A stretch of DNA of 64,000 bases from Chloroflexia bacterium (GTDB lineage: Bacteria > Chloroflexota > Chloroflexia > DTKN01): the NCBI GenBank assembly GCA_041082245.1, contig JBDOIE010000006.1, positions 4,950 through 68,949 on the forward strand. The letters run 5' to 3'. The notes under the pieces were generated by a model. That model worked only from the letters and a program-made list of their open reading frames with translations, was not told the origin of the DNA and made no database searches. Position numbers and translations under genes: made by a program. Positions 1 through 64,000 of this stretch are shown here, piece after piece. The stretch's first letter is position 1. Every line of letters starts with the position of its first letter.

Positions 1-746
1 GTCACAGGCGCGAAGGCCAATCCGCTCAGCGCCAGCACGGTCGCGTAGGGTGCGTGCGCGTGAACGACGGCCCGGACCTCGGGACGGGCGCGGTAGATCT
101 CGGTGTGGAGCGCCCACTCCGAGGAAGGATGGAATTCACCCGGGTCCAGGGGGTTGCCTTCCAGGTCGATGCGCACCATCTGCTCCGGGCGAAGCGCACC
201 CTTGTAAAGGCCACAGGGCGTGATCCAGCACCATTCCTGCCCTTCCATCCGCAGGCTGACATTTCCCCCTCTTGCGGTGATCAATCCCAGGCGGTGCAGC
301 TCCTCGATCACCCGGACCATCTCCACACGGGGATCCAGGACAGCTCCCGGCACCAGTTCGCCGGCACCCCGACGCGCGTCCCGATAGAGACGGGATACCT
401 CCCCGTGGAGAGCAGAGAGCAGACCGACCATCCTGAGATCGCCTTCGAGCGACAACCGTCCCTTGCCCGCCGTCTGTCCGGGGGCGAAAGTTCCCAGAAG
501 GGCATCCAGGGTTCGGCTGTCCGTTTCGATGCGCAGTTCGGCCGGCACTGGAGATGTCCCGAGGCCGGCGATTACACTTCCATCCCGCAAACCCAGGTGA
601 AACTCGAGGCCGAGATCGACGAGCAGGCAATGGAACATCGCCCGACATCCCGTAGAAAAGGCACGAAGCGCGGGATCGTGCTCTGCTCCTTGGCAGAAAC
701 GTTGCAGGAGCTCGGTCATCCACGCTTCCGCAGGTCGATATCCCAT
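1..746 (-). CDS. SCP2 sterol-carrier domain fused to class II aldolase/adducin-family domain protein (C-terminal part runs off window start; partial)
   Basis: Manual minus-strand translation from the ATG at 746 with no stops to position 1: MGYRPAEAWMTELLQRF...GNVSLRMEGQEW...VVHAHAPYATVLAL. GNVS and HAHAPY are class II aldolase (fuculose-P aldolase / ribulose-5-P epimerase-like) signatures. Absent from the ORF track because it has no in-window stop. Confidence 0.6.
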   Translation of the reverse strand, partial: MGYRPAEAWMTELLQRFCQGAEHDPALRAFSTGCRAMFHCLLVDLGLEFHLGLRDGSVIAGLGTSPVPAELRIETDSRTLDALLGTFAPGQTAGKGRLSLEGDLRMVGLLSALHGEVSRLYRDARRGAGELVPGAVLDPRVEMVRVIEELHRLGLITARGGNVSLRMEGQEWCWITPCGLYKGALRPEQMVRIDLEGNPLDPGEFHPSSEWALHTEIYRARPEVRAVVHAHAPYATVLALSGLAFAPV

Positions 747-1084
747 GGCGACCTCCTTGACGGCTGGTCCGCAGGCGGAGAAAGCGCTCAGAGAAACCCC
801 GCTATCCGCCCCATTATGCCACACCGGGAGGTGCCGTCAAGCGCGAGTCCAGTTTCCGGAGAACTGGCCCAGGGCAGCGAGCCGCGGATAGCCACCCTCC
901 TTCGGGGGCGGGCCGGTAGGCAAGGGCAATGCCCTTGTCTACCCAGACCCGCACCGGGAGTTTCCGACCCGGGGCCGTAGCGCCTTTCGTTAGGCTTGAA
1001 GGATGGCGGCTACGGTCGCGGGCCTCAAATGGTCACAGGCTTGTACACTCGGCGCAAGCCCATTCTTTTTGGGAAACTGGAGCT

Positions 1085-1445
1085 GCTCGGCGGGCCCTTC
1101 AAGGTTTTGCTGCGTTCCGAGAAGTATCGATATCCTGAGCGCGCTGCGAGAGCGAGCGGTCCGCTGGACGCGTGGGCCGGCTTCCGGGTTTCGATCCGCG
1201 TCTCGCTGCGCGCGCCGCCGCCAACCGGCGAAGCCGGCCAACGCTTTCGCGGTCTCGATACGGGGGCGAGGGCCCGCCTCGCTCCCTATGCGCGGCCTCC
1301 TCGCCTGGCCAAGGCACCGGTAACAGGTAGCCTTCGGATGAGGATCGACCGACGTTCCGGACCTCCGCTGGAAAACAGGAAAAAAACCCGGCCGGCGCGG
1401 CACCCGCTCGGGATTGATTCTGGGAAAACCTACTGGTATCATGGA
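1085..1445. other. Conserved ~300-360 bp noncoding element, copy 1 (paralogous to 30395..30690), ending at an extended -10-like TGgTATCAT just upstream of the CMD-family gene
   Basis: Direct alignment with the second copy: gaagtatcgatatcctgagcgcgc / gaggtatcgacatcccgagcgcgc; ggcttccgggtttcgatccgcgtctcgctgcgcgcg / gcctttcgggtttcgatacgtggctcgccgcgcgtg; aggcaccggtaacaggtagccttcggatgaggatcgaccgacgttccgg / aggtgccggtagcaggcaggcttcgggtgaggatcggcccacgttacgg. No credible ORF on either strand. Confidence 0.5.
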
Positions 1446-1495
1446 GACAGGCCTGCACCTTTCTGGCCATATGCAATGACGCGAAGGAGGCGAAG

Positions 1496-1795
1496 ATGTC
1501 CGAGCACCCGCTTTCTACGCTGGAACGGCTCGACCCACGGATGATGGAACACCTGGAGGCGACGAACGAACTCGTCTATGCGCCTGGGGCTTTGCCGAAA
1601 AAGTTCAAGCTACTGCTGGCGATGGCGTTCGACGCCGCGCACGGGGCCCAGGGAGGCGTCCGCGCCCTGGCGACTGCGGCAATGCGCGAGGGCGCCACGA
1701 AAGAGGAGATCGCCGAAACGCTCCGGGTAACGTTCCTCCTGAGCGGGGTCGGCAGCCTGTACACGGCCTCGCTCGCGCTGAAAGACGTCCTCTAG
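1496..1795 (+). CDS. Carboxymuconolactone decarboxylase (CMD) / AhpD-like family protein
   Basis: 99 aa, MSEHPLSTLERLDPRMMEHLEATNELVYAPGALPKKFKLLLAMAFDAAHGAQGGV..., typical AhpD-core CMD family. RBS aaggagg 8 nt upstream of the ATG. Confidence 0.8.
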   Translation: MSEHPLSTLERLDPRMMEHLEATNELVYAPGALPKKFKLLLAMAFDAAHGAQGGVRALATAAMREGATKEEIAETLRVTFLLSGVGSLYTASLALKDVL

Positions 1796-1796
1796 C

Positions 1797-1835
1797 CGCG
1801 GCTGCGCGGCCCCGCGAGCGATTTTTCCGAAAGGG
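1797..1835 (+). terminator. Candidate intrinsic terminator after the CMD gene (GC hairpin ccgcggctgcgcgg followed by a TTTTT run)
   Basis: gccgcggctgcgcggccccgcgagcgatttttcc lies immediately after the stop codon. Confidence 0.4.
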
Positions 1836-2014
1836 CAAGCCGCTTGCCGGCCATCAGACCCTGCAGGGCCGTGTTGGGGAGAAGGGCACGGAGGAAGCCG
1901 GCGCCGTTTCGATCCGCCTGCTTGTTCTCGAAACGCCCTCTGGCCTGCTGAGGCCTCGCGCCAACTAAGCGCGCTGACCTCCGGCAAGGGAGTGCAACAA
2001 CCTCCGCAGCCCGG

Positions 2015-2043
2015 TTGACGCTGTCCGGATCACTGGCTATAAT
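2015..2043 (+). promoter_or_regulatory. Sigma70-like promoter of the TetR-transporter operon (TTGACG, 17 bp, TATAAT)
   Basis: ttgacg at 2015-2020 and tataat at 2038-2043, 17-bp spacer. Confidence 0.55.
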
Positions 2044-2044
2044 A

Positions 2045-2062
2045 TGAGTGAGCGCTCACTCA
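2045..2062. promoter_or_regulatory. Perfect 18-bp palindrome TGAGTGAGC-GCTCACTCA, likely a TetR autoregulatory operator, between the -10 and the RBS
   Basis: tgagtgagcgctcactca is its own reverse complement. It sits right after the -10 and before the aggagg RBS (2065-2070). Confidence 0.6.
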
Positions 2063-2077
2063 GAAGGAGGAACAGCG

Positions 2078-2695
2078 ATGCCGTCCGTACGCCGGGTCGA
2101 CCAGGCGGAACGCCGGCGCCGCATCCTCGAAGCGGCGCTGGACCTGTTTGCGCGCAACGGGTTCCACCGCACGAGCACCCGCCAGATCGCACGCGCGGCC
2201 GGTGTGGCGGAGGGCACCATCTTCAACCACTTTCCCACGAAGAAGGACCTCCTGGTGGCGGCGGCGGCACAGGTCGTGGACGACTACTTCCGCGAGGAGA
2301 TCGAGCCGCTGCCCCGAGAATCCACCCTGGAGGCGCTCCGCGAAACCTTTCGCACCCGTCTGGAGCTGGGCCTGCGCCACGCGGAACGCATCCGCTTCCT
2401 TCTGGCCGAGCTTCTCTCCAACCAGGAGATGCGCCAGGCATACTTCGAGGCGGTCGTACTGCGGTTGACCGACCACCTTGTCCGCCTCCTGGAGCAGCGG
2501 ATCGCGCAGGGCTTCCTGCGCCCGTGCAATGTGCGCGTGGTCGCGGGGGCACTGGTCGGTGCCTTCCTGACCTTTCTCCTCGTCGCGCTTCTGGACGAGA
2601 AGCGTCGCCTGCTCACATCCTCGGTTTCCGAAATCAGCGACGAACTTGCACGGCTTTTCCTCTACGGCCTGGAGCCGGGTCCGGCGGAGGGATAA
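2078..2695 (+). CDS. TetR/AcrR family transcriptional regulator
   Basis: MPSVRRVDQAERRRRILEAALDLFARNGFHRTSTRQIARAAGVAEGTIFNHF has the HTH TetR signature. Start chosen at ATG 2078 behind RBS aggagg; the track's upstream ATG lies inside the operator palindrome. Confidence 0.85.
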   Translation: MPSVRRVDQAERRRRILEAALDLFARNGFHRTSTRQIARAAGVAEGTIFNHFPTKKDLLVAAAAQVVDDYFREEIEPLPRESTLEALRETFRTRLELGLRHAERIRFLLAELLSNQEMRQAYFEAVVLRLTDHLVRLLEQRIAQGFLRPCNVRVVAGALVGAFLTFLLVALLDEKRRLLTSSVSEISDELARLFLYGLEPGPAEG

Positions 2696-2696
2696 T

Positions 2697-3815
2697 ATGC
2701 GCTCCCGTGTCTGGCCCGTGATGCGCAAAGAGTTCCTGCACATCCTCCGCGACGCACGGACGCTCGCGATGATCCTGCTGCAGCCGATCGTGATGCTGCT
2801 CCTTTTCGGCTACGCGCTTACTTCGGACGTCAAGCACACGCCGCTGGCGGTGTGGGACCAGGACAACACTCCCGCGAGCCGCGCCCTCGTGCAGCGGTTC
2901 CGCCAGTCGCAGTATTTCGATCCTGATTTTTATGTCACTTCCTATACAGAGATCGAGCGCCTGATCGACGGCGGAAAGGCCAAGGCCGCGTTGGTCATCC
3001 CCCACGGGTATGCGGCAGAGCTGCAAAGAGGCCGGGGCGTCTCGGTGCAGTTCTTCATCGACGGTTCCGACCCGGCGATCGCTACGCGTGCCCTTTCCTA
3101 TGCCACGATCATCGCGCAGAGCGAAGCAGCGGAACTGATCGCCCAGCGTCTCGGAGGCCGAATGCCGTCCGGCGGGCTCGATTTTCGCTCGCGCGTCTGG
3201 TACAACCCCGCGATGGACAACATCCTCTTCAACGTCCCCGGGCTCGTCGCAGTGGTGCTACAGTGGCTGACCCTGGCGATGGCTGCCTTCTCGATCGTCG
3301 GCGAGCGGGAGCGGGGCACCCTGGAGCAGCTTATCGTCACCCCGATCAAGCCCTACGAACTGATCCTGGGAAAGATCCTGACCTACGTGGCCATCGCATT
3401 TGCCGATGTCGGCCTGGCGCTGCTGGTCGCCGTCGGCTGGTTCGGGATGCCCATCCGGGGCAGCCTGCTCCTGCTGGTCGCCCTGTCACTGGTCTTTCTG
3501 ATGTTCTCGCTGAGCGTGGGGCTCTTCCTGTCCACCGTTTCCAAGACGATGTTCCAGGCCCAGCAGACAGCGACCTTCATCATGATGCCGACGATCCTCC
3601 TTTCCGGTTTTCTTTTCCCCATCGAAACGATGCCAAAGCCGGTGCAGTGGATCACGCGTTTCATCCCGCTGACCTACTACCTGCGCATCGTGCGTGGCAT
3701 CGTGCTGAAGGGCGTGGGCCTGGAGCACGTCTGGAAGGATGCCCTGATCCTGGGCATCTTTGGTATTCTGCTCACGTTGCTCAGCGCATTGCGCTTGCAG
3801 AAACGGATCGGCTAG
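2697..3815 (+). CDS. ABC-2 type transporter permease (YhhJ/YbhS-like)
   Basis: MRSRVWPVMRKEFLHILRDARTLAMILLQPIVMLLLFGYA..., a multi-TM ABC-2 family permease. The ATG is 1 nt after the TetR stop. Confidence 0.8.
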   Translation: MRSRVWPVMRKEFLHILRDARTLAMILLQPIVMLLLFGYALTSDVKHTPLAVWDQDNTPASRALVQRFRQSQYFDPDFYVTSYTEIERLIDGGKAKAALVIPHGYAAELQRGRGVSVQFFIDGSDPAIATRALSYATIIAQSEAAELIAQRLGGRMPSGGLDFRSRVWYNPAMDNILFNVPGLVAVVLQWLTLAMAAFSIVGERERGTLEQLIVTPIKPYELILGKILTYVAIAFADVGLALLVAVGWFGMPIRGSLLLLVALSLVFLMFSLSVGLFLSTVSKTMFQAQQTATFIMMPTILLSGFLFPIETMPKPVQWITRFIPLTYYLRIVRGIVLKGVGLEHVWKDALILGIFGILLTLLSALRLQKRIG

Positions 3816-3824
3816 AGGCTACCG

Positions 3825-5258
3825 ATGGGCAAACTCCGCTCGTTCTGGAACGCACACAAGCGACAAATCGGGCTGGGGATCTGCATCGCTCTGGCCGTGG
3901 CCGCACTGGGTCTCCTGGGGTGGCGCTGGTGGCAGCGCTCCCATAGCGACAACGGGCCTGAGCTGCTCCGGGCCTCGGGCGTGATCGAGGTAGAGGAAAT
4001 CGAGGTCGCTGCTGAAGTGGGCGGACGCGTGGTACGCCTGGAGGTGGACGAAGGGGACACCGTCGCCGAAGGGCAGGTGCTCATCCAGCTGGACGACGCC
4101 CTGGCCCGTGCGCAGCTCGACCAGGCACTGGCAGCTGCCGAGGCGGCCCGCGCAGCCTATGCGAAAGCGCTGGCCGGCCCGACCGATGAAGAACTCGCGC
4201 AGGCTACGGCGACCCTCTCGCAGACCCTGGCCGCTCGCGACGGCGCCCTTCTCGTCTGGCAGGCCGCCCAGGCGCTCGTAGAAGACCCCCAGCAGGTGAT
4301 CGCCCAATACCACGCCGCCCAGGGGCTGAAACAGGCGGCCGAAGCCCAGGCGGTCAGCACGGCCCAGCTCGGCTACACGATGAAGGAGAATGCGCGCCTC
4401 CTCTGGTACAACTCGGCCAATGCTCTGCGGGATGCCCAGGCCGCCTACAGCCTGATCTACTGGCACAACCGCAATGCGGAGAAAGAGCGCGAGCTTACCC
4501 AGGAGGAAAAGGAAGCCGAGGCCGCTGCCTGGCGCCGGGTGGAAGATGCCGAGCGCCTGATGAAGATCGGGGAGATGAACTACTACCTGGCCGAGACGCT
4601 GGAAACCCAGAACAACGCGATCGCCCAGGCCAATCTGAATACGGCCAAGCGCCTTGTCTCCGACCTGGGGTGGATGGTGAGCGACCCGCTTTCTATCCAG
4701 GCCCAGGCGGCGCAAGCCGAAGCCCAGTACCGCCAGGCAGAGGCAGCCGTGCGCGTGGCGCAGGCAGCGCTCGACCGGGTGCGCGCGGGGGCCAGCGCGG
4801 CCGACCTCGCGGTGCTCCGCGCCCAGTTGCACCAGGCGGAGGCTGCGGTGGAGTTGGCCCGGATCCAGCTGGAACGCACAACCATCCGCGCGCCGGTCAG
4901 CGGGCTGGTGCTCACTCGCTCCATTCACGAGGGCGAACTTGCTGTCCCCGGGGTACCCCTGCTTACGCTCGGAGACCTGGATACCGTGCGGCTCACCCTC
5001 TACATCCCCGAAAACCGCTACGGCCTGGTGCGCCTGGGGCAGACGGTGCGCATCTACGTCGACTCTTTTCCTGGGGAAACTTTCGCCGGAGAGGTGGTCT
5101 ACATTTCCCCCCAGGCCGAATTTACCCCCAAGGACGTACAGACCCAGGCGGAGCGGGTACACCTGGTCTACGCGGTGCGGGTGCGCGTGCCCAATCCCGG
5201 GCATCGGCTGAAGCCCGGGATGCCGGCGGACGCGGAAATCGTGCTCAGCGGTATTTGA
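3825..5258 (+). CDS. HlyD-family secretion protein / membrane-fusion (periplasmic adaptor) protein
   Basis: N-terminal TM, lipoyl/beta-barrel motifs (VEEIEVAAEVGGRVVRLEVDEGDTVAEGQVLIQLDD), a long coiled coil rich in A/Q/E, and a C-terminal beta-barrel. Confidence 0.8.
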   Translation: MGKLRSFWNAHKRQIGLGICIALAVAALGLLGWRWWQRSHSDNGPELLRASGVIEVEEIEVAAEVGGRVVRLEVDEGDTVAEGQVLIQLDDALARAQLDQALAAAEAARAAYAKALAGPTDEELAQATATLSQTLAARDGALLVWQAAQALVEDPQQVIAQYHAAQGLKQAAEAQAVSTAQLGYTMKENARLLWYNSANALRDAQAAYSLIYWHNRNAEKERELTQEEKEAEAAAWRRVEDAERLMKIGEMNYYLAETLETQNNAIAQANLNTAKRLVSDLGWMVSDPLSIQAQAAQAEAQYRQAEAAVRVAQAALDRVRAGASAADLAVLRAQLHQAEAAVELARIQLERTTIRAPVSGLVLTRSIHEGELAVPGVPLLTLGDLDTVRLTLYIPENRYGLVRLGQTVRIYVDSFPGETFAGEVVYISPQAEFTPKDVQTQAERVHLVYAVRVRVPNPGHRLKPGMPADAEIVLSGI

Positions 5259-5284
5259 CAGGCCAACTTTCAAACTGGTATAAT
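5255..5284 (+). promoter_or_regulatory. Consensus sigma70-type promoter (TTGACA, 18 bp, TATAAT) for the peptide-ABC operon, followed by a ~165-nt structured leader
   Basis: ttgaca at 5255-5260 and tataat at 5279-5284. Leader hairpin ggcaggttgcttgcttcttcggggcaaggctgcc. Confidence 0.5.
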
Positions 5285-5450
5285 GGCCTTGCTGGCCGGG
5301 GAAAACGTGCCTCCGCCGTTCCGTCGCATAGGTACATGCGAAAGGAGGTGGTCGTTCGTCCGGTCTTGAGCGGCCCTGGCAGGTTGCTTGCTTCTTCGGG
5401 GCAAGGCTGCCGGGGTTCTGGAGGTCGCGATCCGACAGGAGGAGAAGACG

Positions 5451-7151
5451 ATGAAACGGCTCTTGCCTCTGCTCGTGTTCACCGCGCTTGTCCTGGCGGC
5501 GTGCGGCCCACGCCCTACACCGCAGGCAACCACAGTTCCCACTGCGGCTCCGCCCCCACCCACCGCGACCGCTGCGCCGCCGCCCGCCCGCAAGGTGGCC
5601 ACCTTCATCTGGACCCAGGAGTTCGACACCCTCAACCCGCTCTACACGAACATGTGGTTCTCCTCGATCACCCAGCAAATCTGGAGCTGCTGGGCCTGGG
5701 ACTTTGACGAGGAGAACAACCCCCACCCGGTGCTGGTGAAAGAGATCCCCTCGGTCGAGAACGGCGGCATCTCGCCGGACGGCAAGACGATCACCCTGAA
5801 GCTGCGCGACGACATCGTCTGGTCCGACGGGACACCCCTGACCTCGGCCGACTTTCTCTTCACCTACGAGATGGTCATGAGCCCGAAGAACGCGGTGGCC
5901 ACAACCTCGCCCTACGAGAACCTCGCGGCCCTGGAGACACCCGACGAACGTACCGTGGTTATGAAGTTCAACGAACCCTACGCCCCGTGGTTGGCCACCT
6001 TCTGGCACGGCATCCTGCCGGCCCACATCCTGAAGCCGGTCTTTGAAAAGGACGGCACCCTGGACAACGCCGCCTGGAACCGCGACCCGAAAGTGGGCTG
6101 CGGCCCCTTCGTGCTGGCCGAATGGCAGTCGGGCTCTTTCGCCCGCTTCGTGGCCAACGAAAAGTACTGGCTGGGCAAGCCAAAGATCGACGAGATCTTT
6201 ATCCGCTTCGTCCCCGACGATGCCTCCCAGGTGGCGGCACTCAAGGCGGGGGATGGCGACCTGGGTACCTTCATCGCCTACTCGGACATCCCGACCCTGG
6301 AAGCGGCCGGGGTGAAGATGGTCACCGTCTTCTCCGGGTACAACGAGGGGCTCTACTTCTACCTGGGCTACGCCGGCGAGGGGCAGCCGCCCAAGGGCCA
6401 TCCCGCGCTGCAGGATGTGCGCGTGCGGCAGGCCATCGCCCTGGCTACCAACCGCGAGGGGCTGTGCAAGGACCTTCTCCTGGGCCTGACCAAGCCGGCC
6501 GCCACCCAGTGGGACAACACCCCGTGGGTCGATCCCACCATCCAGCCCTGGCCTTACGACCCGGAGCGCGCCAAGCAACTGCTGGATGAGGCCGGTTGGA
6601 TCGACACGAACGGCGACGGCGTGCGCGACAAGGACGGCGTGGAACTCGTGCTGAAGTACGGCACGACCACACGCGAGATCCGCAAGGATACCCAGGCCGT
6701 CTTCCAGCAGCAGCTCGCTGAGGTCGGCATCAAGGTCGAACTGCTGAACTACGACGCCGACACCTACTTCTCCGGCTACGGGCAGGGTGGCCCGTGCGCC
6801 ACGGGACAGCTCGACATTTTCGAGTACTCTACGGTGGTCAACTTCCCCGACCCGAGCACCGCGGAATGGCTCTGCGAGTCCATCCCCACCGACGAGGCCC
6901 CCGAGGGCACGAACTGGCAGGCCGTCTGCGATCCGGAGCTGGATGCCCTGTTCAAGCAGGAGAAGTCTCAGGTCGACTTTGAACAGCGCCAGCAGACCTT
7001 CTACAAGATCAGCCGCCTGATCTTCGACAAGGTGTACTGGCTCGGCTTCTGGCAGGACCCGGACATCTGGGCGATCGGCCCGCGCCTGAAGAACGTTCGG
7101 CTCTCCGGCGCGACCCCGTTCTTCAGCATCCTCGAGTGGGACTTGGAGTAG
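5451..7151 (+). CDS. ABC transporter substrate-binding lipoprotein, family 5 (DppA/OppA/NikA-like)
   Basis: MKRLLPLLVFTALVLAACGP is a lipoprotein signal with an LAAC lipobox, followed by the family-5 SBP fold. RBS ggaggagaag. Confidence 0.85.
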   Translation: MKRLLPLLVFTALVLAACGPRPTPQATTVPTAAPPPPTATAAPPPARKVATFIWTQEFDTLNPLYTNMWFSSITQQIWSCWAWDFDEENNPHPVLVKEIPSVENGGISPDGKTITLKLRDDIVWSDGTPLTSADFLFTYEMVMSPKNAVATTSPYENLAALETPDERTVVMKFNEPYAPWLATFWHGILPAHILKPVFEKDGTLDNAAWNRDPKVGCGPFVLAEWQSGSFARFVANEKYWLGKPKIDEIFIRFVPDDASQVAALKAGDGDLGTFIAYSDIPTLEAAGVKMVTVFSGYNEGLYFYLGYAGEGQPPKGHPALQDVRVRQAIALATNREGLCKDLLLGLTKPAATQWDNTPWVDPTIQPWPYDPERAKQLLDEAGWIDTNGDGVRDKDGVELVLKYGTTTREIRKDTQAVFQQQLAEVGIKVELLNYDADTYFSGYGQGGPCATGQLDIFEYSTVVNFPDPSTAEWLCESIPTDEAPEGTNWQAVCDPELDALFKQEKSQVDFEQRQQTFYKISRLIFDKVYWLGFWQDPDIWAIGPRLKNVRLSGATPFFSILEWDLE

Positions 7152-7214
7152 GGTCCTTGAGGGCCATGGCCGGGGCTTTGCGCCCCGGCCATGGCCCCGG
7201 CTCAAGAGGCTGGA

Positions 7215-8249
7215 ATGATCCGCTATATCATCCGACGGCTTCTGCAGGCGATCCCCCTGATCTTCATCATCAGCCTGGTCATCTTTGTCCTGATGCAGAA
7301 CGCGACCGACCCTCTGGCAACCATGGGAGGGCGTACGGTCACCCGCGCGCAGGACCGCAAGCGCCTGGCGCGCCAGCTCGGGCTGGACAAACCGGTCATC
7401 GTCCAGTACGTCTACTGGCTGGTGGGCAACGACTGGACGATGAACGACCTGGACTTCGATGGCATTCCGGAGACACGCGGCACGCGGCGGGGCGTCCTGC
7501 GCGGCGATTTTGGCACGTCCCTGGTCAACCGCGGTGTACCGGTGTGGAAGGTGATCTGGGATCGCCTGCCCAACACGTTGCTCCTGATGGGCACTGCCGA
7601 GGTGGTGATCATCGTCTTCTCCTTGCTGATCGGCATCTACTCGGCGCTCCGCCAGTACTCGGTGATCGACCACCTGGTTACCACGGCTTCTTTCATCGGC
7701 TATTCCATGCCCATCTTCCTCATCGCCCTGCTCTCGATGTACCTGTTCGCGGTCAAGTTCAAGCAATGGGGACTCCCTTACCTTCCCACGGTGGGTATGT
7801 TCGATCCTAACGTGGGCCAGACCCCTGGGCAGGTGGCGCTGCATATGGTGCTCCCGGTCTTTAGCATCTCCCTGATCAGCCTGGCCGCCTATAGCCGTTA
7901 TATCCGGGGAACCATGCTCGAAGTGCTCAGCCAGGATTACATCCGTACCGCTCGTGCTAAGGGCCTGCCCCGTCGCATGGTGATCCTTGTCCACGCGCTC
8001 AAGAACGCTTCCCTTCCCCTGGTCACCCTGATCGGGCTGGACTTGCCGCTCCTGTTGGGCGGAGCCATCGTTACGGAACGGATCTTCGCCTGGCCGGGGA
8101 TGGGACGCCTCTTCCTGGACCACGTGGAGCGGGGCGATACCCCGGTGGTCATGGGGATCCTGATGATGATCTCGGTCGCGGTGGTCGTGTTCCAGATCAT
8201 CACGGACATCACCTATGCGTGGCTCGACCCACGCATCCGCTACCAGTAG
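7215..8249 (+). CDS. ABC transporter permease, DppB/OppB-like
   Basis: MIRYIIRRLLQAIPLIFIISLVIFVLMQ... is a typical BPD-transporter inner-membrane component. Confidence 0.85.
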   Translation: MIRYIIRRLLQAIPLIFIISLVIFVLMQNATDPLATMGGRTVTRAQDRKRLARQLGLDKPVIVQYVYWLVGNDWTMNDLDFDGIPETRGTRRGVLRGDFGTSLVNRGVPVWKVIWDRLPNTLLLMGTAEVVIIVFSLLIGIYSALRQYSVIDHLVTTASFIGYSMPIFLIALLSMYLFAVKFKQWGLPYLPTVGMFDPNVGQTPGQVALHMVLPVFSISLISLAAYSRYIRGTMLEVLSQDYIRTARAKGLPRRMVILVHALKNASLPLVTLIGLDLPLLLGGAIVTERIFAWPGMGRLFLDHVERGDTPVVMGILMMISVAVVVFQIITDITYAWLDPRIRYQ

Positions 8250-8258
8250 GACAACACG

Positions 8259-9215
8259 ATGGAACGTGCGGTAGATACAGGCCTGCAGGCTCTGAGACGA
8301 GGCGCGGACGAGCTGGAAGCACCTCCCCTCTCGTTGCGACAACTTGCCTGGCGACGCTTCCGCCGCCACAAGATGGCGCTGTTCGGCGCGGTAGTGCTCG
8401 TGTTGCTTTTCCTGTACGCCTTCGGGGGAGCGATCTTTTACAGCGAGCGGTACGCGAACTATAACGATCCCTCCCAGCGGCTCCAGCCGCCGTCGCGCAT
8501 ACACCCGTTCGGCACAGATACGATCGGCCGGGACATCCTGGCCCGCACGATCTACGGCGGCCAGATCTCGCTCGTGATCGGGCTCTCCGCAGTGATCCTG
8601 GAAACCGTGGTAGGGGTGACGATCGGCGCCATCGCGGGCTACTACGGGGGCCTCATCGACAGCATCCTGATGCGCTTCACCGAGGCTATGTTCAATATCC
8701 CCCAGATTTTCCTGCTGATCGTTATGGCCAAGTTCTACGCGGGCAAGGTGCCCAACATCACTGTCCTGGGGCGTACCTTCAGCGGCAGCGTGGTGGTCAT
8801 CGTCGTGATCATCGGGCTCACGAGCTGGATGTATCTGGCACGCATTGTCCGGGCACAGTTCCTCTCGCTCAAGGAAAACGAGTTCGTGCTGGCCGCTCGG
8901 GCGACCGGAACCCCAACCGGCGAGATCATCTTCCGCCACATTCTCCCGAACTGCGTCGCCCCGATCACGGTTTCTGCTACCCTCGGTGTGGCCAATGCGA
9001 TCATCACCGAGGCCTACATCAGCTTCCTCGGGCTGGGCGTACGGCCGCCTACGGCCACCTGGGGCAATATGCTCGAGGGAGCCTACAATTATATCGAAAC
9101 GGCCCCCTGGCTCTGGGTCTTCCCCGGTCTCTTGATCCTGCTGACTGTCCTCAGCATCAACTTTGTGGGCGACGGCCTGCGCGACGCGCTCGATCCGCGC
9201 AGCCGCGCCGTCTGA
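8259..9215 (+). CDS. ABC transporter permease, DppC/OppC-like
   Basis: N-terminal region then TM segments with the EAA-loop region (...LARIVRAQFLSLKENEFVLAARATG...). Confidence 0.85.
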   Translation: MERAVDTGLQALRRGADELEAPPLSLRQLAWRRFRRHKMALFGAVVLVLLFLYAFGGAIFYSERYANYNDPSQRLQPPSRIHPFGTDTIGRDILARTIYGGQISLVIGLSAVILETVVGVTIGAIAGYYGGLIDSILMRFTEAMFNIPQIFLLIVMAKFYAGKVPNITVLGRTFSGSVVVIVVIIGLTSWMYLARIVRAQFLSLKENEFVLAARATGTPTGEIIFRHILPNCVAPITVSATLGVANAIITEAYISFLGLGVRPPTATWGNMLEGAYNYIETAPWLWVFPGLLILLTVLSINFVGDGLRDALDPRSRAV

Positions 9216-9224
9216 AAGGGCCCT

Positions 9225-10208
9225 ATGGACGCGACACTCCTCGAAGTTAAGGACCTGAAGACGCGCTTCCATACCCCGGAAGGCACTGTGTATGCGGTCA
9301 ACGGCATCTCCTTTTCCCTGCGGGAAGGCGAAGCGCTCGCGATCGTGGGGGAAAGCGGCTGTGGCAAATCCGTGAGCATGCTCTCGATCCTGCGCCTCAT
9401 CCCCATCCCGCCCGGTGAGATCGCCGGGGGCCAGGCGCTCTACCGCGGCGTCGACCTGCTGACGATCGAGGAGGCGGAACTGGAGCACATCCGCGGAAAA
9501 GAGATCAGCATGATCTTCCAGGAGCCGATGACCGCGCTCAACCCGGTGTTGACCATCGGCCGGCAGATCACCGAGGCGCTCCGTACCCACCTCGGAATGA
9601 CCCAGCGGCAGGCCGTGGAGCGAGCTGTCACCCTGCTCGAGTGGGTGGGCATCCCGGCTGCGCGCAGTCGCCTCAACGACTACCCGCACCAGTTTTCCGG
9701 GGGGATGCGGCAACGCGCGATGATCGCGATGGCGCTGGCATGTAACCCCAGTCTGCTCATCGCCGACGAACCGACCACTGCGCTCGACGTGACGATCCAG
9801 GCGCAAATCATCGAGCTCGTGACCCGGCTGCGCGAGGAGGTCGGGATGGCGATCATCTGGATCACGCACGACCTGGGGGTTGTTGCTGGACTGGCGGAAC
9901 GGGTCCTCGTGATGTACGCCGGCTTTATCGTGGAGAAAGCCGAGGTGGACGACCTGTACAACCATCCGCGCCATCCGTATACCCTCGCCCTGCTGGGGGC
10001 CTTGCCGCGTGTGGACCGCAGCCGGCGCGAGCGACTGAAGTCGATCCCCGGGGCACCTCCGAGCTTGCTCGTCGAACCGCAAGGATGCCCCTTCGCTCCG
10101 CGCTGCGAGCAGGTACGCGACATCTGCTGGGAGAAGAACCCCGTGCTGCGGACGGTCGCGCCCAACCATCAGGTGGCCTGCTGGGCCGACGGCCGGACGG
10201 AGGCGTAG
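9225..10208 (+). CDS. Oligopeptide/dipeptide ABC transporter ATP-binding protein (DppD/OppD-like)
   Basis: Walker A GESGCGKS, signature LSGGMRQR, Walker [13 protein letters not shown], and a C-terminal oligopeptide-ABC extension. Confidence 0.9.
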
Positions 10209-10210
10209 GG

Positions 10211-11398
10211 ATGGATACGGCGCGACCGCTCGTCGAGGTGCAGAACCTGGTCAAGTACTTCCCCATCACCCGGGGGATCATCTTCCAGCGCACGATCGGG
10301 TATGTGCGTGCTGTCGACAACATCTCCTTCGACGTGTACCGTGGGGAGACGCTGGGGCTGGTTGGAGAAAGCGGGTGCGGGAAGACGACGGCCGGCCGCA
10401 CGATCGTCCAGCTGTATCCTGCGACCTCCGGCCGCGTGATCTTTGACGGGATCGACCTGATGGCCCTTGCGGCAAATAGCCGGCGGAGCGCGCGACGTGT
10501 GCTCGCGCCCTGGCTCTACCCCTCGCTCACGCTGGCCGCAGGCGCGGCCGGCGGTGCGGTCGGTTACTTCCGACCCTATACCCTCCTCACCACTGCGCTC
10601 CTCGCTCTGGCCGGTACTGGCCTGGGAGCAGGAATCGCCCACCTCTCGCTGCGCGCCGCGGAGAACAACCGCGCGGAAAGCGAAATGCGGCGCGTCCGCC
10701 GCCGCATGCAGATCATCTTCCAGGACCCGTTTGCCTCGCTGAACCCGCGCTGGACGGTCAACGCGATCATCAGCGAGCCGCTGCGCGTCCATGGCATCTG
10801 CCGTACGGCAAAGGAGCGCACGGAACGCGTCGTGGAGCTCCTGGAGCTCGTGGGCCTGAATGCCCGCCACATCAACCGCTTCCCGCACGAGTTCTCAGGG
10901 GGACAGCGACAACGCATCGGGATCGCCCGGGCGCTCGCCACGAACCCCGACTTTGTCGTGTGCGACGAGCCGATCTCTGCCCTCGATGTCTCCATCCAGG
11001 CACAGGTCGTCAACCTGCTGGAGGACCTCCAGGATCGGCTGAACCTGACCTACCTCTTCATCGCCCACGACCTCAGCATGGTGCGCCACATCTGCGACCG
11101 TGTGGCGGTAATGTACGTCGGCAAGATCGTGGAGCTGGGCCCGAAGGACGAAGTGTACGACCATCCCCTGCACCCCTACACCCAGGCGCTGCTCACCGCC
11201 GTGCCGGTGCCCGACCCCGCGGTCCAGCGGCAGCGCAAACGCGTCGTCCTCACCGGCGAAGTGCCCAGCCCGGCTAACCCTCCCCCGGGTTGCCGCTTCA
11301 GTCCCCGCTGTCCAGTGGCGCTCCCCCGTTGCAAGGAAGAAGAGCCTGCCTGGCGCGATGTCGGCGGGGGCCACTGGGTCGCCTGCCACCAGGTCTGA
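10211..11398 (+). CDS. Oligopeptide/dipeptide ABC transporter ATP-binding protein (DppF/OppF-like) with an atypical ~65-aa hydrophobic insertion after the Walker A region
   Basis: [19 protein letters not shown]..., Walker [10 protein letters not shown], ...[17 protein letters not shown], signature FSGGQRQR. Two TM-like stretches ([47 protein letters not shown]) are inserted between FDGIDL and [11 protein letters not shown]. Confidence 0.8.
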
Positions 11399-11473
11399 TC
11401 GCCTGACGTCGGCTCTTGACCCCCGAATGTGGGGGGAAATCGATATGCCCGAATGCACAGAAGGAGGAAACGT

Positions 11474-12640
11474 ATGCCTTACACGTACACCGTCCTGGGG
11501 GCGGGCCGCCAGGGAACGGCTGCAGCCTACGACATGGGCCGCTGGGGCGACGCCCGGCGCGTCATCCTGGCCGACCGCGATTTCGAGATCGCCCGGCGCG
11601 CTGCGGAGCGGGTGAACCGGCTGCTCGGCCGGGAGGTCGCCGAAGCGAGGGTGGTCGATGTAACCGACCATGCGGCCCTGGAAGCGCTCCTGCGCGGCAC
11701 GGATGCCACTTTGAGCGCTGTGCCCTACATCTACAACCTCGAGGCCACCCGCGCGGCCATCCGCGCCGGCTCGAGCTGGTGCGACCTCGGGGGCAACACG
11801 GAGATCGCCCGCCGGCAGCACGCCTACGACACCGAAGCGCGCGCAGCCGGAGTGAGCGTGATCCCCGACTGCGGCCAGGTGCCCGGGATGGGGACCAGCC
11901 TGATGGTCTATGCGATCGAGCTGCTCGACGAGGCGATCGACGTCTATATGTGGGACGGCGGCATCCCCCAGAAGCCCCGGTCCCCGTTCCCCTACCTGCT
12001 CACGTTCCACATCGCGGGCCTCACGAATGAGTATGCGGAGCCGGCGATCTTTATCCGGGACGGCAAAATCACCCGCGTGGAGCCGATGACGGAGCTGGAG
12101 ACGGTCGAGTTCCCCGAGCCGATCGGCACCCTGGAAGCGTTCGTAGCAGGAGGTGGGACGAGCACCATGCCCTGGGCCTACGAGGGGAAACTACGCACCC
12201 TGCAGAACAAGACCCTGCGCCACCCCGGGCACTTTGCCCAGCTGCGCGCCTTCTACGACCTGGGGCTATGGGATCTGAAACCGATCCGGGTGGGCGATCA
12301 GGAAGTTGTCCCGCGCGAGGTTTTTCACGCCCTTTTCGAACCCAAGGTCGTCTTCCCGGAGGACAAGGACCTGTGCATCGTACGCGTCAAGGCGGTCGGC
12401 AAGAAGGACGGCCACGATGCCGCGGTCGTCGTCGAGATGATCGACTACTACGACGAGGCGACCGGCTTTACGGCGATGGAGCGCGCGACCGGCTGGAGCG
12501 CAGCCATCGTGGCGGAGATGATGGCACGCGGCCAGACCCCGCGCGGCGCGGGCGGGGTGGAAACGATGGTCCCGGCCCGTCCCTTCGTGGAGGAACTGCG
12601 CCGGCGAGGGATCTCGGTGACCGAAACCTGGATCGAATGA
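11474..12640 (+). CDS. Saccharopine dehydrogenase NADP-binding family protein (Lys9 / lysine 6-dehydrogenase / carboxynorspermidine-DH-like)
   Basis: MPYTYTVLGAGRQGTAAAYDM is a Rossmann motif. RBS gaaggagg. Overall Sacchrp_dh architecture. Confidence 0.7.
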   Translation: MPYTYTVLGAGRQGTAAAYDMGRWGDARRVILADRDFEIARRAAERVNRLLGREVAEARVVDVTDHAALEALLRGTDATLSAVPYIYNLEATRAAIRAGSSWCDLGGNTEIARRQHAYDTEARAAGVSVIPDCGQVPGMGTSLMVYAIELLDEAIDVYMWDGGIPQKPRSPFPYLLTFHIAGLTNEYAEPAIFIRDGKITRVEPMTELETVEFPEPIGTLEAFVAGGGTSTMPWAYEGKLRTLQNKTLRHPGHFAQLRAFYDLGLWDLKPIRVGDQEVVPREVFHALFEPKVVFPEDKDLCIVRVKAVGKKDGHDAAVVVEMIDYYDEATGFTAMERATGWSAAIVAEMMARGQTPRGAGGVETMVPARPFVEELRRRGISVTETWIE

Positions 12641-12663
12641 TCTTGCTCTTGGCGGAAAGAACC

Positions 12664-12688
12664 GGGGGCCCGAGCGGTTCGGGCCCCC
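12664..12688. terminator. Candidate bidirectional terminator hairpin between convergent genes (10-bp perfect GC stem)
   Basis: gggggcccga-gcggt-tcgggccccc between the stop at 12640 (+) and the stop at 12719 (-). Confidence 0.45.
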
Positions 12689-12718
12689 TTATCATCTCCA
12701 GGGCAACAGGGGACAGGA

Positions 12719-14176
12719 TCAGCGGGGCGGCAGTCGGTCCATTCCGGCCTTCTGCAGCGCCTTCAGGGTGATATCCTCCAGCTCCTTCACCACCTCGGGG
12801 GCAAGCGGCTTCGGCTGGTAGGAAGCGATCAACGCCTCCACTCGCTCGTGGGCCCGCTCGACGGTGTCTTTGCTCCCCTTCATCTCCCAGTTCCGCCGGA
12901 AATCGCGATCGATCACCTCGCTCGGGATATAGAGCTCCTGCCGGAACCAGCGACGGGTATGCTGCGTCTTCAGGAACTCGCCGCTGTGGCCCACCTGACG
13001 GATGATATCGAGCGCATAGGGGATCTCACGCTCGGCGATCCCGGTGACCAGGCGCTTCGCCATCCCCACAATCTCGGCGTCGATAACCAGTTTCTCCAGG
13101 CTGAAGCAGCTCTCGAAATCGAGCATGCCCGGCCCGGAGATCATGTTGATCCCCGCCAGGGCCCCCAGGATCGCCCCGCTCGCGCTCTCGAGCCCGCACT
13201 GCGTATCGACGATCTTGGCATCCGACATACCCAGGTAGGCATGGGTGGGCAACCCGAGCGACTTGCCGACCTCTGCGTAGGCGCAGTCGAACATCATCGT
13301 TTCGATCGCGCCCATGGGCGTCGTTCCCGTGCGCATATCGAAGGCCGCGGGCGAACCGCCCCACACGATCGGGGAACCGGGCTTGACGAGCTGGTGGATC
13401 GTGATCCCGCTCAGGCACTCTGCCGCGTGCTGCACGATCGAACCGAGCAGCGTAGCCGGCCCTGTGGCGCCGGTGAGCGGCATGCTCACGAGCTCCGCCG
13501 GGACCCCGTGGGCGGCGCAGTCCATCATATTTTCGCAGGTGATCTCGGACCAGAGGAGCGGGGGCGAAGGGCAAACGTCGAACACAGCGATCGGCTTTTC
13601 CGCCAGCGCTTGCTCGCTTCCCGCTACGGCTACCAGCAGGTCCTTCATCACATGCCAGGTCTCTACCGCAAACGCCCCGGTGACGACCGGCTTGCGGGCG
13701 TACAGCAGCACCAGGAAGAGCCGGTAGAGGTCGGCGACCGCCTGGGGGACGTCGGCACAGACCAGTGCCGTGCTCACGGCATCCAGCGCAGGAAGGCTGT
13801 CCGCCAGCTGGATGTACCGGACAAAGTCGGCGGTGTAGGGCGGGCGCGAGGTCTTGGCCCCGTACTCCAGGAATTCGATCGCCGCGGACCCTGGGTCGAA
13901 ATGGACGTCGTCCCCGCCGTAGTGCACGGCCGGCCGGCCCTCCGCATCGTACAGGTAGAACGACTTCGGAGCCGTCTGGACGGCCCGTTCCACCAGGTTC
14001 CCCGGGATGTGGGCCACTTTCTTGGCAGCATCGACGCGTGCGCCGTGGTCGGCAAGCAGCTGAAGCGCACGCTCCGAGTGCACCTGTACCCCCGGGTCTT
14101 CCAGCAGCTGGATCGCCTCGTCGATCACCCGCTGCACGGTTTCCGGCGAAAGGAACTGTACCTTCGGTCTGATCAT
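12719..14176 (-). CDS. MttB-superfamily (trimethylamine methyltransferase-like) corrinoid-dependent methyltransferase, paralog 1
   Basis: MIRPKVQFLSPETVQRVIDEAIQLLEDPGVQVHSERALQLLADHGARVDAAKKVAHIPGNLVERAV... has the MttB/MtgB-like N-terminus and TIM-barrel length (485 aa). RBS gaggagg before the ATG at 14176. Confidence 0.8.
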   Translation of the reverse strand: MIRPKVQFLSPETVQRVIDEAIQLLEDPGVQVHSERALQLLADHGARVDAAKKVAHIPGNLVERAVQTAPKSFYLYDAEGRPAVHYGGDDVHFDPGSAAIEFLEYGAKTSRPPYTADFVRYIQLADSLPALDAVSTALVCADVPQAVADLYRLFLVLLYARKPVVTGAFAVETWHVMKDLLVAVAGSEQALAEKPIAVFDVCPSPPLLWSEITCENMMDCAAHGVPAELVSMPLTGATGPATLLGSIVQHAAECLSGITIHQLVKPGSPIVWGGSPAAFDMRTGTTPMGAIETMMFDCAYAEVGKSLGLPTHAYLGMSDAKIVDTQCGLESASGAILGALAGINMISGPGMLDFESCFSLEKLVIDAEIVGMAKRLVTGIAEREIPYALDIIRQVGHSGEFLKTQHTRRWFRQELYIPSEVIDRDFRRNWEMKGSKDTVERAHERVEALIASYQPKPLAPEVVKELEDITLKALQKAGMDRLPPR

Positions 14177-14196
14177 CGTTTCCTCCTCAACGTCGT

Positions 14197-15387
14197 TCAA
14201 GCGGTACCACTATCGCTGGTCTTGCGCACCGGAGGCTGCCTGAGGAGGCGCAACGCCGCTTCCGCAAGGATCGCTGTGCCGATGGGCAGGCAGCGCTCGT
14301 CGATGTCGAAGCGCGGGTGGTGGGCATGGCGCGGATCGTCCTCGATCCGACAACCCAGCCCGAACATCGCGCCCGGCGCCAGTTCCAGGAAGACGGCGAG
14401 ATCCTCCGCCCCCATCTCGAGGCGCGAAGTGGGCAGGTGCCCCGGGCCGAGCAGATCGGTCACCACCTGGCGGATAACCTCAACCACCGTGGCGTCGCAC
14501 TGCATCGGCGGGCAGCCGACATCGATCCGCAGCCGGTAGTCGCCCCCCAGTGCACGCGCCACGCCCAGGGCGCGTTCGATCTCGGCGTGGATCTGTTTCT
14601 GTACCTCGGGGTCCATGTAGCGGATCGTCCCGCTCAGTTCCACTTTTTCCGGGATGACGTTGTGTGTTTGTCCTCCGTGAATGGACCCGATGCTGATGAG
14701 CGCCGGGTCGGCCGGCCGCAAGCGTCGGGAGACGATCCCGTGGAGGGCGAGGATCACGTGGCCCGCGAGGTAGATCGGGTCGATCACTTCGTGCGGGGCC
14801 GCAGCGTGACCACCCCGGCCCAGCAGGGTGATGTAGAAAGTGTCCACTCCGGCCGAACCCGGGCCGGCGGAGACGGTAATCTCTCCCACGGGGCGGGTCG
14901 CATCGACGTGCGTGGCCAGGACGTATTCCACCCCCTCCATGGCCCCGTCCTCGACCATGCGTGGCGCGCCGCTCCGGCCGCCTTCGTCGTCTGCCTCCTC
15001 CGAAGGCTGGAAGAGCAGACGCAATGTCCCCGGGAAATCCTCCCGTGCCAGCAGGGCCCCTACCCCAAGCACCATCGCGGTGTGGGCGTCGTGCCCGCAG
15101 GCGTGCATTACGCCCGGGTGCTGGGAAGCGTAGGGGACGTCGTTCTCCTCCTGAATGGGCAGCGCGTCCATATCGGCGCGCACTGCCACTACCGGCCGGC
15201 CCTCCCCTCTCTCGGCCACCACCCCGGTACGGCCGACCCCCGTACGGACCCGGTACCCCAGGCCTTGCAGGACCTCCGCCACGCGGCCCGCCGTGCGCAC
15301 CTCCTGGAAGCCCACCTCCGGGTACATATGGAACTCTCGCCGCCAGGCGACGAGCTGTTCTGCGATCTCCTGCGCGCGTTGTAGCAT
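14197..15387 (-). CDS. M20D-family amidohydrolase (N-acyl-L-amino acid amidohydrolase / hippurate hydrolase-like)
   Basis: MLQRAQEIAEQLVAWRREFHMYPEVGFQE...ACGHDAHTAM carries M20D metal-binding motifs. Start chosen at ATG 15387 behind ggaggtg. Confidence 0.8.
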   Translation of the reverse strand: MLQRAQEIAEQLVAWRREFHMYPEVGFQEVRTAGRVAEVLQGLGYRVRTGVGRTGVVAERGEGRPVVAVRADMDALPIQEENDVPYASQHPGVMHACGHDAHTAMVLGVGALLAREDFPGTLRLLFQPSEEADDEGGRSGAPRMVEDGAMEGVEYVLATHVDATRPVGEITVSAGPGSAGVDTFYITLLGRGGHAAAPHEVIDPIYLAGHVILALHGIVSRRLRPADPALISIGSIHGGQTHNVIPEKVELSGTIRYMDPEVQKQIHAEIERALGVARALGGDYRLRIDVGCPPMQCDATVVEVIRQVVTDLLGPGHLPTSRLEMGAEDLAVFLELAPGAMFGLGCRIEDDPRHAHHPRFDIDERCLPIGTAILAEAALRLLRQPPVRKTSDSGTA

Positions 15388-15470
15388 CACCACCTCCGTA
15401 CAACTCCAGGAGCCTATCCCAAACCCCTCGCCGGGTCGGCGAAGGCGGGTAGGCCAGGCCACAACAAGCT

Positions 15471-16898
15471 CTATGTCAACCCGAGGGAAGCGATGAACGC
15501 TTCTCCTCGAGCAATCAGCTCCGCTTGATCGGGCGGAGGAGCTGCCGTCTCAAGGAGTGCAACGGTGTACTCGCGCAGCCGCTCGTCCGCGCGCGGCCGA
15601 CCCTCGGCTCGCCACTTCTCCAGGCTCCAGCGTGGAAAGATCGGGCTGGTGTAATAAGCTTCGCGGTAGTGGCGACGCGTCTGGTCGGCCAGCAGGAAAT
15701 TCCCGCCCGGCCCCACCTGGTCGATCTCCTCGAGCCCGATCGCCTCCTCGTCCAGGAGGAATCCTTCCGCAAAGCGCAGCGCCTGCGCGATCACCTCGTG
15801 AGCATAAACCGCCGTCGCTGGCGAAAACGCTTTCGATGTCAGAGTATCCCCGACAAAGGGGGCCAGGCCTACCTTCCCGATGCAGGAGCTGAGCTGGTTC
15901 ATCCAGTAGGTGTCGGCCGCCAGGAGGTCCGGTCCCCAACCGGTACCGCTGCCCGAGCTTCCGCAGTGCGGAAGCCTGTAATGCGCCATCATCTCCGCGC
16001 AGGCCAGGTTCAAGAGGAAACTCTTCGGCTCGTAGAACGAAACCATCGTCTTCAGGTCGAAGAACGCCGGAAGCATCCCCAGGATGACTGGAGCGCCCTC
16101 GCGTACCAGCTGGCTCAGCACCAGACCGGCCAGGAGCTCCGCCTGCAGAAGCACAAGCATTCCCGCCGGCGTGATCGGCGTGGTCATCCCGGCCATGCTG
16201 TAGTTCGAGTAGATCACCGGAAGCCCGCGCTCGATCGCCTCCACCATCTTGTCCCCGGTTCCCTCGTTGATGATGAGCGGGCTGACCGGGTTAAAATAGG
16301 GAACGACGAACGGCCGGGAAGCCAACTCGCCGCAGAGCGCCTCCAGAAGGTCCAGCACCGCCGGGAAGCGCGCCTCGTCGGAGACCAGGATCACGAGCGG
16401 CTTGGTCGTGTTGGCGACCATTTCCAGGGTGGCGTAGAGGTCGGACACCGGGGCCGGCACGTCCTGCACGATGCCGATGGTCGAGATCACATCGTAGAGA
16501 GGGAGTTGACCGCCCAGCCGCACGATCTGCGCCATATGCGCGCGACCAAAGGGGACGATGTCGTCGTTCCGTGGATCCTGGTAATAAAGCGCGGTTACGC
16601 CGATGCCAAAGCGTGTGCGTTCCTGACCTTCCCCCAACCGGAAGGCCGGCCGTCCGAGCCGGTCGTAGACCTGTACGGACGACGGCGCGCAGCGCAGCGC
16701 CCATTCCACCAGGTCAGGCGGAATCCGCACCCGGCCGTCGCGCACCTCGCCCAACGCCTGTGCAAACAGCGCACGGGCGCGCGGCGAGTCGACCCGCACA
16801 CCCGTGGTCGCGAGGAGGCTCAGCGAATCGCGGTGCACCCGTTCGATCTGTTCCGGGGTCAGGAGCTCAAGCCGCGGCCGGACGTAGCTGCTTTCCAA
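15471..16898 (-). CDS. MttB-superfamily corrinoid-dependent methyltransferase, paralog 2
   Basis: MESSYVRPRLELLTPEQIERVHRDSLSLLATTGVRVDSPRARALFAQALGEVRDGRVRIPPDLVEWALRCAP...; 475 aa. Confidence 0.8.
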   Translation of the reverse strand: MESSYVRPRLELLTPEQIERVHRDSLSLLATTGVRVDSPRARALFAQALGEVRDGRVRIPPDLVEWALRCAPSSVQVYDRLGRPAFRLGEGQERTRFGIGVTALYYQDPRNDDIVPFGRAHMAQIVRLGGQLPLYDVISTIGIVQDVPAPVSDLYATLEMVANTTKPLVILVSDEARFPAVLDLLEALCGELASRPFVVPYFNPVSPLIINEGTGDKMVEAIERGLPVIYSNYSMAGMTTPITPAGMLVLLQAELLAGLVLSQLVREGAPVILGMLPAFFDLKTMVSFYEPKSFLLNLACAEMMAHYRLPHCGSSGSGTGWGPDLLAADTYWMNQLSSCIGKVGLAPFVGDTLTSKAFSPATAVYAHEVIAQALRFAEGFLLDEEAIGLEEIDQVGPGGNFLLADQTRRHYREAYYTSPIFPRWSLEKWRAEGRPRADERLREYTVALLETAAPPPDQAELIARGEAFIASLGLT

Positions 16899-16907
16899 AG
16901 GGTCCTC

Positions 16908-17987
16908 CTATTCCTTCGGCGGTACCCAGGGAGTCAGGGTGTATTCGTAGTAGGTCGTCTCGCACGGCCGTCCCCGGCCGATCCAGGCACGCCGCTCGTT
17001 CAGGTTGATGATGATGCTGAAAACGGTCACCGAGCTGCCGTCGTGCTTGCAGATCGATGCCGGATAGTTTTCGTGGTCGGCAAGCAGCTTTTGAAAGAGC
17101 GTGGGGGAGAGCCGGCCATAGTTCTCCCGCAAGAGCCGGCGTGCCCGGTAGAAACGGATGATCGAGTTGCCGATCCCGTGGGGATTGGCCTCGAAGGCAC
17201 GCATCGGCCACGACAGGTAATGGTTCGTGTGGGCCATAATGTTCCCTTCGACGTAAAGCGGCTCGCAGTCGGTGGCCGATCCTTCCATGCTGTAGATCTC
17301 GCCGCTCGGGTCCGCGATCACGTTGTTATAGTTCGAGGCGCGCAGCGGCAGAAGGCATGCATCCATCGCCTCGCCCAGCCGCTTGGCCGCCAGGATCGCC
17401 CGCGCGATCAGCAGGCGCGGGACACCCGGCCGGATGTCGCGGCAAGATACCGCGTTGCCCGTCATGCTGATGCCCGCAGCGTTGAATCCCGCGCTGAAGC
17501 CCAGGCCCCCGATCGACACCCCCAGGAACTCCGGATCATCCCCGGCCTGCACCTGGAAAATCGCCAGGTGTTCCTCGGCTTCCGGTGCGGTGTCGTTCGT
17601 GTGCGCCACCAGGGTGGAGCCATCCACGGTGGCCCTTCCGCGCGCGGCCATATCGGTGCAGCCCCGCAGGAGTACCGTCCCTGCACCCCAGGCAGCCGGC
17701 TCCCACAGCTCCTCGCACACCCCCAGGAAGACATGCTCGAACGGCAATCCGGAACCTTCGGCAATTCCCTCCAGTTCTTCGACAAAGTGCGGGTAAACAC
17801 TCCGGCTGTGGGCCAGGCAGAGGCGACCTTTGAGCAGCATATCGTCCCACGTCACGCCCGGTGGCAGGTGCGTTTCCATCCACGCAAGCGTCTGCTCGAG
17901 CTGGCTTTTCATGATCTCGCCGATCTGGCGGCCTACCTCGCGGTAGGAACCACGGATCTGATAAAGTGGGATCGGGCTCGCTGCCAT
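16908..17987 (-). CDS. Peptidase C45 family Ntn-hydrolase (acyl-CoA:6-aminopenicillanic acid acyltransferase-like)
   Basis: MAASPIPLYQIRGSYREVGRQIGE...VLLRGCTDMAARG fits the C45 family with a Gly-Cys autoproteolysis site. RBS ggaggtga before the ATG at 17987. Confidence 0.7.
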   Translation of the reverse strand: MAASPIPLYQIRGSYREVGRQIGEIMKSQLEQTLAWMETHLPPGVTWDDMLLKGRLCLAHSRSVYPHFVEELEGIAEGSGLPFEHVFLGVCEELWEPAAWGAGTVLLRGCTDMAARGRATVDGSTLVAHTNDTAPEAEEHLAIFQVQAGDDPEFLGVSIGGLGFSAGFNAAGISMTGNAVSCRDIRPGVPRLLIARAILAAKRLGEAMDACLLPLRASNYNNVIADPSGEIYSMEGSATDCEPLYVEGNIMAHTNHYLSWPMRAFEANPHGIGNSIIRFYRARRLLRENYGRLSPTLFQKLLADHENYPASICKHDGSSVTVFSIIINLNERRAWIGRGRPCETTYYEYTLTPWVPPKE

Positions 17988-18009
17988 AACCTCACCTCCT
18001 TTCTTCCCA

Positions 18010-19665
18010 TCAGCCACGGTGCCGCAGTACGCGGCCCGGCAGGGCACCGGTATGCTCGCCTCCGTCGATCACCGGTACGCCGTTCACCAGGACATAGTCG
18101 ATCCCTTCGGCATAGGCGTGCGGATAGTTCTCAAAGGGATAAACGTGCGGGTAAAGGTTCGTCGCGCGGTCCCGCACCCGCTCCAGGTCGAAGACGAACA
18201 GGTCCGCCCAGGCACCCGGCCGTATGACGCCGCGGTCGTGGAGGCCGAAGCGCTGGGCCGGAAACGAGGTCATCTTGCGGATCGCCTCTTCCAGCCGCAG
18301 AACCCTTTGCTGACGCACATAGCGTTCCAGCACCCCGGGGAATTCCCCGTAACTGCAGGGCGAGTAGGGCGGAGGGTCGTTCAGGAAGCCGTAAGGGGCA
18401 AGGACCTGCCCGTCGGAGCAGATCATGACCAGCGGGTGCTGCAGCAGGATGCGGATGTTCGCCTCGTCGATGTAGTCAAAGATCGCCTCGGCCTCGTGCC
18501 CGTTCTCGACGATCAGGTCGAAGTAGGCGTCGAACGGATCTACCCCGCGTTCCCGGGCGACCGCTTCGACGGTCTTGCCCACCGCCCAGGGCGTCCGGGG
18601 TGCGTGCAGGATCGTGATCCGCTCCCAGCGCCCGTGCTTGAGCAGGCTCGCCGGTCCAAACGCCGGACGACGATCGCGGACGATCTCCTCGCGCACCAGG
18701 CGTCGCATCTCCGGGTCCCGCAACCGGGCGGCGATCTCTTCCGCCGGCAAATCCTGCATCGCCTGCGGCAGGGCTCCGGTGAGCGCCGGCCCCAGGTCCG
18801 TATGTACGTCGTTGTCCACGGTGACGTCCTGGCCGGCCGCACGTGCCTCCTCCACCAGCCTCAGGGTCGCGTGCGCATCGCACGGGGCTCCGTACTTGGG
18901 GGCATTGTGCGAGATCTGCACCGGCAACCCCGCCTCCCGGCCGATACGGATCGCCTCCGCGACCGCCTCGAGGACCGTCTCCCGCTCGCCGCGTACGTGG
19001 GAGGCGTACAGGCCGTGGTAGCGCGCCGCAACGCGTGCCAGAGCCACGATCTCGTCCGTCTGGGCAAAGCACCCCGGAGGATACACAAGTCCGGTCGAAA
19101 GGCCGAAAGCGCCCGCTTCCATCGCTTCCGCGAGCAACGTCTGCATCCGCGCCAGTTCTTCCGGGCGTGGGGCGCGCTCCTCGTATCCCATGACGGCGAT
19201 GCGGAGCGCCGAATGCCCGGCCAGAGAAGCGATGTGGATCGCAAGCCCCCCACGCTCCAGTGCCCGCAGGTACTGCGCGAAGGTGCGCCATCGCCAGTGG
19301 ACACCCGGCCCGTCCGCGTGCCGCCCCCAGAAGCGACGGATCTCCTCAAAGTGCGCGTCGTCCACCGGTGCAGGCGACATGCCACAGTTCCCGATGACTT
19401 CGGTCGTCACGCCCTGGCGCACGACGCTTTCCGCCCGGCGGTTGATCAGGATGGAAAGGTCCGAGTGGGTGTGCACATCGATGATGCCCGGGGCGACGTA
19501 GCGGCCGTCCAGGTCGATCACCCGCTGCCCACGCAGCGATCCCGCTGCCCCGATCGCCGCGATGCGGCCACGCCGGATGCCTACATCCCCCCAGTACCAG
19601 GGGTTCCCGCAGCCGTCGATGATCCGCGCGTTCGCAAGCACCAGGTCCAGCGTCGCCTCGGGCAT
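18010..19665 (-). CDS. N-acyl-D-amino-acid deacylase (D-aminoacylase) family metal-dependent amidohydrolase
   Basis: MPEATLDLVLANARIIDGCGNPWYWGDVGIRRGRIAAIGAAGSLRGQRVIDLDGRYVAPGIIDVHTHSD... has the amidohydrolase HxH motif and a D-aminoacylase C-terminal region. Start placed at the internal ATG 19665 behind gaggtga; the longer track ORF N-terminus is Arg/Gly-rich junk. Confidence 0.8.
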   Translation of the reverse strand: MPEATLDLVLANARIIDGCGNPWYWGDVGIRRGRIAAIGAAGSLRGQRVIDLDGRYVAPGIIDVHTHSDLSILINRRAESVVRQGVTTEVIGNCGMSPAPVDDAHFEEIRRFWGRHADGPGVHWRWRTFAQYLRALERGGLAIHIASLAGHSALRIAVMGYEERAPRPEELARMQTLLAEAMEAGAFGLSTGLVYPPGCFAQTDEIVALARVAARYHGLYASHVRGERETVLEAVAEAIRIGREAGLPVQISHNAPKYGAPCDAHATLRLVEEARAAGQDVTVDNDVHTDLGPALTGALPQAMQDLPAEEIAARLRDPEMRRLVREEIVRDRRPAFGPASLLKHGRWERITILHAPRTPWAVGKTVEAVARERGVDPFDAYFDLIVENGHEAEAIFDYIDEANIRILLQHPLVMICSDGQVLAPYGFLNDPPPYSPCSYGEFPGVLERYVRQQRVLRLEEAIRKMTSFPAQRFGLHDRGVIRPGAWADLFVFDLERVRDRATNLYPHVYPFENYPHAYAEGIDYVLVNGVPVIDGGEHTGALPGRVLRHRG

Positions 19666-19670
19666 CGCTC

Positions 19671-21128
19671 TCACCTCGCTCCCTCTTCTACTGCGGCGAT
19701 GATCCGACCCAGCTCGGCATCCAGCCGTGGATCGAGTGGTTCGGGATGATAGGAGGCCAGGATCTCCTGTGCCCGCGCACGCGCCCACTCGCGCGCGCCA
19801 TCCCGGCGCTCTTCCCACACCTCGTAGGGTCGGCGGTCCATCAGCCGAGGCACCCAGAGGGCCCGCATATGTTCCTTGGTGTGCCGATGCTTCAGGAAAT
19901 TGCCCCCCGGCCCAACCTCGCGGATCGCGCCCAGGGCAAGCGTCTCCTCGTTGACCACGATCCCGGACATCATATGGCGGATGATGCTCCAGATCTCGCA
20001 GTCCATCAGGAGTTGCTCGTACGACCAGATGCGGCTCCCGTGCAGGAGCCCGACACCGAGCAGCATATCGGACCCGACCACCGAGGCCATGAAGGTGGAA
20101 AGGCTGTTTTCGATGCCCGCCTGCCAGTTCGGTTCCTTGGCCCCCGTGGCAAAGGACCCCATGGAGAGGGGGACGTGGTAGAAATCGGCCAGCGCGTTGG
20201 TTGCAGCACCGAAGAGGAAATCCTCCGGACCGCCACCGGTGTAGGCCCCCGTGCGCAGGTCCATCGCCGTCTGGGCCGCGGCGTAGAACACCGGTGCCCC
20301 CGGAAAGGCCAGCTGGATGAGCGCCAGCGCGCTGATCACTTCGGCATTGCCCACGACCAGATTCCCCGCGAGCGTGGCCGGCCCGGTGGAGGCACAGGAG
20401 GCCATCGTCATGAAGCCGACCGGCAGTCCAGCCTCCGCTCCGACGAGCGCTGCCTCCAGGCTTCCGCCGTCGTGCCCAAGGGGAGAGGTCGTGCACTCCA
20501 TAATGGACAGGATGGGGCGCGCGCGAAGCGCTTCCCGCCCCCCGGCGAGCACGGCGGCCATCTCCACCGCGGCCTGCGCCTCCCGGGCGGAGTAGATGCT
20601 TTCCGTCTGCACATGCTTGGTCGAGTGGCGCCAGATCGCCCGCAACTCGTGCAGTCCGCGCGACTCCGGTGGGCAATCCTGCGCCGAAACCGGCACCCAG
20701 TGAAAAGCTACCTCGTCCAGGTAGTCAGCGATGCGCGCGATATCCGCGACATCCTGCAGGCAGGAACGGCGCCGCACGCCGGTCTCCAGGTCGATCACCT
20801 CCACCCCGCACCCGTCCGTCCCCACATACACGTGGTGACCGTCCAGCGGCAGGTCCAACGTGGGATCGCGTGCTGCCAGGGTATAGACAGGCGGCGCGTG
20901 GCGCAACGCCTCTTCGATGAGCGCCCCGGGCGCGCGCACGATCATCGTCTGGCGGTCGACGCGCGCGCCGTGCGCTTCCCAGATCTCGAGCGCACGCAAC
21001 GAGGGGAACCGCACCCCTACCGTTTCGATCACATCGAGCGTCGCGGTATGGATGCGCTGCACATCCTCCGGGGATAGCACTTCCAGGCGGAGGCGCGGAT
21101 CGCTGATGGAGCAGATCCGTCCCGGCAT
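19671..21128 (-). CDS. MttB-superfamily corrinoid-dependent methyltransferase, paralog 3
   Basis: MPGRICSISDPRLRLEVLSPEDVQRIHTATLDVIETVGVRFPSLRALEIWEAHGARVDRQTMIVRAPGALIEEALRHAP...; 485 aa. Confidence 0.8.
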   Translation of the reverse strand: MPGRICSISDPRLRLEVLSPEDVQRIHTATLDVIETVGVRFPSLRALEIWEAHGARVDRQTMIVRAPGALIEEALRHAPPVYTLAARDPTLDLPLDGHHVYVGTDGCGVEVIDLETGVRRRSCLQDVADIARIADYLDEVAFHWVPVSAQDCPPESRGLHELRAIWRHSTKHVQTESIYSAREAQAAVEMAAVLAGGREALRARPILSIMECTTSPLGHDGGSLEAALVGAEAGLPVGFMTMASCASTGPATLAGNLVVGNAEVISALALIQLAFPGAPVFYAAAQTAMDLRTGAYTGGGPEDFLFGAATNALADFYHVPLSMGSFATGAKEPNWQAGIENSLSTFMASVVGSDMLLGVGLLHGSRIWSYEQLLMDCEIWSIIRHMMSGIVVNEETLALGAIREVGPGGNFLKHRHTKEHMRALWVPRLMDRRPYEVWEERRDGAREWARARAQEILASYHPEPLDPRLDAELGRIIAAVEEGAR

Positions 21129-21161
21129 CCGATTCCTCCTGGGGACGGCACTTGCCCCTGC

Positions 21162-21809
21162 TTACGCCCCTACCAGTCGCCTGGCCACCGCCACCGCGCC
21201 AATGGCATCTTCGCTGAACCCTTCCGCCCCGATCTCCTCGGCCCAGGATGCAGTCACCGGGGCGCCGCCGACCATGACCTTCACCTTCGGGCGAAGGCCG
21301 GCCGCTTCCAGGGCCTGGATCACCTCTCGCTGGCGGAGCATGGTGGTTGTAAGGAGTGCACTCAACCCGACAATGTCGGCATCGACCTCGCGCGCCTTGG
21401 CGACGAACCGCTCTGCGGGGACGTCCACGCCGAGGTCGTAGACCTGGAAGCCGCTGGCGGCAAGCATCGTCCCCACCAGCGTCTTGCCGATCTCATGGAT
21501 GTCCCCCTGGACCGTGCCCAGTACGACTTTGCCGAGCGTCTTCCGCTCCGTGCCCCGACGGGCCATTTCCGGCTCCAGCGTGGCCACCGCCGCCTTCATC
21601 GCCTCGCCGGCCAGCACGAGGTCCGGGAGGAACATCTCGCCCTTGGCAAACTGATCCCCTACATAGTTCACCCCGACCACGAACCCCTTGTTGATCGCAT
21701 CCAGGGGATCGATGCCCTGCTCGATCGCCTGCTGCGCGAGCTTTCGCGCCGCGTCGATGTCGCCGTCCACGATGCTCTGCGCCATAGCCCGGAAGAGTTC
21801 TTCGGACAC
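21162..21809 (-). CDS. Cobalamin-binding corrinoid protein (MtbC/MttC/MtgC-like; B12-binding_2 cap plus Rossmann-like B12-binding domain)
   Basis: ...DAARKLAQQAIEQGIDPLDAINKGF...GEMFLPDLVLAGEAM...VVLGTVQGDIHEIGKTLV... has the DxHxxG His-on cobalamin-binding motif. Start proposed at GTG 21809 behind aaggaggg. Confidence 0.8.
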   Translation of the reverse strand: MSEELFRAMAQSIVDGDIDAARKLAQQAIEQGIDPLDAINKGFVVGVNYVGDQFAKGEMFLPDLVLAGEAMKAAVATLEPEMARRGTERKTLGKVVLGTVQGDIHEIGKTLVGTMLAASGFQVYDLGVDVPAERFVAKAREVDADIVGLSALLTTTMLRQREVIQALEAAGLRPKVKVMVGGAPVTASWAEEIGAEGFSEDAIGAVAVARRLVGA

Positions 21810-21944
21810 GGTGACCCTCCTTTGTCCAAAACCGATCGATCCTCGCAACGCGTTGGCCGGCGCGGGGTCGCACCGGCGCGCCGTGCATCTTACCACAGCT
21901 CTGCACGGCTGTCAAACGGCCCTTTGCAAATCGACGTAAAGGAG

Positions 21945-21973
21945 TTGAAAAGACGCGCATCCTATGGTAAAAT
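21945..21973 (+). promoter_or_regulatory. Promoter for the Lrp/AsnC gene (TTGAAA, 17 bp, extended -10 TGgTAAAAT) inside the divergent control region shared with the corrinoid operon
   Basis: ttgaaa at 21945-21950 and taaaat at 21968-21973. Confidence 0.45.
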
Positions 21974-22036
21974 GCCCGCAAAAGGACGCAAACCGAAGCC
22001 AGGGAACGTTTTGGGCGCGCAGGTGTTTGCGCTCCG

Positions 22037-22541
22037 GGGAGGTACGATGGACGACCTGGATCGGCTCATCCTGCAGACGCTGCAGCAGGACGGCCGGACA
22101 CCGTTCCGCCAGATCGCCCGGGAAGCGGGCGTCTCCGAGACGACGATCCGCAGCCGGTACAGGCAGCTTGTCGCCCAGGGGATCATCCGCACGGTGGGGA
22201 TCGTGGACCCCTACGCCCTCGGGTTCCAGGCCCCGGCGCTGGTGGGGGTATCCGCCGAGCCGGGGCGAATCGACGCGGTCGCCAGGGCGATCGCCGCGCT
22301 CCCCGAGGTGAGCTACCTTGTGATGACCCTGGGTTCCTGGGATCTGGTGATCGAGGTGTTTTGTCGGGACCTTCCCCACCTGAGCCGGCTGATCACCGAG
22401 CAGATCCACAGCATCCCGGGCGTGCGCAGCACCGAGACGCTGATGATCGCACGCAGCTACAAGCTCAGCTACCGCTGGTCCCCCTCTCCCGTGGAGGAGG
22501 ACGAGGGCTCCCTCGAAATCGACGCGAGCGATCCGCGCTGA
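22037..22541 (+). CDS. Lrp/AsnC family transcriptional regulator
   Basis: MDDLDRLILQTLQQDGRTPFRQIAREAGVSETTIRSRYRQLVAQGIIRTVGIVDPYALGF... has the HTH_AsnC domain plus a RAM domain. Confidence 0.85.
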
Positions 22542-22574
22542 TACGTCCGGGTTCGTGGATAAGGAGGAAAGACC

Positions 22575-23957
22575 GTGTCCATTGCCGTCGAGAGACCGAC
22601 CGCCGCAGAGCAAGCGCTCTGGCCAGCACCCCCGCTCCCCGCGCCGCTCCTGGTGACCGAGATCCCCGGGCCGAAGGCACGCGCGCTGATCGAGGCCGAC
22701 GAACGGGTGACCTCTCCTTCGCTCCCGCGGGCCTTTCCGCTCGTCGTAGACCACGCACAAGGGTGCGTGGTGACCGACGTCGACGGCAACCGCTTCCTGG
22801 ACCTCGCTGCCGGCATCGCCGTGTGCGCGACCGGCCATTGCCACCCCCGGGTGGTCCAGGCGATCCGGGAACAGGCGGGCCGTCTGATCCATATCTGCGG
22901 GTCCGACTTTTACTACCGCCCCTATGCCGATCTGGCCGCACGGCTGACCTCCCTGGCGCCCGGGCCCGGCCCCTGGCGCGCGTTCCTGACGAACTCGGGT
23001 GCGGAGGCGGTCGAAGCCGCGCTCAAACTGGCCCGCCATGCTACCCGACGACACCGCTTCATCGCTTTCCTGGGCGCCTTTCACGGCCGTACCCTGGGCA
23101 CAGTGAGCCTCACAGCGAGCAAGGCAAAATACCGCCAGAGCTTCGGCCCGCTCCTGCCCGACGTCACCCACGTTCCTTACGGCGACTGCTTTCACTGCCA
23201 CTTCCACCTGCGGTATCCAGAGTGCGGACTCTGTTGCATTGCCTATATCGAGGAGCAGATTCTCACCCGGGTCGCGCCCGCGGAGGACGTCGCGGCGATC
23301 ATCGTGGAACCGGTCCTCGGCGAAGGCGGCTACATCGTCCCACCGCCCGATTGGTTACCCGCGCTGCGCCGGCTCTGTGACCGCCACGGCATCCTGCTGA
23401 TCGCCGACGAAGTGCAGAGCGGCATGGGCCGCACCGGCCGGATGTTCGCGGTCGAGCACTTCAGCGTGGTTCCGGATATCCTCACGCTGGCGAAAGGGAT
23501 CGCTTCCGGCATGCCGGTCGCTGCGATGCTCGCCCGGGCCGAGCTGATGACCTGGCCCAGGGGCGCGCATGGGAGCACCTACGGCGGAAATCCCGTAGCC
23601 TGCGCCGCCGCCCTGGAGACGATCGCTCTGCTCGAAGAAGGGCTGATGGCGCACGCGGCCCGGCTGGGGGCCGATCTGCTCACCTGCCTAAGGGCGATCG
23701 CCGACCGCCACCCCATCCTGGTGGACGTACGCGGGCTGGGCCTGATGATCGGCCTGGAGTTCGCCACGCCTGCACAGGCATCCGCCGTGGCATGGGAGTG
23801 TTTCCGCCGCGGTGTCATCGTTCTGGAATGTGGCGACCAGGCGATCCGCCTCAGTCCGCCGCTCGTCCTGAGCAACAAAGAAGCGGAGGTCGCCCTGCAA
23901 ATCCTGGAAGAGGCGATCGCCGCAGTAGAACAGGGCGGCGCAGGGGAACAGTCCTAG
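22575..23957 (+). CDS. Class III aminotransferase (4-aminobutyrate / omega-amino acid transaminase-like)
   Basis: ...LIADEVQSGMGRTGRMFA... is the PLP-lysine region. GTG start behind aaggagg. Confidence 0.8.
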   Translation: MSIAVERPTAAEQALWPAPPLPAPLLVTEIPGPKARALIEADERVTSPSLPRAFPLVVDHAQGCVVTDVDGNRFLDLAAGIAVCATGHCHPRVVQAIREQAGRLIHICGSDFYYRPYADLAARLTSLAPGPGPWRAFLTNSGAEAVEAALKLARHATRRHRFIAFLGAFHGRTLGTVSLTASKAKYRQSFGPLLPDVTHVPYGDCFHCHFHLRYPECGLCCIAYIEEQILTRVAPAEDVAAIIVEPVLGEGGYIVPPPDWLPALRRLCDRHGILLIADEVQSGMGRTGRMFAVEHFSVVPDILTLAKGIASGMPVAAMLARAELMTWPRGAHGSTYGGNPVACAAALETIALLEEGLMAHAARLGADLLTCLRAIADRHPILVDVRGLGLMIGLEFATPAQASAVAWECFRRGVIVLECGDQAIRLSPPLVLSNKEAEVALQILEEAIAAVEQGGAGEQS

Positions 23958-23966
23958 GAGGTCCGA

Positions 23967-24878
23967 ATGAAACAGATGAGCATGCGCGAAGCGATCGCGG
24001 CGTTCGTCCACGACGGCGACACTGTGGCCATCGAAGGCTTTACCGCCTGCATCTGCTTTGCGGCTGCCCACGAGATCATCCGCCAGGGACGGAAAGAGCT
24101 GACCCTCTGCCGGATGACCCCCGACCTCGTCTACGATATGATGGTAGCCGCCGGGTGTGCACGAAAACTCGTCTGCTCCTACATCGGCAACCCGGGCGTC
24201 GGTTCCCTGCATGCGATCCGCCGCGCGGTGGAAAAGGGCATCCCCGCTCCTCTGGAGCTGGAGGAGTACTCCCACTTTGGTATGGTCGCCCGCTACACCG
24301 CGGGTGCCTACCGCTTGCCCTTCTTCCCGCTGCGTTCCTACCAGGGCAGCGACCTGCCGCGCGTCAACCCGTTCATTCGTTCTGTACAGAGCCCGTACGG
24401 GGACGGGGAGGTAGCCGTTGTACCGCCGTTGAACCCCGACGTGACGATCGTCCACGCTCAGCGGGCTGACCCCGATGGGAACACTCATCTTTGGGGGCTG
24501 CTCGGGGTACAGAAGGAAGCCGCGTTTGCCGCGCGGCACGTGATCGTCGTGGTGGAAGAGATCGTGCCTCCGGACGTGATCCGTTCCGATCCGAACCGCA
24601 CGATCATCCCCGGGCTGATCGTGGACGCCGTGGTACACGAACCGTACGGCGCACACCCCTCGTATGTACAGGGCTATTACGATCGGGACAACGCCTTCTA
24701 CCTGCGCTGGGACGAGATCAGCAGGGACGAGGCCACGACACGCGCCTGGTTGGAAGAATGGGTCTACGGGGTTCCAGATCGGGCCGCCTACGTGGCCAAG
24801 ATGGGGACGGAGCTGTGGGAACGCCTCCGCCCGGGGGAGGCTTTCGCCCACCCGGTGAACTACGGGCGTTACGCCTGA
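23967..24878 (+). CDS. CoA-transferase subunit A (glutaconate / 3-oxoacid CoA-transferase family I)
   Basis: MKQMSMREAIAAFVHDGDTVAIEGFTACICFAAAHEIIRQG... Confidence 0.75.
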   Translation: MKQMSMREAIAAFVHDGDTVAIEGFTACICFAAAHEIIRQGRKELTLCRMTPDLVYDMMVAAGCARKLVCSYIGNPGVGSLHAIRRAVEKGIPAPLELEEYSHFGMVARYTAGAYRLPFFPLRSYQGSDLPRVNPFIRSVQSPYGDGEVAVVPPLNPDVTIVHAQRADPDGNTHLWGLLGVQKEAAFAARHVIVVVEEIVPPDVIRSDPNRTIIPGLIVDAVVHEPYGAHPSYVQGYYDRDNAFYLRWDEISRDEATTRAWLEEWVYGVPDRAAYVAKMGTELWERLRPGEAFAHPVNYGRYA

Positions 24879-24899
24879 GGCACGAGCAAGGAGAACGCC

Positions 24900-25664
24900 A
24901 TGGACGGGTACTCGCCTTCCGAGATGATGATCGTATCCGCCGCCCGGGCCCTCGCGGGGGTGCGCACGGTGCTGGTCGGCGTGGGGCAGCCGAACATCGC
25001 TTGCAACCTCGCGCTGCGCACGGTGGCGCCGGATTTGAAGCTCCTCTACGAGAGCGGCGTATATGAAGCCCGGCCGGCCCGCTTGCCCCTTTCCATCGGC
25101 GACCCGACGCTCGTGAGCGGCGCCACGCTCGTCTGTTCCCTGGCGGACCTCTTCGGCCTCTTCCTGCAGGGCGGGCGCGTGGAGGTCGCCTTCCTGGGCG
25201 GTGCCCAGATCGACCGTTTCGGCAACCTGAACACGACCGTCATCGGGGACTATGCCCGGCCCAAAGTGCGTCTGCCGGGGAGCGGCGGTGCCTGCGAGAT
25301 CGCCATCCACGCCGGCCGGGTTTTTGTCATCATGCCGCTCAGCCGGCGGAGCTTCGTGGAACGGCTCGACTTTGTCACCACCCCTGGCTACCTCGACGGG
25401 AAAACCTCCCGCGCCGCCCTGGGTATGCCCGGGGCCGGACCGCACCTGGTGGTCACCGACAAGTGCATCCTGGGCTTCGACCCGGAAAGCAAAGAGATGG
25501 TGCTGCAGCGCCTCCATCCCGGGGTCGAGCTGGAAACGGTGCTCCGAGAGGTCGGCTGGAACCTGCGGGTCGCTGCCGACCTGCGAGAGACCGAGCCCCC
25601 CACGGCGGAGGAGCTGCGCATCCTGCGCGAGGAACTCGATCCCCAGGGGATCTACCGTCGCTAG
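24900..25664 (+). CDS. CoA-transferase subunit B
   Basis: [41 protein letters not shown]... Confidence 0.75.
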
Positions 25665-25681
25665 CCAAGATAGGAGGTCCT

Positions 25682-26872
25682 ATGGACGTGAAGGAGATCG
25701 TGATCCTTTCGGCCGTGCGGACGCCGATCGGCAACTTCGGGGGCGGCCTGAAGGATGTCCCGGCTGCTCGCCTCGGGGCGGTGGCCGCCCGGGCCGCGAT
25801 CGAGCGCGCGGGGATCACCCCCGATCAGGTCGACGAGGTGATCATCGGCTGTGCCCGCCAGGCAGGAAACGGGCCGAACGTGGCCCGCCAGGTGGCCTGG
25901 CACACCGGCATCCCCGTCGACCGGCCGGCCTTTACGGTGAACAAGGCCTGTGCCAGCGGAATGAAAGCGGTCACGCTCGCCGCGCAGTCGATCCTCACCG
26001 GGGAGAACCGCATCGTGCTGGCCGGCGGCGTGGAACAGATGTCGCAGATCCCCTACCTCCTGCTCAAGGCGCGCTGGGGCTACCGGCTGGGAGACGATAC
26101 CCTGGTGGATGCGATGTACCGCGATGGATACTTCTGCCCGCTTGCGGAGATGGTGATGGGCGAGACCGCGGAACTCCTCGCCGAGCGGTACGGCATCAGC
26201 CGTGAGGAACAGGACCGCTTTGCCCTCGAAAGCCACCGCAAGGCCGTGGCGGCCTGGGAAAGCGGCGCCTTTGCCGAGGAAGTCGTCCCTGTAGATGCCC
26301 CCGGGGAGAAAGGAGGCACGGTGCGCGTCGAGCGCGACGAGCGGCCCCGGCCCGACACCACCCTGGAGAAGCTCGCCCGCCTGAAGCCCGCTTTCCGCCC
26401 GGACGGCACGATCACCGCGGGCAACGCCTCCGGAATCACGGACGGGGCTGCGGCGCTGGTGCTGGCTTCGGCCGAGACAGCCTCCGCCCTGGGCCTGCGG
26501 CCGCTCGCCCGGCTGCTCGGGTTCGCTTCCGCAGCCGTGCACCCCCGGGAAATGGGCCTGGGGCCGGTCCCCGCTACCCGGAAGCTGCTCTCCCAGACCG
26601 GACTCACGCTCGCCGACCTGGAGCGGATCGAGATCAACGAAGCGTTTGCTGCGCAGGTGCTGGCAGTGGAGAAGGAACTCGACTGGGACGTCGAGCGGCG
26701 CAACGTCCACGGGGGCGCCGTCGCCCTGGGGCATCCGACCGGCTGCACCGGCGCGCGGATCCTGGTCACCCTGCTCCACGCGCTGCGCACGCACGACAAG
26801 ACGATCGGGCTGGCGACCCTGTGCGTGAGCGGCGGCCTCGGGATGGCGGTCGCCCTCGAGCGGCTCTCCTGA
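25682..26872 (+). CDS. Acetyl-CoA C-acetyltransferase (thiolase II)
   Basis: [21 protein letters not shown]..., active-site Cys region [12 protein letters not shown]-terminal ...[12 protein letters not shown]. Confidence 0.85.
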
Positions 26873-26886
26873 AGGAGGCGGTCCCC

Positions 26887-28224
26887 TTGGAATCGCACGT
26901 TTTCTTGCGGCGCGCTTCTTTCCCTCATCCAACAGCGGTCCGGGGCGAAGGCGTCTACCTGTGGGACGCGGCCGGCCGGCGCTACCTCGATGGCTCCGGA
27001 GGGCCGGTGTGTGTGAACATCGGGCACGGCGTCCAGGAGGTCGCACGCGCGATGGCCGAGCAGGCCCAGGCCGTCGCCTATGTCCATGGCACCCTTTTTA
27101 CGACCGCTGCCCTGGAAACGTACAGCGCCCGGCTGGCACCCCACGTGCCGATGGACCGCCCGCGCTTCTACTTCCTCACGAGCGGTTCGGAGGCGGTCGA
27201 GGCGGCGATCAAGTTCGCCCGCCAGCTGCAGGTAGCCCGCGGGGAAGTTTCGCGCGAGGTCGTGATCGCGCGCTGGGGATCGTACCACGGGGCTACCCTG
27301 GGGGCGCTCGCCGTGACGGGAAAGCCTTCTATGCGCCGGCTTTTCGCCCCCCTGTTCCGCGACCAGCCGCACATCCCGCCCCCTTACTGTTACCGCTGCC
27401 CGTTCCACACCACCCACCCGGAGTGTGACCTCGCGTGTGCCCAGGCGCTGGAGACCGAAATCCTGCGCCAGGGGCCGGAGCGCGTGGCGGCGTTCCTTGC
27501 CGAACCGGTGAGCGGCGCCACCCTGGGGGCAGTCGTGCCGCCGCCCGGCTACTGGCCCCGCGTCCGGGAGATCTGCGACCGCTATGGGGTGCTCTTGATC
27601 GCCGACGAGGTGATGACCGGCTTCGGGCGCACCGGAAAATGGTTCGGCATCGAGCACTGGGGAGTCCAGCCCGACCTGATGACGCTGGGGAAAGGGGCTA
27701 CCGGTGGGTATTTCCCGCTTTCCATCCTCGCTGTGGCGGAAGCGCATGTCCGTACGGTCATCGAGGCCCACGGGGATTTTCAGCACGGCGGGACCTTCTC
27801 GCACCACGCGGTCGGCGCGGCGGCCGCGCTGGCGACGCTGGATTACCTGGAAAAGCACGATCTCGTGGCGGCCGCGGCTTCCCGCGGGGCGTATCTGGGC
27901 GCACGCCTTCGGGAGAGATTGGAAGATCTCCCCCACGTGGGCCAGGTGCGTGGCCTGGGGATGATGTGGGGAATCGAGTTCGTGGCCGACCGGGAAAGCC
28001 GTGCCCCGTTCCCGCCCGAGGCCCACGTGGCACAGCGGATCTGCGACCGGGCGTTCGAGCATGGACTGATCCTCTATCCCGGCCACGGAGGGGCGGACGG
28101 GATCCGTGGAGACCACTTCATGGTCGCACCGCCCTTTGTCATCACCGAGGCCCAGATCGACGAACTTGTCGATCGCCTCGCCGAGGCATGCCTGGAGGTT
28201 TTCTCCCACCTCTCCCCGGGCTAA
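26887..28224 (+). CDS. Class III aminotransferase (omega-transaminase family)
   Basis: ...LIADEVMTGFGRTGKWFG.... TTG start 8 nt after aggagg; a longer upstream ORF would overlap the thiolase. Confidence 0.7.
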   Translation: MESHVFLRRASFPHPTAVRGEGVYLWDAAGRRYLDGSGGPVCVNIGHGVQEVARAMAEQAQAVAYVHGTLFTTAALETYSARLAPHVPMDRPRFYFLTSGSEAVEAAIKFARQLQVARGEVSREVVIARWGSYHGATLGALAVTGKPSMRRLFAPLFRDQPHIPPPYCYRCPFHTTHPECDLACAQALETEILRQGPERVAAFLAEPVSGATLGAVVPPPGYWPRVREICDRYGVLLIADEVMTGFGRTGKWFGIEHWGVQPDLMTLGKGATGGYFPLSILAVAEAHVRTVIEAHGDFQHGGTFSHHAVGAAAALATLDYLEKHDLVAAAASRGAYLGARLRERLEDLPHVGQVRGLGMMWGIEFVADRESRAPFPPEAHVAQRICDRAFEHGLILYPGHGGADGIRGDHFMVAPPFVITEAQIDELVDRLAEACLEVFSHLSPG

Positions 28225-28461
28225 GGCCCTGACGCAGGAACACAAGCGTCATTGCCCCGTCCTTCCCCCTTTGGGTGAAGCCGTGAACCCCTTCTCGCCC
28301 CCTGCTGCGCGGCGGGAGAGAAGCCACGGGGACCGGGCGGGCAAAGTCCCTCTCTCCTCTTCGCCGAACGGCGAGCGGCGTAGAGGAAGGGGTCGGGAGT
28401 GAGCCGAGGCCCGGGCAGAGAGGCTTCCGTCCCAACTCGTGTCCGCACGTCCAAAGGCAAC

Positions 28462-28499
28462 TTGCGTATTTGGCCCCGCTCCTGTATAATGGGGCCAAA
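28462..28499 (+). promoter_or_regulatory. Promoter (TTGCGT, 17 bp, TATAAT) whose -10 is bracketed by a perfect 9-bp inverted repeat TTTGGCCCC...GGGGCCAAA (putative operator) upstream of the pyrD-like gene
   Basis: cttgcgtatttggccccgctcctgtataatggggccaaat. Confidence 0.45.
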
Positions 28500-29563
28500 T
28501 GTGCGGGATGATGCCGCTGACAGAAGCCCGACCTGGGCGTGGGGAAGAAGGATTGACGCCCGATCTAGAGGTTGACCTGGCGCCTCACTGTCCACGAGAA
28601 CTCCGACTGCGTAATCCGGTGATGGTCGCTTCGGGCTGTTTCGGCTACGGCCTGGAGTACGCCCACCTCCTGGACGTGCAGCGACTGGGAGCAATCGTCA
28701 CCAAGGGCACGACGTTGCGCCCGCGGGCCGGCAATCCCCCTCCCCGGCTCGTGGAGACCCCCTCGGGCCTGTTGAACTCCATCGGGCTGCAGAACCCGGG
28801 CGTGGAGAAGGTGGTGGTGGAGTATGCGCCGGTGTGGGCGCAATGGGCCGTGCCGGTCCTGGTGAACATCGCCGGCGAGACGGTCGAAGAATATGCCGAA
28901 CTGGCGCGTCGCCTGGACGAGGTCCCCGGAATCGCCGGACTGGAAGTGAACATCTCCTGCCCGAACGTGGACGCCGGAGGCCTGGCGTTCGGCACAGACC
29001 CGAGGACGGCAGCGGAAGTGACCCGCGCCGTACGGCGGGCGACCTCGCTTCCGCTTCTGGTGAAACTGACGCCGAACGTGGGGGACATCGTTGCGGTGGC
29101 CCGCGCGGTCGCCGAGGAAGGCGCGGACGCCCTGACGCTCATCAATACCTTGCGCGGGATGGCGATAGACGTCGAGGCGCGACGTCCCGTACTCCCCAGG
29201 GCAATCGGCGGGCTCTCGGGGCCGGCCATCCGGCCTGTTGCTCTGGCGATGGTCTACGAGGTCGCCGGAGCGGTGGACGTCCCGGTCGTAGGCGTCGGGG
29301 GCATCATGAACGCCCGCGATGCGCTCGAGTTTCTGCTCGCGGGAGCGACCGCGATCCAGATCGGGACAGCCTGTTTCCTCGATCCACAGGCTCCGCTGCG
29401 CGTGTTGGACGGGATGATCGCCTGGATGGAGAAAGAAGGCGTGCGGACCGTTGAGGAACTGATCGGCGCTGGGAGACAGAAAGGAGGACTCGGTGGCGAT
29501 CTGGGCAATCGCCCATCGGGGCGCTTCGGACAAGGCGCCGGAGAACACCCTGGCAGCCTTTGA
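28499..29563 (+). CDS. pyrD: Dihydroorotate dehydrogenase catalytic subunit, class 1 (PyrD-like; DHOD/DHPD family TIM barrel)
   Basis: ...[15 protein letters not shown]...[35 protein letters not shown]...NISCPN.... The C-terminal ~25 aa overlap the next gene. Confidence 0.75.
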
Positions 29564-30200
29564 GCGCGCGCTCGAACAGGGAGCAGACGCCCTCGAATGC
29601 GATGTGCACCTATCCGCCGACGGCGAGGTGATCGTCATCCACGACGAGACGGTCGATCGCACGACCGATGGCCACGGGGCGGTGGCCGAAATGAGTTTGG
29701 CCGAACTGCAGCGTCTGGATGCCGGGGCCTGGAAGGATCGGCGCTTCGCTGGCCAGCGGATCCCGACCCTGGGCGAAGTTTCGGACCTCGTCCGTGGCCG
29801 GGCCCATCTCTTTGTCGAGCTGAAAGGGGCTTCCCCGGAGCTCCCGGCCCGGGTGGTGCAGGTGCTGCGGGAAAGAGGCATTGCCGAGCAGGCGTGGTTG
29901 TTCGCAGACGAGCGTCCGGTGCTGGAAGCGTTGCGAGAACTTGCGCCCGAGATGCACGTCCGCTGGCGCGAGGGTATGGAGTCGGGGGACTTTGTCCTGA
30001 CCTGGCCCGAGCGGCTGACCGAAGCTACAGTGGCTGTGTTCCGGGAACGTGGACTTCGTATTTTCACCACGATCCGGGACCAGATCGGGAACAACGAGGC
30101 GCGGGTGATCGCGGCGCGAATGGTGGAACTGAAAATCGACGGCATCATCTGCAACCGGATATGGTTGCTCCGTGAGGTGTTCGGTTCGGCAGTCCCTTGA
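29493..30200 (+). CDS. Glycerophosphodiester phosphodiesterase (GDPD/UgpQ-like)
   Basis: GTG-start [58 protein letters not shown] is the classic GDPD N-terminus. RBS aaggagga. Confidence 0.8.
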
Positions 30201-30394
30201 GCGCGGCCGCCGAGCGTCACGAACGCGTGGCTAGGTCGCCAGAGTACCGCTGATCCTGTTGGGGCTTTTTCCGGCTGTGAGGCCGCGCTGTAGCTTCCCC
30301 GGTGCGTCACTCGATCCAAGCAGCCTGCACCAGCCGTGCGGGTTTTCAGGCGCCATCGGAGAGCGAGCCCCATGCCGTTAGAGGGCGGGGCTTT

Positions 30395-30988
<594 letters not shown>

Positions 30989-31028
30989 AGCCTGCACGGC
31001 CCCGAAGCACCGCCAGGAGGGCTTTCCC

Positions 31029-31628
31029 TTGGTCGTATCCGGCTCTCCCCGCTGTCCGTCCTGCGGCGCGGACCTGGGCTGGGGGGAGAAGGAATGCCCC
31101 TACTGCGGCACGGTGCTGTTCCCCCGGAAGCCCGCCCTCCCTGGGGGCATCCTGAGCGGGCCTTTCCCGCGCCGCCTGCGTGTCGAGCGGCGAGGACTCT
31201 TGCGGGCCCAGCACGCGCTCTACGATGGCGAGATCTACCTGGGGAGCTTTACCCAGAGCTGGCCGGCTGGGGTACGCTTCTCCTCCCCGCAAGGGTATCG
31301 CTACCGTACCCTGCGCAAGCGGCTGTTTCGGCTTGTGCTGCACTGGAAGTGCGGGCCACAGCTCGTCGCGTGGGTGGAACAACCCTACCCCTGGATCCGG
31401 CGTTACCGGTTGCAGTACGGCGGGGCCTCATACTGTCTGAGCGCCCTGTCGCCGATGTCCCTTTCCTTCGTGCTTCGAGACGAGTCGGACCGATATCTGG
31501 CGGAACTCCGGCCGGCCTCGCTCTTTCGTCCCCCTTCTATCACAGTGCACGCCCCGCTTGCGCTGGAGCTTCTGGCACTGGCCTATGCCACAGCGCTCGT
31601 CTTCTGGCGGCAGGCGGGAAGCGCCTAA
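31029..31628 (+). CDS. Hypothetical protein with N-terminal zinc-ribbon (CxxC...CxxC)
   Basis: [31 protein letters not shown].... No family recognised. Convergent, with a 4-bp overlap to the dnaJ-like gene. Confidence 0.45.
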
Positions 31629-32596
31629 GAACGTGTGCGGCGCAGCTCGGCTAACCGCTGGAAGAGTTGTCGTTCTTCCGGGGAAAGGTCGCAAGGCAGC
31701 CGCACGGATACCGTCGCGTACAGGTCGCCGTACTGGCCCGGAGCCTTGAGCTTGGGCATACCCTGTCCGCGCAACACGAAGGTCCGGCCGTTCTGCGTCT
31801 CCGGAGGGATACGGAGCCGCAGGCGGGTCCCCTTGAGCGTGGGAACGTCGACCTCCCCCCCGAGGATCGCTGTATAGAGGTCGAGGGGGAGCTGAAGGTA
31901 CAGGTCGTCCCCTTTACGCTCGAAGTGCGGGTGAGGGCTGATGTGGATGACCAAGTAAAGGTCTGCGCCTCCATCGCCGGCCGCGATATGCACCCGCGAA
32001 CCGTTGTCCACACCGGGCGGGATCTTGACCTCGAGCCGGCGCACACGTCCGTCGGCCTCCTGCAACTGGATCACGCGCTGTGTGCCGCGGTAGGCCTCTT
32101 CGAGCGTGATCTCCACCGGCTGCTCCAGGCTGGGCGCGCGTGCGGCGCGCCGGGCGGTCGTCCGGCGCGTGCGTGCCCCTGTGGGCATCCCCCCGAAGAA
32201 AAAGGAGAAAAAGTCCGAGAAGGGGCTTTCGCCGAAGATCTCCTGCAGTTCTTCGGGCGTCACAGTACGGTACTGAAACCCTCCCCCCGGCTGGCCGGCC
32301 CAGGCACCGCCAGGCGCCCAGCCGAAGGGCCACGAGGCCGCGTCCCCACCGGCCCGCTGCCACTGCTCGAACTCCTTCCATCGGCTGCCCAGTTCGTCGT
32401 AACGGCGGCGCTTCTCAGGGTCGCTCAACACCTCGTAGGCCTCGTTGATCTCTTTGAAGCGCTCTTCCGCCGCTTTGTCCCCCGGGTTCATATCCGGGTG
32501 GTATTTGCGCGCGAGTCGCCGGTAGGCCTTTTTGATATCCGCCTCGCTCGCATCCCGCGGTACACCGAGGATCTGATAATAGTCCTTGTACTCCAT
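31625..32596 (-). CDS. cbpA: DnaJ-class chaperone without zinc finger (CbpA-like curved-DNA-binding protein)
   Basis: [40 protein letters not shown] has a J-domain with HPD, then C-terminal DnaJ CTD repeats and no CxxCxGxG. Confidence 0.8.
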
Positions 32597-32860
32597 CGCT
32601 TCCTCACCTATCCCTACAGTGTCGTGTACGATTCTACCATACCCGCCACGGTTTCACAACCGGAGCTCCGGTTTCCAACGAACTGTCCCATGGTGGCGAG
32701 GCGAACACAGCGATTTTCGAAGGGGGCTGGGTACCATGGGCTTCCGATCTGGGCCAGCGGGGGCTATGGTTTCACAACTCGCTTGCAGAACGCAGACCTC
32801 TGTGGTATCCTTTGAGGCAAGAAGTTGCCGGCATCGTACATCTCCCGCGAGGTGGAAATG

Positions 32861-33358
32861 GAACGGATGTTTACCCCCTGGCGCATGGCTTACATCGCCG
32901 GTCCGCACGAGCGCGGCTGCATCCTGTGCGAGAAACCGGGCGAGGACAAAGACCGCGATAACCTGATCGTGTACCGCGGGGAGCAGTGCTACGTGCTCCT
33001 GAACCTGTACCCCTACAACAACGGCCATCTGATGATCGCCCCCTACGCGCACATCGCAACTCTGGAAGACCTTCCCCCGGAAACGGCTGCGGAAATGATC
33101 CACCTCACGCAGAAGAGCATCCGGGCGCTCCGGCGCGCGCTTTCGCCGCACGGCTTCAATATCGGTATGAACCTGGGCCGAGTGGCCGGAGCCGGTATCG
33201 CCGATCACGTGCATCTCCACGTTGTCCCCCGGTGGCAGGGCGACACGAACTTTATGCCGCTGATCTGTGGTACCAAGTTGATCCCCGAATGGCTCGACGA
33301 GACGTACGAGAAACTCTACCGCGCATTCCAGGACCTGGAAAGGAACCCCCAGGACTGA
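32861..33358 (+). CDS. HIT-family hydrolase (Ap4A-hydrolase / galactose-1-phosphate-uridylyltransferase-like branch)
   Basis: ...GIADHVHLHVVPRW is the HxHxHxx histidine-triad motif. RBS gaggtgga before ATG 32861. Confidence 0.75.
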   Translation, partial: ERMFTPWRMAYIAGPHERGCILCEKPGEDKDRDNLIVYRGEQCYVLLNLYPYNNGHLMIAPYAHIATLEDLPPETAAEMIHLTQKSIRALRRALSPHGFNIGMNLGRVAGAGIADHVHLHVVPRWQGDTNFMPLICGTKLIPEWLDETYEKLYRAFQDLERNPQD

Positions 33359-33370
33359 GCGGCGCGAGTG

Positions 33371-33435
33371 TTTGCAAAACGTCGCTAAACGTGCTATACT
33401 ATGGGCAACAGCCGTTCGAAAGTGGGGTTGCCCCA
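33371..33435 (+). promoter_or_regulatory. Promoter (TTTGCA, 18 bp, TATACT) and leader hairpin upstream of nusA
   Basis: tttgcaaaacgtcgctaaacgtgctatact, then hairpin gggcaacagccgttcgaaagtggggttgccc. Confidence 0.4.
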
Positions 33436-33526
33436 CTTTTCTTTTGTCCGGCCCCGGCAAGACCAGGAAGGTTAGGTAAAACGGACGTCGAATCGCTCCT
33501 TTGGGGACGGGCGACGAGGTGATAGG

Positions 33527-34900
33527 ATGAAGAGCGAGTTCTACGCAGCAGTGGCACAGATCTCTTCGGAGCGGGGCATTTCGCCCGAGGAGATCCTGGA
33601 CAAAGTCGAACAGGCGCTCATCTCGGCGTACAAGCGCCGTTTCGGAGCGGCACAAAACGTCAGTGTGCGGATCGACCTCGCCACAGGCGAGGCCAAGGTG
33701 TTCGCCGAAAAGCGGGTGGTCGAACAGGTGACCGACCCGCGCGAGGAGATCTCGCTCGCGGAAGCTCGCCGACTGGTGCCCAATGTGACCGTGGGCCAGG
33801 CGATCAGCATCGAAGCAACACCCCGTGACTTTGGACGTATCGCTGCTCAGACGGCGCGCCAGGTGTTCCTGCAGCAGATCCGCGAAGCGGAACGCAACAA
33901 AGTCGTGGGGGAGTTCGCGGGCCGCGTGGGGGAAATGGTCACCGGTGTGGTACGGCGGATCACCCCGCAGGGGATTTACCTGACCGCCGACCGGGCGGAG
34001 CTCTTTATGCCTGCCCGCGAGCAGATCGCCAGCGAACACTACCGCATCGGGCAGCACCTGAAAGTGTACGTGACCGAAGTCCGGGACGACAAGCGCGGTC
34101 CACAGATCGTCGTCTCCCGTTCCCACCCAAAGCTTGTGGAGCGGCTCTTCGAGATGGAAGTCCCCGAAGTGCTGCGGGGGGCGGTCGAGATCGTTGCCCT
34201 GGCTCGCGAACCCGGCGTGCGCACCAAGGTCGCGGTGCGAGCCACGCAACCCGGGGTGGATCCGGTCGGCTCTTGCGTCGGACAGCGGGGAGTGCGGATC
34301 CAGAACGTCGTGAACGCCCTGAACGGAGAAAAGATCGACGTGGTGCCCTGGAGCGCCGACCCGACGGTCTTTATCGCCAACGCTCTGTCGCCTGCCACAG
34401 TGGTGGAGGTGCAGCTGGACGAGGAAAGCCATACGGCCACCGTTGTGGTGCCGGACAAAGCGCTCTCACTCGCCATTGGCAAAGAGGGGCAGAACGCCCG
34501 CCTGGCGGCGCGGCTGACCGGGTGGCGCATCGACATCAAGAGCCTTTCCACGCTGCTCGAAGAAGGGGAAACCGTGGAGACAGCCGAAGGGCAGACCGTG
34601 GAACAGGCCGTGCTGGTGCACGACCCGGAACTCGCTTCGGCGGCGGAAGAGACGCGGCGCGTGCGGTCCGACGGCATGGTGATCTACCAGAAAGTGGCGT
34701 ACGGACCACTTCCGGAAGCTTACCGCAACCGCACGGTGACCGTGCGTGCGACCTCGCAAGGGGTATATGTGTACGACGGCGAACAGTTGGTGAGCTCCTT
34801 CCACCGGGGCGGGGAAAAAGCGACTGCTCCCCAGGCGCCGACCCGGCGGTCTGCCTCTACCTTCGAGCCGGAGGCGCCTTCCAGGCCCTCCGAGACGTAA
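33527..34900 (+). CDS. nusA: Transcription termination/antitermination factor NusA
   Basis: MKSEFYAAVAQISSERGISPEEILDKVEQALISAYKRRFG.... S1 and KH domains. Conserved position before ylxR-infB. Confidence 0.9.
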   Translation: MKSEFYAAVAQISSERGISPEEILDKVEQALISAYKRRFGAAQNVSVRIDLATGEAKVFAEKRVVEQVTDPREEISLAEARRLVPNVTVGQAISIEATPRDFGRIAAQTARQVFLQQIREAERNKVVGEFAGRVGEMVTGVVRRITPQGIYLTADRAELFMPAREQIASEHYRIGQHLKVYVTEVRDDKRGPQIVVSRSHPKLVERLFEMEVPEVLRGAVEIVALAREPGVRTKVAVRATQPGVDPVGSCVGQRGVRIQNVVNALNGEKIDVVPWSADPTVFIANALSPATVVEVQLDEESHTATVVVPDKALSLAIGKEGQNARLAARLTGWRIDIKSLSTLLEEGETVETAEGQTVEQAVLVHDPELASAAEETRRVRSDGMVIYQKVAYGPLPEAYRNRTVTVRATSQGVYVYDGEQLVSSFHRGGEKATAPQAPTRRSASTFEPEAPSRPSET

Positions 34901-35032
34901 GGGGGACCGGGGACAACGTTGCCTTTGCGGTAGATCGGTGACGGGCCCCAACCCTGGAATGGATGAAGCAGGAGGTCAAGGTGCACCGGGCAGGAGAGCG
35001 CCCGGAGTATCTCTGGCGCGTGGAGGGGAAGC

Positions 35033-35422
35033 ATGGGCAAGCCTAAGGGCCGGCCGCGCCATATACCGGAGCGCACCTGTACGGCCTGCCGCAGGAAGCA
35101 GGCCAAACGCGGCCTGATCCGTATCGTGCGCACCGTCGATGGGCAGGTCGAGGTAGACCCGACCGGCCGCCGACCCGGACGGGGAGCTTACCTTTGTCCC
35201 GATCCGGCTTGCTGGGAAAATGCGCTGAAACGGAAGGTCCTGAACCGGGCGTTGCGCGTCGTGCTGACCCCGGAAGAGATCGAGAGATTGCGTTCTTATG
35301 CCCAGAGCCTGAAGGAGCAGGCCAGGGTTTCGGGATCTGGCCTGCCTGAATACGACCCGGATAGGGTTCAGACCCAGGACGGTGAAGGAATGTCCGCGGT
35401 CCCTGCGGAGCACAGGTCCTGA
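35033..35422 (+). CDS. ylxR: YlxR/DUF448 family RNA-binding protein
   Basis: MGKPKGRPRHIPERTCTACRRKQAKRGLIRIVR...GRGAYLCPDPACWENALKRK. Confidence 0.85.
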   Translation: MGKPKGRPRHIPERTCTACRRKQAKRGLIRIVRTVDGQVEVDPTGRRPGRGAYLCPDPACWENALKRKVLNRALRVVLTPEEIERLRSYAQSLKEQARVSGSGLPEYDPDRVQTQDGEGMSAVPAEHRS

Positions 35423-35431
35423 GGAGGAAGA

Positions 35432-37351
35432 ATGCCCAAGAAGAAACGACCACCGCTTCGGGAAGAAGATCTCTGGGAAGAGGAAGACGCTGACAAGCCC
35501 CGCGTAGTGCGTCCTGCTCGCGGCGAGGCTCGCCCGGTGGTGCGCGCCCGGCCAGCCGGTACCCTCTCCAGCACCGTGCGGCGTCCCCCGGCCAGGCCGG
35601 TGGAGCTGCCTTCTCTGCTTACCGTCAAAGAGTTGAGCGAACGCCTTGGGGTCAGCGCCGTCGATGTGATCAAGACGCTCATGAAGAGCGGCATCATGGC
35701 CAACATCAACCAGCAGATCGACTACGACACGGCGGCGATCGTGGCCTCGGACCTCGGATTCGAGACCGTGGAAGCTGTTCCCCCGCAGGCCGAAGAGGAA
35801 AAGGCTGCTCCCGCGCCCGCGGAAGATCTGGAAGCCGTTCCGCGCCCGCCGGTAGTGACGATCATGGGCCACGTCGACCATGGCAAGACGAAGCTGCTCG
35901 ACGCCATCCGCCAGACGAACGTCGCCGAAGGGGAGGTTGGCGGCATTACCCAGCACATCGGCGCCTACCAGATCGAGGTACGCGGCAAGCGCATCACCTT
36001 CCTCGATACCCCGGGCCACGAGGCGTTCACGGCGATGCGCGCCCGGGGAGCCCAGGTCACCGACATCGTGGTGCTCGTCGTCGCTGCCGACGATGGGGTC
36101 AAGCCCCAGACACTGGAGGCGATTTCCCACGTCAAGGCGGCGCGTGTGCCGATCATCGTCGCGATCAACAAGATCGACAAGCCGGAGGCCAATCCGGCGT
36201 TGGTCAAGCAGCAGCTGGCCGAGGCCGGCGTGATCGTGGAAGAGTACGGCGGGGATGCACCGTGTGTGGAAGTCTCGGCCAAGATGAAATGGCACATCGA
36301 GGACCTGCTGGACATGATCCTCCTTGTGGCCGAACTACAGGAACTGAAGGCAAACCCGAACAAACCCGCTGTGGGCACGATCATCGAGGCGGAGCTCGAC
36401 CGAGCCCGCGGGCCGATCGCGACGGTCCTCGTGCGGGAGGGGACACTCCGGCTCAAGGATACCGTGGTGGTCGGGGAAACCTACGGCAAAGTGCGCGCCA
36501 TGATGACGGACACCGGCCGTCGGGTGAAAAAGGCCGATCCGGCGATGCCGGTGGTCATCATGGGGTTGAACGACGTGCCAAACGCGGGCGATACCCTCCA
36601 AGTGGTTCCGGACGAGCGCACCGCGCGCGAGATCGCCCTCGCCCGACAGCGACAGCGGGAGGCCGAGCGGATCCGTGCCCAGCGGGCCGTGTCGCTGGAC
36701 GACCTGTTCAACCAGATCCGCGAGGGCGAGATCAAAGAACTGAACATCATCCTGAAGGCCGATGTCCAGGGCTCCATCGGGGCGATCGAACATGCGCTGA
36801 ACAAGCTGAACGAGGACGGCGGAGAGGTCAAGGTCAACATCCTGCACAAGGCGACGGGAGCGATCACCGAGTCGGATGTGATGCTGGCCGTGGCCTCCCG
36901 TGCGATCATCATCGGCTTTAACGCGCGGCCCGATCCAGCTGCCCGGCGCGCCGCGGAGCGCGAAGGGGTAGATATCCGCTTCTACAACATCATCTACGAA
37001 CTCGTGGACGATGTGAAAAAGGCCATGCAGGGCATGCTCGCCCCCAAGATGCGCGAGGTCGTGGACGGCTACGCAGAGGTGCGCCAGATTTTCCACCTGC
37101 CGGGCAAGATCGTGGCGGCCGGCCTCTACGTGACCGAGGGCAAGGCGCTCCGCAACGACCGGGCCCGCGTCCTGCGGGGCGGGGTCGTGATCCACGAAGG
37201 CCCCCTGGCCTCGCTCAAGCGGTTCAAGGACGACGTACGCGAGGTGGCAGCCGGCTACGAATGCGGCGCGACTTTGAGCGAGTTCAACGACATCCAAGTA
37301 GGGGATGTGTTGGAGTTCTTCCACGTGGAAGAGGTACCGGCGGCCGGATAA
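35432..37351 (+). CDS. infB: Translation initiation factor IF-2
   Basis: G-domain [30 protein letters not shown]. 639 aa. Confidence 0.95.
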
Positions 37352-37369
37352 CAGCCCACGAGCGGGATC

Positions 37370-37750
37370 ATGGATGGGGCAGCGATGCCTTCGCGACGCA
37401 CGGTTCAGGTAGCCAGTCTGATCCTGCAGGAACTGAGCCTCCTCCTGCAGCGGGAGATCAAGGACCCGGGGATCGGGTTCGTCACCCTGACCGATGTGGA
37501 GGTCAGCCCGGACCTGCGGGCGGCGCGCGTCTACTTCAGCGTCCTGGGCGACGAACAGGCCGTCCAGGAGTCCCATCAGGCCCTGGAGCGGGCGAGCGGT
37601 TTCCTCCGCCACGAACTGGCGCAGCGGCTGACCCTCCGTGTCGTCCCGGAGCTCCACTTTGTACGCGACCGCTCCATCGAGCGCGGCCAGCGGATCCGTG
37701 ATCTGCTCCGTCAGATCGAGGAGGAGCGCAAGCCCTCCGAAGAGGGGTAA
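37370..37750 (+). CDS. rbfA: Ribosome-binding factor A
   Basis: ...RRTVQVASLILQELSLLLQREIKDPGIGFVTLTDVEVSPDLRAARVYFSV.... The start may be the downstream ATG near 37385. Confidence 0.85.
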   Translation: MDGAAMPSRRTVQVASLILQELSLLLQREIKDPGIGFVTLTDVEVSPDLRAARVYFSVLGDEQAVQESHQALERASGFLRHELAQRLTLRVVPELHFVRDRSIERGQRIRDLLRQIEEERKPSEEG

Positions 37751-37753
37751 CCG

Positions 37754-38644
37754 ATGGAGGGCTTTCTCAACCTATATAAGCCTTCCGGTCCGACTTCCCA
37801 TGACCTGGTGATGCGCATCCGACGAGCCCTTCGCGGCCCGCGCGTGGGCCACGGTGGCACCCTCGATCCGCTCGCCGAAGGGGTGCTCCCGATCGGTATC
37901 GGCCGTGCCACCCGGCTGCTCCCGTTCTTCCAGGAAGCCGACAAGGCCTACCGGGCCGAAATCGTCCTCGGTACCAGCACCACAACCTACGACGCGGAAG
38001 GGGAAATCACCGCGCAGCATCCCGTCCCACCGCTCGAGCGGCACACCCTGGAGCAGGTTCTGGCAACCTTTGAAGGGACGATCGAGCAGGTTCCTCCCCC
38101 CTTCTCCGCGGTCCGTCAGGGCGGACGTCGGCTCTACGAACGGGCACGCCGGGGCGAAGTGGTAACGCTGCAGCCTCGCCGTGTGCAGATCTACCGACTG
38201 CGGCTGCTTGCCTGGGAGCCGCCACGCCTGACGGTGGAGATTCAGTGCGGCAGCGGCACGTACGTCCGCTCCCTCGCGCACGACCTGGGCGAACGGTTGG
38301 GGTGCGGCGCCTATCTGGCCGCATTGATCCGGCTCCGCGTGGGGCCGATGACAGTGGATGAGGCAGTCTCGGCTGAGCAGCTTGAGGCACTTATCGCACG
38401 GGGAGCCCTTGTGGAAGTCCTCCTGCCGATCGACCTGCCTGTGCGCCACTGGCCGGCGGTGGTGCTCCACGAAAGCGCGGTGCGCGCGCTGCTCGACGGC
38501 CGTGCGCTCGAATTGCCCGCGGATGCGGTACCTTCTCATGCACAGCACGCGCGGGCCTGCCAGAGCAATGGGACGCTCGTTGCCCTCCTGCGGCGCGACA
38601 CCGGGGGGCGCCGATGGCATCCGTTCCTTGTCCTTCGGCCCTGA
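37754..38644 (+). CDS. truB: tRNA pseudouridine(55) synthase TruB
   Basis: MEGFLNLYKPSGPTSHDLVMRIRRAL...GHGGTLDPLAEGVLPIGIG. Confidence 0.9.
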   Translation: MEGFLNLYKPSGPTSHDLVMRIRRALRGPRVGHGGTLDPLAEGVLPIGIGRATRLLPFFQEADKAYRAEIVLGTSTTTYDAEGEITAQHPVPPLERHTLEQVLATFEGTIEQVPPPFSAVRQGGRRLYERARRGEVVTLQPRRVQIYRLRLLAWEPPRLTVEIQCGSGTYVRSLAHDLGERLGCGAYLAALIRLRVGPMTVDEAVSAEQLEALIARGALVEVLLPIDLPVRHWPAVVLHESAVRALLDGRALELPADAVPSHAQHARACQSNGTLVALLRRDTGGRRWHPFLVLRP

Positions 38645-38662
38645 GGAAGTGGGGTTGCAGCG

Positions 38663-39613
38663 ATGGAGGTCATCCAGGGGTGGACACGGATCGAGATACC
38701 CGGTGCCGTAGGCACCATCGGAGTGTTTGACGGCGTGCATCTGGGGCACCAGGTGCTCATGCGGGGGGTTGTGGAAAGGGCCCAGGCACTGGGGTTGCGT
38801 GCCGTCGCCATTACCTTCCATCCCCACCCGCGCTCCATCGTGGCGCCCGATCTCCCCTGGGAGTACATCTGCTCCCTGGAAGAACGCATCGCGCGCATCT
38901 CCGAGCTGGGCGTGGACCTCCTGATCATCCTGCGGTTCACCCCGGAGCTGGCGGCAACGCCCGCCGAAGCATTCGTTGCCCAGCTCGTGGCCTGCGTTCC
39001 CATCCGCGAACTGCACGTCGGATCGGGCTTCGTGTTGGGAAGGGGGCGAGAGGGTGACCTGGCGCGCTTGCAGGCACTCGGACAACGGTGGGGGTTCTCG
39101 GTCTATGCTGTGCCGCCGGTATGCGTGGACGGCCGGCCGGTCAGCAGTACGCGCATCCGGGAGCTCGTTCAGGCCGGTCGCGTGGAAGAGGTCAGCCGGT
39201 GGCTCGGCCGGCCCTTTTCCTTGCGCGGAGAAGTTGTCGCGGGGGCAGGCCGCGGGCGTCTTCTGGGCTTCCCCACCGCCAACCTCCACCTCCACCCTCG
39301 CCAGCTCCTGCCTGGGGATGGAGTTTATGCGGTGCGGGTGCGTCTTCCCGCTGTCGCCTCCCATCCCGAGCTGCACGCGGGCCTTGCCTACGTCGGGCGC
39401 CGGCCGACCTTCGGCGCTGGCGAGCGCGTGGTGGAAGTGCACCTGCTCGATTTCGACGGCGACCTGCTGGGGTACGAACTGCGCGCCGACTTTGTCCGGC
39501 GGATACGCCCAGACCGGACCTTCCCCAGCTCGGAAGCCCTGACGGAACAGATGATGCGCGACCTGGCTGCAGCACGCGCGATTTTCCAGGTCGCTCCCTC
39601 GGAATACCCCTAG
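38663..39613 (+). CDS. ribF: Bifunctional riboflavin kinase / FMN adenylyltransferase
   Basis: ...IGVFDGVHLGHQVLM... (FAD-synthetase nucleotidyltransferase motif) plus a C-terminal riboflavin-kinase domain. Confidence 0.85.
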   Translation: MEVIQGWTRIEIPGAVGTIGVFDGVHLGHQVLMRGVVERAQALGLRAVAITFHPHPRSIVAPDLPWEYICSLEERIARISELGVDLLIILRFTPELAATPAEAFVAQLVACVPIRELHVGSGFVLGRGREGDLARLQALGQRWGFSVYAVPPVCVDGRPVSSTRIRELVQAGRVEEVSRWLGRPFSLRGEVVAGAGRGRLLGFPTANLHLHPRQLLPGDGVYAVRVRLPAVASHPELHAGLAYVGRRPTFGAGERVVEVHLLDFDGDLLGYELRADFVRRIRPDRTFPSSEALTEQMMRDLAAARAIFQVAPSEYP

Positions 39614-40719
39614 GATCGGCCTCCGTTCGTACCGTCTGCGCCGGACGGCAGACGCGCTTTGGCTCCGGAAGGGACCGTACGCTCGAGCCACAGCTCCGTC
39701 CACCGCCGCGGCCGGGGCCGGAAACCGGCCCGCAGGTAGAGCGCGAAGGCGGCGAGGTTCCCGCTCGAAACCTGGAGTTCCAGGCGCGCCACGCCGCGCC
39801 GGCGCGCCTCTTCCTCGGCCTGCTCCAGCAGCCACAGGCCCCAACCCTGGCGGCGTGCCTCGGGGAAAACCCCGAGCGCCTCAATGCGCAGCGCATCCCG
39901 AACCCGGCGGTACACGAGCACCCCGGCCGGGCGGCCGTCCAGCTCGAACCAGAACGGTTCTGCGCGGCGGTGGAAGAGGTCATGCAGGATGCGTCGCGCC
40001 CACCAGGAGACGACCGGCAACTGCAACGCCCCCTCTAACCTCAAGTCTCCCTGTCGCACGGTATCCAGCACCGCGCGGGTGAACGCCTCGCGCTCCGGCT
40101 TCGCAGGTGCACGCAACGAAGGCTTCGGGGGCGACTGCACAGCGTCAGCTTGCAGCCTGCTTGCGACCGAAGCACAGTCCGCCATCTCTATCCCCAATTC
40201 GGCCAGATCCAGGAGGTTCGCCTGCTGGCGCTCCGGGGTGGGCGAAGAGGTCCCGTCTGCAAGAAGGATCACCCGGTAACCGTAGACGGTGGCATCGTAG
40301 ACGGTCGCACGGACGCAGTTGGGCGTCTGTGTCCCGCCGATCACGAGCGTGTCCACGCCGGCGCGGCGGAGCAACCGGTCGAGCTCCGTCCCGAAGAAGG
40401 CGCTCCACGCCCGCTTGCGCACGACCGGCTCTCCCGGGCGAGGTGCAAGCGCAGGCACGATTTGCGCGCCCCAGCTTCCCGGAAGGCAAAATCCCCCGAG
40501 CCTCGAGAACGCCTCTCTGCGCACCGATTCTACATCCGCCCCGTCGGGCTGGTGCTCCCGTACCACAAAAACCACCGGCCGGTTCGCGGCGCGGAACGCT
40601 TCCAGCACCTCGGCAAGCCGCGGGACCGTCTCCGGTGCCCCGGCGACGAACAGCTTCCCTCGTGGGTCGACGAAGTCGTTCTGCATGTCGATGATGAGCA
40701 GCGCCACTTGTGCCATCAT
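39610..40719 (-). CDS. Isochorismatase-family (cysteine hydrolase) domain fused to C-terminal GNAT acetyltransferase domain
   Basis: The N-terminus MMAQVALLIIDMQNDFVDPRGKLFVAG...VVFVVREH...DTLVIGGTQTPNCVRATVYDA has the isochorismatase D/K/C triad region. The C-terminus ...RRQGWGLWLLEQAEEEARRRGVARLELQV... has a GNAT motif A. Confidence 0.7.
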   Translation of the reverse strand: MMAQVALLIIDMQNDFVDPRGKLFVAGAPETVPRLAEVLEAFRAANRPVVFVVREHQPDGADVESVRREAFSRLGGFCLPGSWGAQIVPALAPRPGEPVVRKRAWSAFFGTELDRLLRRAGVDTLVIGGTQTPNCVRATVYDATVYGYRVILLADGTSSPTPERQQANLLDLAELGIEMADCASVASRLQADAVQSPPKPSLRAPAKPEREAFTRAVLDTVRQGDLRLEGALQLPVVSWWARRILHDLFHRRAEPFWFELDGRPAGVLVYRRVRDALRIEALGVFPEARRQGWGLWLLEQAEEEARRRGVARLELQVSSGNLAAFALYLRAGFRPRPRRWTELWLERTVPSGAKARLPSGADGTNGGRS

Positions 40720-41486
40720 CCGCTCCTGCCGGGCTTCCAGCCCAGAGCGTAGAAGGTCGGGACAAAGAGCACCCGCTGGCCCGATCGTATGGCCTCTGCA
40801 TCGATCCTTTCTAGCCGCTGGAGCTCGTCATGCGGGAGGTGGCCACGCAGGTCTTCCTGGCGGACGCGCCATTCTGCGGCAAACGCTGCATCCGGCTCTG
40901 CCGGGACCGTCCAGTTCCCGCCCATGATGCCTACCGTCGCTCGCAGGCCTGCGGCCGCGAAATATGCCCCGAGCCGGCGGCCGACCTCGGGGTCGGCTCC
41001 CTGCTCCCGCAGCGCCTGTGCCTGAAGTCGACCGAGGCGTGCCAGTTCGGGCGGATAATCGATCCGTCCGCCATAGTCCGGCTCGGCGCACGCGAGCACG
41101 CATCCTCCAGGCCGCACGACGCGGGCCATTTCGGCAACCACCTGTGCCGGCACGCGCACCCACAACAGGAGGAAATGGCAGAAGACCACGTCGAACGACG
41201 CATCGCGGAACGGAAGCGCATGCGCGTCTCCCTGCACCCACAGGACGTCCGGATTTCGCCGGCGCGCGAAGGCAAGCATATCCGCATCGATGTCCAGCCC
41301 GACGAGGGAAGCGCGCATCATACCTGCTACCTCGGCGGTCACCGCCCCCGTGCCGCAGCCCACCTCGAGCACCGCGGACGCCCCGGCCAGACGGGCCTGC
41401 CGGAAGAGCCAGAGGCGCGTGGGGCGTGTCCACGAGGCCTGCGTCAAGAACCATTCGTGCCACTCGCCCGTGCTCCGGAACTTCAT
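40716..41486 (-). CDS. Class I SAM-dependent methyltransferase
   Basis: VLEVGCGTGAVT (motif I) ...FDVVFCHFLLLWV. Confidence 0.75.
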   Translation of the reverse strand: MKFRSTGEWHEWFLTQASWTRPTRLWLFRQARLAGASAVLEVGCGTGAVTAEVAGMMRASLVGLDIDADMLAFARRRNPDVLWVQGDAHALPFRDASFDVVFCHFLLLWVRVPAQVVAEMARVVRPGGCVLACAEPDYGGRIDYPPELARLGRLQAQALREQGADPEVGRRLGAYFAAAGLRATVGIMGGNWTVPAEPDAAFAAEWRVRQEDLRGHLPHDELQRLERIDAEAIRSGQRVLFVPTFYALGWKPGRSG

Positions 41487-41507
41487 CCGGGCCTCCTGCG
41501 CGACGCT

Positions 41508-43571
41508 TCAGCGGGACGACACGAGATGGATCCAGTCGACCATTACCCCTACCGCCCGGTTGTCGGGCAGGTGACGGTCGAAGCGGTGCGGGCGATAGGT
41601 TTGGCTGTGCATCTCGAGCACTACGATCGTGCCCTCCTGCAGCTCTCCCAGGGGCAACGTGTAGGTGTGCCACCCGTTTGCCACGACGAACGTACCCAGG
41701 CAGATGCTCCCCTGCCACAGCCTCACCCGGGGCAGAGGCACGCCCTCGGGCCGGCCGGCGGACATCCGTATTTCGAGCTGCGCCGGGCCGGTTCTGGGCA
41801 CCCGTAGCCGGAAGTACACACGCCAGGCGCTCCAGCGGAAGGTCGTGCCGTCGCTTGTGCGCTCCGGCAGATACCATCCGCGCACGTTTCCTAACTCCAG
41901 AGAGCTTCCCAGGTCGAGCGCTGACGGCGCCTGAGAGGCGAAATGGTACCATGCCCAGCGCTGCAGGTCCTCGAGCGAATCCGCTTCGTAGGCCAATTCC
42001 CGGGCCGCCTGCACGGGGTCCGTCTCCCGGAGGATGTCCCCGAGCAAGAGGTGAGGGCGGGGATGGCCCGACCGGTAGCGGATCGCTTCGCGGAGTACCT
42101 CCAGAGCGGCGTCAGTGTCCCCCTGGGCACGGAACACTTCCCCAAGAAGTACCCGGGCTTCGGCCGATTCGGGGTAGACCCGCAGTGCCGCGCGTGCCCG
42201 TTCAGCAGCCCGCGCAAGATCTCCTCTTTGCAGGGCCTGCTGGCCAAGCGCCACCTGCAGCCGCTTGGCGGCGACCTGGTAGCTCAGCCGTGGATAGTTG
42301 GCGTGCGCAAGAAGCAGAGCCATAAAGCCCGCCAGCAGGAAGAACGCCGCAACCGCCCGCGTGGACAACCGGCCAAGTCCGCGAGGGTCGGCGAGCACAC
42401 CTGCCGCGTACGGCAGAAGCAGCAGAAGAAAGGGCAGGCGGTAGCGAAGCTCGACGTGGAAAAGGGTGGTGGTTGCCGGCACATACAGCAGCCAGGCGAT
42501 GTCGAGCAAGTAGGTCCGGGGCCGCTGCCACACCGTCCCTACGAGCCCGGCACCGACGAGGAGAAGGTATAGCCCGTCCCCGAGCAGCACCCGCGCCCAG
42601 ACCTCGCCCGGGGGATACCAGATGGCCGGCCGCCGCAAGAAATCGTCGAAATACTCCAGGGCGAAAAAGGCGCGGAGCTCGCGCCAGCATTTGGCCGCAA
42701 ACCACTCCGGGTGCCTTCGGATCGCCTCCAGACCACGGCGCAGCGAGAGCCCCTGCCGCTCGCCTTCCGGGTAGCGCAGCAGTTCCGCCTTTACGCGATC
42801 GCGGCCCAGCTCCGGGTCGTTATCCAGCCACAGGTTCGTCGCGCCGGTGGTATCGATGAGGATGAAGGCGCGGTAGGTCAGGACGTTCCGCACCGTCCAG
42901 GGCAGGATGACAAGCCCCGCCCCGGCCAGCACAAGACCTGCCAGGAACCATCCTTTGGACCGTTTCCGATGATCGCCCCCTCGGCTACCGTACCAGCCCA
43001 GGCCTACCGCTGCGAGCACTACCCACGGGAGACCGGTAGAGCGCGTCAGCGCCACCAGGCCGAACAGCACGCCGCTCAGGAAAGCGAGCTTCCGGTCGGG
43101 CCGCAGGCATCCGTACTCGAGCGTGACCATCGCCAGGGCAAGCAAGAAGAGGAACAGCGTCTCGGTGAGGAGGAGGGTGGGCTGGAGCGCAAACGGGAAG
43201 AACAGGGCCCCGAGCAGAGCGGCGATCCTTCCCGCGCGCTCTCCGTGGCGGAGCCGCACCCAGAGATAAAGGAGAGGAACCGTACCCACGCTGAGGAGGA
43301 GTTGCGCGATGCGTGCAGCGGTCACCTCGGCCCCGAAGATGCGGAAGACGACCGCAAGAAAGAGCGGATAGAGGGGACCGCGCATCAGTTCGAGATCGTG
43401 ATACCCTTTGCCCTGGACAAAAGTGCGCGCCTGTTCGAAAAAGGCGGCTTCGTCCCCGCTGAGCGGATAGAGCCAGTGCCACGAAAGCGCAAGCAGGCGC
43501 AGCAGGAGCGCCAGCAGGACGGCTCCCGCAATCCAGGCGACGGACCACCGACTCCAACGTGCCCGTTCCAT
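41508..43571 (-). CDS. GT39/PMT-ArnT-like GT-C membrane glycosyltransferase with C-terminal TPR repeats and a conserved C-terminal beta-rich domain
   Basis: First-loop SGDEAAFFEQA (the GT-C DE motif), multiple TMs, TPR-like LGQQALQRGDLARAAERARAAL..., C-terminal domain ...TFRWSAWRVYFRL.... Confidence 0.7.
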   Translation of the reverse strand: MERARWSRWSVAWIAGAVLLALLLRLLALSWHWLYPLSGDEAAFFEQARTFVQGKGYHDLELMRGPLYPLFLAVVFRIFGAEVTAARIAQLLLSVGTVPLLYLWVRLRHGERAGRIAALLGALFFPFALQPTLLLTETLFLFLLALAMVTLEYGCLRPDRKLAFLSGVLFGLVALTRSTGLPWVVLAAVGLGWYGSRGGDHRKRSKGWFLAGLVLAGAGLVILPWTVRNVLTYRAFILIDTTGATNLWLDNDPELGRDRVKAELLRYPEGERQGLSLRRGLEAIRRHPEWFAAKCWRELRAFFALEYFDDFLRRPAIWYPPGEVWARVLLGDGLYLLLVGAGLVGTVWQRPRTYLLDIAWLLYVPATTTLFHVELRYRLPFLLLLLPYAAGVLADPRGLGRLSTRAVAAFFLLAGFMALLLAHANYPRLSYQVAAKRLQVALGQQALQRGDLARAAERARAALRVYPESAEARVLLGEVFRAQGDTDAALEVLREAIRYRSGHPRPHLLLGDILRETDPVQAARELAYEADSLEDLQRWAWYHFASQAPSALDLGSSLELGNVRGWYLPERTSDGTTFRWSAWRVYFRLRVPRTGPAQLEIRMSAGRPEGVPLPRVRLWQGSICLGTFVVANGWHTYTLPLGELQEGTIVVLEMHSQTYRPHRFDRHLPDNRAVGVMVDWIHLVSSR

Positions 43572-43577
43572 GGCACC

Positions 43578-45713
43578 CTATTCCCCGCGCACTTCCGCGG
43601 AATCCAGCATCAACCCCAGGACCCGCAGTTCCCCCGTGTTCAGGAGGTCCTGCGGGCCGGGGAGAAAAAGCGTGCACCGCAGCTGGACGACAGCATCGCT
43701 ACCGGGCGGAAACGGCGGCAGAGGAAGGGTGACTTCCGACCAGCCGTCGGTACGCGCTACGAAGCGGGCGATCTCTTTCCCACCTACCAGCACTGCCACC
43801 TCGGGCGCTGCCTCGCCGGCCGGCCGCCACGCCCAGTAGCGCAGGTGCAACTCGAGGGGCCTCCCGCTTCCTACGCCCGGAAAACGCAGCGCGGCTTCCC
43901 CTTTGCTCCAGCGGAAGGTCCGTTCGCCGTCCCGCTCCGCACGGTAGAAGCCCTGGATCAGTCCCCAGTCGAGCCCGCCGCCAAGGTCGATTGTGGCTGT
44001 GGGCGGAGGCTCGAGGTGTGTGTAGGCCCAGTCGACCGGGTTACGCTCGACGACCCGCCGGTGGGAAAATTCCGCCCGCGCTCCCGCAAGGTCACCCTGG
44101 GCGCGGAGCAGATCCCCGCGGAGCAACGCTGCCTGAGGCCAATCGCTCCCCTCGAGCACAGCGAGCGCGGCGTCGAGCTCTCCCGAGGCCCGCAGCCATT
44201 GGGCCTCCACGACCCGCGCCGCAGCGAGAGGTTGCACGCCGTCCGGTCGATACTCCAGGGCAGGGGCCAGGGCTTCCCGGGCAGCCTGTAGATCGCCGCG
44301 GGTGAGCGCGTGCTCGGCGCGGGCCAGGTAGCGTGCTACGGCGCGGCTCCGGAGCGCGAGGCGTGTCGCGCCAAGGGAAGCCGGGTAAGGGCCGAGGCAC
44401 GAGGGGATCGCGACCTTCCAGAAGGCCACGGTCAGCAGGAGAGCGATGCCCAGGCGTGCAAAGAGCGCAGGCCGGCGCAGAGCGCTCCAGGGCCGTGCTG
44501 TGATCCCCCCGGCGTACAGCGCAAGAAACGGCCAGAGCGAAAGGCGGAAGCGGCCGATGGCGAAAAAGAGCACACCGGTGCACAGGGAGAAGCCAAGCCA
44601 TAGCAGGATGAGCCCGCGCCCCGGTTCACGACGCGAAAGGCAAAGCCCCACGAGAGCAACGGGAACGAGGAGGAGATAGAGCAGGTCCTCCAGAGCAAAG
44701 AGCGCGATCAAGTGGGCCACCGATACCGCGCCCAGAGAGAAGCCATCGACGAGCCGCTCGTCGGCGCCGTAGTTGATGCGCAGGAGCTGCCTCAGTTCGA
44801 CTGCCCGGCTCCGAAGGTATGCTGCCGGATCGGCGCTGATCGCTTCCCACCCCTGCCGATAGGCATAGGCTTGCCGGCTGAGAGGATCGGGAAACCCGAG
44901 CAGAGTCTGGTGCACCTTGTAGGCGTTACGGAACTGGCCTCCCTGGGTGCCCAGCCAGAAGTTGTAGCCGCCGGTGGTGTCGACCAGGACCGGCCGGCCG
45001 AAGGCCTTCCAGGTGTAGATGCTCCAGGGGAGCAGCACCAGGAGCACCGTGCCTGCGAACAGCGCGGTGTACAACAGTCGCTTCGCGAGGTCGCCGCGGG
45101 ACTGCAGGAGCATCCAGGCACAAACCAGCGGCAAGAAGGCAAGCGCGACGCCGCGGGTGAGGACGGCCAGGCCAGAAAACAGTCCCGCAACGAGCAGGAA
45201 GCGAAGGCTTGTGCGAGGAGTCCCCGCCCTCACATAGCCGACCAGAGCCGCGACAACCCCCAGGAACAGAGGCAGGAACAGGTTCTCCGCGAGCACGAGG
45301 TGCGGCAACGAAGCGAGCGGAAATGCGAGCGCGGCCAGGGAAGCGGCGAGCCTTCCTGCACGGTTGCTCCACATGGTGCACCCGAGAGCGTAGAGCAGAG
45401 CAGGAATTGCCAGGCTGAGCGCGATCTGGGCGAAGCGGATCGCGAGCAACGCCTGTGGGGAAAGCGGCCCCTCTGTGCCTCCGAACAGGCGCAAGAAAGG
45501 CGAAAGGAACAGCAGGTACAGAGGAGGACGCAACCAGGGCCACTCGGCGTAAAAGGAGAAACCGCGGCCGTGGGCAAGGCCCCAGGCTGCGGCCAGGTAC
45601 TCCGGCTCATCGCTCACGAGGTGTTCACGAGGCAGGACGGCGAGGAGTCCTAGACGCACCGCAAGCGAGAGCGCGAGCAGGATCCCCAGGTCGCGCCGCG
45701 CTTCTCGGGTCAC
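43578..45713 (-). CDS. GT39/PMT-ArnT-like GT-C membrane glycosyltransferase with C-terminal TPR repeats (paralog)
   Basis: VSDEPEYLAAA (DE motif), many TMs, TPR region, C-terminal ...RTFRWSKGEAALRF... paralogous to the previous gene. GTG start overlaps the upstream stop (GTGA). Confidence 0.7.
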   Translation of the reverse strand: MTREARRDLGILLALSLAVRLGLLAVLPREHLVSDEPEYLAAAWGLAHGRGFSFYAEWPWLRPPLYLLFLSPFLRLFGGTEGPLSPQALLAIRFAQIALSLAIPALLYALGCTMWSNRAGRLAASLAALAFPLASLPHLVLAENLFLPLFLGVVAALVGYVRAGTPRTSLRFLLVAGLFSGLAVLTRGVALAFLPLVCAWMLLQSRGDLAKRLLYTALFAGTVLLVLLPWSIYTWKAFGRPVLVDTTGGYNFWLGTQGGQFRNAYKVHQTLLGFPDPLSRQAYAYRQGWEAISADPAAYLRSRAVELRQLLRINYGADERLVDGFSLGAVSVAHLIALFALEDLLYLLLVPVALVGLCLSRREPGRGLILLWLGFSLCTGVLFFAIGRFRLSLWPFLALYAGGITARPWSALRRPALFARLGIALLLTVAFWKVAIPSCLGPYPASLGATRLALRSRAVARYLARAEHALTRGDLQAAREALAPALEYRPDGVQPLAAARVVEAQWLRASGELDAALAVLEGSDWPQAALLRGDLLRAQGDLAGARAEFSHRRVVERNPVDWAYTHLEPPPTATIDLGGGLDWGLIQGFYRAERDGERTFRWSKGEAALRFPGVGSGRPLELHLRYWAWRPAGEAAPEVAVLVGGKEIARFVARTDGWSEVTLPLPPFPPGSDAVVQLRCTLFLPGPQDLLNTGELRVLGLMLDSAEVRGE

Positions 45714-47713
45714 GGCTTCCCCTCCCCTGCGGCGAGTTCTACATCGCCCACCGTGCACCAGGGACTACCGTCCGGAAGGAGAAGGGGCGTTTCCGCCGCG
45801 TCTACCTGCCGGTAGCCGACCTGGATGCGATAGCGGCCCGGCGGAAGGTCCCCGGGCAGCGTGAGCTCGTAAAAGTCCAGGAATTCGTCCCCGGGCAACC
45901 AGACCGACGTCGGCAGAAACCCACCCAGCGGTTCGCCTGCGACGTGCGCGCGGACATTGTTGCCTTCGTCCACGAGCCGGACGACCGTTTCCAGCCGCGG
46001 CAAGTCCGGCTGCAGGCCTTCGACGTAGAGGGTAAGCGGTATCGTGGCCCCCGGTCGGACAGGGGTGCGCCATGGCTGGAGGTCGACCCCGAACAGGTAG
46101 ACCATCCCGCCGAACCTGGCCTGCAAGGGGACTTGAGGATCGGGGAAACCCACGCGGCGTTCCGCGTTAAAGGAAATCGCGTAGAGGTCGAGTCCAACCC
46201 AGTGCTGTTCGTCGCAGCGGAGGAAGGGGTTCAGCGTGAACCACTCGTAGACCCAGCGGCGGGGATCGACGGTTTGTTCGTGGAACGGGGCGAGAAGCAG
46301 CCAGGCCCGGCGGCGTCCCGTGGTCAGCCGATCCATATCCGCTTCAAAGTCGCGGAAGGAGTAGCCTTCGGTGAGCAGATCCCGTATCGTACGGAGGTCC
46401 AGCGGCACATCGGGGCGGCGCTGGGCGTAGTACGAGACGGCGGGAAGGATATAGTTCGGGTGCACGACGATCAGGTCGCCCGGGTGCGCGTGGTCCTGGA
46501 GGTAGGAGGTGGCCTCGCGGAACTGCTCCTTATGGGGCTGGCCGGAAAAATGGTGCACCCAGACTTCGCGCAGGGAGATTGCCGGGAGCAGGAGGCCTGA
46601 AGCGAGGCCCAACGCGGCCGCAAGGAGGCCGAGGGCCCGGTCGCCGGTACGCCTGAGCCGGGCACCCCACAGCCACAGGGTTTCGAGCCCAACCGCCAGA
46701 AGCAGGAGGTAGGACGGAAGCAAGCCGAGGAGGTAGCGGGCATAGTAGAGGGGACGGATCAGGTAAAAGGCGAAAAAGGCCGCGCCGGGGGCGACGAGCG
46801 CAGCGAGGAAGAAACGCCTCTGCTCCGTTTGCCCTTTCGAGCCAAGGGCAGCCACCCCGCAGACGACCAGGATGGCGAATGGAAGGAGAAAAGGCCGTCG
46901 GTCTGGCCCTTCCCCAGGAAGCGGCGCGTGGGCGCTGATGCGGAGGCTGAGCTGGCTGAAGGCGTCGAGGACCACCAATGGGTCGCGGGGAGCAGAAAAC
47001 TGCCGTGCGGCGCCGGCCTGCCCGAGCCCCAGCCAGAGCACGAGCAGGGTCAGGGCAAGGGCAGCCGCGAGGAGGATGCGACGCCGCGCCTGACGTGCGC
47101 TCAGGAGGAGGAAAGTCATTTGCCCCACCAGGGACAGGATCGCGATAAGACGATGGGTAAGAAGGGAAAGAAGGGTCAGGAGGACAAAGCCGGCCCAGAA
47201 CCAGACGTTTTGCCGCGCCAGGGCTTCCCGGATCGCGATCCAGGTCGCCAGGGAGAAAAGAAGTGCCACTGCGTACGCCTTGGCCTCCTGGGCGTACCAG
47301 ACCGCGATCGGAGAAAGGGACAGGAGGGCAGCGGCCAGCAAGCCGGCACGGCGGCCGATCAGGTCCCGGCCAAGCAGGTAGAGGAGGGGGATCGTCACGG
47401 TGCCTGCAAGTGCCGACGGCCAGCGCAGCGCGGCTTCTTGGGAACCAAAGAGGGCGGTCCACACGCGCATCGCAAGGATGTACAGAGGATAGCCCTGGTG
47501 GGGGTCGAAGAGGGCGCGGAAGAGATCCGAAAACGGCCGGCCGGCCTCGACCACGGTATAGACCTCGTCCAGCCAGAGGCTTTGCTGGGAAAGCGTCAGG
47601 CTGCGGAGCAAGAAGCCCAGAAGGACGATCCCACCCAGGAGGAACAGATGCCATGGTAGGCGATGCAGAAGACGACGCGCGGTTGAAGAGGGCTTTGTTT
47701 CGGTCAAACGCAT
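45710..47713 (-). CDS. GT39/PMT-ArnT-like GT-C membrane glycosyltransferase (paralog 3, different C-terminal domain)
   Basis: WLDEVYTVVEA (DE motif), ...LSPIAVWYAQEAKAYAV.... Start proposed at ATG 47713 (MRLTETKPSS). Confidence 0.65.
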   Translation of the reverse strand: MRLTETKPSSTARRLLHRLPWHLFLLGGIVLLGFLLRSLTLSQQSLWLDEVYTVVEAGRPFSDLFRALFDPHQGYPLYILAMRVWTALFGSQEAALRWPSALAGTVTIPLLYLLGRDLIGRRAGLLAAALLSLSPIAVWYAQEAKAYAVALLFSLATWIAIREALARQNVWFWAGFVLLTLLSLLTHRLIAILSLVGQMTFLLLSARQARRRILLAAALALTLLVLWLGLGQAGAARQFSAPRDPLVVLDAFSQLSLRISAHAPLPGEGPDRRPFLLPFAILVVCGVAALGSKGQTEQRRFFLAALVAPGAAFFAFYLIRPLYYARYLLGLLPSYLLLLAVGLETLWLWGARLRRTGDRALGLLAAALGLASGLLLPAISLREVWVHHFSGQPHKEQFREATSYLQDHAHPGDLIVVHPNYILPAVSYYAQRRPDVPLDLRTIRDLLTEGYSFRDFEADMDRLTTGRRRAWLLLAPFHEQTVDPRRWVYEWFTLNPFLRCDEQHWVGLDLYAISFNAERRVGFPDPQVPLQARFGGMVYLFGVDLQPWRTPVRPGATIPLTLYVEGLQPDLPRLETVVRLVDEGNNVRAHVAGEPLGGFLPTSVWLPGDEFLDFYELTLPGDLPPGRYRIQVGYRQVDAAETPLLLPDGSPWCTVGDVELAAGEGKP

Positions 47714-47884
47714 CCTCGCTTTCCTGTTCGGGCTGGTCAGGGTTATGATACCCCAGGCGGTAGGGGGTGTCAACTTGAGCGGACAAGGACTGCCAGATGG
47801 GACGTAGCGACCCCTGCGGCAAGCTGCAAAGTCGAAATGCCCGCTCGGCTAGCCGCGGGACGCATACGGATTGCAGTCGGTCGC

Positions 47885-49129
47885 CTAGGTGAAAGTGAGA
47901 GGTTTCAGGTGGCTCGTGCCAGCAGGACGACTGAGGCGCGCCACCAGGGCACCCGCAGCGGCCACGGCAGGCAGCAGGGTTAGGGGACCCCCCGGCCCGG
48001 GGTCCAACATGATCCATAGCGGTACGGCACTGCCGAGCAGCAGGAGGCCGTACCACAGCCAGGAGCTACGGGGCTCTTGGAGCACCGGAGAGGCGTAGGC
48101 GATCAGCGCGCCGGCCAGTAGCCAAAGCACCAGGTCGTGTACGTACAGATGGGGGCTGATGAGTGTGGTCAGCACAAGCGTCGCAGCGAACTGTAGAGGA
48201 AAACGGGGGCCGGCCGGCCGCCACGCGCCGCGCCAGGCGCAGGCCAGCGCCCCCAGGGAAACGAGTTCGAGGCCGGCCAGGAGAAGGTCAGCGCCCAGGC
48301 CGGGGCCCAGCAAGCGGAGCGCGAAGGCCCGCCAGTTGTGCATAGCGGTTGGGAAAATCCCGTACTGGCCTCGCCAGCCCAGGCTACTAAGGGAGATCCC
48401 GATGTACTCCTCGTAGCCAGACAAGCCCAACAGAGGTACGGTCGGCAAGAGCAGCAGGCAGACCCCTACGCCGAATCCCGCCAGCGCAGCCCAGCGCCGT
48501 TTGCCGAGCACAACCAACAGGATCGGCATCGCCAGCGGCGGCTTCACGCTGCAAAGGGCCAGTGACAGGCCGGCCCAGAACTCCCGTCCATGGAGAAACA
48601 GGACATAGGCCCCCGTCAGGCCGAGCGGGACCAGCAGCGTTGTCTGTCCTTGCATCAGGTGCACAGAAAGGGGGAAAAAGGATGCCACGGCCAAGACGTA
48701 AGTACCCCAGGAGCGCGTCCCATCCCACAGATAGCGATGCAGGAGGAAAAGGTACACCGCGAGCAGGACGACGCTGAGCGTCGGCCAGACGTAATACCCG
48801 GTTGCCAGAGGCAACAGGCCCAAAGGCAGCAGCAACGGCAGTATTGTCGGGGGATAGAGAAAGGGCAACACACCACTGCTGACTTGGCGTGTTCCCAGGA
48901 GCCTCTCTTGGTACCGGATCTGGTTATCCACGTTGTAGACATGCTCGCCCTGACCGTGGGCGACGATGTGCGCGCCCGTATAAAGGTTGAGGAAGTCCCA
49001 GGCGATCGTTTCAAAGCGCGTCGGGCTCTGAACGATGAACAAGGCCCACTGGATAATGCAGATGCCGAGCAAGAAAAGGTAGAAGCCCCATAGCAGCAGC
49101 CTGCTGGCTTTGATCCAGGAGAGTTTCAC
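47885..49129 (-). CDS. Polytopic membrane protein, DUF2029 / GT87-like putative polyprenyl-phosphate-sugar-dependent glycosyltransferase
   Basis: 414 aa, about 11 predicted TMs, MKLSWIKASRLLLWGFYLFLLGICIIQWALF.... Family assignment from overall topology and motif memory, unverified. Confidence 0.5.
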   Translation of the reverse strand: MKLSWIKASRLLLWGFYLFLLGICIIQWALFIVQSPTRFETIAWDFLNLYTGAHIVAHGQGEHVYNVDNQIRYQERLLGTRQVSSGVLPFLYPPTILPLLLPLGLLPLATGYYVWPTLSVVLLAVYLFLLHRYLWDGTRSWGTYVLAVASFFPLSVHLMQGQTTLLVPLGLTGAYVLFLHGREFWAGLSLALCSVKPPLAMPILLVVLGKRRWAALAGFGVGVCLLLLPTVPLLGLSGYEEYIGISLSSLGWRGQYGIFPTAMHNWRAFALRLLGPGLGADLLLAGLELVSLGALACAWRGAWRPAGPRFPLQFAATLVLTTLISPHLYVHDLVLWLLAGALIAYASPVLQEPRSSWLWYGLLLLGSAVPLWIMLDPGPGGPLTLLPAVAAAGALVARLSRPAGTSHLKPLTFT

Positions 49130-49502
49130 AGTGTAACTCCTTGCTCTCGACTGTCCTCCAGGACTTAGCCACCAGCGCGGACCCTGGCTCCGCTGGCTTC
49201 ACGTTCGCCGTTTGAACCCACCGGCGCCTTTGCGAGTACTTGCACCAGCACTCCCAAGCGAATTCCTAACGCTCCCGCGTCAGATGGCGGTAAATCGCAA
49301 CCCCTTCGGAATCGCAGACCCGGCGACAATGGTCAGAGGGAGCCAGCTGCAAGAAGGGATTACCACGAGGCAGGGTTCTCCGGTTCGAACCTCGACAAAA
49401 GGAACACCCTTTCCGAAACCTTTCATTACCCGCTGGATGACAGAAGCGAGTATACGTGCCGTGGGCTATAAAGTCAAGAGGGGGATTGCTAAACTACCTC
49501 TT

Positions 49503-49531
49503 TTGAGGGACCGCAAGGCAGGTGGTATAAT
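49503..49531 (+). promoter_or_regulatory. Promoter (TTGAGG, 17 bp, extended -10 TGgTATAAT) for the GT2-GT4-CapK-DUF362-flippase operon, in a 430-bp divergent intergenic region
   Basis: ttgagg at 49503-49508 and tataat at 49526-49531. Confidence 0.45.
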
Positions 49532-49559
49532 AAAAGCAGGTTCGGAAAGAGAGGTAACG

Positions 49560-50666
49560 ATGGATTGCCCCAAGCACGATGGGAGTGCTGCGAATCAGCT
49601 CGCACGAGTGTTCGGAGAGCATCTCCGAGGCATCCCGATCGACGATCCCGCGGCCGCCCTCCGCTTCTGCCGTTCCTTAGCGTGTCTCTTGTGTGGGGAC
49701 GGGACAGACAGCGAGCGGCCCGAGCTTTCCATCGTGATCCCCGTGTACAACGAAGAAGAGAACCTTATACCACTATACGATCGACTGAGCGCGGTGCTCG
49801 AAAAGATGGGGTGCTCCTACGAGATCGTCTTTGTAGACGATGGCAGCCGGGATCGAAGCGTACTCCAGATGCGCGAATTTGCCCGGCAAGACCATCGGGT
49901 GCAGGTTGTAGAACTGGCGCGCAACTTCGGGCACCAGATCGCGATCAGCGCCGGCCTGGATTTCGCCCGCGGCAGAGGCATCGTGGTGATGGACGCGGAT
50001 CTCCAGGATCCTCCAGAAATGATCCCGGAATTCTTTGCGCGCTGGAAAGAAGGCCATGACGTGGTTTATGCCGTTCGCACGCGTCGGAAGGAAGGGGCAA
50101 TCAAGCGTCTCGCCTATGCATCCTTCTACCGACTGTTGCGCTCTATAGCGAACATCGATATCCCGCTTGACTCCGGAGATTTCTGCCTGATGGATCGACG
50201 GGTCGTGGAACTGCTGACTGCGATGCCCGAACGCAACCGGTTCGTGCGGGGTATCCGTGCCTGGGTCGGACTGAACCAGATCGGCTTACCCTACGAGCGG
50301 GATGCCCGTCACGCCGGGCGCAGCCATTACAGCTGGGCGCGGCTCATGTCGCTCGCCCTTGACGGGCTGATCTCTTTCAGCTTCGCGCCTCTACGGTTGA
50401 TCAGCATACTTGGGATATGTATCTCGTGCGTGTCGCTCACCCTGGCCGCTTTCTACTTCGTAAAGAAACTCGTCGTTGGATTGAACCCCCCAGGCTTTGC
50501 CACCCTGGTGGTCGCCCTGCTGTTCTTGTCCGGTGTGCAACTCATCACGATTGGGGTCATCGGCGAGTACGTCGGCCGTATTTTCGAGGAAGTAAAGCGG
50601 CGTCCTCTATACGTGGTACGACGTGTGACATACGGGAATCGGCATGCGTATCCTGATGCTGAATAA
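49560..50666 (+). CDS. GT2 polyprenyl-phosphate sugar synthase (DPM1/ArnC/GtrB-like) with C-terminal TM helices
   Basis: MDCPKHD...LSIVIPVYNEEENL...VFVDDGSRDRS...VMDADLQDPPE, then two C-terminal TM helices. RBS agagagg. Confidence 0.8.
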   Translation: MDCPKHDGSAANQLARVFGEHLRGIPIDDPAAALRFCRSLACLLCGDGTDSERPELSIVIPVYNEEENLIPLYDRLSAVLEKMGCSYEIVFVDDGSRDRSVLQMREFARQDHRVQVVELARNFGHQIAISAGLDFARGRGIVVMDADLQDPPEMIPEFFARWKEGHDVVYAVRTRRKEGAIKRLAYASFYRLLRSIANIDIPLDSGDFCLMDRRVVELLTAMPERNRFVRGIRAWVGLNQIGLPYERDARHAGRSHYSWARLMSLALDGLISFSFAPLRLISILGICISCVSLTLAAFYFVKKLVVGLNPPGFATLVVALLFLSGVQLITIGVIGEYVGRIFEEVKRRPLYVVRRVTYGNRHAYPDAE

Positions 50667-51783
50667 TGAGTTCCCGCCCCTCGGGGGCGGAACAGGTACC
50701 GTGAACCGTGCCATCCTCTTGCGCTTGAGCGGGGTGGAAAGCCTTGAAATCGACCTGGTGACATCCGCGACGGACAAGAAGGCGTCCGAAGAACGGATTG
50801 CGCCGAACATCCGGATCCTCAAAGTACCGGTGAATCCTCGCCTTCTTCACCACGCCACCAATCGCGAACTGATCACCTATGCAGTCTATGGCTTTCCGCT
50901 GGCGTTGCGCTTGCACCGTGAGAAGGCGTATGACGCCTGCCTTGCCTGGAGTGCGGTCCCAGCAGGCGCGATGGCCTTGCTCTTGCTACGCTCTCAGGGC
51001 CTGCATTACGCGGTCCGGGTTTGTGGACCGGACATCCCGGGTTTCGAGCGGCGTTACGCGCCCCTCTATCCCTTGCTGAAGCCGCTGATCGGAGCCGTTT
51101 TCCGTCACGCGGAGGTCGTGATAGCCAAGTGCGCGCTAGAAGCCGCCATGATCCGAGCGGTGGAACCGGCTGCATCCATCACGTTAATCCCCAACGGCGT
51201 CGATCTCGAAACCTTTCAGCAGGCCGACATTTCGTCGGAACCCCCTTTCCGGGTGCTGTGTGTGGGTCGGCTGATCGAACGCAAAGGCCAGCATCACCTG
51301 ATTCGGGCCGTCTATGAAGCCGTTCGTCGCGGCATCGACGTGACCCTGGAGCTCGTGGGCACAGGCGATGCTCTGGGAAGATACAAGGCTCTGGTCCACA
51401 AATTGGGACTCGAGGAACGGGTGCGATTCTCGGGATACGTTCCTCGGGAGGAGATCGCCGCTCGCTATGCTGCGGCCCATGTCTTCGTGTTGCCCTCGTA
51501 CAATGAGGGAATGAGCGTGGCCACCCTGGAAGCTATGGCTGCGGGTCTGCCGGTCGTTGTCACACGAACGGGCGGCGTGGAAGAGTTGGTGGAAGAAGGG
51601 ATAAACGGGCTTACGTTCACATGGGGCGATGTGGCGACGTTGGCCGACCACCTGATCCGTCTGGCTACAGACCGGGATCTCGCGCGGCGCATGGGAAAAG
51701 CTTCCCGTGCGCGTGCTGCGCTCTTTTCATGGGACCGTGCTGCGGGCCGTTTCAAACAAGTCCTTGAGGATGTTGCGCGATGA
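50644..51783 (+). CDS. Glycosyltransferase family 4 (GT-B, retaining)
   Basis: MRILMLNNEFPPLGGGTGTV...LPSYNEGMSVATLEAMAAGLPVVVTRTGGVEELVEEGINGL has the E-X7-E motif. Confidence 0.8.
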   Translation: MRILMLNNEFPPLGGGTGTVNRAILLRLSGVESLEIDLVTSATDKKASEERIAPNIRILKVPVNPRLLHHATNRELITYAVYGFPLALRLHREKAYDACLAWSAVPAGAMALLLLRSQGLHYAVRVCGPDIPGFERRYAPLYPLLKPLIGAVFRHAEVVIAKCALEAAMIRAVEPAASITLIPNGVDLETFQQADISSEPPFRVLCVGRLIERKGQHHLIRAVYEAVRRGIDVTLELVGTGDALGRYKALVHKLGLEERVRFSGYVPREEIAARYAAAHVFVLPSYNEGMSVATLEAMAAGLPVVVTRTGGVEELVEEGINGLTFTWGDVATLADHLIRLATDRDLARRMGKASRARAALFSWDRAAGRFKQVLEDVAR

Positions 51784-53159
51784 GCGTCATCCAGCGGTTG
51801 CATAGCGCCGGCATCCGATGCGGCTTCACACTTCTGAACTCCTGGCGCCCGTATGGCCGGTGCCTCGCGTTCCTGGAACGTACGCAGTGGTGGCCCTGGC
51901 AGGAGATCCAGGAGCTGCAATGGCGCAAACTTCGGGCCTTGATACAGCACGCTTGGGAGCGGGTACCGTTTTACCGCGAGCGGTTCGCTTCGCTGGGGAT
52001 TCGGCCGGAGGATATCGGTTCTGTCAAAGACCTCGCGCTACTGCCCATACTTACGAAGGAGGAGATCCAGGAGCATCGGGAAGCGCTGATCGCTACAGCT
52101 GTGCGCAAGGAACGGCTCATTGAGAACCATACAGGGGGCTCTACGGGCCATCCCCTCACGTTCTACCAGGACAAGAATTTCGAGGCCTGGCGCAGGGCGG
52201 ACGTTCTTCGAAACTATCGCTGGGCTGGATATCGGCTCGGAGCCCGCTGGGCATTTCTGTGGGGGTCCGACTACGATGCCCGGCAGCATCGCGGTCTCTG
52301 GAGTCGGTGGGTGGATCGCATCGTCTACAACCTGCGGTGGATCAACACCTTCGACTTGAGTGCAGAGACCCTGGTGCTGGCCGCCAAGCAGCTGGCGCGG
52401 TGGAAGCCCGAGATTATCGTAGCGTATGTATCCTCGGCTGTACTGCTCGCGCGACTAGTCCGGGAACAGGGCCTGGAAGGTATTCGGCCCCGCTCGATCC
52501 AGACTTCCGCCGAGGTGCTCACTCCCGAGGAGCGACATCTCCTTGAGGAGACTTTTCACTGCCGGGTTTTCGATCGCTACGGCTGCCGCGAGGTAGGGAA
52601 CATCGCCCACGAGTGCCCGAGCCATCAGGGGCTGCATGTGCTTGCGGAAAACAACCTGGTAGAGCTCGTGGATGACATGGGACGTGCGGTGCCCCCGGGG
52701 CAAGTGGGACGGGTGATCGTCACCAACCTGAACAATTACGCGATGCCGTTCATCCGTTACGAGGTCGGTGATCTGGCCATCGCTGCACAGGCCCCGTGCT
52801 CGTGTGGGCGGGGTCTGCCCTTATGGAAGCAGATCGTCGGAAGGAAGAGCGATGTCATTATCTCTCCCTGCGGAAAACTGCTGCACGGGGAGTTCTTCAC
52901 GCACCTGTTCTACCGCCTCGACGGAGTGCGTCAATTTCGTGTGATCCAGGAGACCCGCACGGACCTGCGTATCCAGATCGTTCCGGGACAGGGTTTCGAT
53001 GCCCAGATGGCGGTCGATTTCCTCAAGAACGCGATCCTGAGGCATGGAGATCCAGCTTTCCAGGTCTATGTGGAACTATGCGAGCACCTACCGCCATGTG
53101 CCTCGGGAAAGTACCGTTTTACCGTTTCGAACGTCCCTTTGGAGCTTGCAAGCAGATGA
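51780..53159 (+). CDS. Phenylacetate-CoA ligase family adenylate-forming enzyme (CapK / F390-synthetase-like)
   Basis: ...ENHTGGSTGHPLTFYQD... is the PaaK-type P-loop-like motif. ATGA overlap with the upstream stop. Confidence 0.7.
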   Translation: MSVIQRLHSAGIRCGFTLLNSWRPYGRCLAFLERTQWWPWQEIQELQWRKLRALIQHAWERVPFYRERFASLGIRPEDIGSVKDLALLPILTKEEIQEHREALIATAVRKERLIENHTGGSTGHPLTFYQDKNFEAWRRADVLRNYRWAGYRLGARWAFLWGSDYDARQHRGLWSRWVDRIVYNLRWINTFDLSAETLVLAAKQLARWKPEIIVAYVSSAVLLARLVREQGLEGIRPRSIQTSAEVLTPEERHLLEETFHCRVFDRYGCREVGNIAHECPSHQGLHVLAENNLVELVDDMGRAVPPGQVGRVIVTNLNNYAMPFIRYEVGDLAIAAQAPCSCGRGLPLWKQIVGRKSDVIISPCGKLLHGEFFTHLFYRLDGVRQFRVIQETRTDLRIQIVPGQGFDAQMAVDFLKNAILRHGDPAFQVYVELCEHLPPCASGKYRFTVSNVPLELASR

Positions 53160-54691
53160 GCCACATTCGAACGCTGTTCGACCCCCGGGTAGCCATCTAT
53201 GACGGCCAACGAACGGCCTATCCTCAGCGCCCACCGTTCCACCCGCCACGGCGCTACCCGGAGTATCCCTTCGACCAACAAGAATGGGACCCTGAGAACT
53301 GGGTCTACGAAGCAGTTCGGCAGCTCTTTTTCCTGCTGGGGCTGGACCGTGAACACTATGGGACACCCTCGTGGAACCCCTTGGGCGAAATCGTCCATCC
53401 GGGAGATCGTGTGATACTTAAACCCAACTTGGTGATCAGCGAGCACCTACAGGGCCAGTCTGGCCTCGAGTCCGCCGTCGTACACGGAGCTGTTGTACGC
53501 CCCGTCATCGACTACGTATGGCTGGCGCTCCAAGGAAGGGGCAAGATTACGTTGCTCGATTCGCCGATCAAGGAAACAGACTTTCACGCGGTGCTGATGC
53601 GCACAGGAATCGGGCCCACCATCGATTGGCTCACGCGACGGTACGGCCTCGATATTCAGGTACTGGACCTTCGGCGGCTTCGCGTCGAGCGCGATGCAGC
53701 CGGGCTGATGGTGCGGCAGTCGCGACTGCCAGGTGATCCGGCGGGATACCGGGTCATCGATCTTGGCCAACGAAGTATGTTTGCGGAAGTTGACCACCTC
53801 GCTGACAGGTTTCGCAGCACCGCTGCAGTTTATGAGAATGCTGTTCCAGAGGCCCACGGCCAAGGCCGACACTTGTACAGCCTTCCTGTATGTGTGCTCG
53901 AGGCGGACGCAGTGATTAGCCTTGCAAAGATGAAGACACACCGAAAGGCAGGTGTCACCTTGAGCCTGAAGAACGTGGTCGGCCTGACGAACGAGAAGCG
54001 CTGGCTGCCCCACCACCGGTTGGGAAGCCCTCGCGACGGAGGCGACGAATACCCGGACGGCACTCGGCTGGACGTCCGGCTTAAAGGGTGGGCAAGAGAA
54101 CTGCTGAAGAGCCGACCCTGGGGGCGGTCCGCCGCGAGGATGATAGGCCTCCCGGTACTTCGGTGCTATGAACGACTCGTGCGCCCGGTGCTGGACCGCT
54201 TGGTGGAACAAGGTCCGCATGGCCGGATCGAGGAAGGCGATTGGTTCGGAAATGACACGGTGTGGCGAATGGCGCTCGATCTCAACACGGTCCTCTTCTA
54301 TGCGGATCGCGAAGGCGTCCTGCGGGAAGAGCCCCAGCGACGATACCTGGGGCTTGTGGACGGAATCGTCGGGGGTATGGAAGAAGGTCCTCTCATGCCG
54401 ACCCCCCGCCCAAGCGGTGTCCTCGCCGCAGGATTGAACCCGGTCGCCTTGGATATGGTGTGCGCTCGCCTGATGGGCTTCGATTGGACCAAGATCCCGC
54501 TCATCCGAAAGGCAGCGGAAAGAGAATGGCTCCCTCTGGGGAGATTCACGCTTGCTGACCTTACCGTGCAGAGCAATTCCGAGCGCTGGAGGGCTCTTCT
54601 GTGCTCACAAGACCCGGGGCTGGCTTTCGTTGCACCGGCTGGTTGGCGAGGACATATCGAGGTAGACACGGCTGATGGAGCTCCCAGGTAG
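53155..54691 (+). CDS. DUF362 domain-containing protein
   Basis: MSHIRTLFDPRVAIYDGQ...GDRVILKPNLVISEH... matches the DUF362 N-terminal motif. ATGA overlap with the CapK-like stop. Confidence 0.55.
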
Positions 54692-55670
54692 ACGCGATCA
54701 GGAGCCGGCGGAATCTCCGGGACACATACGGGCAGCGTCGGCGAGGCACAGCCGGCTACGTTGGTTGCAGTTGGGAATTGCGCTTGGCCTTGTCGCATGG
54801 CTGGTTCTCAAAACGCCCTGGGCACAGCTTTGGGCTCTGGCCCCTAAGTTGCGGTGGACGCTCGTGGCCGCAAGCACGCTGCTCCAGATGCCCATCCATC
54901 TGCTCAACATCCGGCGATGGCAGCTCCTCGTGGACCAACGCAGGGCCGGATACAAGCGACTCGCGTTGATGTATGGAGCCGGCCTGTTCGCAAACAACTT
55001 TTTGCTGACGGGAATAGGAGGAGATGCGGTACGGGCGACACTCCTCAGCCGTCGCCTGCCGATCGCCGAATCGGTGGCCAGCGTACTGCTGGACAGGGCT
55101 CTCGGTCTCGTGGCGCTGATACTGTTGGTCATCCCTGGCACGTACTACGGCCTCCCCGGGGAAATCGGATGGGATTGGTTAAGGAATCGGCGAACGCTGG
55201 GCCTGGTACTCGTCGGTTCTTTCCTGCTTGGCGCTGCAATTTGGCTCGCGGCAAGAACAAGGCGCGGAGACTGGATCCGAGATCAGGGAGCCAAGCTGCT
55301 TCGATGGGCCCGCGCTCTATGGCCCAAGCAGCTTGTTCCCGGTTTTTGCTTCTCTCTGGTGTCAAACTCCCTCCTTGCAGGAAGCATCTGGCTTTCCTTG
55401 AGCGCGTTCCGCATTCCTGGCAAGCCAGGGATGGCCATCTGGCTCACCGTGCTCGGTTCGCTTGGTCTTCTCGTGCCCATCACGGTGAACGGCATAGGAC
55501 TGCAAGAGGGAATCTATGTTGTACTCCTGGGGGCGTATGGGGTCTCCATGGCCACCGCTGTTGGAGTAGCCCTGCTGGTGCGGCTCCAATCCCTAGCGAT
55601 AGGCCTGCTCGGTGGAGCAGCCTTTCTAAGCCTCCAAAACACTTCTTTCCCTGAAGACGACACCGCATAG
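54675..55670 (+). CDS. Flippase-like membrane protein (lysylphosphatidylglycerol-synthase TM region / UPF0104 family)
   Basis: About 8 TMs, ...LLTGIGGDAVRATLLSRRLPIAESVASVLLDRALGL.... This family is commonly paired with GT2 polyprenyl-P sugar synthases. Confidence 0.6.
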   Translation: MELPGRRDQEPAESPGHIRAASARHSRLRWLQLGIALGLVAWLVLKTPWAQLWALAPKLRWTLVAASTLLQMPIHLLNIRRWQLLVDQRRAGYKRLALMYGAGLFANNFLLTGIGGDAVRATLLSRRLPIAESVASVLLDRALGLVALILLVIPGTYYGLPGEIGWDWLRNRRTLGLVLVGSFLLGAAIWLAARTRRGDWIRDQGAKLLRWARALWPKQLVPGFCFSLVSNSLLAGSIWLSLSAFRIPGKPGMAIWLTVLGSLGLLVPITVNGIGLQEGIYVVLLGAYGVSMATAVGVALLVRLQSLAIGLLGGAAFLSLQNTSFPEDDTA

Positions 55671-55738
55671 GGAGCCGCGAGAGCTCGCGGTCCGGTTAAG
55701 CGCGCTGGCCTCACAGGGTACAAGCGAGACCGCTTGAG

Positions 55739-57841
55739 TTGGACGATAAATCGTCAAGGAGGGACCGTATGGACGGTAGTCACTTGACCTCCCCGAAGAC
55801 GGGCCTCGCAAAATGGTACTATCTCGCCTGGGGAGGGATAGCAGTTCTGGTCGCCTTGTGCGCGGTGGTCAAACTCGATAGCGTCCCTCCGCTATGGTGG
55901 GACGAGGGATGGACGCTCACAGTGGCGCGGAACTGGGTAGAAAACGGCCACTATGGGATGATGAAGGCAGGTAAGCCGGCTCCGCCGGACCTGGCCGCCG
56001 CCTGGCCCACAACCGGTCTCGTAGCGCTTTCTTTTCGCCTGCTTGGTGTCGGGGTCCGGCAAGGCAGGATCGTCGGCCAACTATGCATGGCGTTGGCGGT
56101 GGTGCTGGTCTACTACCTGACCAGACTTCTTTATGGGAAGCGCGCTGCGTGGGCGGCAGTATTTGCCCTCTTTTTTCTCGCGGGCGACCGGGACGTCCAT
56201 TTCCTGATCAGAGGACGGCAGGTACTGGCGGAGCCGGTCATGCTGCTTGCTCTGCTAGCGGGCTATATCGCCTTCGCCCGCGCATTTCGACGCCCGGCGA
56301 TCTGGCTCCCGCTTTGTAGCCTCTTCTGGGGATTCGCGCTCCTGAGCAAACAGCAACCGTTACCCTTCTGGTTGCTTTCACTGGGCTTGGCTACGCTCGT
56401 GTCGTTTGGTCGGCGGGAACGACGAGCCACAAGGCTCCTGGTGGCTTCGCTATTGGCATCGCTCATTTGGCACGGCATCTTGCGCGTCTTACCAGGGCTG
56501 ATGTGGCATGCGATGCCGGCTGAACGCGCCGTTGGACTCTGGAAGGTAACAGCATTTGTACCTATTACGGTCACCCGGATTCTTTCGCTACCTGTCTTCC
56601 TGGCTATTGGGCTTCCTACCATGGCGGGGCTTGTCCATGCTGGCCGACGATGGCACAGTGTGGACGCGGTGCAGTCGTCGGAGATAGGCTTGCCCAAGAT
56701 TGCGCTGCTTACTTTCGTCGGAAGTTGGACGGCTTGGTACCTTCTGGCTTCCGCGGGCTGGCTGCGGTATTTCTTCCCTGCAATCTTTCTCGGCAGTCCA
56801 TTCGTCGGTGCTTGGTTCGATGAGATAACCAGAGGTTGGAGCTGGAAAGGGCTGGCTCATACGCTCGCGGCACGGCGATTTGTGCCCACAATGTGGATTC
56901 CCGTCCTTGTGGTCAGTATTTATCTTCCGCTAACAGTATCCGATATATGGGAATCTTTCAGCGGATCGGACCGGAGCGTTTACGACGCTGCCGAGTTCCT
57001 GAACAGCCGGACGGGCCCCGACACGCTGGTGGAGACTTACGACAGTGAACTGTTCTTTCTGCTCAAGTATCCCTACCATTACCCACCCAACGCGGTAAGC
57101 GTGCAGCTCGCAGAGCGTATGTCCCGGAACAGCGATTGCCCCATCGACTACGATCCACTCGCTTCGGACCCGGATTACCTCGTCGTGGGCCCTTTCAGCC
57201 GTGCAACAAGACTGTATGATGAGGTGTTGCGAAGCGGAGCCTTTCGGCCGGTTGCCTGTTTTGGCCGCAGGTATGAGGTGTACGAGCGAGTGCGCCAGCC
57301 AGAGCCGCTGGGGTCAGGATCCGGTTCATACCCCGAGTACAGTCCTGCTTTTCGGCATGCCCCGCAGCGGGACGGTCTTTTCTACTCCAGGCTGAGATTG
57401 CGCTGGCCGCACCCAGAATCGACCCCGGGTTGTGAGAAGGGGTGGCCCATGGTACAATGCCCAAGTACGAAAGGTTCTGGTTGGGGCAATCGTGGACCCT
57501 TTTCCGATCGACCTGGTGCGCTTCGGGCTGGATATTCTGAGTGGGGCAAGAGTCCGGCGCGAACGAGCGCTGATCCAGCAGATGCAACAGGACACCGCGC
57601 CCCTGCTCCACTGGGACGGGACGCTCAGCATTCTCGACCTGGGCAACGGTTGGCTCCGGCCGCACTTGAGCCTCCTTCGGGGAACAGGGCACCGGGTGTT
57701 CGGCATCGATCTCGAGAACCGACGCCAGCCGTTCGGGTACGAGCAAGGGTACCGGCTGGCGCGGTCCCTGTTTGTTTGGCGGGCCTGTTTGCCTCTCCGG
57801 GTGCTCAGGGGCATGGCGCTGGTGTGTGGGGATGCGGGTAA
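55739..57841 (+). CDS. GT39/PMT-ArnT-like GT-C membrane glycosyltransferase (paralog 4); 3' ~500 nt of this ORF looks like non-coding read-through overlapping the next gene
   Basis: WWDEGWTLTVA (DE motif), many TMs through about residue 520. The tail from about 57300 is Pro/Gly/Arg-rich low-complexity and overlaps the methyltransferase by ~410 bp. Confidence 0.55.
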   Translation: MDDKSSRRDRMDGSHLTSPKTGLAKWYYLAWGGIAVLVALCAVVKLDSVPPLWWDEGWTLTVARNWVENGHYGMMKAGKPAPPDLAAAWPTTGLVALSFRLLGVGVRQGRIVGQLCMALAVVLVYYLTRLLYGKRAAWAAVFALFFLAGDRDVHFLIRGRQVLAEPVMLLALLAGYIAFARAFRRPAIWLPLCSLFWGFALLSKQQPLPFWLLSLGLATLVSFGRRERRATRLLVASLLASLIWHGILRVLPGLMWHAMPAERAVGLWKVTAFVPITVTRILSLPVFLAIGLPTMAGLVHAGRRWHSVDAVQSSEIGLPKIALLTFVGSWTAWYLLASAGWLRYFFPAIFLGSPFVGAWFDEITRGWSWKGLAHTLAARRFVPTMWIPVLVVSIYLPLTVSDIWESFSGSDRSVYDAAEFLNSRTGPDTLVETYDSELFFLLKYPYHYPPNAVSVQLAERMSRNSDCPIDYDPLASDPDYLVVGPFSRATRLYDEVLRSGAFRPVACFGRRYEVYERVRQPEPLGSGSGSYPEYSPAFRHAPQRDGLFYSRLRLRWPHPESTPGCEKGWPMVQCPSTKGSGWGNRGPFSDRPGALRAGYSEWGKSPARTSADPADATGHRAPAPLGRDAQHSRPGQRLAPAALEPPSGNRAPGVRHRSREPTPAVRVRARVPAGAVPVCLAGLFASPGAQGHGAGVWGCG

Positions 57842-58292
57842 ACTGCCCTTCGCGAGTGGGTCCTTCGACCTGGTACTGTCCATCCTGGCCTTCGAGCATT
57901 TCCTGGATGTGCCGGCCGTCATCGCCGAAGTAGCACGGGTCCTGCGCACAGGAGGCGTGTTGTGGGCTTGCATCCACCCGTTCACTTGCCCCAGTGGGGC
58001 ACACAACCTGGCCCGGATCGGCGTACCGCTGCGGCGCATTCCTTCGGGGGTCGACCCGTGGGACCACCTGCGCAAGAGACGGCTCCCGTTCCCGGTTCCA
58101 CTGAACGGATGGCGCATCCCACAGTACCTCGACGCCTTCGCGCAGCGCTTCGAGATCGTGCGACACTACTGCTTTGCACACGAGGGCGAAGCGTGGCTTA
58201 CCCCGGAGATCCAGGCAGAACTGCGCGACTACAGTTCCGAAGAGCTTACCTGCATGCGGTACGTGATCGTGGGCAAGACCGCGGAGGCGTAG
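57432..58292 (+). CDS. Class I SAM-dependent methyltransferase (Methyltransf_11-like)
   Basis: ...ILDLGNGWLRPHLSLL (motif I-like) ...GSFDLVLSILAFEHFLD.... The true start may be downstream, e.g. the ATG near 57582. Confidence 0.6.
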   Translation: MRRGGPWYNAQVRKVLVGAIVDPFPIDLVRFGLDILSGARVRRERALIQQMQQDTAPLLHWDGTLSILDLGNGWLRPHLSLLRGTGHRVFGIDLENRRQPFGYEQGYRLARSLFVWRACLPLRVLRGMALVCGDAGKLPFASGSFDLVLSILAFEHFLDVPAVIAEVARVLRTGGVLWACIHPFTCPSGAHNLARIGVPLRRIPSGVDPWDHLRKRRLPFPVPLNGWRIPQYLDAFAQRFEIVRHYCFAHEGEAWLTPEIQAELRDYSSEELTCMRYVIVGKTAEA

Positions 58293-58299
58293 ACCGCTG

Positions 58300-59073
58300 A
58301 TGGACTGGGAATTCTTCCGACAAGCACCGTTCCTGCTCGCTTCGCTGGCAGCGATCCTGGCCGGCCTCCTTTCCTTCTTCTCGCCGTGCGTCCTTCCCCT
58401 GGTGCCCTCCTTCCTCGGATACCTCACCGGGGCGGTCGTGCGACCTGGCGAGGAAAGACGCCGTTGGGAAACGTTCTTCCACACACTGTCCTTCGTGCTC
58501 GGCTTCAGCCTGATCTTCGTCGTGGTCGTCTCGCGACTGGGCCTGGTGTTCACGCTGCTCACCGGGCCGGTCACCTGGCTTACCGGCTGGCCGGCCCGGG
58601 CGCTCGCCTGGCCCGGTTCTCCTCCCATTACCTACCTGGAACTCGTACAGAAGGCCGCCGGTGTCTTCCTCCTCCTCTTCGGGCTGCACACGATGGGCGT
58701 GCTTCGTATCGCGCCGTTCGATGCCGAGAAACGCCTCCAAGTACGCGTCGACCGACGCTGGGGATACCTCTCGTCCGCGCTCATCGGGGTTACCTTCGCT
58801 GTGGGTTGGACCCCCTGCGTCGGGGCGCCGCTCGCAGGGATCCTTAGCCTGGGGAGCGAGTCCACGGCGCTCATGACCTACTTGCTCGGCCTGTACTCCC
58901 TGGGACTCGGCTTGCCTTTTCTCGCCCTGGGGTTCTTCTTCGAGCACGCGGCTCCCTTCGTTCGGCGCGCCCTGCGCTTCCGGAAGGTGGTCGCCGTTGC
59001 AAGTGGTCTGCTCCTCATCGCCATCGCGCTGGCTGTCTTTTTCGGACAGCTGCGGTGGCTCGCAACGCTGTGA
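58300..59073 (+). CDS. ccdA: Cytochrome c-type biogenesis / thiol-disulfide transfer membrane protein CcdA (DsbD-core)
   Basis: ...LLSFFSPCVLPLVPSFLGYLTG... and ...WTPCVGAPLAGIL... are the two conserved Cys-containing TM motifs. Confidence 0.8.
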   Translation: MDWEFFRQAPFLLASLAAILAGLLSFFSPCVLPLVPSFLGYLTGAVVRPGEERRRWETFFHTLSFVLGFSLIFVVVVSRLGLVFTLLTGPVTWLTGWPARALAWPGSPPITYLELVQKAAGVFLLLFGLHTMGVLRIAPFDAEKRLQVRVDRRWGYLSSALIGVTFAVGWTPCVGAPLAGILSLGSESTALMTYLLGLYSLGLGLPFLALGFFFEHAAPFVRRALRFRKVVAVASGLLLIAIALAVFFGQLRWLATL

Positions 59074-59915
59074 GCCCGGGAGGGGATATGGGCCGGGAAG
59101 AGCAGGTAGTGCGCGAGGCGATGCAGCAGGTTGAGAGACGCCGCAGAATGCGGCGGGAGAACGCCGCGCTGCGTGCGCTCGTGGCGTTCTGGACGGCGAC
59201 CATGGTTGCCTTCTTTGTCGCCCCATGGCCCCTCGAGACCAAACTGTGGGCCGCGGCACACGGCCTCTGCGCGCAGCGGGAGGGGCACTTGCTCCCGTTC
59301 GGAGGACGCGTGTTACCGCTGTGCGCCCGCGATAGCGGCCTTTACCTGGGTGCGCTCCTGGGAATCGGATACCTCGTAGCGCGTGGCCGCTGGCTCGCCG
59401 TAGGCCGGCCTCCCCGCTGGTTCTGGACCGTCTTTTTCGTCATCCTGGGGGCGTTCGCGGTCGACGTGGCGAACTCGGTCGGGGCCGACTGGTTTCAGAG
59501 CGGCGCTTACCCGCCCCACAACCTTCTCCGAACGATCACCGGGATCGCTCTCGGTACGTTCCTCAGCGTCCCTCTACTGTGGGCGATCAACCTTTCCTTC
59601 AGCGGCCGCCGGCCCGACCGGCCGCTCCTGACACAGGGACTGGATGTTGCGCTGCTCTTTCTCCTCGCTGCCCTCGGTACCGTGGCTCTCTGGAGTGGCC
59701 TGCCCATGCTGTACGTTCCGATGGCCGCCCTCTCCTTTCTGGGCATGCTCCTTCTCCTCGTGGCCGCCAACTTCCTCTGGCTCCTTGCCATCCTGCGAGG
59801 AAAAGGCACCCTGCGAAGCGTCGGCGAAGCCTGGCCCCTCCTCCTCTGGGCGAGCGTAGCCTCTGTCGCCGAGATGGCGCTGCTCTCCTTCCTGCGCTAT
59901 CGCCTGGGGCTGTGA
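59055..59915 (+). CDS. Membrane protein, DUF2085-like
   Basis: ...GHLLPFGGRVLPLCARDSGLYLGALLG..., multi-TM. The start may be ATG 59088. Confidence 0.5.
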   Translation: MARNAVSPGGDMGREEQVVREAMQQVERRRRMRRENAALRALVAFWTATMVAFFVAPWPLETKLWAAAHGLCAQREGHLLPFGGRVLPLCARDSGLYLGALLGIGYLVARGRWLAVGRPPRWFWTVFFVILGAFAVDVANSVGADWFQSGAYPPHNLLRTITGIALGTFLSVPLLWAINLSFSGRRPDRPLLTQGLDVALLFLLAALGTVALWSGLPMLYVPMAALSFLGMLLLLVAANFLWLLAILRGKGTLRSVGEAWPLLLWASVASVAEMALLSFLRYRLGL

Positions 59916-60036
59916 GGGGTCGCACGTTACAGGTTTGCTGACCCGGGCTGCTCACCGCGCCCCTCCCACGGAAGACTGTTCAGACAAACGTCGCTACGAC
60001 GAGGAAATCTGTCCGCACCACGGCCTAGCAACAACA

Positions 60037-60528
60037 TCAACGCCCCAGCAGGTCCTGGAACAAAGGCCCGTGTCCCCGCACATCGGCCAGCAGCTCGTCG
60101 AGAGCCGCGTGTACCCGCCCAATATCCTCTGCGGAAAGCCGCGGCAAGACGGCCGTCCGGAACTCCGCCTCGTCCAGCAGCAGGTACCGCCGATCGGGCC
60201 AGACCCACAGGTCGAGCTCCAGATCCGTGTAGACCAGCTCTTTCCCGTCAAACCGGATCGGGCTACAGAGGTTCGCATACCACCCCTTCAGCTTTCCCGC
60301 AGCATCGTACAGCGCAAAGACGTTGTACCAACGCCCGAACCAGTACCGCTCTACCATCGTGTCCTCGGGTGAGAAAGTGACGTACCCCAGTTCGGCCGGA
60401 TGCTGGACCAGCGCCCGCAACATCAGCCCTTCCGCATCCTGGAAAACGAGGTGTCCCCACCAGCCTTTCTTGGCATTGCCATCTATGCGGAAGGGCCGCA
60501 CCCAGATGACACGCTCGGTAGCGGCCAC
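60037..60528 (-). CDS. DUF402 domain protein (FomD-like NTP/NDP hydrolase fold)
   Basis: ...WYNVFALYDAAGKLKGWYANLCSPIRFDGKELVYTDLELDLWVWPDRRYLLLDEAEF.... Start proposed at GTG 60528 behind ggaggt; the longer track ORF N-terminus overlaps the upstream gene and is junk-like. Confidence 0.6.
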   Translation of the reverse strand: MAATERVIWVRPFRIDGNAKKGWWGHLVFQDAEGLMLRALVQHPAELGYVTFSPEDTMVERYWFGRWYNVFALYDAAGKLKGWYANLCSPIRFDGKELVYTDLELDLWVWPDRRYLLLDEAEFRTAVLPRLSAEDIGRVHAALDELLADVRGHGPLFQDLLGR

Positions 60529-61073
60529 ACCAATACCTCCCAGGTCGCGTTTTCCGGGAGCAGCTCCCAGATGTCGTCGAGCGGTCGGCCAGCGGCCTGG
60601 CAGCGAAGGAGCGCCACAGGCAACGAGTGGGTAAAGACCGCGACAGTGCCTCTGTGGCGCGATGCGATTTCGTCCAAAGCTGCCCGGATGCGCGCCTCCA
60701 GTTCCAGAAGGCTCTCGCCTCCCGGAGGCCTTACAGTCGAAGGACGCCGAACCCACGCTTCCCAAAGCGCTGGCCACCGGGACGCGACATCCACCGCAAC
60801 CAGCCCTTCCCACTCCCCCAGAGCGATCTCCCGCAGCCGGCGGTCGAAACGAAGCGGAAGACCGGTGCGAGCGACAAGCTCTTGCGCGGTCTGCCGCGCG
60901 CGGCGCAGATCGCTCGAGTAGACCGCCTGAAAAGGGATTCCTGCCAGAGCTGTCGCGACCTCCCGCGCCTGTTGCCGGCCGCGTTCGTTCAAAGGGGGAT
61001 CAGACTGCCCCTGAAAACGTCCGGTATCGTTCCAATCGGTTCGACCGTGCCGCACCAGGTACAGCAGCGTCAC
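60483..61073 (-). CDS. Histidine phosphatase (phosphoglycerate-mutase-like) family protein; candidate glucosyl-3-phosphoglycerate phosphatase
   Basis: MTLLYLVRHGRTDWNDTGRFQGQSDPPLNERGRQQA is the RHG catalytic motif. 4-bp overlap with the upstream GpgS-like gene. Confidence 0.8.
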   Translation of the reverse strand: MTLLYLVRHGRTDWNDTGRFQGQSDPPLNERGRQQAREVATALAGIPFQAVYSSDLRRARQTAQELVARTGLPLRFDRRLREIALGEWEGLVAVDVASRWPALWEAWVRRPSTVRPPGGESLLELEARIRAALDEIASRHRGTVAVFTHSLPVALLRCQAAGRPLDDIWELLPENATWEVLVWPLPSVSSGCGPSA

Positions 61074-62905
61074 TCGATCCCTCGTGCTCGTCGGTAGGCT
61101 GGGACGGTGATCATCGGTGGACGCTCCACATCGCTGATGCGCTCCACCTCCAGGAAGTAGCGTCCCGGTTCGTAGCGAATCAGCTTCATGCTACGCTGTA
61201 TTTCCTCCAGCAGCTGAACCTTGCTGCGCGCCTCAAGACGTGAAATAAAGACCTGAAGGATGGCGAACGCCATACGGCTCAGGTTCACCAGCGGCTGGTT
61301 GCGATGGATCCGCTCCTCCAGGTCGACCTGGGCGATGGCTTCCAGCCCGAACTGCTCCAGGATATCGATCAAGAGGCCGATTTCCACGCCATACCCGGAG
61401 AAGAAGGGTACCTGCTCCAGCGCCTGCCGGCGGCCGGCATACTCCCCCGCCAGCGGCTGGATGAGACCCGAGAGCTCCGGGAAGAACAGGTTGATCAGCG
61501 GGCGCGCCACGAGTTCGGTGACCCGCCCTCCGCCGTGGGCACGAAGTTGGCCGTCCACACGGATGGGACGGCGGTAAAACCCCTTCACATACTGGATCGA
61601 CTCCCACTGCAGAAGCGGGCCCAGCAGCCCGTAGACAAAGCGCGGATGGATGTTCACGATGTCGGTATCGACCCAGACGATCAGGTCCCCACGGGTCACA
61701 TAAAGGCTCTTCCAGAGCGCTTCTCCCTTACCCGGGAAAGATCCCACTTCCTCTGCCAGCACGTGCTGGTGGATATACACCGGGATGCCCAGCGATGCCG
61801 CGATTTCCCGTGTGTCGTCGGTCGAGTTGCTGTCGATCAGCACGATCTCGTCGAGCAGAGGAACCTGGTCCATCAAAGCGTGCCGCAACGTCGTGATCAC
61901 GTTCCGGATGGTGGCGGCTTCGTTCAGGGCCGGCAGCGCCAGGCTGATCGTCACCCCACGGGCTTGCTTAAGGCGTAAGAGCTGCTCGAGGTCTGAGAAC
62001 TCGCTGCTGTGAAAGGTGTTGCTCGCAAACCAGCGGTCTACAAGCTCCGAGATATCCGGAGGCGCGGTCGGAGCAACCTGCGCCAGCTGCCCCGGAAGCG
62101 CCACAGGAGCTAAGCGACGCGAACGCACGAGCAGCGCCGGAAGCCCGCTTTCGTGGAGCACGCGTCGCACGATGGGACCCAGCGTCATCGTGCCCGTAGC
62201 CGGATCGCGGAGCCTCGCACCCAGGATCAACACATCGTGGTAGCGCGCTTCCTCCAGCAGTGTGGACACCGGGTCGCGGCTCGCCTCGACGGTACGCGTG
62301 ATACGCGGCTCGCGCCTGGAGAGTCCCCGCAGTTCAGGGGAACGATCCTGCGGGTCAGACGCGTGCAGGAGCGTGATCTCCCCGCTGCTCGCCTTCGCGA
62401 GGGCGCCCGCCACATGCAGTGCAAGGTCTGCATTCAAGCCGCCTCGCAAGGGCAACAAGATCCTCCGGCACGCGTCGAGCCGGAGCCCGTGGACCAGGAG
62501 TAGATCGCAGGGGGCCTGAGAAAGCACCCGTTCCACCGGAACCCCAAGCACCGGAAGGTCCGGTCCGTCCCAGGGGACGACCAGAAGATGGGCCCCCAGT
62601 TCCACACAGGTTGCATATACCTCGCTCCAAGCCTCATACCCCACTGCGATGCGCGGTAGAACGGCCAGACGCTCTGTGTCGTACCGCGTTGCCAGCTCGT
62701 TCATCGCCTGGCGGCACGTCTGAGCGTGGACCGCCCCACTGCTGATCGGTTCGCCCTCGGGCAACAGCACCACCCCCTGCAGCACGACTTCCCCGCTTGC
62801 TTCGGGCAAGAGGGCGAGCGCCAGCCGGAGCAAGTCCGATCCACAGTCCGAAGCTCGAACGGGCAGCAGGATGCGATACGGCCGCGTACCCTTCGCCACG
62901 TTCAT
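61070..62905 (-). CDS. Tandem universal-stress-protein (UspA) domains fused to glucosyl-3-phosphoglycerate synthase-like GT2/GT81 domain
   Basis: Start at ATG 62905 (MNVAKGTRPYRILLPV) behind ggaggg. Two Usp-like modules (...HLLVVPWDG...; ...LLVRS...), then ...ISLALPALNEAATI...VLIDSNSTDDT... (DxD) ...PLAGEYAGRR..., the GpgS/MpgS-like core. Confidence 0.65.
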   Translation of the reverse strand: MNVAKGTRPYRILLPVRASDCGSDLLRLALALLPEASGEVVLQGVVLLPEGEPISSGAVHAQTCRQAMNELATRYDTERLAVLPRIAVGYEAWSEVYATCVELGAHLLVVPWDGPDLPVLGVPVERVLSQAPCDLLLVHGLRLDACRRILLPLRGGLNADLALHVAGALAKASSGEITLLHASDPQDRSPELRGLSRREPRITRTVEASRDPVSTLLEEARYHDVLILGARLRDPATGTMTLGPIVRRVLHESGLPALLVRSRRLAPVALPGQLAQVAPTAPPDISELVDRWFASNTFHSSEFSDLEQLLRLKQARGVTISLALPALNEAATIRNVITTLRHALMDQVPLLDEIVLIDSNSTDDTREIAASLGIPVYIHQHVLAEEVGSFPGKGEALWKSLYVTRGDLIVWVDTDIVNIHPRFVYGLLGPLLQWESIQYVKGFYRRPIRVDGQLRAHGGGRVTELVARPLINLFFPELSGLIQPLAGEYAGRRQALEQVPFFSGYGVEIGLLIDILEQFGLEAIAQVDLEERIHRNQPLVNLSRMAFAILQVFISRLEARSKVQLLEEIQRSMKLIRYEPGRYFLEVERISDVERPPMITVPAYRRARGIE

Positions 62906-63993
62906 TTGTCGCCCTCCAGCAAGGGGATCACCTTGCGGCGAACGATCGTTTCCCATAAAGATTCCCTGCGCACCCGGTAGCGCAGCCTTGCCGTGCCATC
63001 GGTGCACAACCGTTCCCAGATGCGCTTCGCGATGGCATCGGGCGACGTGTCGGTGCCAAAGCGCTCCACGTCTTCCCGGCCGGCCTCTCGGAAAGGCGGG
63101 ATGTTGCTGCAAAATACCGGCAGGCGCGCCAGGCCTGCTTCCAGGATGGGAATCCCAAATCCCTCCTGTTTGCTCGGGAAGAGGAGAAAATCGGCCAGTC
63201 CATAGAGGTCCGCCATCGTGGCATCGTCCGGCGTGATCCCGAGCTGGTAGAGCAGGTGCGCAGCCCCTTCCAGCCCCAGTTCTCCGCGCAGCACGATCAA
63301 CCGCTCGAGATAGGCCTGGTTCGCCGGATTGTGGGGCCCCGGCGGCCCGGTGACAATCAGCCGGGCGTCCTCCCCGCTGAGCTGGCGCAGGCTCGCCAGG
63401 ACGTGGAATGCCAGCTCGACGTTCTTGCGTGGGGTCAGGCGCGCCGGCAGGAGCAGGATCGGGCCGGCTTCCAGCAGTCCGAGCCTGCGCACGAGCTCGC
63501 GCGTTGTCGGCGTCCACCGGAAAAAAGACTCGGCATCCACCCCCGGCGGCACCACGGCGATCTCCGCCCGCGAGAGCCCGTACAGCCGCGCGAGCCGCTC
63601 CTGCTGCGCCGCGGAGACGGTGACGTTCCGAACACCGGGCCAGGGTCGGCGCAACAGGTCCCACGGGTAGCCGTCGTGGAGCTCCGGCTGGTACTGGGGG
63701 GTATCCCACGCCAGGTCGTGATGCCAGCCGACGACCACACATCCGCGATCCCGAGAAGCCCGATCCTGCACCCAATCGTACAGCGCAGCGGTCAGGGGCA
63801 GGTTCTTATGCATCGTAAGGACGTTGTGCACGATCAGGGCATCGACCGTGGACAGTTCCGCATCGAGCCATTGCCGAAGGCGCGCGCGCAACAGCTCAAA
63901 CGCAGGGGGGACCTGGCCCTTATCCAGCGCTCGCTTGACCGCAAGCACTTCGGGGTGGTTGCTACCGGCCTCGGGCCGGACGCGCACTTCCAC
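62902..63993 (-). CDS. Glycosyltransferase family 4 (possibly N-terminally truncated by window end)
   Basis: ...FLLFPSKQEGFGIPILEAGLARLPVFCSNIPPFREAG... has the E-X7-E motif. ATGA overlap with the downstream Usp-GpgS start. Confidence 0.7.
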   Translation of the reverse strand: MEVRVRPEAGSNHPEVLAVKRALDKGQVPPAFELLRARLRQWLDAELSTVDALIVHNVLTMHKNLPLTAALYDWVQDRASRDRGCVVVGWHHDLAWDTPQYQPELHDGYPWDLLRRPWPGVRNVTVSAAQQERLARLYGLSRAEIAVVPPGVDAESFFRWTPTTRELVRRLGLLEAGPILLLPARLTPRKNVELAFHVLASLRQLSGEDARLIVTGPPGPHNPANQAYLERLIVLRGELGLEGAAHLLYQLGITPDDATMADLYGLADFLLFPSKQEGFGIPILEAGLARLPVFCSNIPPFREAGREDVERFGTDTSPDAIAKRIWERLCTDGTARLRYRVRRESLWETIVRRKVIPLLEGDK

Positions 63994-64000
63994 GCCCTCG

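Follow-up and report, generated by a model that had tools for sequence, protein, structure and literature searches.

Organization of the island

The window analysed here, a 64-kb stretch of a contig from a high-GC Chloroflexota bacterium, carries between 5.25 and 28.2 kb an island of about 23 kb made up of three adjacent operons: an importer unit, a seven-gene MttB operon and an operon headed by an Lrp/AsnC-family regulator. The genes are tightly spaced inside each of these units. Every gene that the first-pass annotation had listed was recovered in its place by third-position GC framing, Pfam and NCBIfam. The features are as follows.

5255–5284, plus strand: promoter-like site ahead of the importer genes (-35 TTGACA and -10 TATAAT separated by 18 nt, TG preceding the latter)
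5388–7151, plus strand: family-5 (Opp/Dpp/Nik-type) ABC substrate-binding protein (Pfam SBP_bac_5, 3e-79)
7191–8249 and 8259–9215, plus strand: two ABC permeases (Pfam BPD_transp_1, OppC_N)
9225–10208 and about 10205–11398, plus strand: two ABC ATPases (Pfam ABC_tran and oligo_HPY in each)
11474–12640, plus strand: saccharopine-dehydrogenase-family enzyme, lysine-6-dehydrogenase-like, 388 aa (Pfam Sacchrp_dh_NADP, Sacchrp_dh_C)
12664–12688, no strand: GC-rich hairpin (10-bp stem, 9 G-C pairs) in the 78-bp gap between convergent units
12719–14200, minus strand: MttB-3, non-pyrrolysine MttB-superfamily methyltransferase (Pfam MTTB, 1e-86)
14197–15462, minus strand: M20 N-acyl-amino-acid amidohydrolase, ILR1/YxeP type (TIGR01891, 352 bits, above cut-off)
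15471–16898, minus strand: MttB-2, rare divergent MttB paralogue (Pfam MTTB, 5.7e-61)
16908–18047, minus strand: C45 (AAT-like) autoproteolytic Ntn acyltransferase/hydrolase (NF040521, 187 bits, cut-off 85)
18010–19665, minus strand: metal amidohydrolase, D-aminoacylase type (Pfam Amidohydro_3)
19671–21128, minus strand: MttB-1, highly conserved Chloroflexota MttB paralogue (Pfam MTTB, 8e-92)
21162–21809, minus strand: corrinoid protein, 215 aa (Pfam B12-binding, B12-binding_2)
21810–22046, no strand: 237-bp control region with back-to-back promoters (promoter scan, cross-locus conservation)
22047–22541, plus strand: Lrp/AsnC-family regulator, heading the right-hand unit (Pfam HTH_AsnC-type, AsnC_trans_reg)
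22575–23957, plus strand: class-III aminotransferase, GabT/ornithine-aminotransferase type (Pfam Aminotran_3, 1e-124)
23967–24878 and 24900–25664, plus strand: CoA-transferase A and B, glutaconate-CoA-transferase type (Pfam CoA_trans)
25682–26872, plus strand: thiolase, acetyl-CoA C-acyltransferase (Pfam Thiolase_N, Thiolase_C)
26821–28224, plus strand: class-III omega-aminotransferase (Pfam Aminotran_3, 2e-94)

The Dpp/Opp-type importer that had been proposed upstream is indeed present on the plus strand (5388–11398), outside the stretch to which the earlier finding had been assigned. Its promoter-like site matches the consensus at 12 of 12 positions and stands 100 bp ahead of the binding-protein gene, whose product matches the Opp4A, NikA and CntA models of NCBIfam below their respective cut-offs. 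The start of the second ATPase gene is uncertain. The saccharopine-dehydrogenase-family gene opens with an ATG at 11474, preceded by the ribosome-binding site GAAGGAGG, which agrees with the start given earlier. It lies on the same strand as the importer genes and is the final gene of their unit, a continuity absent from the first-pass annotation; no terminator was predicted in the 75-bp gap that separates them. Its product has 3ABI as closest solved structure (101 bits), and homologues are named 'lysine 6-dehydrogenase' by JGI. The hairpin behind this gene is a probable bidirectional terminator.

On the minus strand, one operon combines the corrinoid gene with genes for three MttB paralogues and for three amidohydrolases of N-acyl-amino acids. 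The corrinoid gene starts at a GTG with the ribosome-binding site AAGGAGG, and its product carries the DxHxxG motif (GDIHEIG) and scores 225 bits to TIGR02370 (cut-off 215). MttB-1 shares 75–100% identity with the best 120 matches listed, and MttB-2 is only 28–30% identical to MttB-1 and MttB-3. Among the hydrolases, the Amidohydro_3 protein is closest to the structures of D-aminoacylase (1M7J, 250 bits) and N-acyl-D-glutamate deacylase (3GIP), and the M20 protein to 1XMB and 1YSJ (about 234 bits).

In the Lrp-led operon, the first aminotransferase reaches 590 bits to PRK05769, above the cut-off, with 7VNO (391 bits) and several GabT proteins as closest structures, and the omega-aminotransferase reaches 490 bits to PRK07483, also above the cut-off, its closest structures being 3I4J and omega-transaminases. 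The start codon of the latter gene is uncertain. CoA-transferase A scores 171 bits to GctA (1POI) versus 29 bits to ScoA, and CoA-transferase B carries an ESG motif with Glu51, which we take to be the catalytic residue. The thiolase, whose translation shows the Cys/His/Cys motifs, scores 480 bits to TIGR01930, above the cut-off.

The control region between the two divergent operons measures 237 bp when the corrinoid gene is taken from its GTG, close to the 230 bp estimated earlier. It contains a minus-strand promoter (21915–21887; TTGACA, 17-nt spacer, TAAGAT) and a plus-strand promoter (21945–21973; TTGAAA, 17-nt spacer, TAAAAT), 30 bp apart, which serve the MttB operon and the Lrp-led operon; the palindrome TTTGCAAA (21924–21931) lies between their -35 boxes. 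A promoter scan gave these 2 sites where shuffled sequences would yield 0.1, and both promoters are kept in 7 loci.

Conservation across related loci

The neighbourhood was compared across 96 related loci, all from Chloroflexota save one bin labelled Aminicenantes. CoA-transferase A stands beside MttB-1 in 7 of the 8 loci with at least 79% MttB-1 identity, versus 1 of 43 distant loci (MttB-1 below 79% identity, at least 5 kb upstream available), as do the thiolase (6/8 versus 1/43), Lrp (6/8 versus 2/43) and the first aminotransferase (5/8 versus 3/43). For CoA-transferase A the clustering thus exceeds chance (Fisher p = 5e-7, shared ancestry ignored), although the close-clade loci share ancestry and the adjacency counts are therefore not independent. 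A GntR regulator and S9/M20 peptidases are what most MttB-1 loci carry in their stead; in most of those under 79% identity, the GntR regulator is present and the flanking genes are all missing.

The first-pass annotation had asked whether the flanking genes co-occur with the MttB operon elsewhere. They do: Lrp, the aminotransferases, CoA-transferase A/B and the thiolase recur beside MttB-1 in at least six lineages of uncultured Chloroflexota, and so do the saccharopine-dehydrogenase-family gene and the Opp importer. Island-bearing lineages share 76–83% mutual MttB-1 identity, and gene order within the island is reshuffled between them. Counting the window itself, 11 non-redundant loci have Lrp transcribed divergently from either MttB-1 or the corrinoid gene, the others being L002, L008, L053, L049, L060, L056, L111, L068, L036 and L057. 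Orthologues of the binding protein (56–71% identity) lie inside or beside MttB operons in L047, L074/75, L051 and L111, and the importer lies within MttB operons in L047, L074/75 and L041. The dehydrogenase gene takes three positions, on the same strand as the MttB genes in L053, behind Lrp in L036 and as in the window in L111; in L113 a homologue is remote from any MttB gene. Within the MttB operon, 40 of 47 genome loci have a member of the MttB-3 subfamily behind MttB-1, MttB-2 orthologues were found in L002, L012, L057 and L111, and M20 orthologues in 21 related loci.

Comparison with known systems

In the ectoine cluster DoeA/B/C/D/X, an amidohydrolase deacetylates an N-acetyl-diamino acid before a class-III aminotransferase acts, under the control of an Lrp/AsnC regulator. 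The island shares this logic and this type of regulator. However, its M20 protein scores 239 bits to DoeB2 (cut-off 550), ectoine hydrolase and semialdehyde dehydrogenase are missing from the island, and MttB genes are added. The lysine fermentation cluster comprises KamA, KamDE, Kdd, Kce, Kal, AtoAD and a thiolase, with a variant using a 3-aminobutyryl-CoA aminotransferase. Like the island, it pairs a class-III aminotransferase with a two-subunit CoA-transferase and a thiolase, and it also uses lysine 2,3-aminomutase, which is encoded in sister loci of the island. By contrast, no KamDE-, Kdd-, Kce- or Kal-like gene was found in the window or the annotated related loci, and the CoA-transferase belongs with GctAB, not with AtoAD: its subunits, like those of Acidaminococcus fermentans GctAB, measure about 300 and 250 aa, and GctA is the top structural-database match. 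Matches to PcaI/PcaJ family models are weak (38 and 35 bits), and those of the thiolase to the 3-oxoadipyl-CoA thiolase (PcaF) models of NCBIfam, about 403–411 bits, fall below their cut-offs.

As for the methyltransferases, in Desulfitobacterium hafniense the MtgB/MtgC/MtgA system moves methyl groups from glycine betaine to tetrahydrofolate (structures 2QNE and 9YCE; PMC13080624). Like the island, this system couples a non-pyrrolysine MttB-superfamily methyltransferase to a small DxHxxG-bearing corrinoid protein, but the island has three paralogues with only 28–30% mutual identity, interleaved with three amidohydrolase genes, and an MtgA-type gene is absent from the window. The Eubacterium limosum proteins MtcB, MtpB, MtyB and MthB are quaternary-amine demethylases, each with its own substrate (PMC8604678, PMC12155760). 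They too are MttB paralogues that pass methyl groups to corrinoid proteins; they are set apart from the island MttBs in being described as taking one methyl off a free quaternary amine. Clustering with N-acyl-amino-acid hydrolases, a lysine-dehydrogenase-like gene, an aminomutase or aminotransferase/CoA-transferase/thiolase genes is not described for them (PMC8604678, PMC12155760).

Alternative explanations

The most serious alternative, possible though clearly not the one we prefer, is that the two divergent operons are neighbours by descent and share a promoter region rather than a pathway. The Lrp-led operon would then be a general catabolic module for omega/beta-amino acids or 3-oxoacids such as acetoacetate, which a single event in an ancestor placed next to the MttB operon and which has yet to separate from it. 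Such a module may merely be sitting here, since the CoA-transferase A/B and thiolase trio (83–84% identity) stands alone in a housekeeping context on 4 of 4 other long Chloroflexota contigs. The order thiolase, CoA-transferase B, A, (aminotransferase), Lrp, divergent MttB operon is also identical in seven loci (the window, L049, L051, L053, L056, L060 and L111), which is compatible with one ancestral event, and the association is all but absent below 79% MttB-1 identity. Against this, the island has survived 17–24% divergence of the very conserved MttB-1 while its internal content and its outer flanks shifted, the latter being PyrD in the window, Pyr_redox_2 and a glycosyltransferase in L049, and patatin and GNAT in L111. 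L059 has the aminotransferase/CoA-transferase/thiolase set near MttB-1 in a different order and at 44–66% identity, whereas L068, L003 and L046 have only aminotransferases beside the corrinoid gene, with Lrp in L068 alone. The slot behind Lrp moreover retains a class-III aminotransferase even where its identity drops to 56–59% versus about 80% for its neighbours.

Two further readings concern the chemistry. It is very improbable that the MttB operon performs ordinary demethylation of glycine betaine (MtgB-type) or of another known quaternary amine, with the hydrolases and flanking genes irrelevant. MtgB is the closest solved structure for MttB-1 (267 bits) and MttB-2 (131 bits), MttB-3 slightly favours the trimethylamine methyltransferase 7XCL (225 bits) over MtgB (214 bits), and the top NCBIfam match of the corrinoid protein is MtgC, though below its cut-off (241 bits versus 310). 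Yet the four residues with which MtgB binds glycine betaine, Y97, R312, H348 and F356 (PMC13080624), are all replaced at the aligned positions, which read G/S/L/S in MttB-1, V/C/P/S in MttB-2 and S/H/S/L in MttB-3 and are invariant or nearly so within each subfamily. None of the three reaches the TIGR02369 cut-off either, and amide hydrolases (M20, S9, C45, Amidohydro_3, amidase, M28) recur within the MttB operons of related loci. Very improbable too, finally, is an island that is biosynthetic or solute-cycling rather than purely catabolic, for instance one handling N-epsilon-acyl-beta-lysine-type osmolytes, in which C45 would be an acyltransferase and an aminomutase would make beta-lysine. 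AblA is an enzyme of acetyl-beta-lysine synthesis in methanogens, and an AblA-type lysine 2,3-aminomutase is encoded in sister loci L003, L051 and L056 (580–608 bits, NCBIfam equivalog cut-off 525), with copies 93–95% identical in L046 and L062; the C45 orthologue lies directly behind it in L003, L046, L056 and L062. However, the window itself contains no lysine 2,3-aminomutase gene, and the importer, three hydrolases, two aminotransferases and thiolase, together with the aldehyde:ferredoxin oxidoreductase genes inside sister islands L051 and L056, point to degradation.

A probable catabolic island

The functional linkage of the neighbourhood genes is supported. The first-pass annotation had gone further and read them as a complete route to acetyl-CoA, a claim that the window does not establish: no methylcorrinoid:tetrahydrofolate (second) methyltransferase, reductive activase or aldehyde-oxidizing enzyme such as an aldehyde dehydrogenase is encoded in the 64-kb window. 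The methyl-lysine or betaine substrate and the stepwise demethylation put forward in that annotation are putative. In the scheme that we propose, the Opp/Dpp-type importer would bring in a small amide-linked amino compound, from which the D-aminoacylase-like, ILR1/YxeP-like M20 and C45 Ntn hydrolases would remove acyl or peptidyl groups. The three deeply divergent MttB paralogues would then transfer N-methyl groups to the single corrinoid protein, and the amino acid so released, a diamino or omega-amino acid that most likely derives from lysine, would be deaminated by the lysine-6-dehydrogenase-like enzyme and the two omega-aminotransferases. The lysine idea gains indirect support from the name given to the dehydrogenase homologues and from the aminomutase of sister loci. 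The resulting oxo-acid may be activated by the GctAB-type CoA-transferase and cleaved by the thiolase to acetyl-CoA, so that both enzymes would work on what the MttB operon yields. Lrp, encoded first in the aminotransferase operon, is the probable regulator of both divergent promoters. Judging from sequence comparisons, we consider the chances somewhat better than even that this whole explanation is the right one, with the three operons forming one functionally linked catabolic island whose probable substrate is a lysine-like compound carrying acyl and N-methyl groups.

Gene content and organization of the island

The importer unit, the MttB operon and the Lrp-led operon form an island of three transcription units. 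Because of the high GC content of the window (~65%), coding frames were picked by third-position GC, and genes were named with Pfam and NCBIfam. All of the genes listed in the first-pass annotation were found in this way.

Features of the island
5388-7151 (+), family-5 binding protein, importer unit
7191-9215 (+), two permeases, importer unit
9225-11398 (+), two ATPases, importer unit
11474-12640 (+), saccharopine-dehydrogenase-family gene, importer unit, with its ATG at 11474 behind GAAGGAGG
12664-12688, GC-rich hairpin in the 78-bp gap between the importer unit and the convergent MttB operon
12719-14200 (-), MttB-3, MttB operon
14197-15462 (-), M20, MttB operon
15471-16898 (-), MttB-2, MttB operon
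16908-18047 (-), C45/AAT, MttB operon
18010-19665 (-), Amidohydro_3, MttB operon
19671-21128 (-), MttB-1, MttB operon
21162-21809 (-), corrinoid protein, MttB operon
22047-22541 (+), Lrp/AsnC regulator, right-hand (Lrp-led) unit
22575-23957 (+), first class-III aminotransferase, right-hand unit
23967-25664 (+), CoA-transferase A and B, right-hand unit
25682-26872 (+), thiolase, right-hand unit
26821-28224 (+), second class-III aminotransferase, right-hand unit

The seven genes of the minus-strand MttB operon are spaced by at most 33 bp or overlap slightly, and no terminator was predicted in the 75-bp gap between the importer genes and the saccharopine-dehydrogenase-family gene. The island is bordered on the left by a TetR/ABC-2/HlyD efflux set and on the right by PyrD, beyond which come housekeeping genes (GDPD, DnaJ, HIT, NusA, IF-2, RbfA, RibF) and many glycosyltransferases; these flanks set the extent of the island at ~5.25-28.2 kb.

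Several other features were observed in the window. Three tandem paralogous genes at 41508-47773 encode PMT_2/TPR membrane glycosyltransferases of ~690-730 aa each, and a fourth PMT_2 gene is found at ~55700-57400. The region of the PMT_2 genes (48-58 kb) shows a marked AT skew and a lower GC content, and GT87, GT2 and GT4 genes and a lysyl-phosphatidylglycerol-synthase-like gene accompany them. A single ORF at 39610-40719 (-) combines an N-terminal isochorismatase domain with C-terminal GNAT acetyltransferase domains, and the next gene (40716-41486) encodes a class-I SAM methyltransferase. A 690-aa ORF at 37772-39844 (-) with a coding-like composition and no Pfam match is probably a shadow ORF, given that the well-supported RibF gene (38663-39613, +) overlaps it on the opposite strand.

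Promoters and regulation

Each of the three units of the island is preceded by a sigma-70-like promoter, and the extended -10 form TGGTAnnAT is common to all three.

Promoters of the island
5255-5284 (+), importer promoter: perfect sigma-70 consensus (12/12), TTGACA, 18-nt spacer, TATAAT, with TG
21915-21887 (-), minus-strand promoter: TTGACA, 17-nt spacer, TAAGAT, TG preceding the -10 box
21945-21973 (+), plus-strand promoter: TTGAAA, 17-nt spacer, TAAAAT, TG preceding the -10 box

The last two lie back to back between the corrinoid and Lrp genes. The corrinoid gene starts with a GTG at 21809 behind AAGGAGG (the protein has 214-215 aa in relatives), which leaves 237 bp up to the Lrp start codon, in agreement with the ~230-bp control region proposed in the first-pass annotation. 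A consensus scan of this region returned two promoter-like sites, against 0.1 expected from shuffles. A seven-locus alignment shows no or almost no variation in the TTGACA box and the two extended -10 boxes, whereas the coding genes are only ~80% identical; this conservation shows that the shared control region is real. The two -35 boxes flank an 8-bp palindrome, TTTGCAAA, which may serve as an operator.

The regulator harbors an AsnC-type HTH (PF13404, 1e-15) and a C-terminal ligand-binding RAM domain (PF01037, 1e-19), the combination that defines the Lrp/AsnC feast-famine family, and reaches none of the NCBIfam equivalog cut-offs for LrpA, AsnC or LysM. We infer that it binds the shared control region. 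A TTTCAAA sequence at the importer promoter resembles TTTGCAAA vaguely, by eye, and an operator common to both places is not claimed. An Rfam scan of the whole window returned no RNA family, so that no riboswitch appears to lie behind the regulation.

MttB paralogues and associated enzymes

Genomes and metagenomes encode a very large number of MttB-superfamily proteins. To our knowledge, substrates have been established for only a handful of them, all free methylamines or quaternary amines. The three paralogues of the island share the MttB fold (PF06253; 8e-92 for MttB-1, 6e-61 for MttB-2 and 1e-86 for MttB-3), with pairwise identities of only 28-30%. The nearest solved structure is MtgB for MttB-1 (267 bits) and MttB-2 (131 bits), while MttB-3 scores 225 bits to the trimethylamine methyltransferase 7XCL versus 214 to MtgB. 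The glycine-betaine site of MtgB is composed of Y97, R312, H348 and F356 (PMC13080624). The aligned positions are G/S/L/S in MttB-1, S/H/S/L in MttB-3 and V/C/P/S in MttB-2, with no or almost no variation in each set across its own subfamily. Judged from these alignments, the paralogues have three distinct, conserved pockets, none of them MtgB-like, and an MtgB identity was ruled out since the four binding residues are not found in any of the three. Pyrrolysine-containing MttB was also ruled out, as the three frames are uninterrupted and score 448, 216 and 392 bits against TIGR02369, below its cut-off of 525. The corrinoid protein carries the B12-binding and B12-binding_2 Pfam domains, exceeds the TIGR02370 cut-off and displays the DxHxxG motif as GDIHEIG; the window thus encodes the cognate corrinoid protein of an MttB-superfamily methyl-transfer system.

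All three hydrolases encoded among the MttB genes are, by sequence, members of families cutting N-acyl-amino-acid amide bonds. The Amidohydro_3 protein is of the D-aminoacylase type (1M7J, 250 bits), the M20 protein is of the ILR1/YxeP type (~234 bits to structures, TIGR01891 above cut-off), and the third is a C45 Ntn acyltransferase/hydrolase according to NCBIfam.

The saccharopine-dehydrogenase-family protein has both the NAD(P)-binding and the C-terminal Pfam domains and no match in NCBIfam. Its nearest structure is a weak match of only 101 bits, 3ABI, which we take to be the Pyrococcus lysine 6-dehydrogenase; JGI automatically gives homologues of the window protein the name lysine 6-dehydrogenase. 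The first class-III aminotransferase is of the GabT/ornithine-aminotransferase type and the second of the omega-transaminase type. Both CoA-transferase subunits match PF01144. Subunit A is of the glutaconate type (171 bits to GctA versus ~24-29 bits to ScoA/AtoD), and subunit B displays an ESG motif whose Glu51 is presumably the counterpart of the catalytic Glu54 of GctB; two CoA_trans subunits and the beta-subunit glutamate place the enzyme in the glutaconate-type family-I CoA-transferases. The catalytic motifs of the thiolase are present.

Distribution of the MttB-1 locus

MttB-1 is a member of a highly conserved Chloroflexota family with a wide distribution. Among the best 120 matches listed for MttB-1, identity ranges from 75 to 100%, and the few of those listed that are named by source are Chloroflexota MAGs. 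Related loci, designated L below, were collected by scanning species-representative genomes (47 loci) and metagenomes (52 loci), with six more places from three look-ups, and the window proteins were compared by tblastn with the 96 loci left after duplicate removal. Across this sample, MttB-1 identity reaches down to 63%. The broadly conserved core consists of the corrinoid protein, MttB-1 and an MttB-3-subfamily gene, the MttB-1/MttB-3-type pair being present in 40 of the 47 genome loci. Among the related loci, an upstream GntR/FCD regulator was found in 25, an S9 peptidase accompanies the core in 15, and M20 occurs in 21, an extra MttB with M20 being a common addition. A methyl-tetrahydrofolate:corrinoid methyltransferase is an addition to the core in 11 loci; a Pterin_bind gene is present in 13 related loci, with the genes of L051 and L020 exceeding the PRK07535 cut-off.

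In loci such as L015, L018, L020, L025 and L045, the same core was observed within a different, recurrent operon: GntR/FCD, corrinoid protein, MttB-1, MttB-3-type, S9 peptidase, a further MttB, M20 and the methyl-tetrahydrofolate:corrinoid methyltransferase, with NuoF-like, ferredoxin and molybdopterin oxidoreductase genes upstream. The MttB-1 homologue of L028 (DQHV01000312.1, 76% identity) comes from a bin labelled Candidatus Aminicenantes, the other loci being all from Chloroflexota; this contig is possibly mis-binned, or the gene possibly transferred.

The genes that the first-pass annotation placed around the MttB operon occur in a sub-clade of MttB-1 loci.

Flanking genes in loci with at least 5 kb upstream, by MttB-1 identity (at least 79%, n=8; below 79%, n=43)
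CoA-transferase A: 7/8; 1/43
Thiolase: 6/8; 1/43
Lrp: 6/8; 2/43
First aminotransferase: 5/8; 3/43

For CoA-transferase A, the enrichment has a Fisher p of 5e-7, a value that ignores the relatedness of the loci.

Island-bearing lineages and modules found apart

The island is found in several lineages (the window with L002 and L008; L053; L051; L049 with L060; L056; L111), which are 76-83% identical to one another in MttB-1; the MAGs bearing it include the assemblies holding DAOTVY010000051.1, GCA_964613665.1, GCA_049971335.1 and GCA_034434755.1. Their interiors differ. The dehydrogenase gene lies behind the importer in the window and L111, on the MttB strand behind MttB-3 in L053, and behind Lrp in L036. 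In L049, L060 and L111, the locus contains MttB-1 and no corrinoid gene, so that the corrinoid partner must come from another part of the genome. The islands of L051 and L056 also include DUF333 and aldehyde:ferredoxin oxidoreductase genes (in L051/L052 and L056, two lineages, a DUF333-domain protein of 517-578 aa is encoded between CoA-transferase B and the thiolase), and L056 has an additional creatininase-family gene. The importer is embedded within the MttB operon in L047, L074/75 and L041. In L059, the aminotransferase/CoA-transferase/thiolase set is reordered (44-66% identity) and separated from MttB-1 by an M28 peptidase and an amino-acid permease; in L068, L003 and L046, the aminotransferases are the only part of the set retained next to the corrinoid gene, and of these three loci only L068 has Lrp. 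The outer flanks also vary among island lineages.

Some of these modules exist independently. CoA-transferase A is conserved at 81-86% in very many Chloroflexota, and in four out of four contigs chosen by length alone for the reverse comparison, the CoA-transferase A/B and thiolase genes were found as a trio of their own: FHA, YajC and HypF genes surround it, and MttB, Lrp and aminotransferase genes are absent from the vicinity. The trio is thus a general module that the island clade has kept beside its MttB operon. Of three long contigs, one carries the dehydrogenase homologue without MttB close by; the homologue of L112 lies in the neighborhood of another MttB gene, an amine oxidase and PLP-dependent decarboxylases.

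Proposed function and alternatives

We lean towards the view that the island is functionally linked and would degrade an acylated, N-methylated, probably lysine-derived compound, from uptake through deacylation, N-demethylation and deamination to CoA-dependent cleavage. The main alternative, that the adjacency of independent modules has merely been retained, is possible and rather unlikely: the trio does stand alone elsewhere, but recent common descent is insufficient to explain lineages that are 76-83% identical in MttB-1 and differ in interiors and outer flanks. The first-pass annotation had named a lack of co-conservation as the observation that would speak against it; given this variation, the recurrence of the flanking genes with the MttB operon bears out that part of its interpretation. 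By contrast, its 'complete route' from an N-methylated amino compound to acetyl-CoA overstates what the window holds. By tblastn and Pfam, no Pterin_bind gene for a methylcorrinoid:tetrahydrofolate (or CoM) methyltransferase is present in the 64 kb, the RamA-type reductive activase domain is absent from all window genes scanned with Pfam (this gene could lie elsewhere in the genome), and no aldehyde-oxidising enzyme is encoded in the 64-kb window.

That the carbon skeleton is a lysine-type diamino or omega-amino acid is suggested by the lysine-dehydrogenase-like gene, the two aminotransferases (GabT/ornithine-type and omega-type) and the GctAB-type CoA-transferase, together with the aldehyde:ferredoxin oxidoreductase of L051 and L056. 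Related MttB operons also encode an AblA-type lysine 2,3-aminomutase, as a radical-SAM/LAM_C gene directly after MttB-1 in L051/52 and directly upstream of the C45 gene in four lineages (L003, L046, L056, L062).

Lysine 2,3-aminomutase genes in MttB operons
L003: 7615-8928
L046: 13124-14476
L051: 11493-12779
L056: 14794-16104
L062: ~5522

Three of them score 580-608 bits against the AblA-type equivalog TIGR03820 (cut-off 525), and the two others are 93-95% identical to these.

The island can be likened to MtgB- or MtcB-type corrinoid demethylation joined with a Doe-like deacylase/aminotransferase/Lrp scheme. The ectoine Doe cluster itself was ruled out, as the M20 protein scores 239 bits against an equivalog cut-off of 550 and no DoeA-like gene is present. 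So was lysine fermentation (KamA, KamDE, Kdd, Kce, Kal): tblastn found no aminomutase (KamA) homologue in the 64-kb window, and domains of the other enzymes are absent from it.

A more specific scheme, which we hold to be improbable, is that the three MttB paralogues remove successive N-methyl groups from a lysine-type compound (e.g. N-epsilon-trimethyl-, dimethyl- and monomethyl-lysine, or a methylated, acylated beta-lysine), yielding a primary amine that enters a novel route to acetyl-CoA. Lysine or beta-lysine would be deaminated to 3-oxo-6-aminohexanoate, which the CoA-transferase and thiolase would convert into acetyl-CoA and 4-aminobutyryl-CoA; the freed 4-aminobutyrate would give succinate semialdehyde through the GabT-like aminotransferase. 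If true, this route would employ all genes of the Lrp-led operon, as well as the aminomutase and aldehyde:ferredoxin oxidoreductase of the sister loci. We know of no MttB-superfamily system for stepwise demethylation of lysine-type compounds, and a literature search returned no paper connecting MttB proteins with methyl-lysine or trimethyllysine.

Returning to the functionally linked island, amide hydrolases always accompany the MttB paralogues and are joined in one clade by lysine-type enzymes. Both provide concrete, testable clues to the substrate, and the Lrp regulator and the conserved back-to-back promoters offer a simple way into inducer discovery. These are clues to a new class of MttB substrates, acylated or peptide-linked N-methyl amino compounds, and they hint at the way in which methylated nitrogen compounds may be recycled by the abundant, uncultured Chloroflexota living in sediments and digesters.

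Follow-up and report, generated by a model that had tools for sequence, protein, structure and literature searches.

A corrinoid-protein gene, three methyltransferase genes of the MttB superfamily and three amide hydrolase genes lie interleaved on one strand of this Chloroflexia DNA. The arrangement raises the question of whether the methyltransferases and hydrolases act on one compound and, if so, where its breakdown leads.

Gene content and transcription signals

Within the window, by which we mean the whole 64-kb stretch of DNA analyzed, seven co-directional genes occupy positions 12719-21815 of the minus strand (Table 1), separated by gaps of 33, 5, 22, 9, 83 and 20 bp. The starts of five of them agree with independent gene calls on metagenome contigs encoding identical proteins. 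A promoter-like site before the corrinoid-protein gene and a strong terminator-like hairpin after MttB1 bracket the seven genes, which are predicted to be one transcription unit. The preliminary description of this locus had proposed such a single operon, and the shared direction, short gaps (5-83 bp) and bracketing signals agree with it. Profile searches (PF06253, PF02607 plus PF02310, TIGR01891 and NF040521) and matches to solved structures also bore out the family assignment of all seven proteins, and the gene order is as described there. We found no paper on MttB genes interleaved with amidohydrolases, in keeping with the earlier view that the arrangement had not been described.

Table 1. 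Features of the seven-gene unit and its flanks (window coordinates)
Feature	Position	Strand	Evidence
Opp/Dpp-type ABC importer: SBP_bac_5, two permeases, two ATPases	5388..11398	+	best solved relative AppA 1XOC
Saccharopine-dehydrogenase-fold, lysine-6-dehydrogenase-like enzyme, convergent on the operon	11429..12640	+	best solved relative 3ABI, 6.4e-28
Intrinsic-terminator-like hairpin at operon end	12664..12688	-	10-bp stem, 9 G-C; then T-rich tail
MttB1, third MttB paralog	12719..14176	-	PF06253 E = 2e-86
M20D amidohydrolase, aminoacylase type	14197..15387	-	TIGR01891 353 > 154; best solved relatives YxeP 1YSJ, ILL2 1XMB
MttB2, most diverged MttB paralog	15471..16898	-	PF06253 E = 6e-61
Peptidase C45/AAT-family autoproteolytic Ntn acyl-hydrolase/transferase	16908..17987	-	PF03417; NF040521 187 > 85
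Amidohydro_3 metal-dependent amidohydrolase, D-aminoacylase-like	18010..19665	-	best solved relatives D-aminoacylase 1M7J (E = 6e-73), N-acyl-D-glutamate deacylase 3GIP
MttB3, non-Pyl MttB-superfamily methyltransferase	19671..21128	-	PF06253 E = 8e-92
Corrinoid (B12-binding) protein, methyltransferase-cognate type, His-on	21162..21815	-	PF02607 + PF02310; TIGR02370 225.8 > 215.3
Sigma-70-like promoter, TTGACA-17-TAAGAT with extended TG	21887..21915	-	consensus match only; ~70 bp upstream of corrinoid-protein start
Lrp/AsnC-family regulator, divergent	22047..22541	+	own promoter-like site 21945-21973
Catabolic module: class-III aminotransferase (GABA/acetylornithine type), CoA-transferase A + B, thiolase, class-III omega-transaminase	22575..28224	+	

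The corrinoid protein has the His-on B12-binding domain expected of it, with both Pfam domains and the motif DIHEIG (DxHxxG), followed in the sequence by SALL and then GG. Among NCBIfam models it matches MtgC best, at a score under that model's own cut-off (241 < 310). The three methyltransferases are diverged paralogs, as had been claimed: each matches PF06253 and aligns full-length to solved MtgB and MttB, their mutual identity is 26-29%, and each belongs to its own separately conserved clade. An AlphaFold (AF2) model of MttB2 (pLDDT 87.5) superposes on MttB 7XCL with a TM of 0.90, and the MttB2 clade, widespread in Chloroflexota and Acidobacteriota, carries the motif LPHCG[ST]SGSGTGWGPD. 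The MttB3 clade is the most conserved (members 67-96% identical, >120 protein clusters), and the best solved relative of MttB3 is MtgB (35% identity, full length). Among the hydrolases, the Amidohydro_3 protein has readable HxH (DVHTHSD) and GNCG motifs; the C45 protein matches isopenicillin-N acyltransferase 2X1D at 1.6e-13, and its clade keeps at least 66% identity across 120 clusters.

Substrate-binding residues and characterized MttB systems

The paralogs share with the Methanosarcina trimethylamine methyltransferase MttB/MttC the fold, as modeled for MttB2, and the type of corrinoid-protein partner. Unlike Methanosarcina MttB, however, the three genes contain no pyrrolysine codon (in-frame UAG), the pyrrolysine position is Ala, Ser or Met, and the proteins score below the TIGR02369 equivalog cut-off. 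The residue at this position and the lack of the codon indicate that the paralogs are not trimethylamine MttB enzymes.

A closer likeness is found in the glycine betaine:THF methyltransferase system MtgB/MtgC/MtgA of Desulfitobacterium hafniense, in which a gene for a non-Pyl MttB-superfamily TIM barrel also lies beside a His-on corrinoid gene; some loci related to the window even include a pterin-binding methyltransferase (MT2), as that system does. Three methyltransferases could then match the three methyl groups of glycine betaine, removed one at a time to give dimethylglycine, sarcosine and finally glycine, with the hydrolases as passengers, and both the MttB3-MtgB relationship and the sub-threshold MtgC match fit this idea. 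Yet none of the four residues with which MtgB binds glycine betaine (Y97, R312, H348 and F356; PMC13080624) is kept in any of the three clades. At the R312 position we found His in MttB1 (29 of 29 clade members), Cys in MttB2 and Ser in MttB3, each invariant for its clade. Nor are there glycine-cleavage, serine hydroxymethyltransferase or betaine-transporter genes nearby, where the neighbors are instead genes of lysine and omega-amine catabolism. Stepwise glycine betaine demethylation is thus improbable. The window differs from the D. hafniense system, moreover, in having one corrinoid protein for three diverged paralogs, interleaved amide hydrolases and no MT2.

Several MttB paralogs also feed one corrinoid protein in Eubacterium limosum, where MtpB, MtcB, MtyB and MthB differ in specificity (proline betaine, carnitine, gamma-butyrobetaine and choline are the substrates) and the genes for the MT2 and activase can lie at other sites in the genome. 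The common superfamily and partner type might therefore make the window an ordinary quaternary-amine utilization locus, with paralogs specific for one of these four compounds or for trimethylamine; a nearby GABA-type aminotransferase would suit gamma-butyrobetaine. The carboxylate-binding R312, however, is reported to be conserved in MtcB, MtpB, MthB and MtyB (PMC13080624) and is His, Cys or Ser in the window clades, and the trimethylamine variant meets the pyrrolysine and TIGR02369 results given above. We consider a known specificity as unlikely as glycine betaine. The E. limosum paralogs are, furthermore, not co-operonic with amidohydrolases, and their host is a gut acetogen rather than a member of the Chloroflexota.

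The preliminary description had regarded an aerobic-type host as atypical for this chemistry, which does not hold. Ruegeria pomeroyi MtgBCD couples aerobic glycine betaine demethylation to methionine synthesis (PMC12478193), so MttB-family corrinoid-dependent demethylation is not limited to strict anaerobes, even though that system has a corrinoid domain of another lineage, the partner MtgD, no hydrolases and no multiple paralogs per operon. Relatives of the window locus also carry the oxygen-sensitive radical-SAM lysine 2,3-aminomutase and aldehyde:ferredoxin oxidoreductase.

Recurrence of the genes in related loci

We compared ~140 related loci (L numbers), many of them phylogenetically related, so that the counts given here are not independent. 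Other Chloroflexota genomes contain the operon genes as well, in different orders, so the grouping of these genes in the window is not due to chance. The exact seven-gene order is conserved only in the close relatives L009 and L093 (~90-95% amino-acid identity); elsewhere parts are shuffled or missing, which makes the locus a modular island and not an operon of fixed composition. Four modules can be distinguished. The conserved core is corrinoid protein-MttB3-MttB1: in 36 of 55 loci the corrinoid gene directly precedes MttB3, with MttB1 coming next in ~25, many of the remaining contigs being incomplete, and in most relatives the MttB1-clade gene directly follows MttB3. The second module pairs a third MttB, of the MttB2 clade or a fourth clade, with M20. 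This hydrolase is the usual immediate neighbor of the third MttB, directly beside it in 18 loci (14 with MttB2-clade genes, four with the fourth clade). A gene for a corrinoid protein lies no more than 10 kb away in only five of the 82 MttB2-clade loci compared (80 genome loci, L006 and the window), and the window is one of these five. The third module joins the hydrolases to an Opp-type ABC transporter and can occur without any MttB; the fourth is the divergent AsnC/aminotransferase/CoA-transferase/thiolase/aminotransferase set. In L043, L115, L116 and L144 the cluster includes an MT2 (pterin-binding methyl-THF:corrinoid methyltransferase; NF005719 303 > 259), and these are therefore complete methyl-transfer systems.

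Whether deacylation and demethylation are linked, as the preliminary description suggested, is the point on which the comparison divides. In support of the link, hydrolases recur beside these MttB clades in other genomes (M20, C45, Amidohydro_3, amidase-signature, S9, M14 and creatininase types), and Opp orthologues (62-75% identity) lie within the MttB operon in L112 and L113 and beside C45/M20 in L145, L147 and L148. In two of three reverse look-ups, however, the C45/M20/Opp module stood without MttB, so that the hydrolases may serve a different substrate and a single shared one is not proven. Two unrelated modules could then lie under one promoter in a co-regulated nutrient-scavenging island, in which the hydrolases and Opp take up common small peptides or N-acylated amino acids and the MttB enzymes with their corrinoid protein demethylate a different methylated amine, present in free form. 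In favor of this are L145 (C45 with Opp) and L147 (C45-M20 with Opp), in which no MttB lies within 9 kb, the corrinoid-MttB3-MttB1 core that often lacks a nearby hydrolase (e.g., L091, L092, L108) and the large variation in gene order between genomes. Against it, the modules have merged repeatedly in varied orders and lineages (the window, L004, L013, L014, L043, L094, L098, L099, L103, L113, L123 and L148), M20 almost always directly adjoins the third MttB, and the Opp genes of L112 and L113 lie between MttB1 and the MttB-M20 pair. Separate substrates are on balance doubtful, though well ahead of the known betaines as an explanation.

Flanking genes and a putative lysine route

The flanking genes, which lay outside the view of the preliminary description, suggest that the pathway leads into catabolism of the lysine or omega-amine type. 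The closest solved relative of the convergent dehydrogenase-like protein is the L-lysine 6-dehydrogenase of P. horikoshii (PMC10413350), and its gene neighbors the MttB2 clade in 11 loci. The AsnC regulator keeps its position in eight loci (L004, L009, L013, L014, L090, L094, L098, L106). The aminotransferase/CoA-transferase/thiolase module is kept across two phyla, beside MttB genes in Chloroflexota (L004, L009, L013, L090, L093, L094, L097, L098) and beside MttB2-clade genes in Acidobacteriota (L024, L028, L049, L051); aldehyde:ferredoxin oxidoreductase accompanies it in L090 and L094. Lysine 2,3-aminomutase (581-585 > 525 equivalog cut-off) is encoded in or next to the MttB genes of L013, L031, L090, L094 and L100. 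The window, L004, L014, L019 and Acidobacteriota loci have the lysine-6-dehydrogenase-like gene instead, never together with the aminomutase in one locus, and we infer that it fills the same role there. Two things carry the lysine link: the five aminomutase loci and the similarity of the window protein to a single solved enzyme (6e-28).

The aminomutase matches the AblA equivalog model, and the L004 module holds a GNAT weakly similar to the beta-lysine-acetylating Sat enzymes. On this basis the island could instead be biosynthetic, adding methyl or acyl groups to a compatible solute derived from (beta-)lysine, with the aminomutase and the GNAT acting as in N6-acetyl-beta-lysine synthesis. The company of these genes is nonetheless catabolic (thiolase, CoA-transferase, two transaminases, aldehyde oxidoreductase, importers and several hydrolases) and we know of no MttB-family enzyme that works as a net amine methylase, making a biosynthetic role the least probable of the alternatives. 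A catabolic parallel is the beta-lysine route of Pseudomonas B4, in which Barker and co-workers reportedly traced N6-acetyl-beta-lysine through a transaminase to 3-keto-6-acetamidohexanoate, then to 4-acetamidobutyryl-CoA and, via a deacetylase, to GABA and a second transaminase. That route and the island have in common a pair of distinct class-III transaminases, an amide-cleaving deacylase and CoA-ester chemistry on a 3-keto acid, and relatives of the island also carry lysine 2,3-aminomutase and a GNAT. The Pseudomonas route has no corrinoid or methyl transfer, however, and in the window the CoA-transferase and thiolase would stand in for the 3-keto acid cleavage enzyme.

We therefore tentatively favor, at a little under even chances, a combined reading in which the seven-gene unit, one version of a modular catabolic island that is frequent among Chloroflexota, joins three amide hydrolases to a corrinoid-dependent system for N-demethylation, and in which a lysine-derived N-methylated compound would be deacylated and demethylated before lysine degradation. 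The adjacent Opp-type importer would bring in a small peptide-like or N-acylated conjugate, from which the D-aminoacylase-like, C45 and M20D hydrolases may release a diamino acid bearing N-methyl groups, for which methylated lysines, N6-trimethyl-lysine and its less methylated forms among them, are the leading candidates. In the direction of methyl flow that we infer, the MttB enzymes of the three clades would then move these methyl groups to the one corrinoid protein, in its Co(I) state. To our knowledge, the characterized non-Pyl MttB enzymes act on quaternary amines only, and a pyrrolysine-free, stepwise removal of all three methyl groups has no precedent. A methyl-corrinoid:THF methyltransferase would pass the methyl groups to tetrahydrofolate and a reductive activase would maintain corrinoid activity; the 64-kb window has no MT2, activase or lysine aminomutase gene, and the methyltransferase and activase would necessarily be encoded outside it. 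Demethylated lysine may enter degradation via the lysine-6-dehydrogenase-like protein, or via lysine 2,3-aminomutase in relatives, and the divergently encoded class-III aminotransferases, CoA-transferase and thiolase would finish the breakdown. The island, widespread and uncharacterized, probably serves to demethylate and deacylate a lysine-like nutrient ahead of its breakdown.

Operon architecture and components of methyl transfer

We identified seven co-directional genes separated by gaps of 33, 5, 22, 9, 83 and 20 bp and bracketed by promoter-like and terminator-like sites, consistent with the single operon proposed in the preliminary description of this DNA. Its assignment of the seven gene families also held, with Pfam, NCBIfam and PDB matches in agreement. 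Third-position G+C was used to separate real genes from shadow ORFs in this region of 64-68% G+C. A 2116-aa minus-strand ORF (3819-10169) is a high-G+C artefact shadowing plus-strand HlyD and ABC-transporter genes, and an 888-aa ORF (18010-20676) merges the true amidohydrolase with out-of-frame MttB3 sequence. The starts of five operon genes coincide with those called on independent metagenome contigs encoding identical proteins. The window proteins themselves were matched only on metagenome contigs; their best named relatives are Chloroflexia MAGs.

Features of the operon, its flanks and related loci (window positions, except where a related locus is named by its L handle)
Feature	Position	Strand or orientation	Remarks
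Opp/Dpp-type ABC importer	5388-11398	convergent on operon	best solved relative AppA, oligopeptide-binding
Saccharopine-dehydrogenase-fold gene	11429-12640	convergent, after importer	best solved relative 3ABI, 6.4e-28
Terminator-like hairpin	12688-12664	-	10-bp G+C-rich stem and T tail, after MttB1
MttB1	12719-14176	-	PF06253
M20D amidohydrolase	14197-15387	-	TIGR01891, PF07687
MttB2	15471-16898	-	PF06253
C45 Ntn hydrolase	16908-17987	-	NF040521, PF03417
Amidohydro_3, D-aminoacylase-like	18010-19665	-	best solved relative 1M7J
MttB3	19671-21128	-	PF06253
Corrinoid protein	21162-21815	-	B12-binding_2 and B12-binding; TIGR02370; DIHEIG
Sigma-70-like promoter site	21915-21887	-	ahead of corrinoid-protein gene, first of operon
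Lrp/AsnC regulator	22047-22541	divergent from operon promoter region	
Lysine 2,3-aminomutase	L013 8667-9980		
Lysine 2,3-aminomutase	L090 12026-13309		
Lysine 2,3-aminomutase	L094 ~14794-16104		
Lysine 2,3-aminomutase	L100 ~5525		
Lysine 2,3-aminomutase	L031 1-912		
Fourth MttB clade	L099 3736-5154		replaces MttB2 as M20 partner
Fourth MttB clade	L103 6499-7911		replaces MttB2 as M20 partner
Fourth MttB clade	L113 9229-10716		replaces MttB2 as M20 partner
Fourth MttB clade	L123 6578-8092		replaces MttB2 as M20 partner
Fourth MttB clade	L014 16952-18460		adjoins saccharopine-dehydrogenase-fold gene

The corrinoid protein combines a B12-binding_2 cap with a Rossmann B12-binding domain, and its translation carries the DIHEIG (DxHxxG), SALL and GG motifs. 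With DIHEIG present and TIGR02370 passed (225.8 > 215.3), the expected His-on B12-binding domain is in place. The protein scored below the MtgC-specific models (241 < 310 and 191 < 370). Neither a pterin-binding methyl-THF:corrinoid methyltransferase (MT2), a RamA-type reductive activase nor a lysine aminomutase was found within the 64-kb window, and no riboswitch or other RNA element matched Rfam at the gathering threshold anywhere in it. Four related clusters (L043, L115, L116 and L144) can be regarded as complete methyl-transfer systems because they include MT2 within the cluster (NF005719, 303 > 259); the MT2 serving the window would therefore be encoded elsewhere.

Farther along the window, a region of cell-envelope glycosylation genes (41508-57841) encodes four glycosyltransferase paralogs of the PMT_2 type along with GT87, GT2 and GT4 enzymes, DUF362 and an LPG_synthase_TM protein. 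The G+C content drops to ~0.60 between 49 and 57.4 kb, compared to 0.65-0.69, and this stretch may have been acquired horizontally.

Fold and substrate pocket of the MttB paralogs

In environmental genomes, non-pyrrolysine MttB homologs are among the commonest methyltransferase families that are still unassigned; to our knowledge, the substrates identified so far number only about half a dozen. The three paralogs of the operon share only 26-29% pairwise identity, and all match PF06253/COG5598 (290.8, 206.5 and 308.2 bits; cut-off 25) over approximately positions 29-490 of the 500 in the profile. MttB2 is the most diverged, and its AF2 model (pLDDT 87.5) superimposes on Methanosarcina barkeri MttB (7XCL) and on MtgB (9YCE) with TM scores of 0.90 and 0.88, respectively. 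MttB1 and MttB3 align over their full length to the same solved chains (E = 1e-62 to 1e-78). The placement of the three proteins in the MttB family was thus sustained by both profile and structure: they are full members of the superfamily with the TIM-barrel fold of MttB and MtgB, predicted to transfer methyl groups from a methylated amine to a Co(I) corrinoid. The ORFs have no in-frame UAG and score below the TIGR02369 equivalog cut-off (392.6, 215.9 and 448.2; all < 525), which rules out a true pyrrolysine trimethylamine (TMA) MttB.

In MtgB, glycine betaine is held by cation-pi contacts from Y97 and F356, and its carboxylate is bound by R312 and H348; R312 is conserved in MtcB, MtpB, MthB and MtyB (PMC13080624, a 2026 study). 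The pocket comparison depends on an alignment, at 25-35% identity, that combines MtgB and MttB with 120 members of the clades. At that level of identity, all four MtgB residues are replaced in every one of the three clades, and glycine-betaine specificity was rejected on this basis. The R312 column is instead occupied by His in the MttB1 clade (29/29 sequences), by Cys in the MttB2 clade (30 of 32) and by Ser in the MttB3 clade (45 of 48), and the pyrrolysine column of the paralogs reads Met/Ala, Ser and Ala. Because the MtgB residues are lost and the pyrrolysine column carries Ala, Ser or Met, the paralogs would be neither MtgB-type enzymes nor TMA MttB. [quoted passage not shown] Furthermore, a different pocket residue is fixed in each clade, an argument for three separate specificities. 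Two readings in which the operon serves familiar chemistry, a stepwise demethylation of glycine betaine and a set of already known betaine specificities, are unlikely, as pocket residues and neighboring genes speak against both.

The MttB2 clade has an additional peculiarity at the site of MtgB R312. Residues C300, E302 and H311 are invariant and H306 and C312 nearly so, followed by an invariant GSGTGWGPD motif, whose loop (318-326) is the sole low-confidence segment of the model. The C300/E302/H306/H311/C312 cluster might bind a metal or constitute a new site of substrate activation.

Related loci and a putative lysine-type catabolic module

The comparison, by tblastn and clustering of conserved ORFs, took in 80 loci from genomes centered on MttB2-clade genes and 52 from metagenomes centered on MttB3-clade genes, together with about a dozen contexts whose Pfam annotation was precomputed. 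The exact seven-gene order was found only in L009 and L093 (~90-95% amino-acid identity); elsewhere the genes are shuffled or dropped, so the operon is not a fixed, conserved unit and conservation of its gene order does not, among the loci compared, extend beyond these two close relatives. Subsets of the genes do recur, including a strongly conserved core of corrinoid protein, MttB3 and MttB1. In 36 of the 55 loci the corrinoid-protein gene immediately precedes MttB3 (truncation affects many of the other contigs); the MttB1 clade lies directly downstream of MttB3 in ~25 of the 55, and a third MttB, from the MttB2 clade or from a fourth clade, directly beside the orthologous M20 gene in 18 loci. 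The MttB3 clade spans more than 120 protein clusters at 67-96% identity, and the fourth clade is ~25-33% identical to MttB1, MttB2, MttB3, MtgB and MttB. In Chloroflexota and Acidobacteriota the island defines at least three new, strongly conserved specificity clades and probably a fourth. A lone MttB2-clade gene in L007 and L029 (~4383-11422) is divergent from a set of genes comprising a GCV_T-family member (folate-binding, aminomethyltransferase-like), an SBP_bac_3 amino-acid ABC importer and a pair of FAD amine oxidases; this setting for the clade is different and looks oxidative.

The gene convergent on the operon from the importer side has as its best solved relative the L-lysine 6-dehydrogenase of Pyrococcus (PMC10413350). 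Its product matched no NCBIfam model and is assigned by membership in the saccharopine-dehydrogenase fold family only, with lysine 6-dehydrogenase specificity putative. On the other flank, the Lrp/AsnC gene is followed by a class-III aminotransferase of the GABA/acetylornithine type, both CoA-transferase subunits (A and B), a thiolase and a second class-III aminotransferase, this one of the omega-transaminase type. The next genes (28499-30200) encode a flavoenzyme of the dihydroorotate-dehydrogenase family and a glycerophosphodiester phosphodiesterase that looks truncated. The divergent module is kept beside MttB genes in many Chloroflexota and beside lone MttB2-clade genes in four Acidobacteriota loci (L024, L028, L049 and L051), where a 3ABI-like dehydrogenase occurs together with peptidases of the M14 and S9 families. 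Its composition fits the breakdown of an omega-amino acid that may derive from lysine or beta-lysine. The neighboring genes are catabolic and speak against a biosynthetic role for the island, which is unlikely.

Five related loci encode a radical-SAM lysine 2,3-aminomutase, which passed the equivalog model in the two loci where it was scored (L013 and L090; 581-585 > 525 bits). The gene order in L013 is corrinoid protein-MttB3-MttB1-aminomutase-MttB2-Amidohydro_3-M20; the aminomutase directly follows MttB1 in L090, L094 and L100 and adjoins an MttB2-clade gene in L031. The lysine-6-dehydrogenase-like gene is absent from all five, and the aminomutase is absent from the loci with that gene (the window, L004, L014, L019 and the Acidobacteriota loci), a complementary distribution in small numbers. 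As two unrelated enzymes that would both act on L-lysine fill the same niche, the pattern suggests that L-lysine is an intermediate of the pathway. An aldehyde:ferredoxin oxidoreductase joins the divergent module in two anaerobic relatives, L090 (1-1516) and L094 (6739-8610), which suggests that the omega-transaminase aldehyde is oxidized anaerobically in these two relatives. A GNAT protein in L004 weakly resembles beta-lysine acetyltransferases. The island enzyme set resembles the beta-lysine pathway of Pseudomonas B4, reportedly described by Barker's group.

Relatives of the island carry genes typical of anoxic life, namely radical-SAM genes and genes for aldehyde oxidoreductases of the tungsten or molybdenum type. 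The earlier suggestion that an aerobic-type host is atypical for this chemistry could not be maintained on these grounds, nor in light of published MttB systems in aerobes (PMC12478193).

Hydrolases, importer and the candidate substrate

The three hydrolases of the operon are mutually distinct. The Amidohydro_3 protein aligns with D-aminoacylase 1M7J (E = 6e-73) in two stretches split by an insert and has HxH- and GNCG-type motifs, while scoring below every NCBIfam equivalog cut-off. The C45 protein passed NF040521 (187.4 > 85) and PF03417 (75 > 23), has a putative Gly-Cys self-cleavage site in LLRGCTD and comes from a clade of 120 clusters with identities of 66% or more. The M20D protein matched TIGR01891 (352.7 > 153.75) and the PF07687 dimerization domain but fell below the cut-offs for CpsA (348 < 500) and DoeB2 (240 < 550). 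M20, C45, Amidohydro_3, amidase-signature, S9, M14 and creatininase-type hydrolases, drawn from many unrelated families, recur around these MttB clades, and at least one amide or peptide hydrolase is present in 28 of the 54 MttB2 loci that span 12 kb or more, a raw count uncorrected for phylogeny. In L106, an amidase-signature (PF01425) enzyme, from another unrelated amide-hydrolase family, directly follows MttB3 (11622-13136). The creatininase-family neighbors occur in just one Anaerolineales lineage, where shared ancestry may account for them, and creatinine or sarcosine was dropped as a substrate. Large ORF pairs upstream of some clusters, initially taken for hydantoinases, proved to be DnaG and RpoD.

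In the best-supported interpretation, corrinoid-dependent N-demethylation is combined with amide hydrolases and an importer of the peptide type, which together would feed a lysine-type catabolic module. The likeliest reading, although tentative, is that these components act jointly on a diamino acid that is N-methylated, N-acylated or peptide-bound, with methylated lysine as the leading candidate; we infer both substrate and module coupling from genomic context only. The idea of hydrolases dedicated to the MttB enzymes was upheld only in part. An Opp-type importer accompanies C45 homologs in all three contexts examined (L145, L147 and L148), and MttB in one of them; the other two pair C45, with or without M20, with Opp. 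These MttB-free contexts support the main alternative, less likely in our view, in which the hydrolase-Opp module and the methyltransferase module act on different substrates and are merely co-regulated.

Within the cooperative interpretation, a more specific version seems improbable to us. Here MttB1, MttB2 and MttB3 would use the one corrinoid protein to strip N6-trimethyl-lysine, or a close lysine-derived betaine, of all three methyl groups in turn, and the lysine would be degraded via lysine 2,3-aminomutase or lysine 6-dehydrogenase. The role of the interleaved amidases would be to free methylated lysine that is bound in N-acyl or peptide conjugates, and the MttB2 clade may use a Cys/His metal site in the hardest step. 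If correct, this would be the first corrinoid-dependent pathway for methyl-lysine demethylation and the first MttB-family demethylation of tertiary and secondary amines without pyrrolysine.

Literature searches on MttB with amidohydrolases, Chloroflexi or trimethyllysine returned nothing relevant, and the claim of novelty stands in that we found no paper describing an MttB/amidohydrolase operon. Systems of a corrinoid protein and MttB are already known; what is new is a core with several paralogs, the repeated fusion of this core with amidases, and the tie of the island to omega-amine catabolism and to lysine aminomutase or dehydrogenase, together with pocket residues that appear unlike those of any characterized member. 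The island is real and widespread, and each clade gains a concrete genomic context in which amidases and importers for peptides accompany omega-amine catabolism and lysine aminomutase or dehydrogenase. Recombinant proteins would allow a direct test of the hypothesis. Chloroflexota and Acidobacteriota are plentiful in sediments, sludge and soils. Should the substrate be methylated lysine or another methylated amine derived from proteins or osmolytes, the island would represent an unrecognized methyl route into the folate pool and would show how anoxic habitats recycle amino acids methylated post-translationally.
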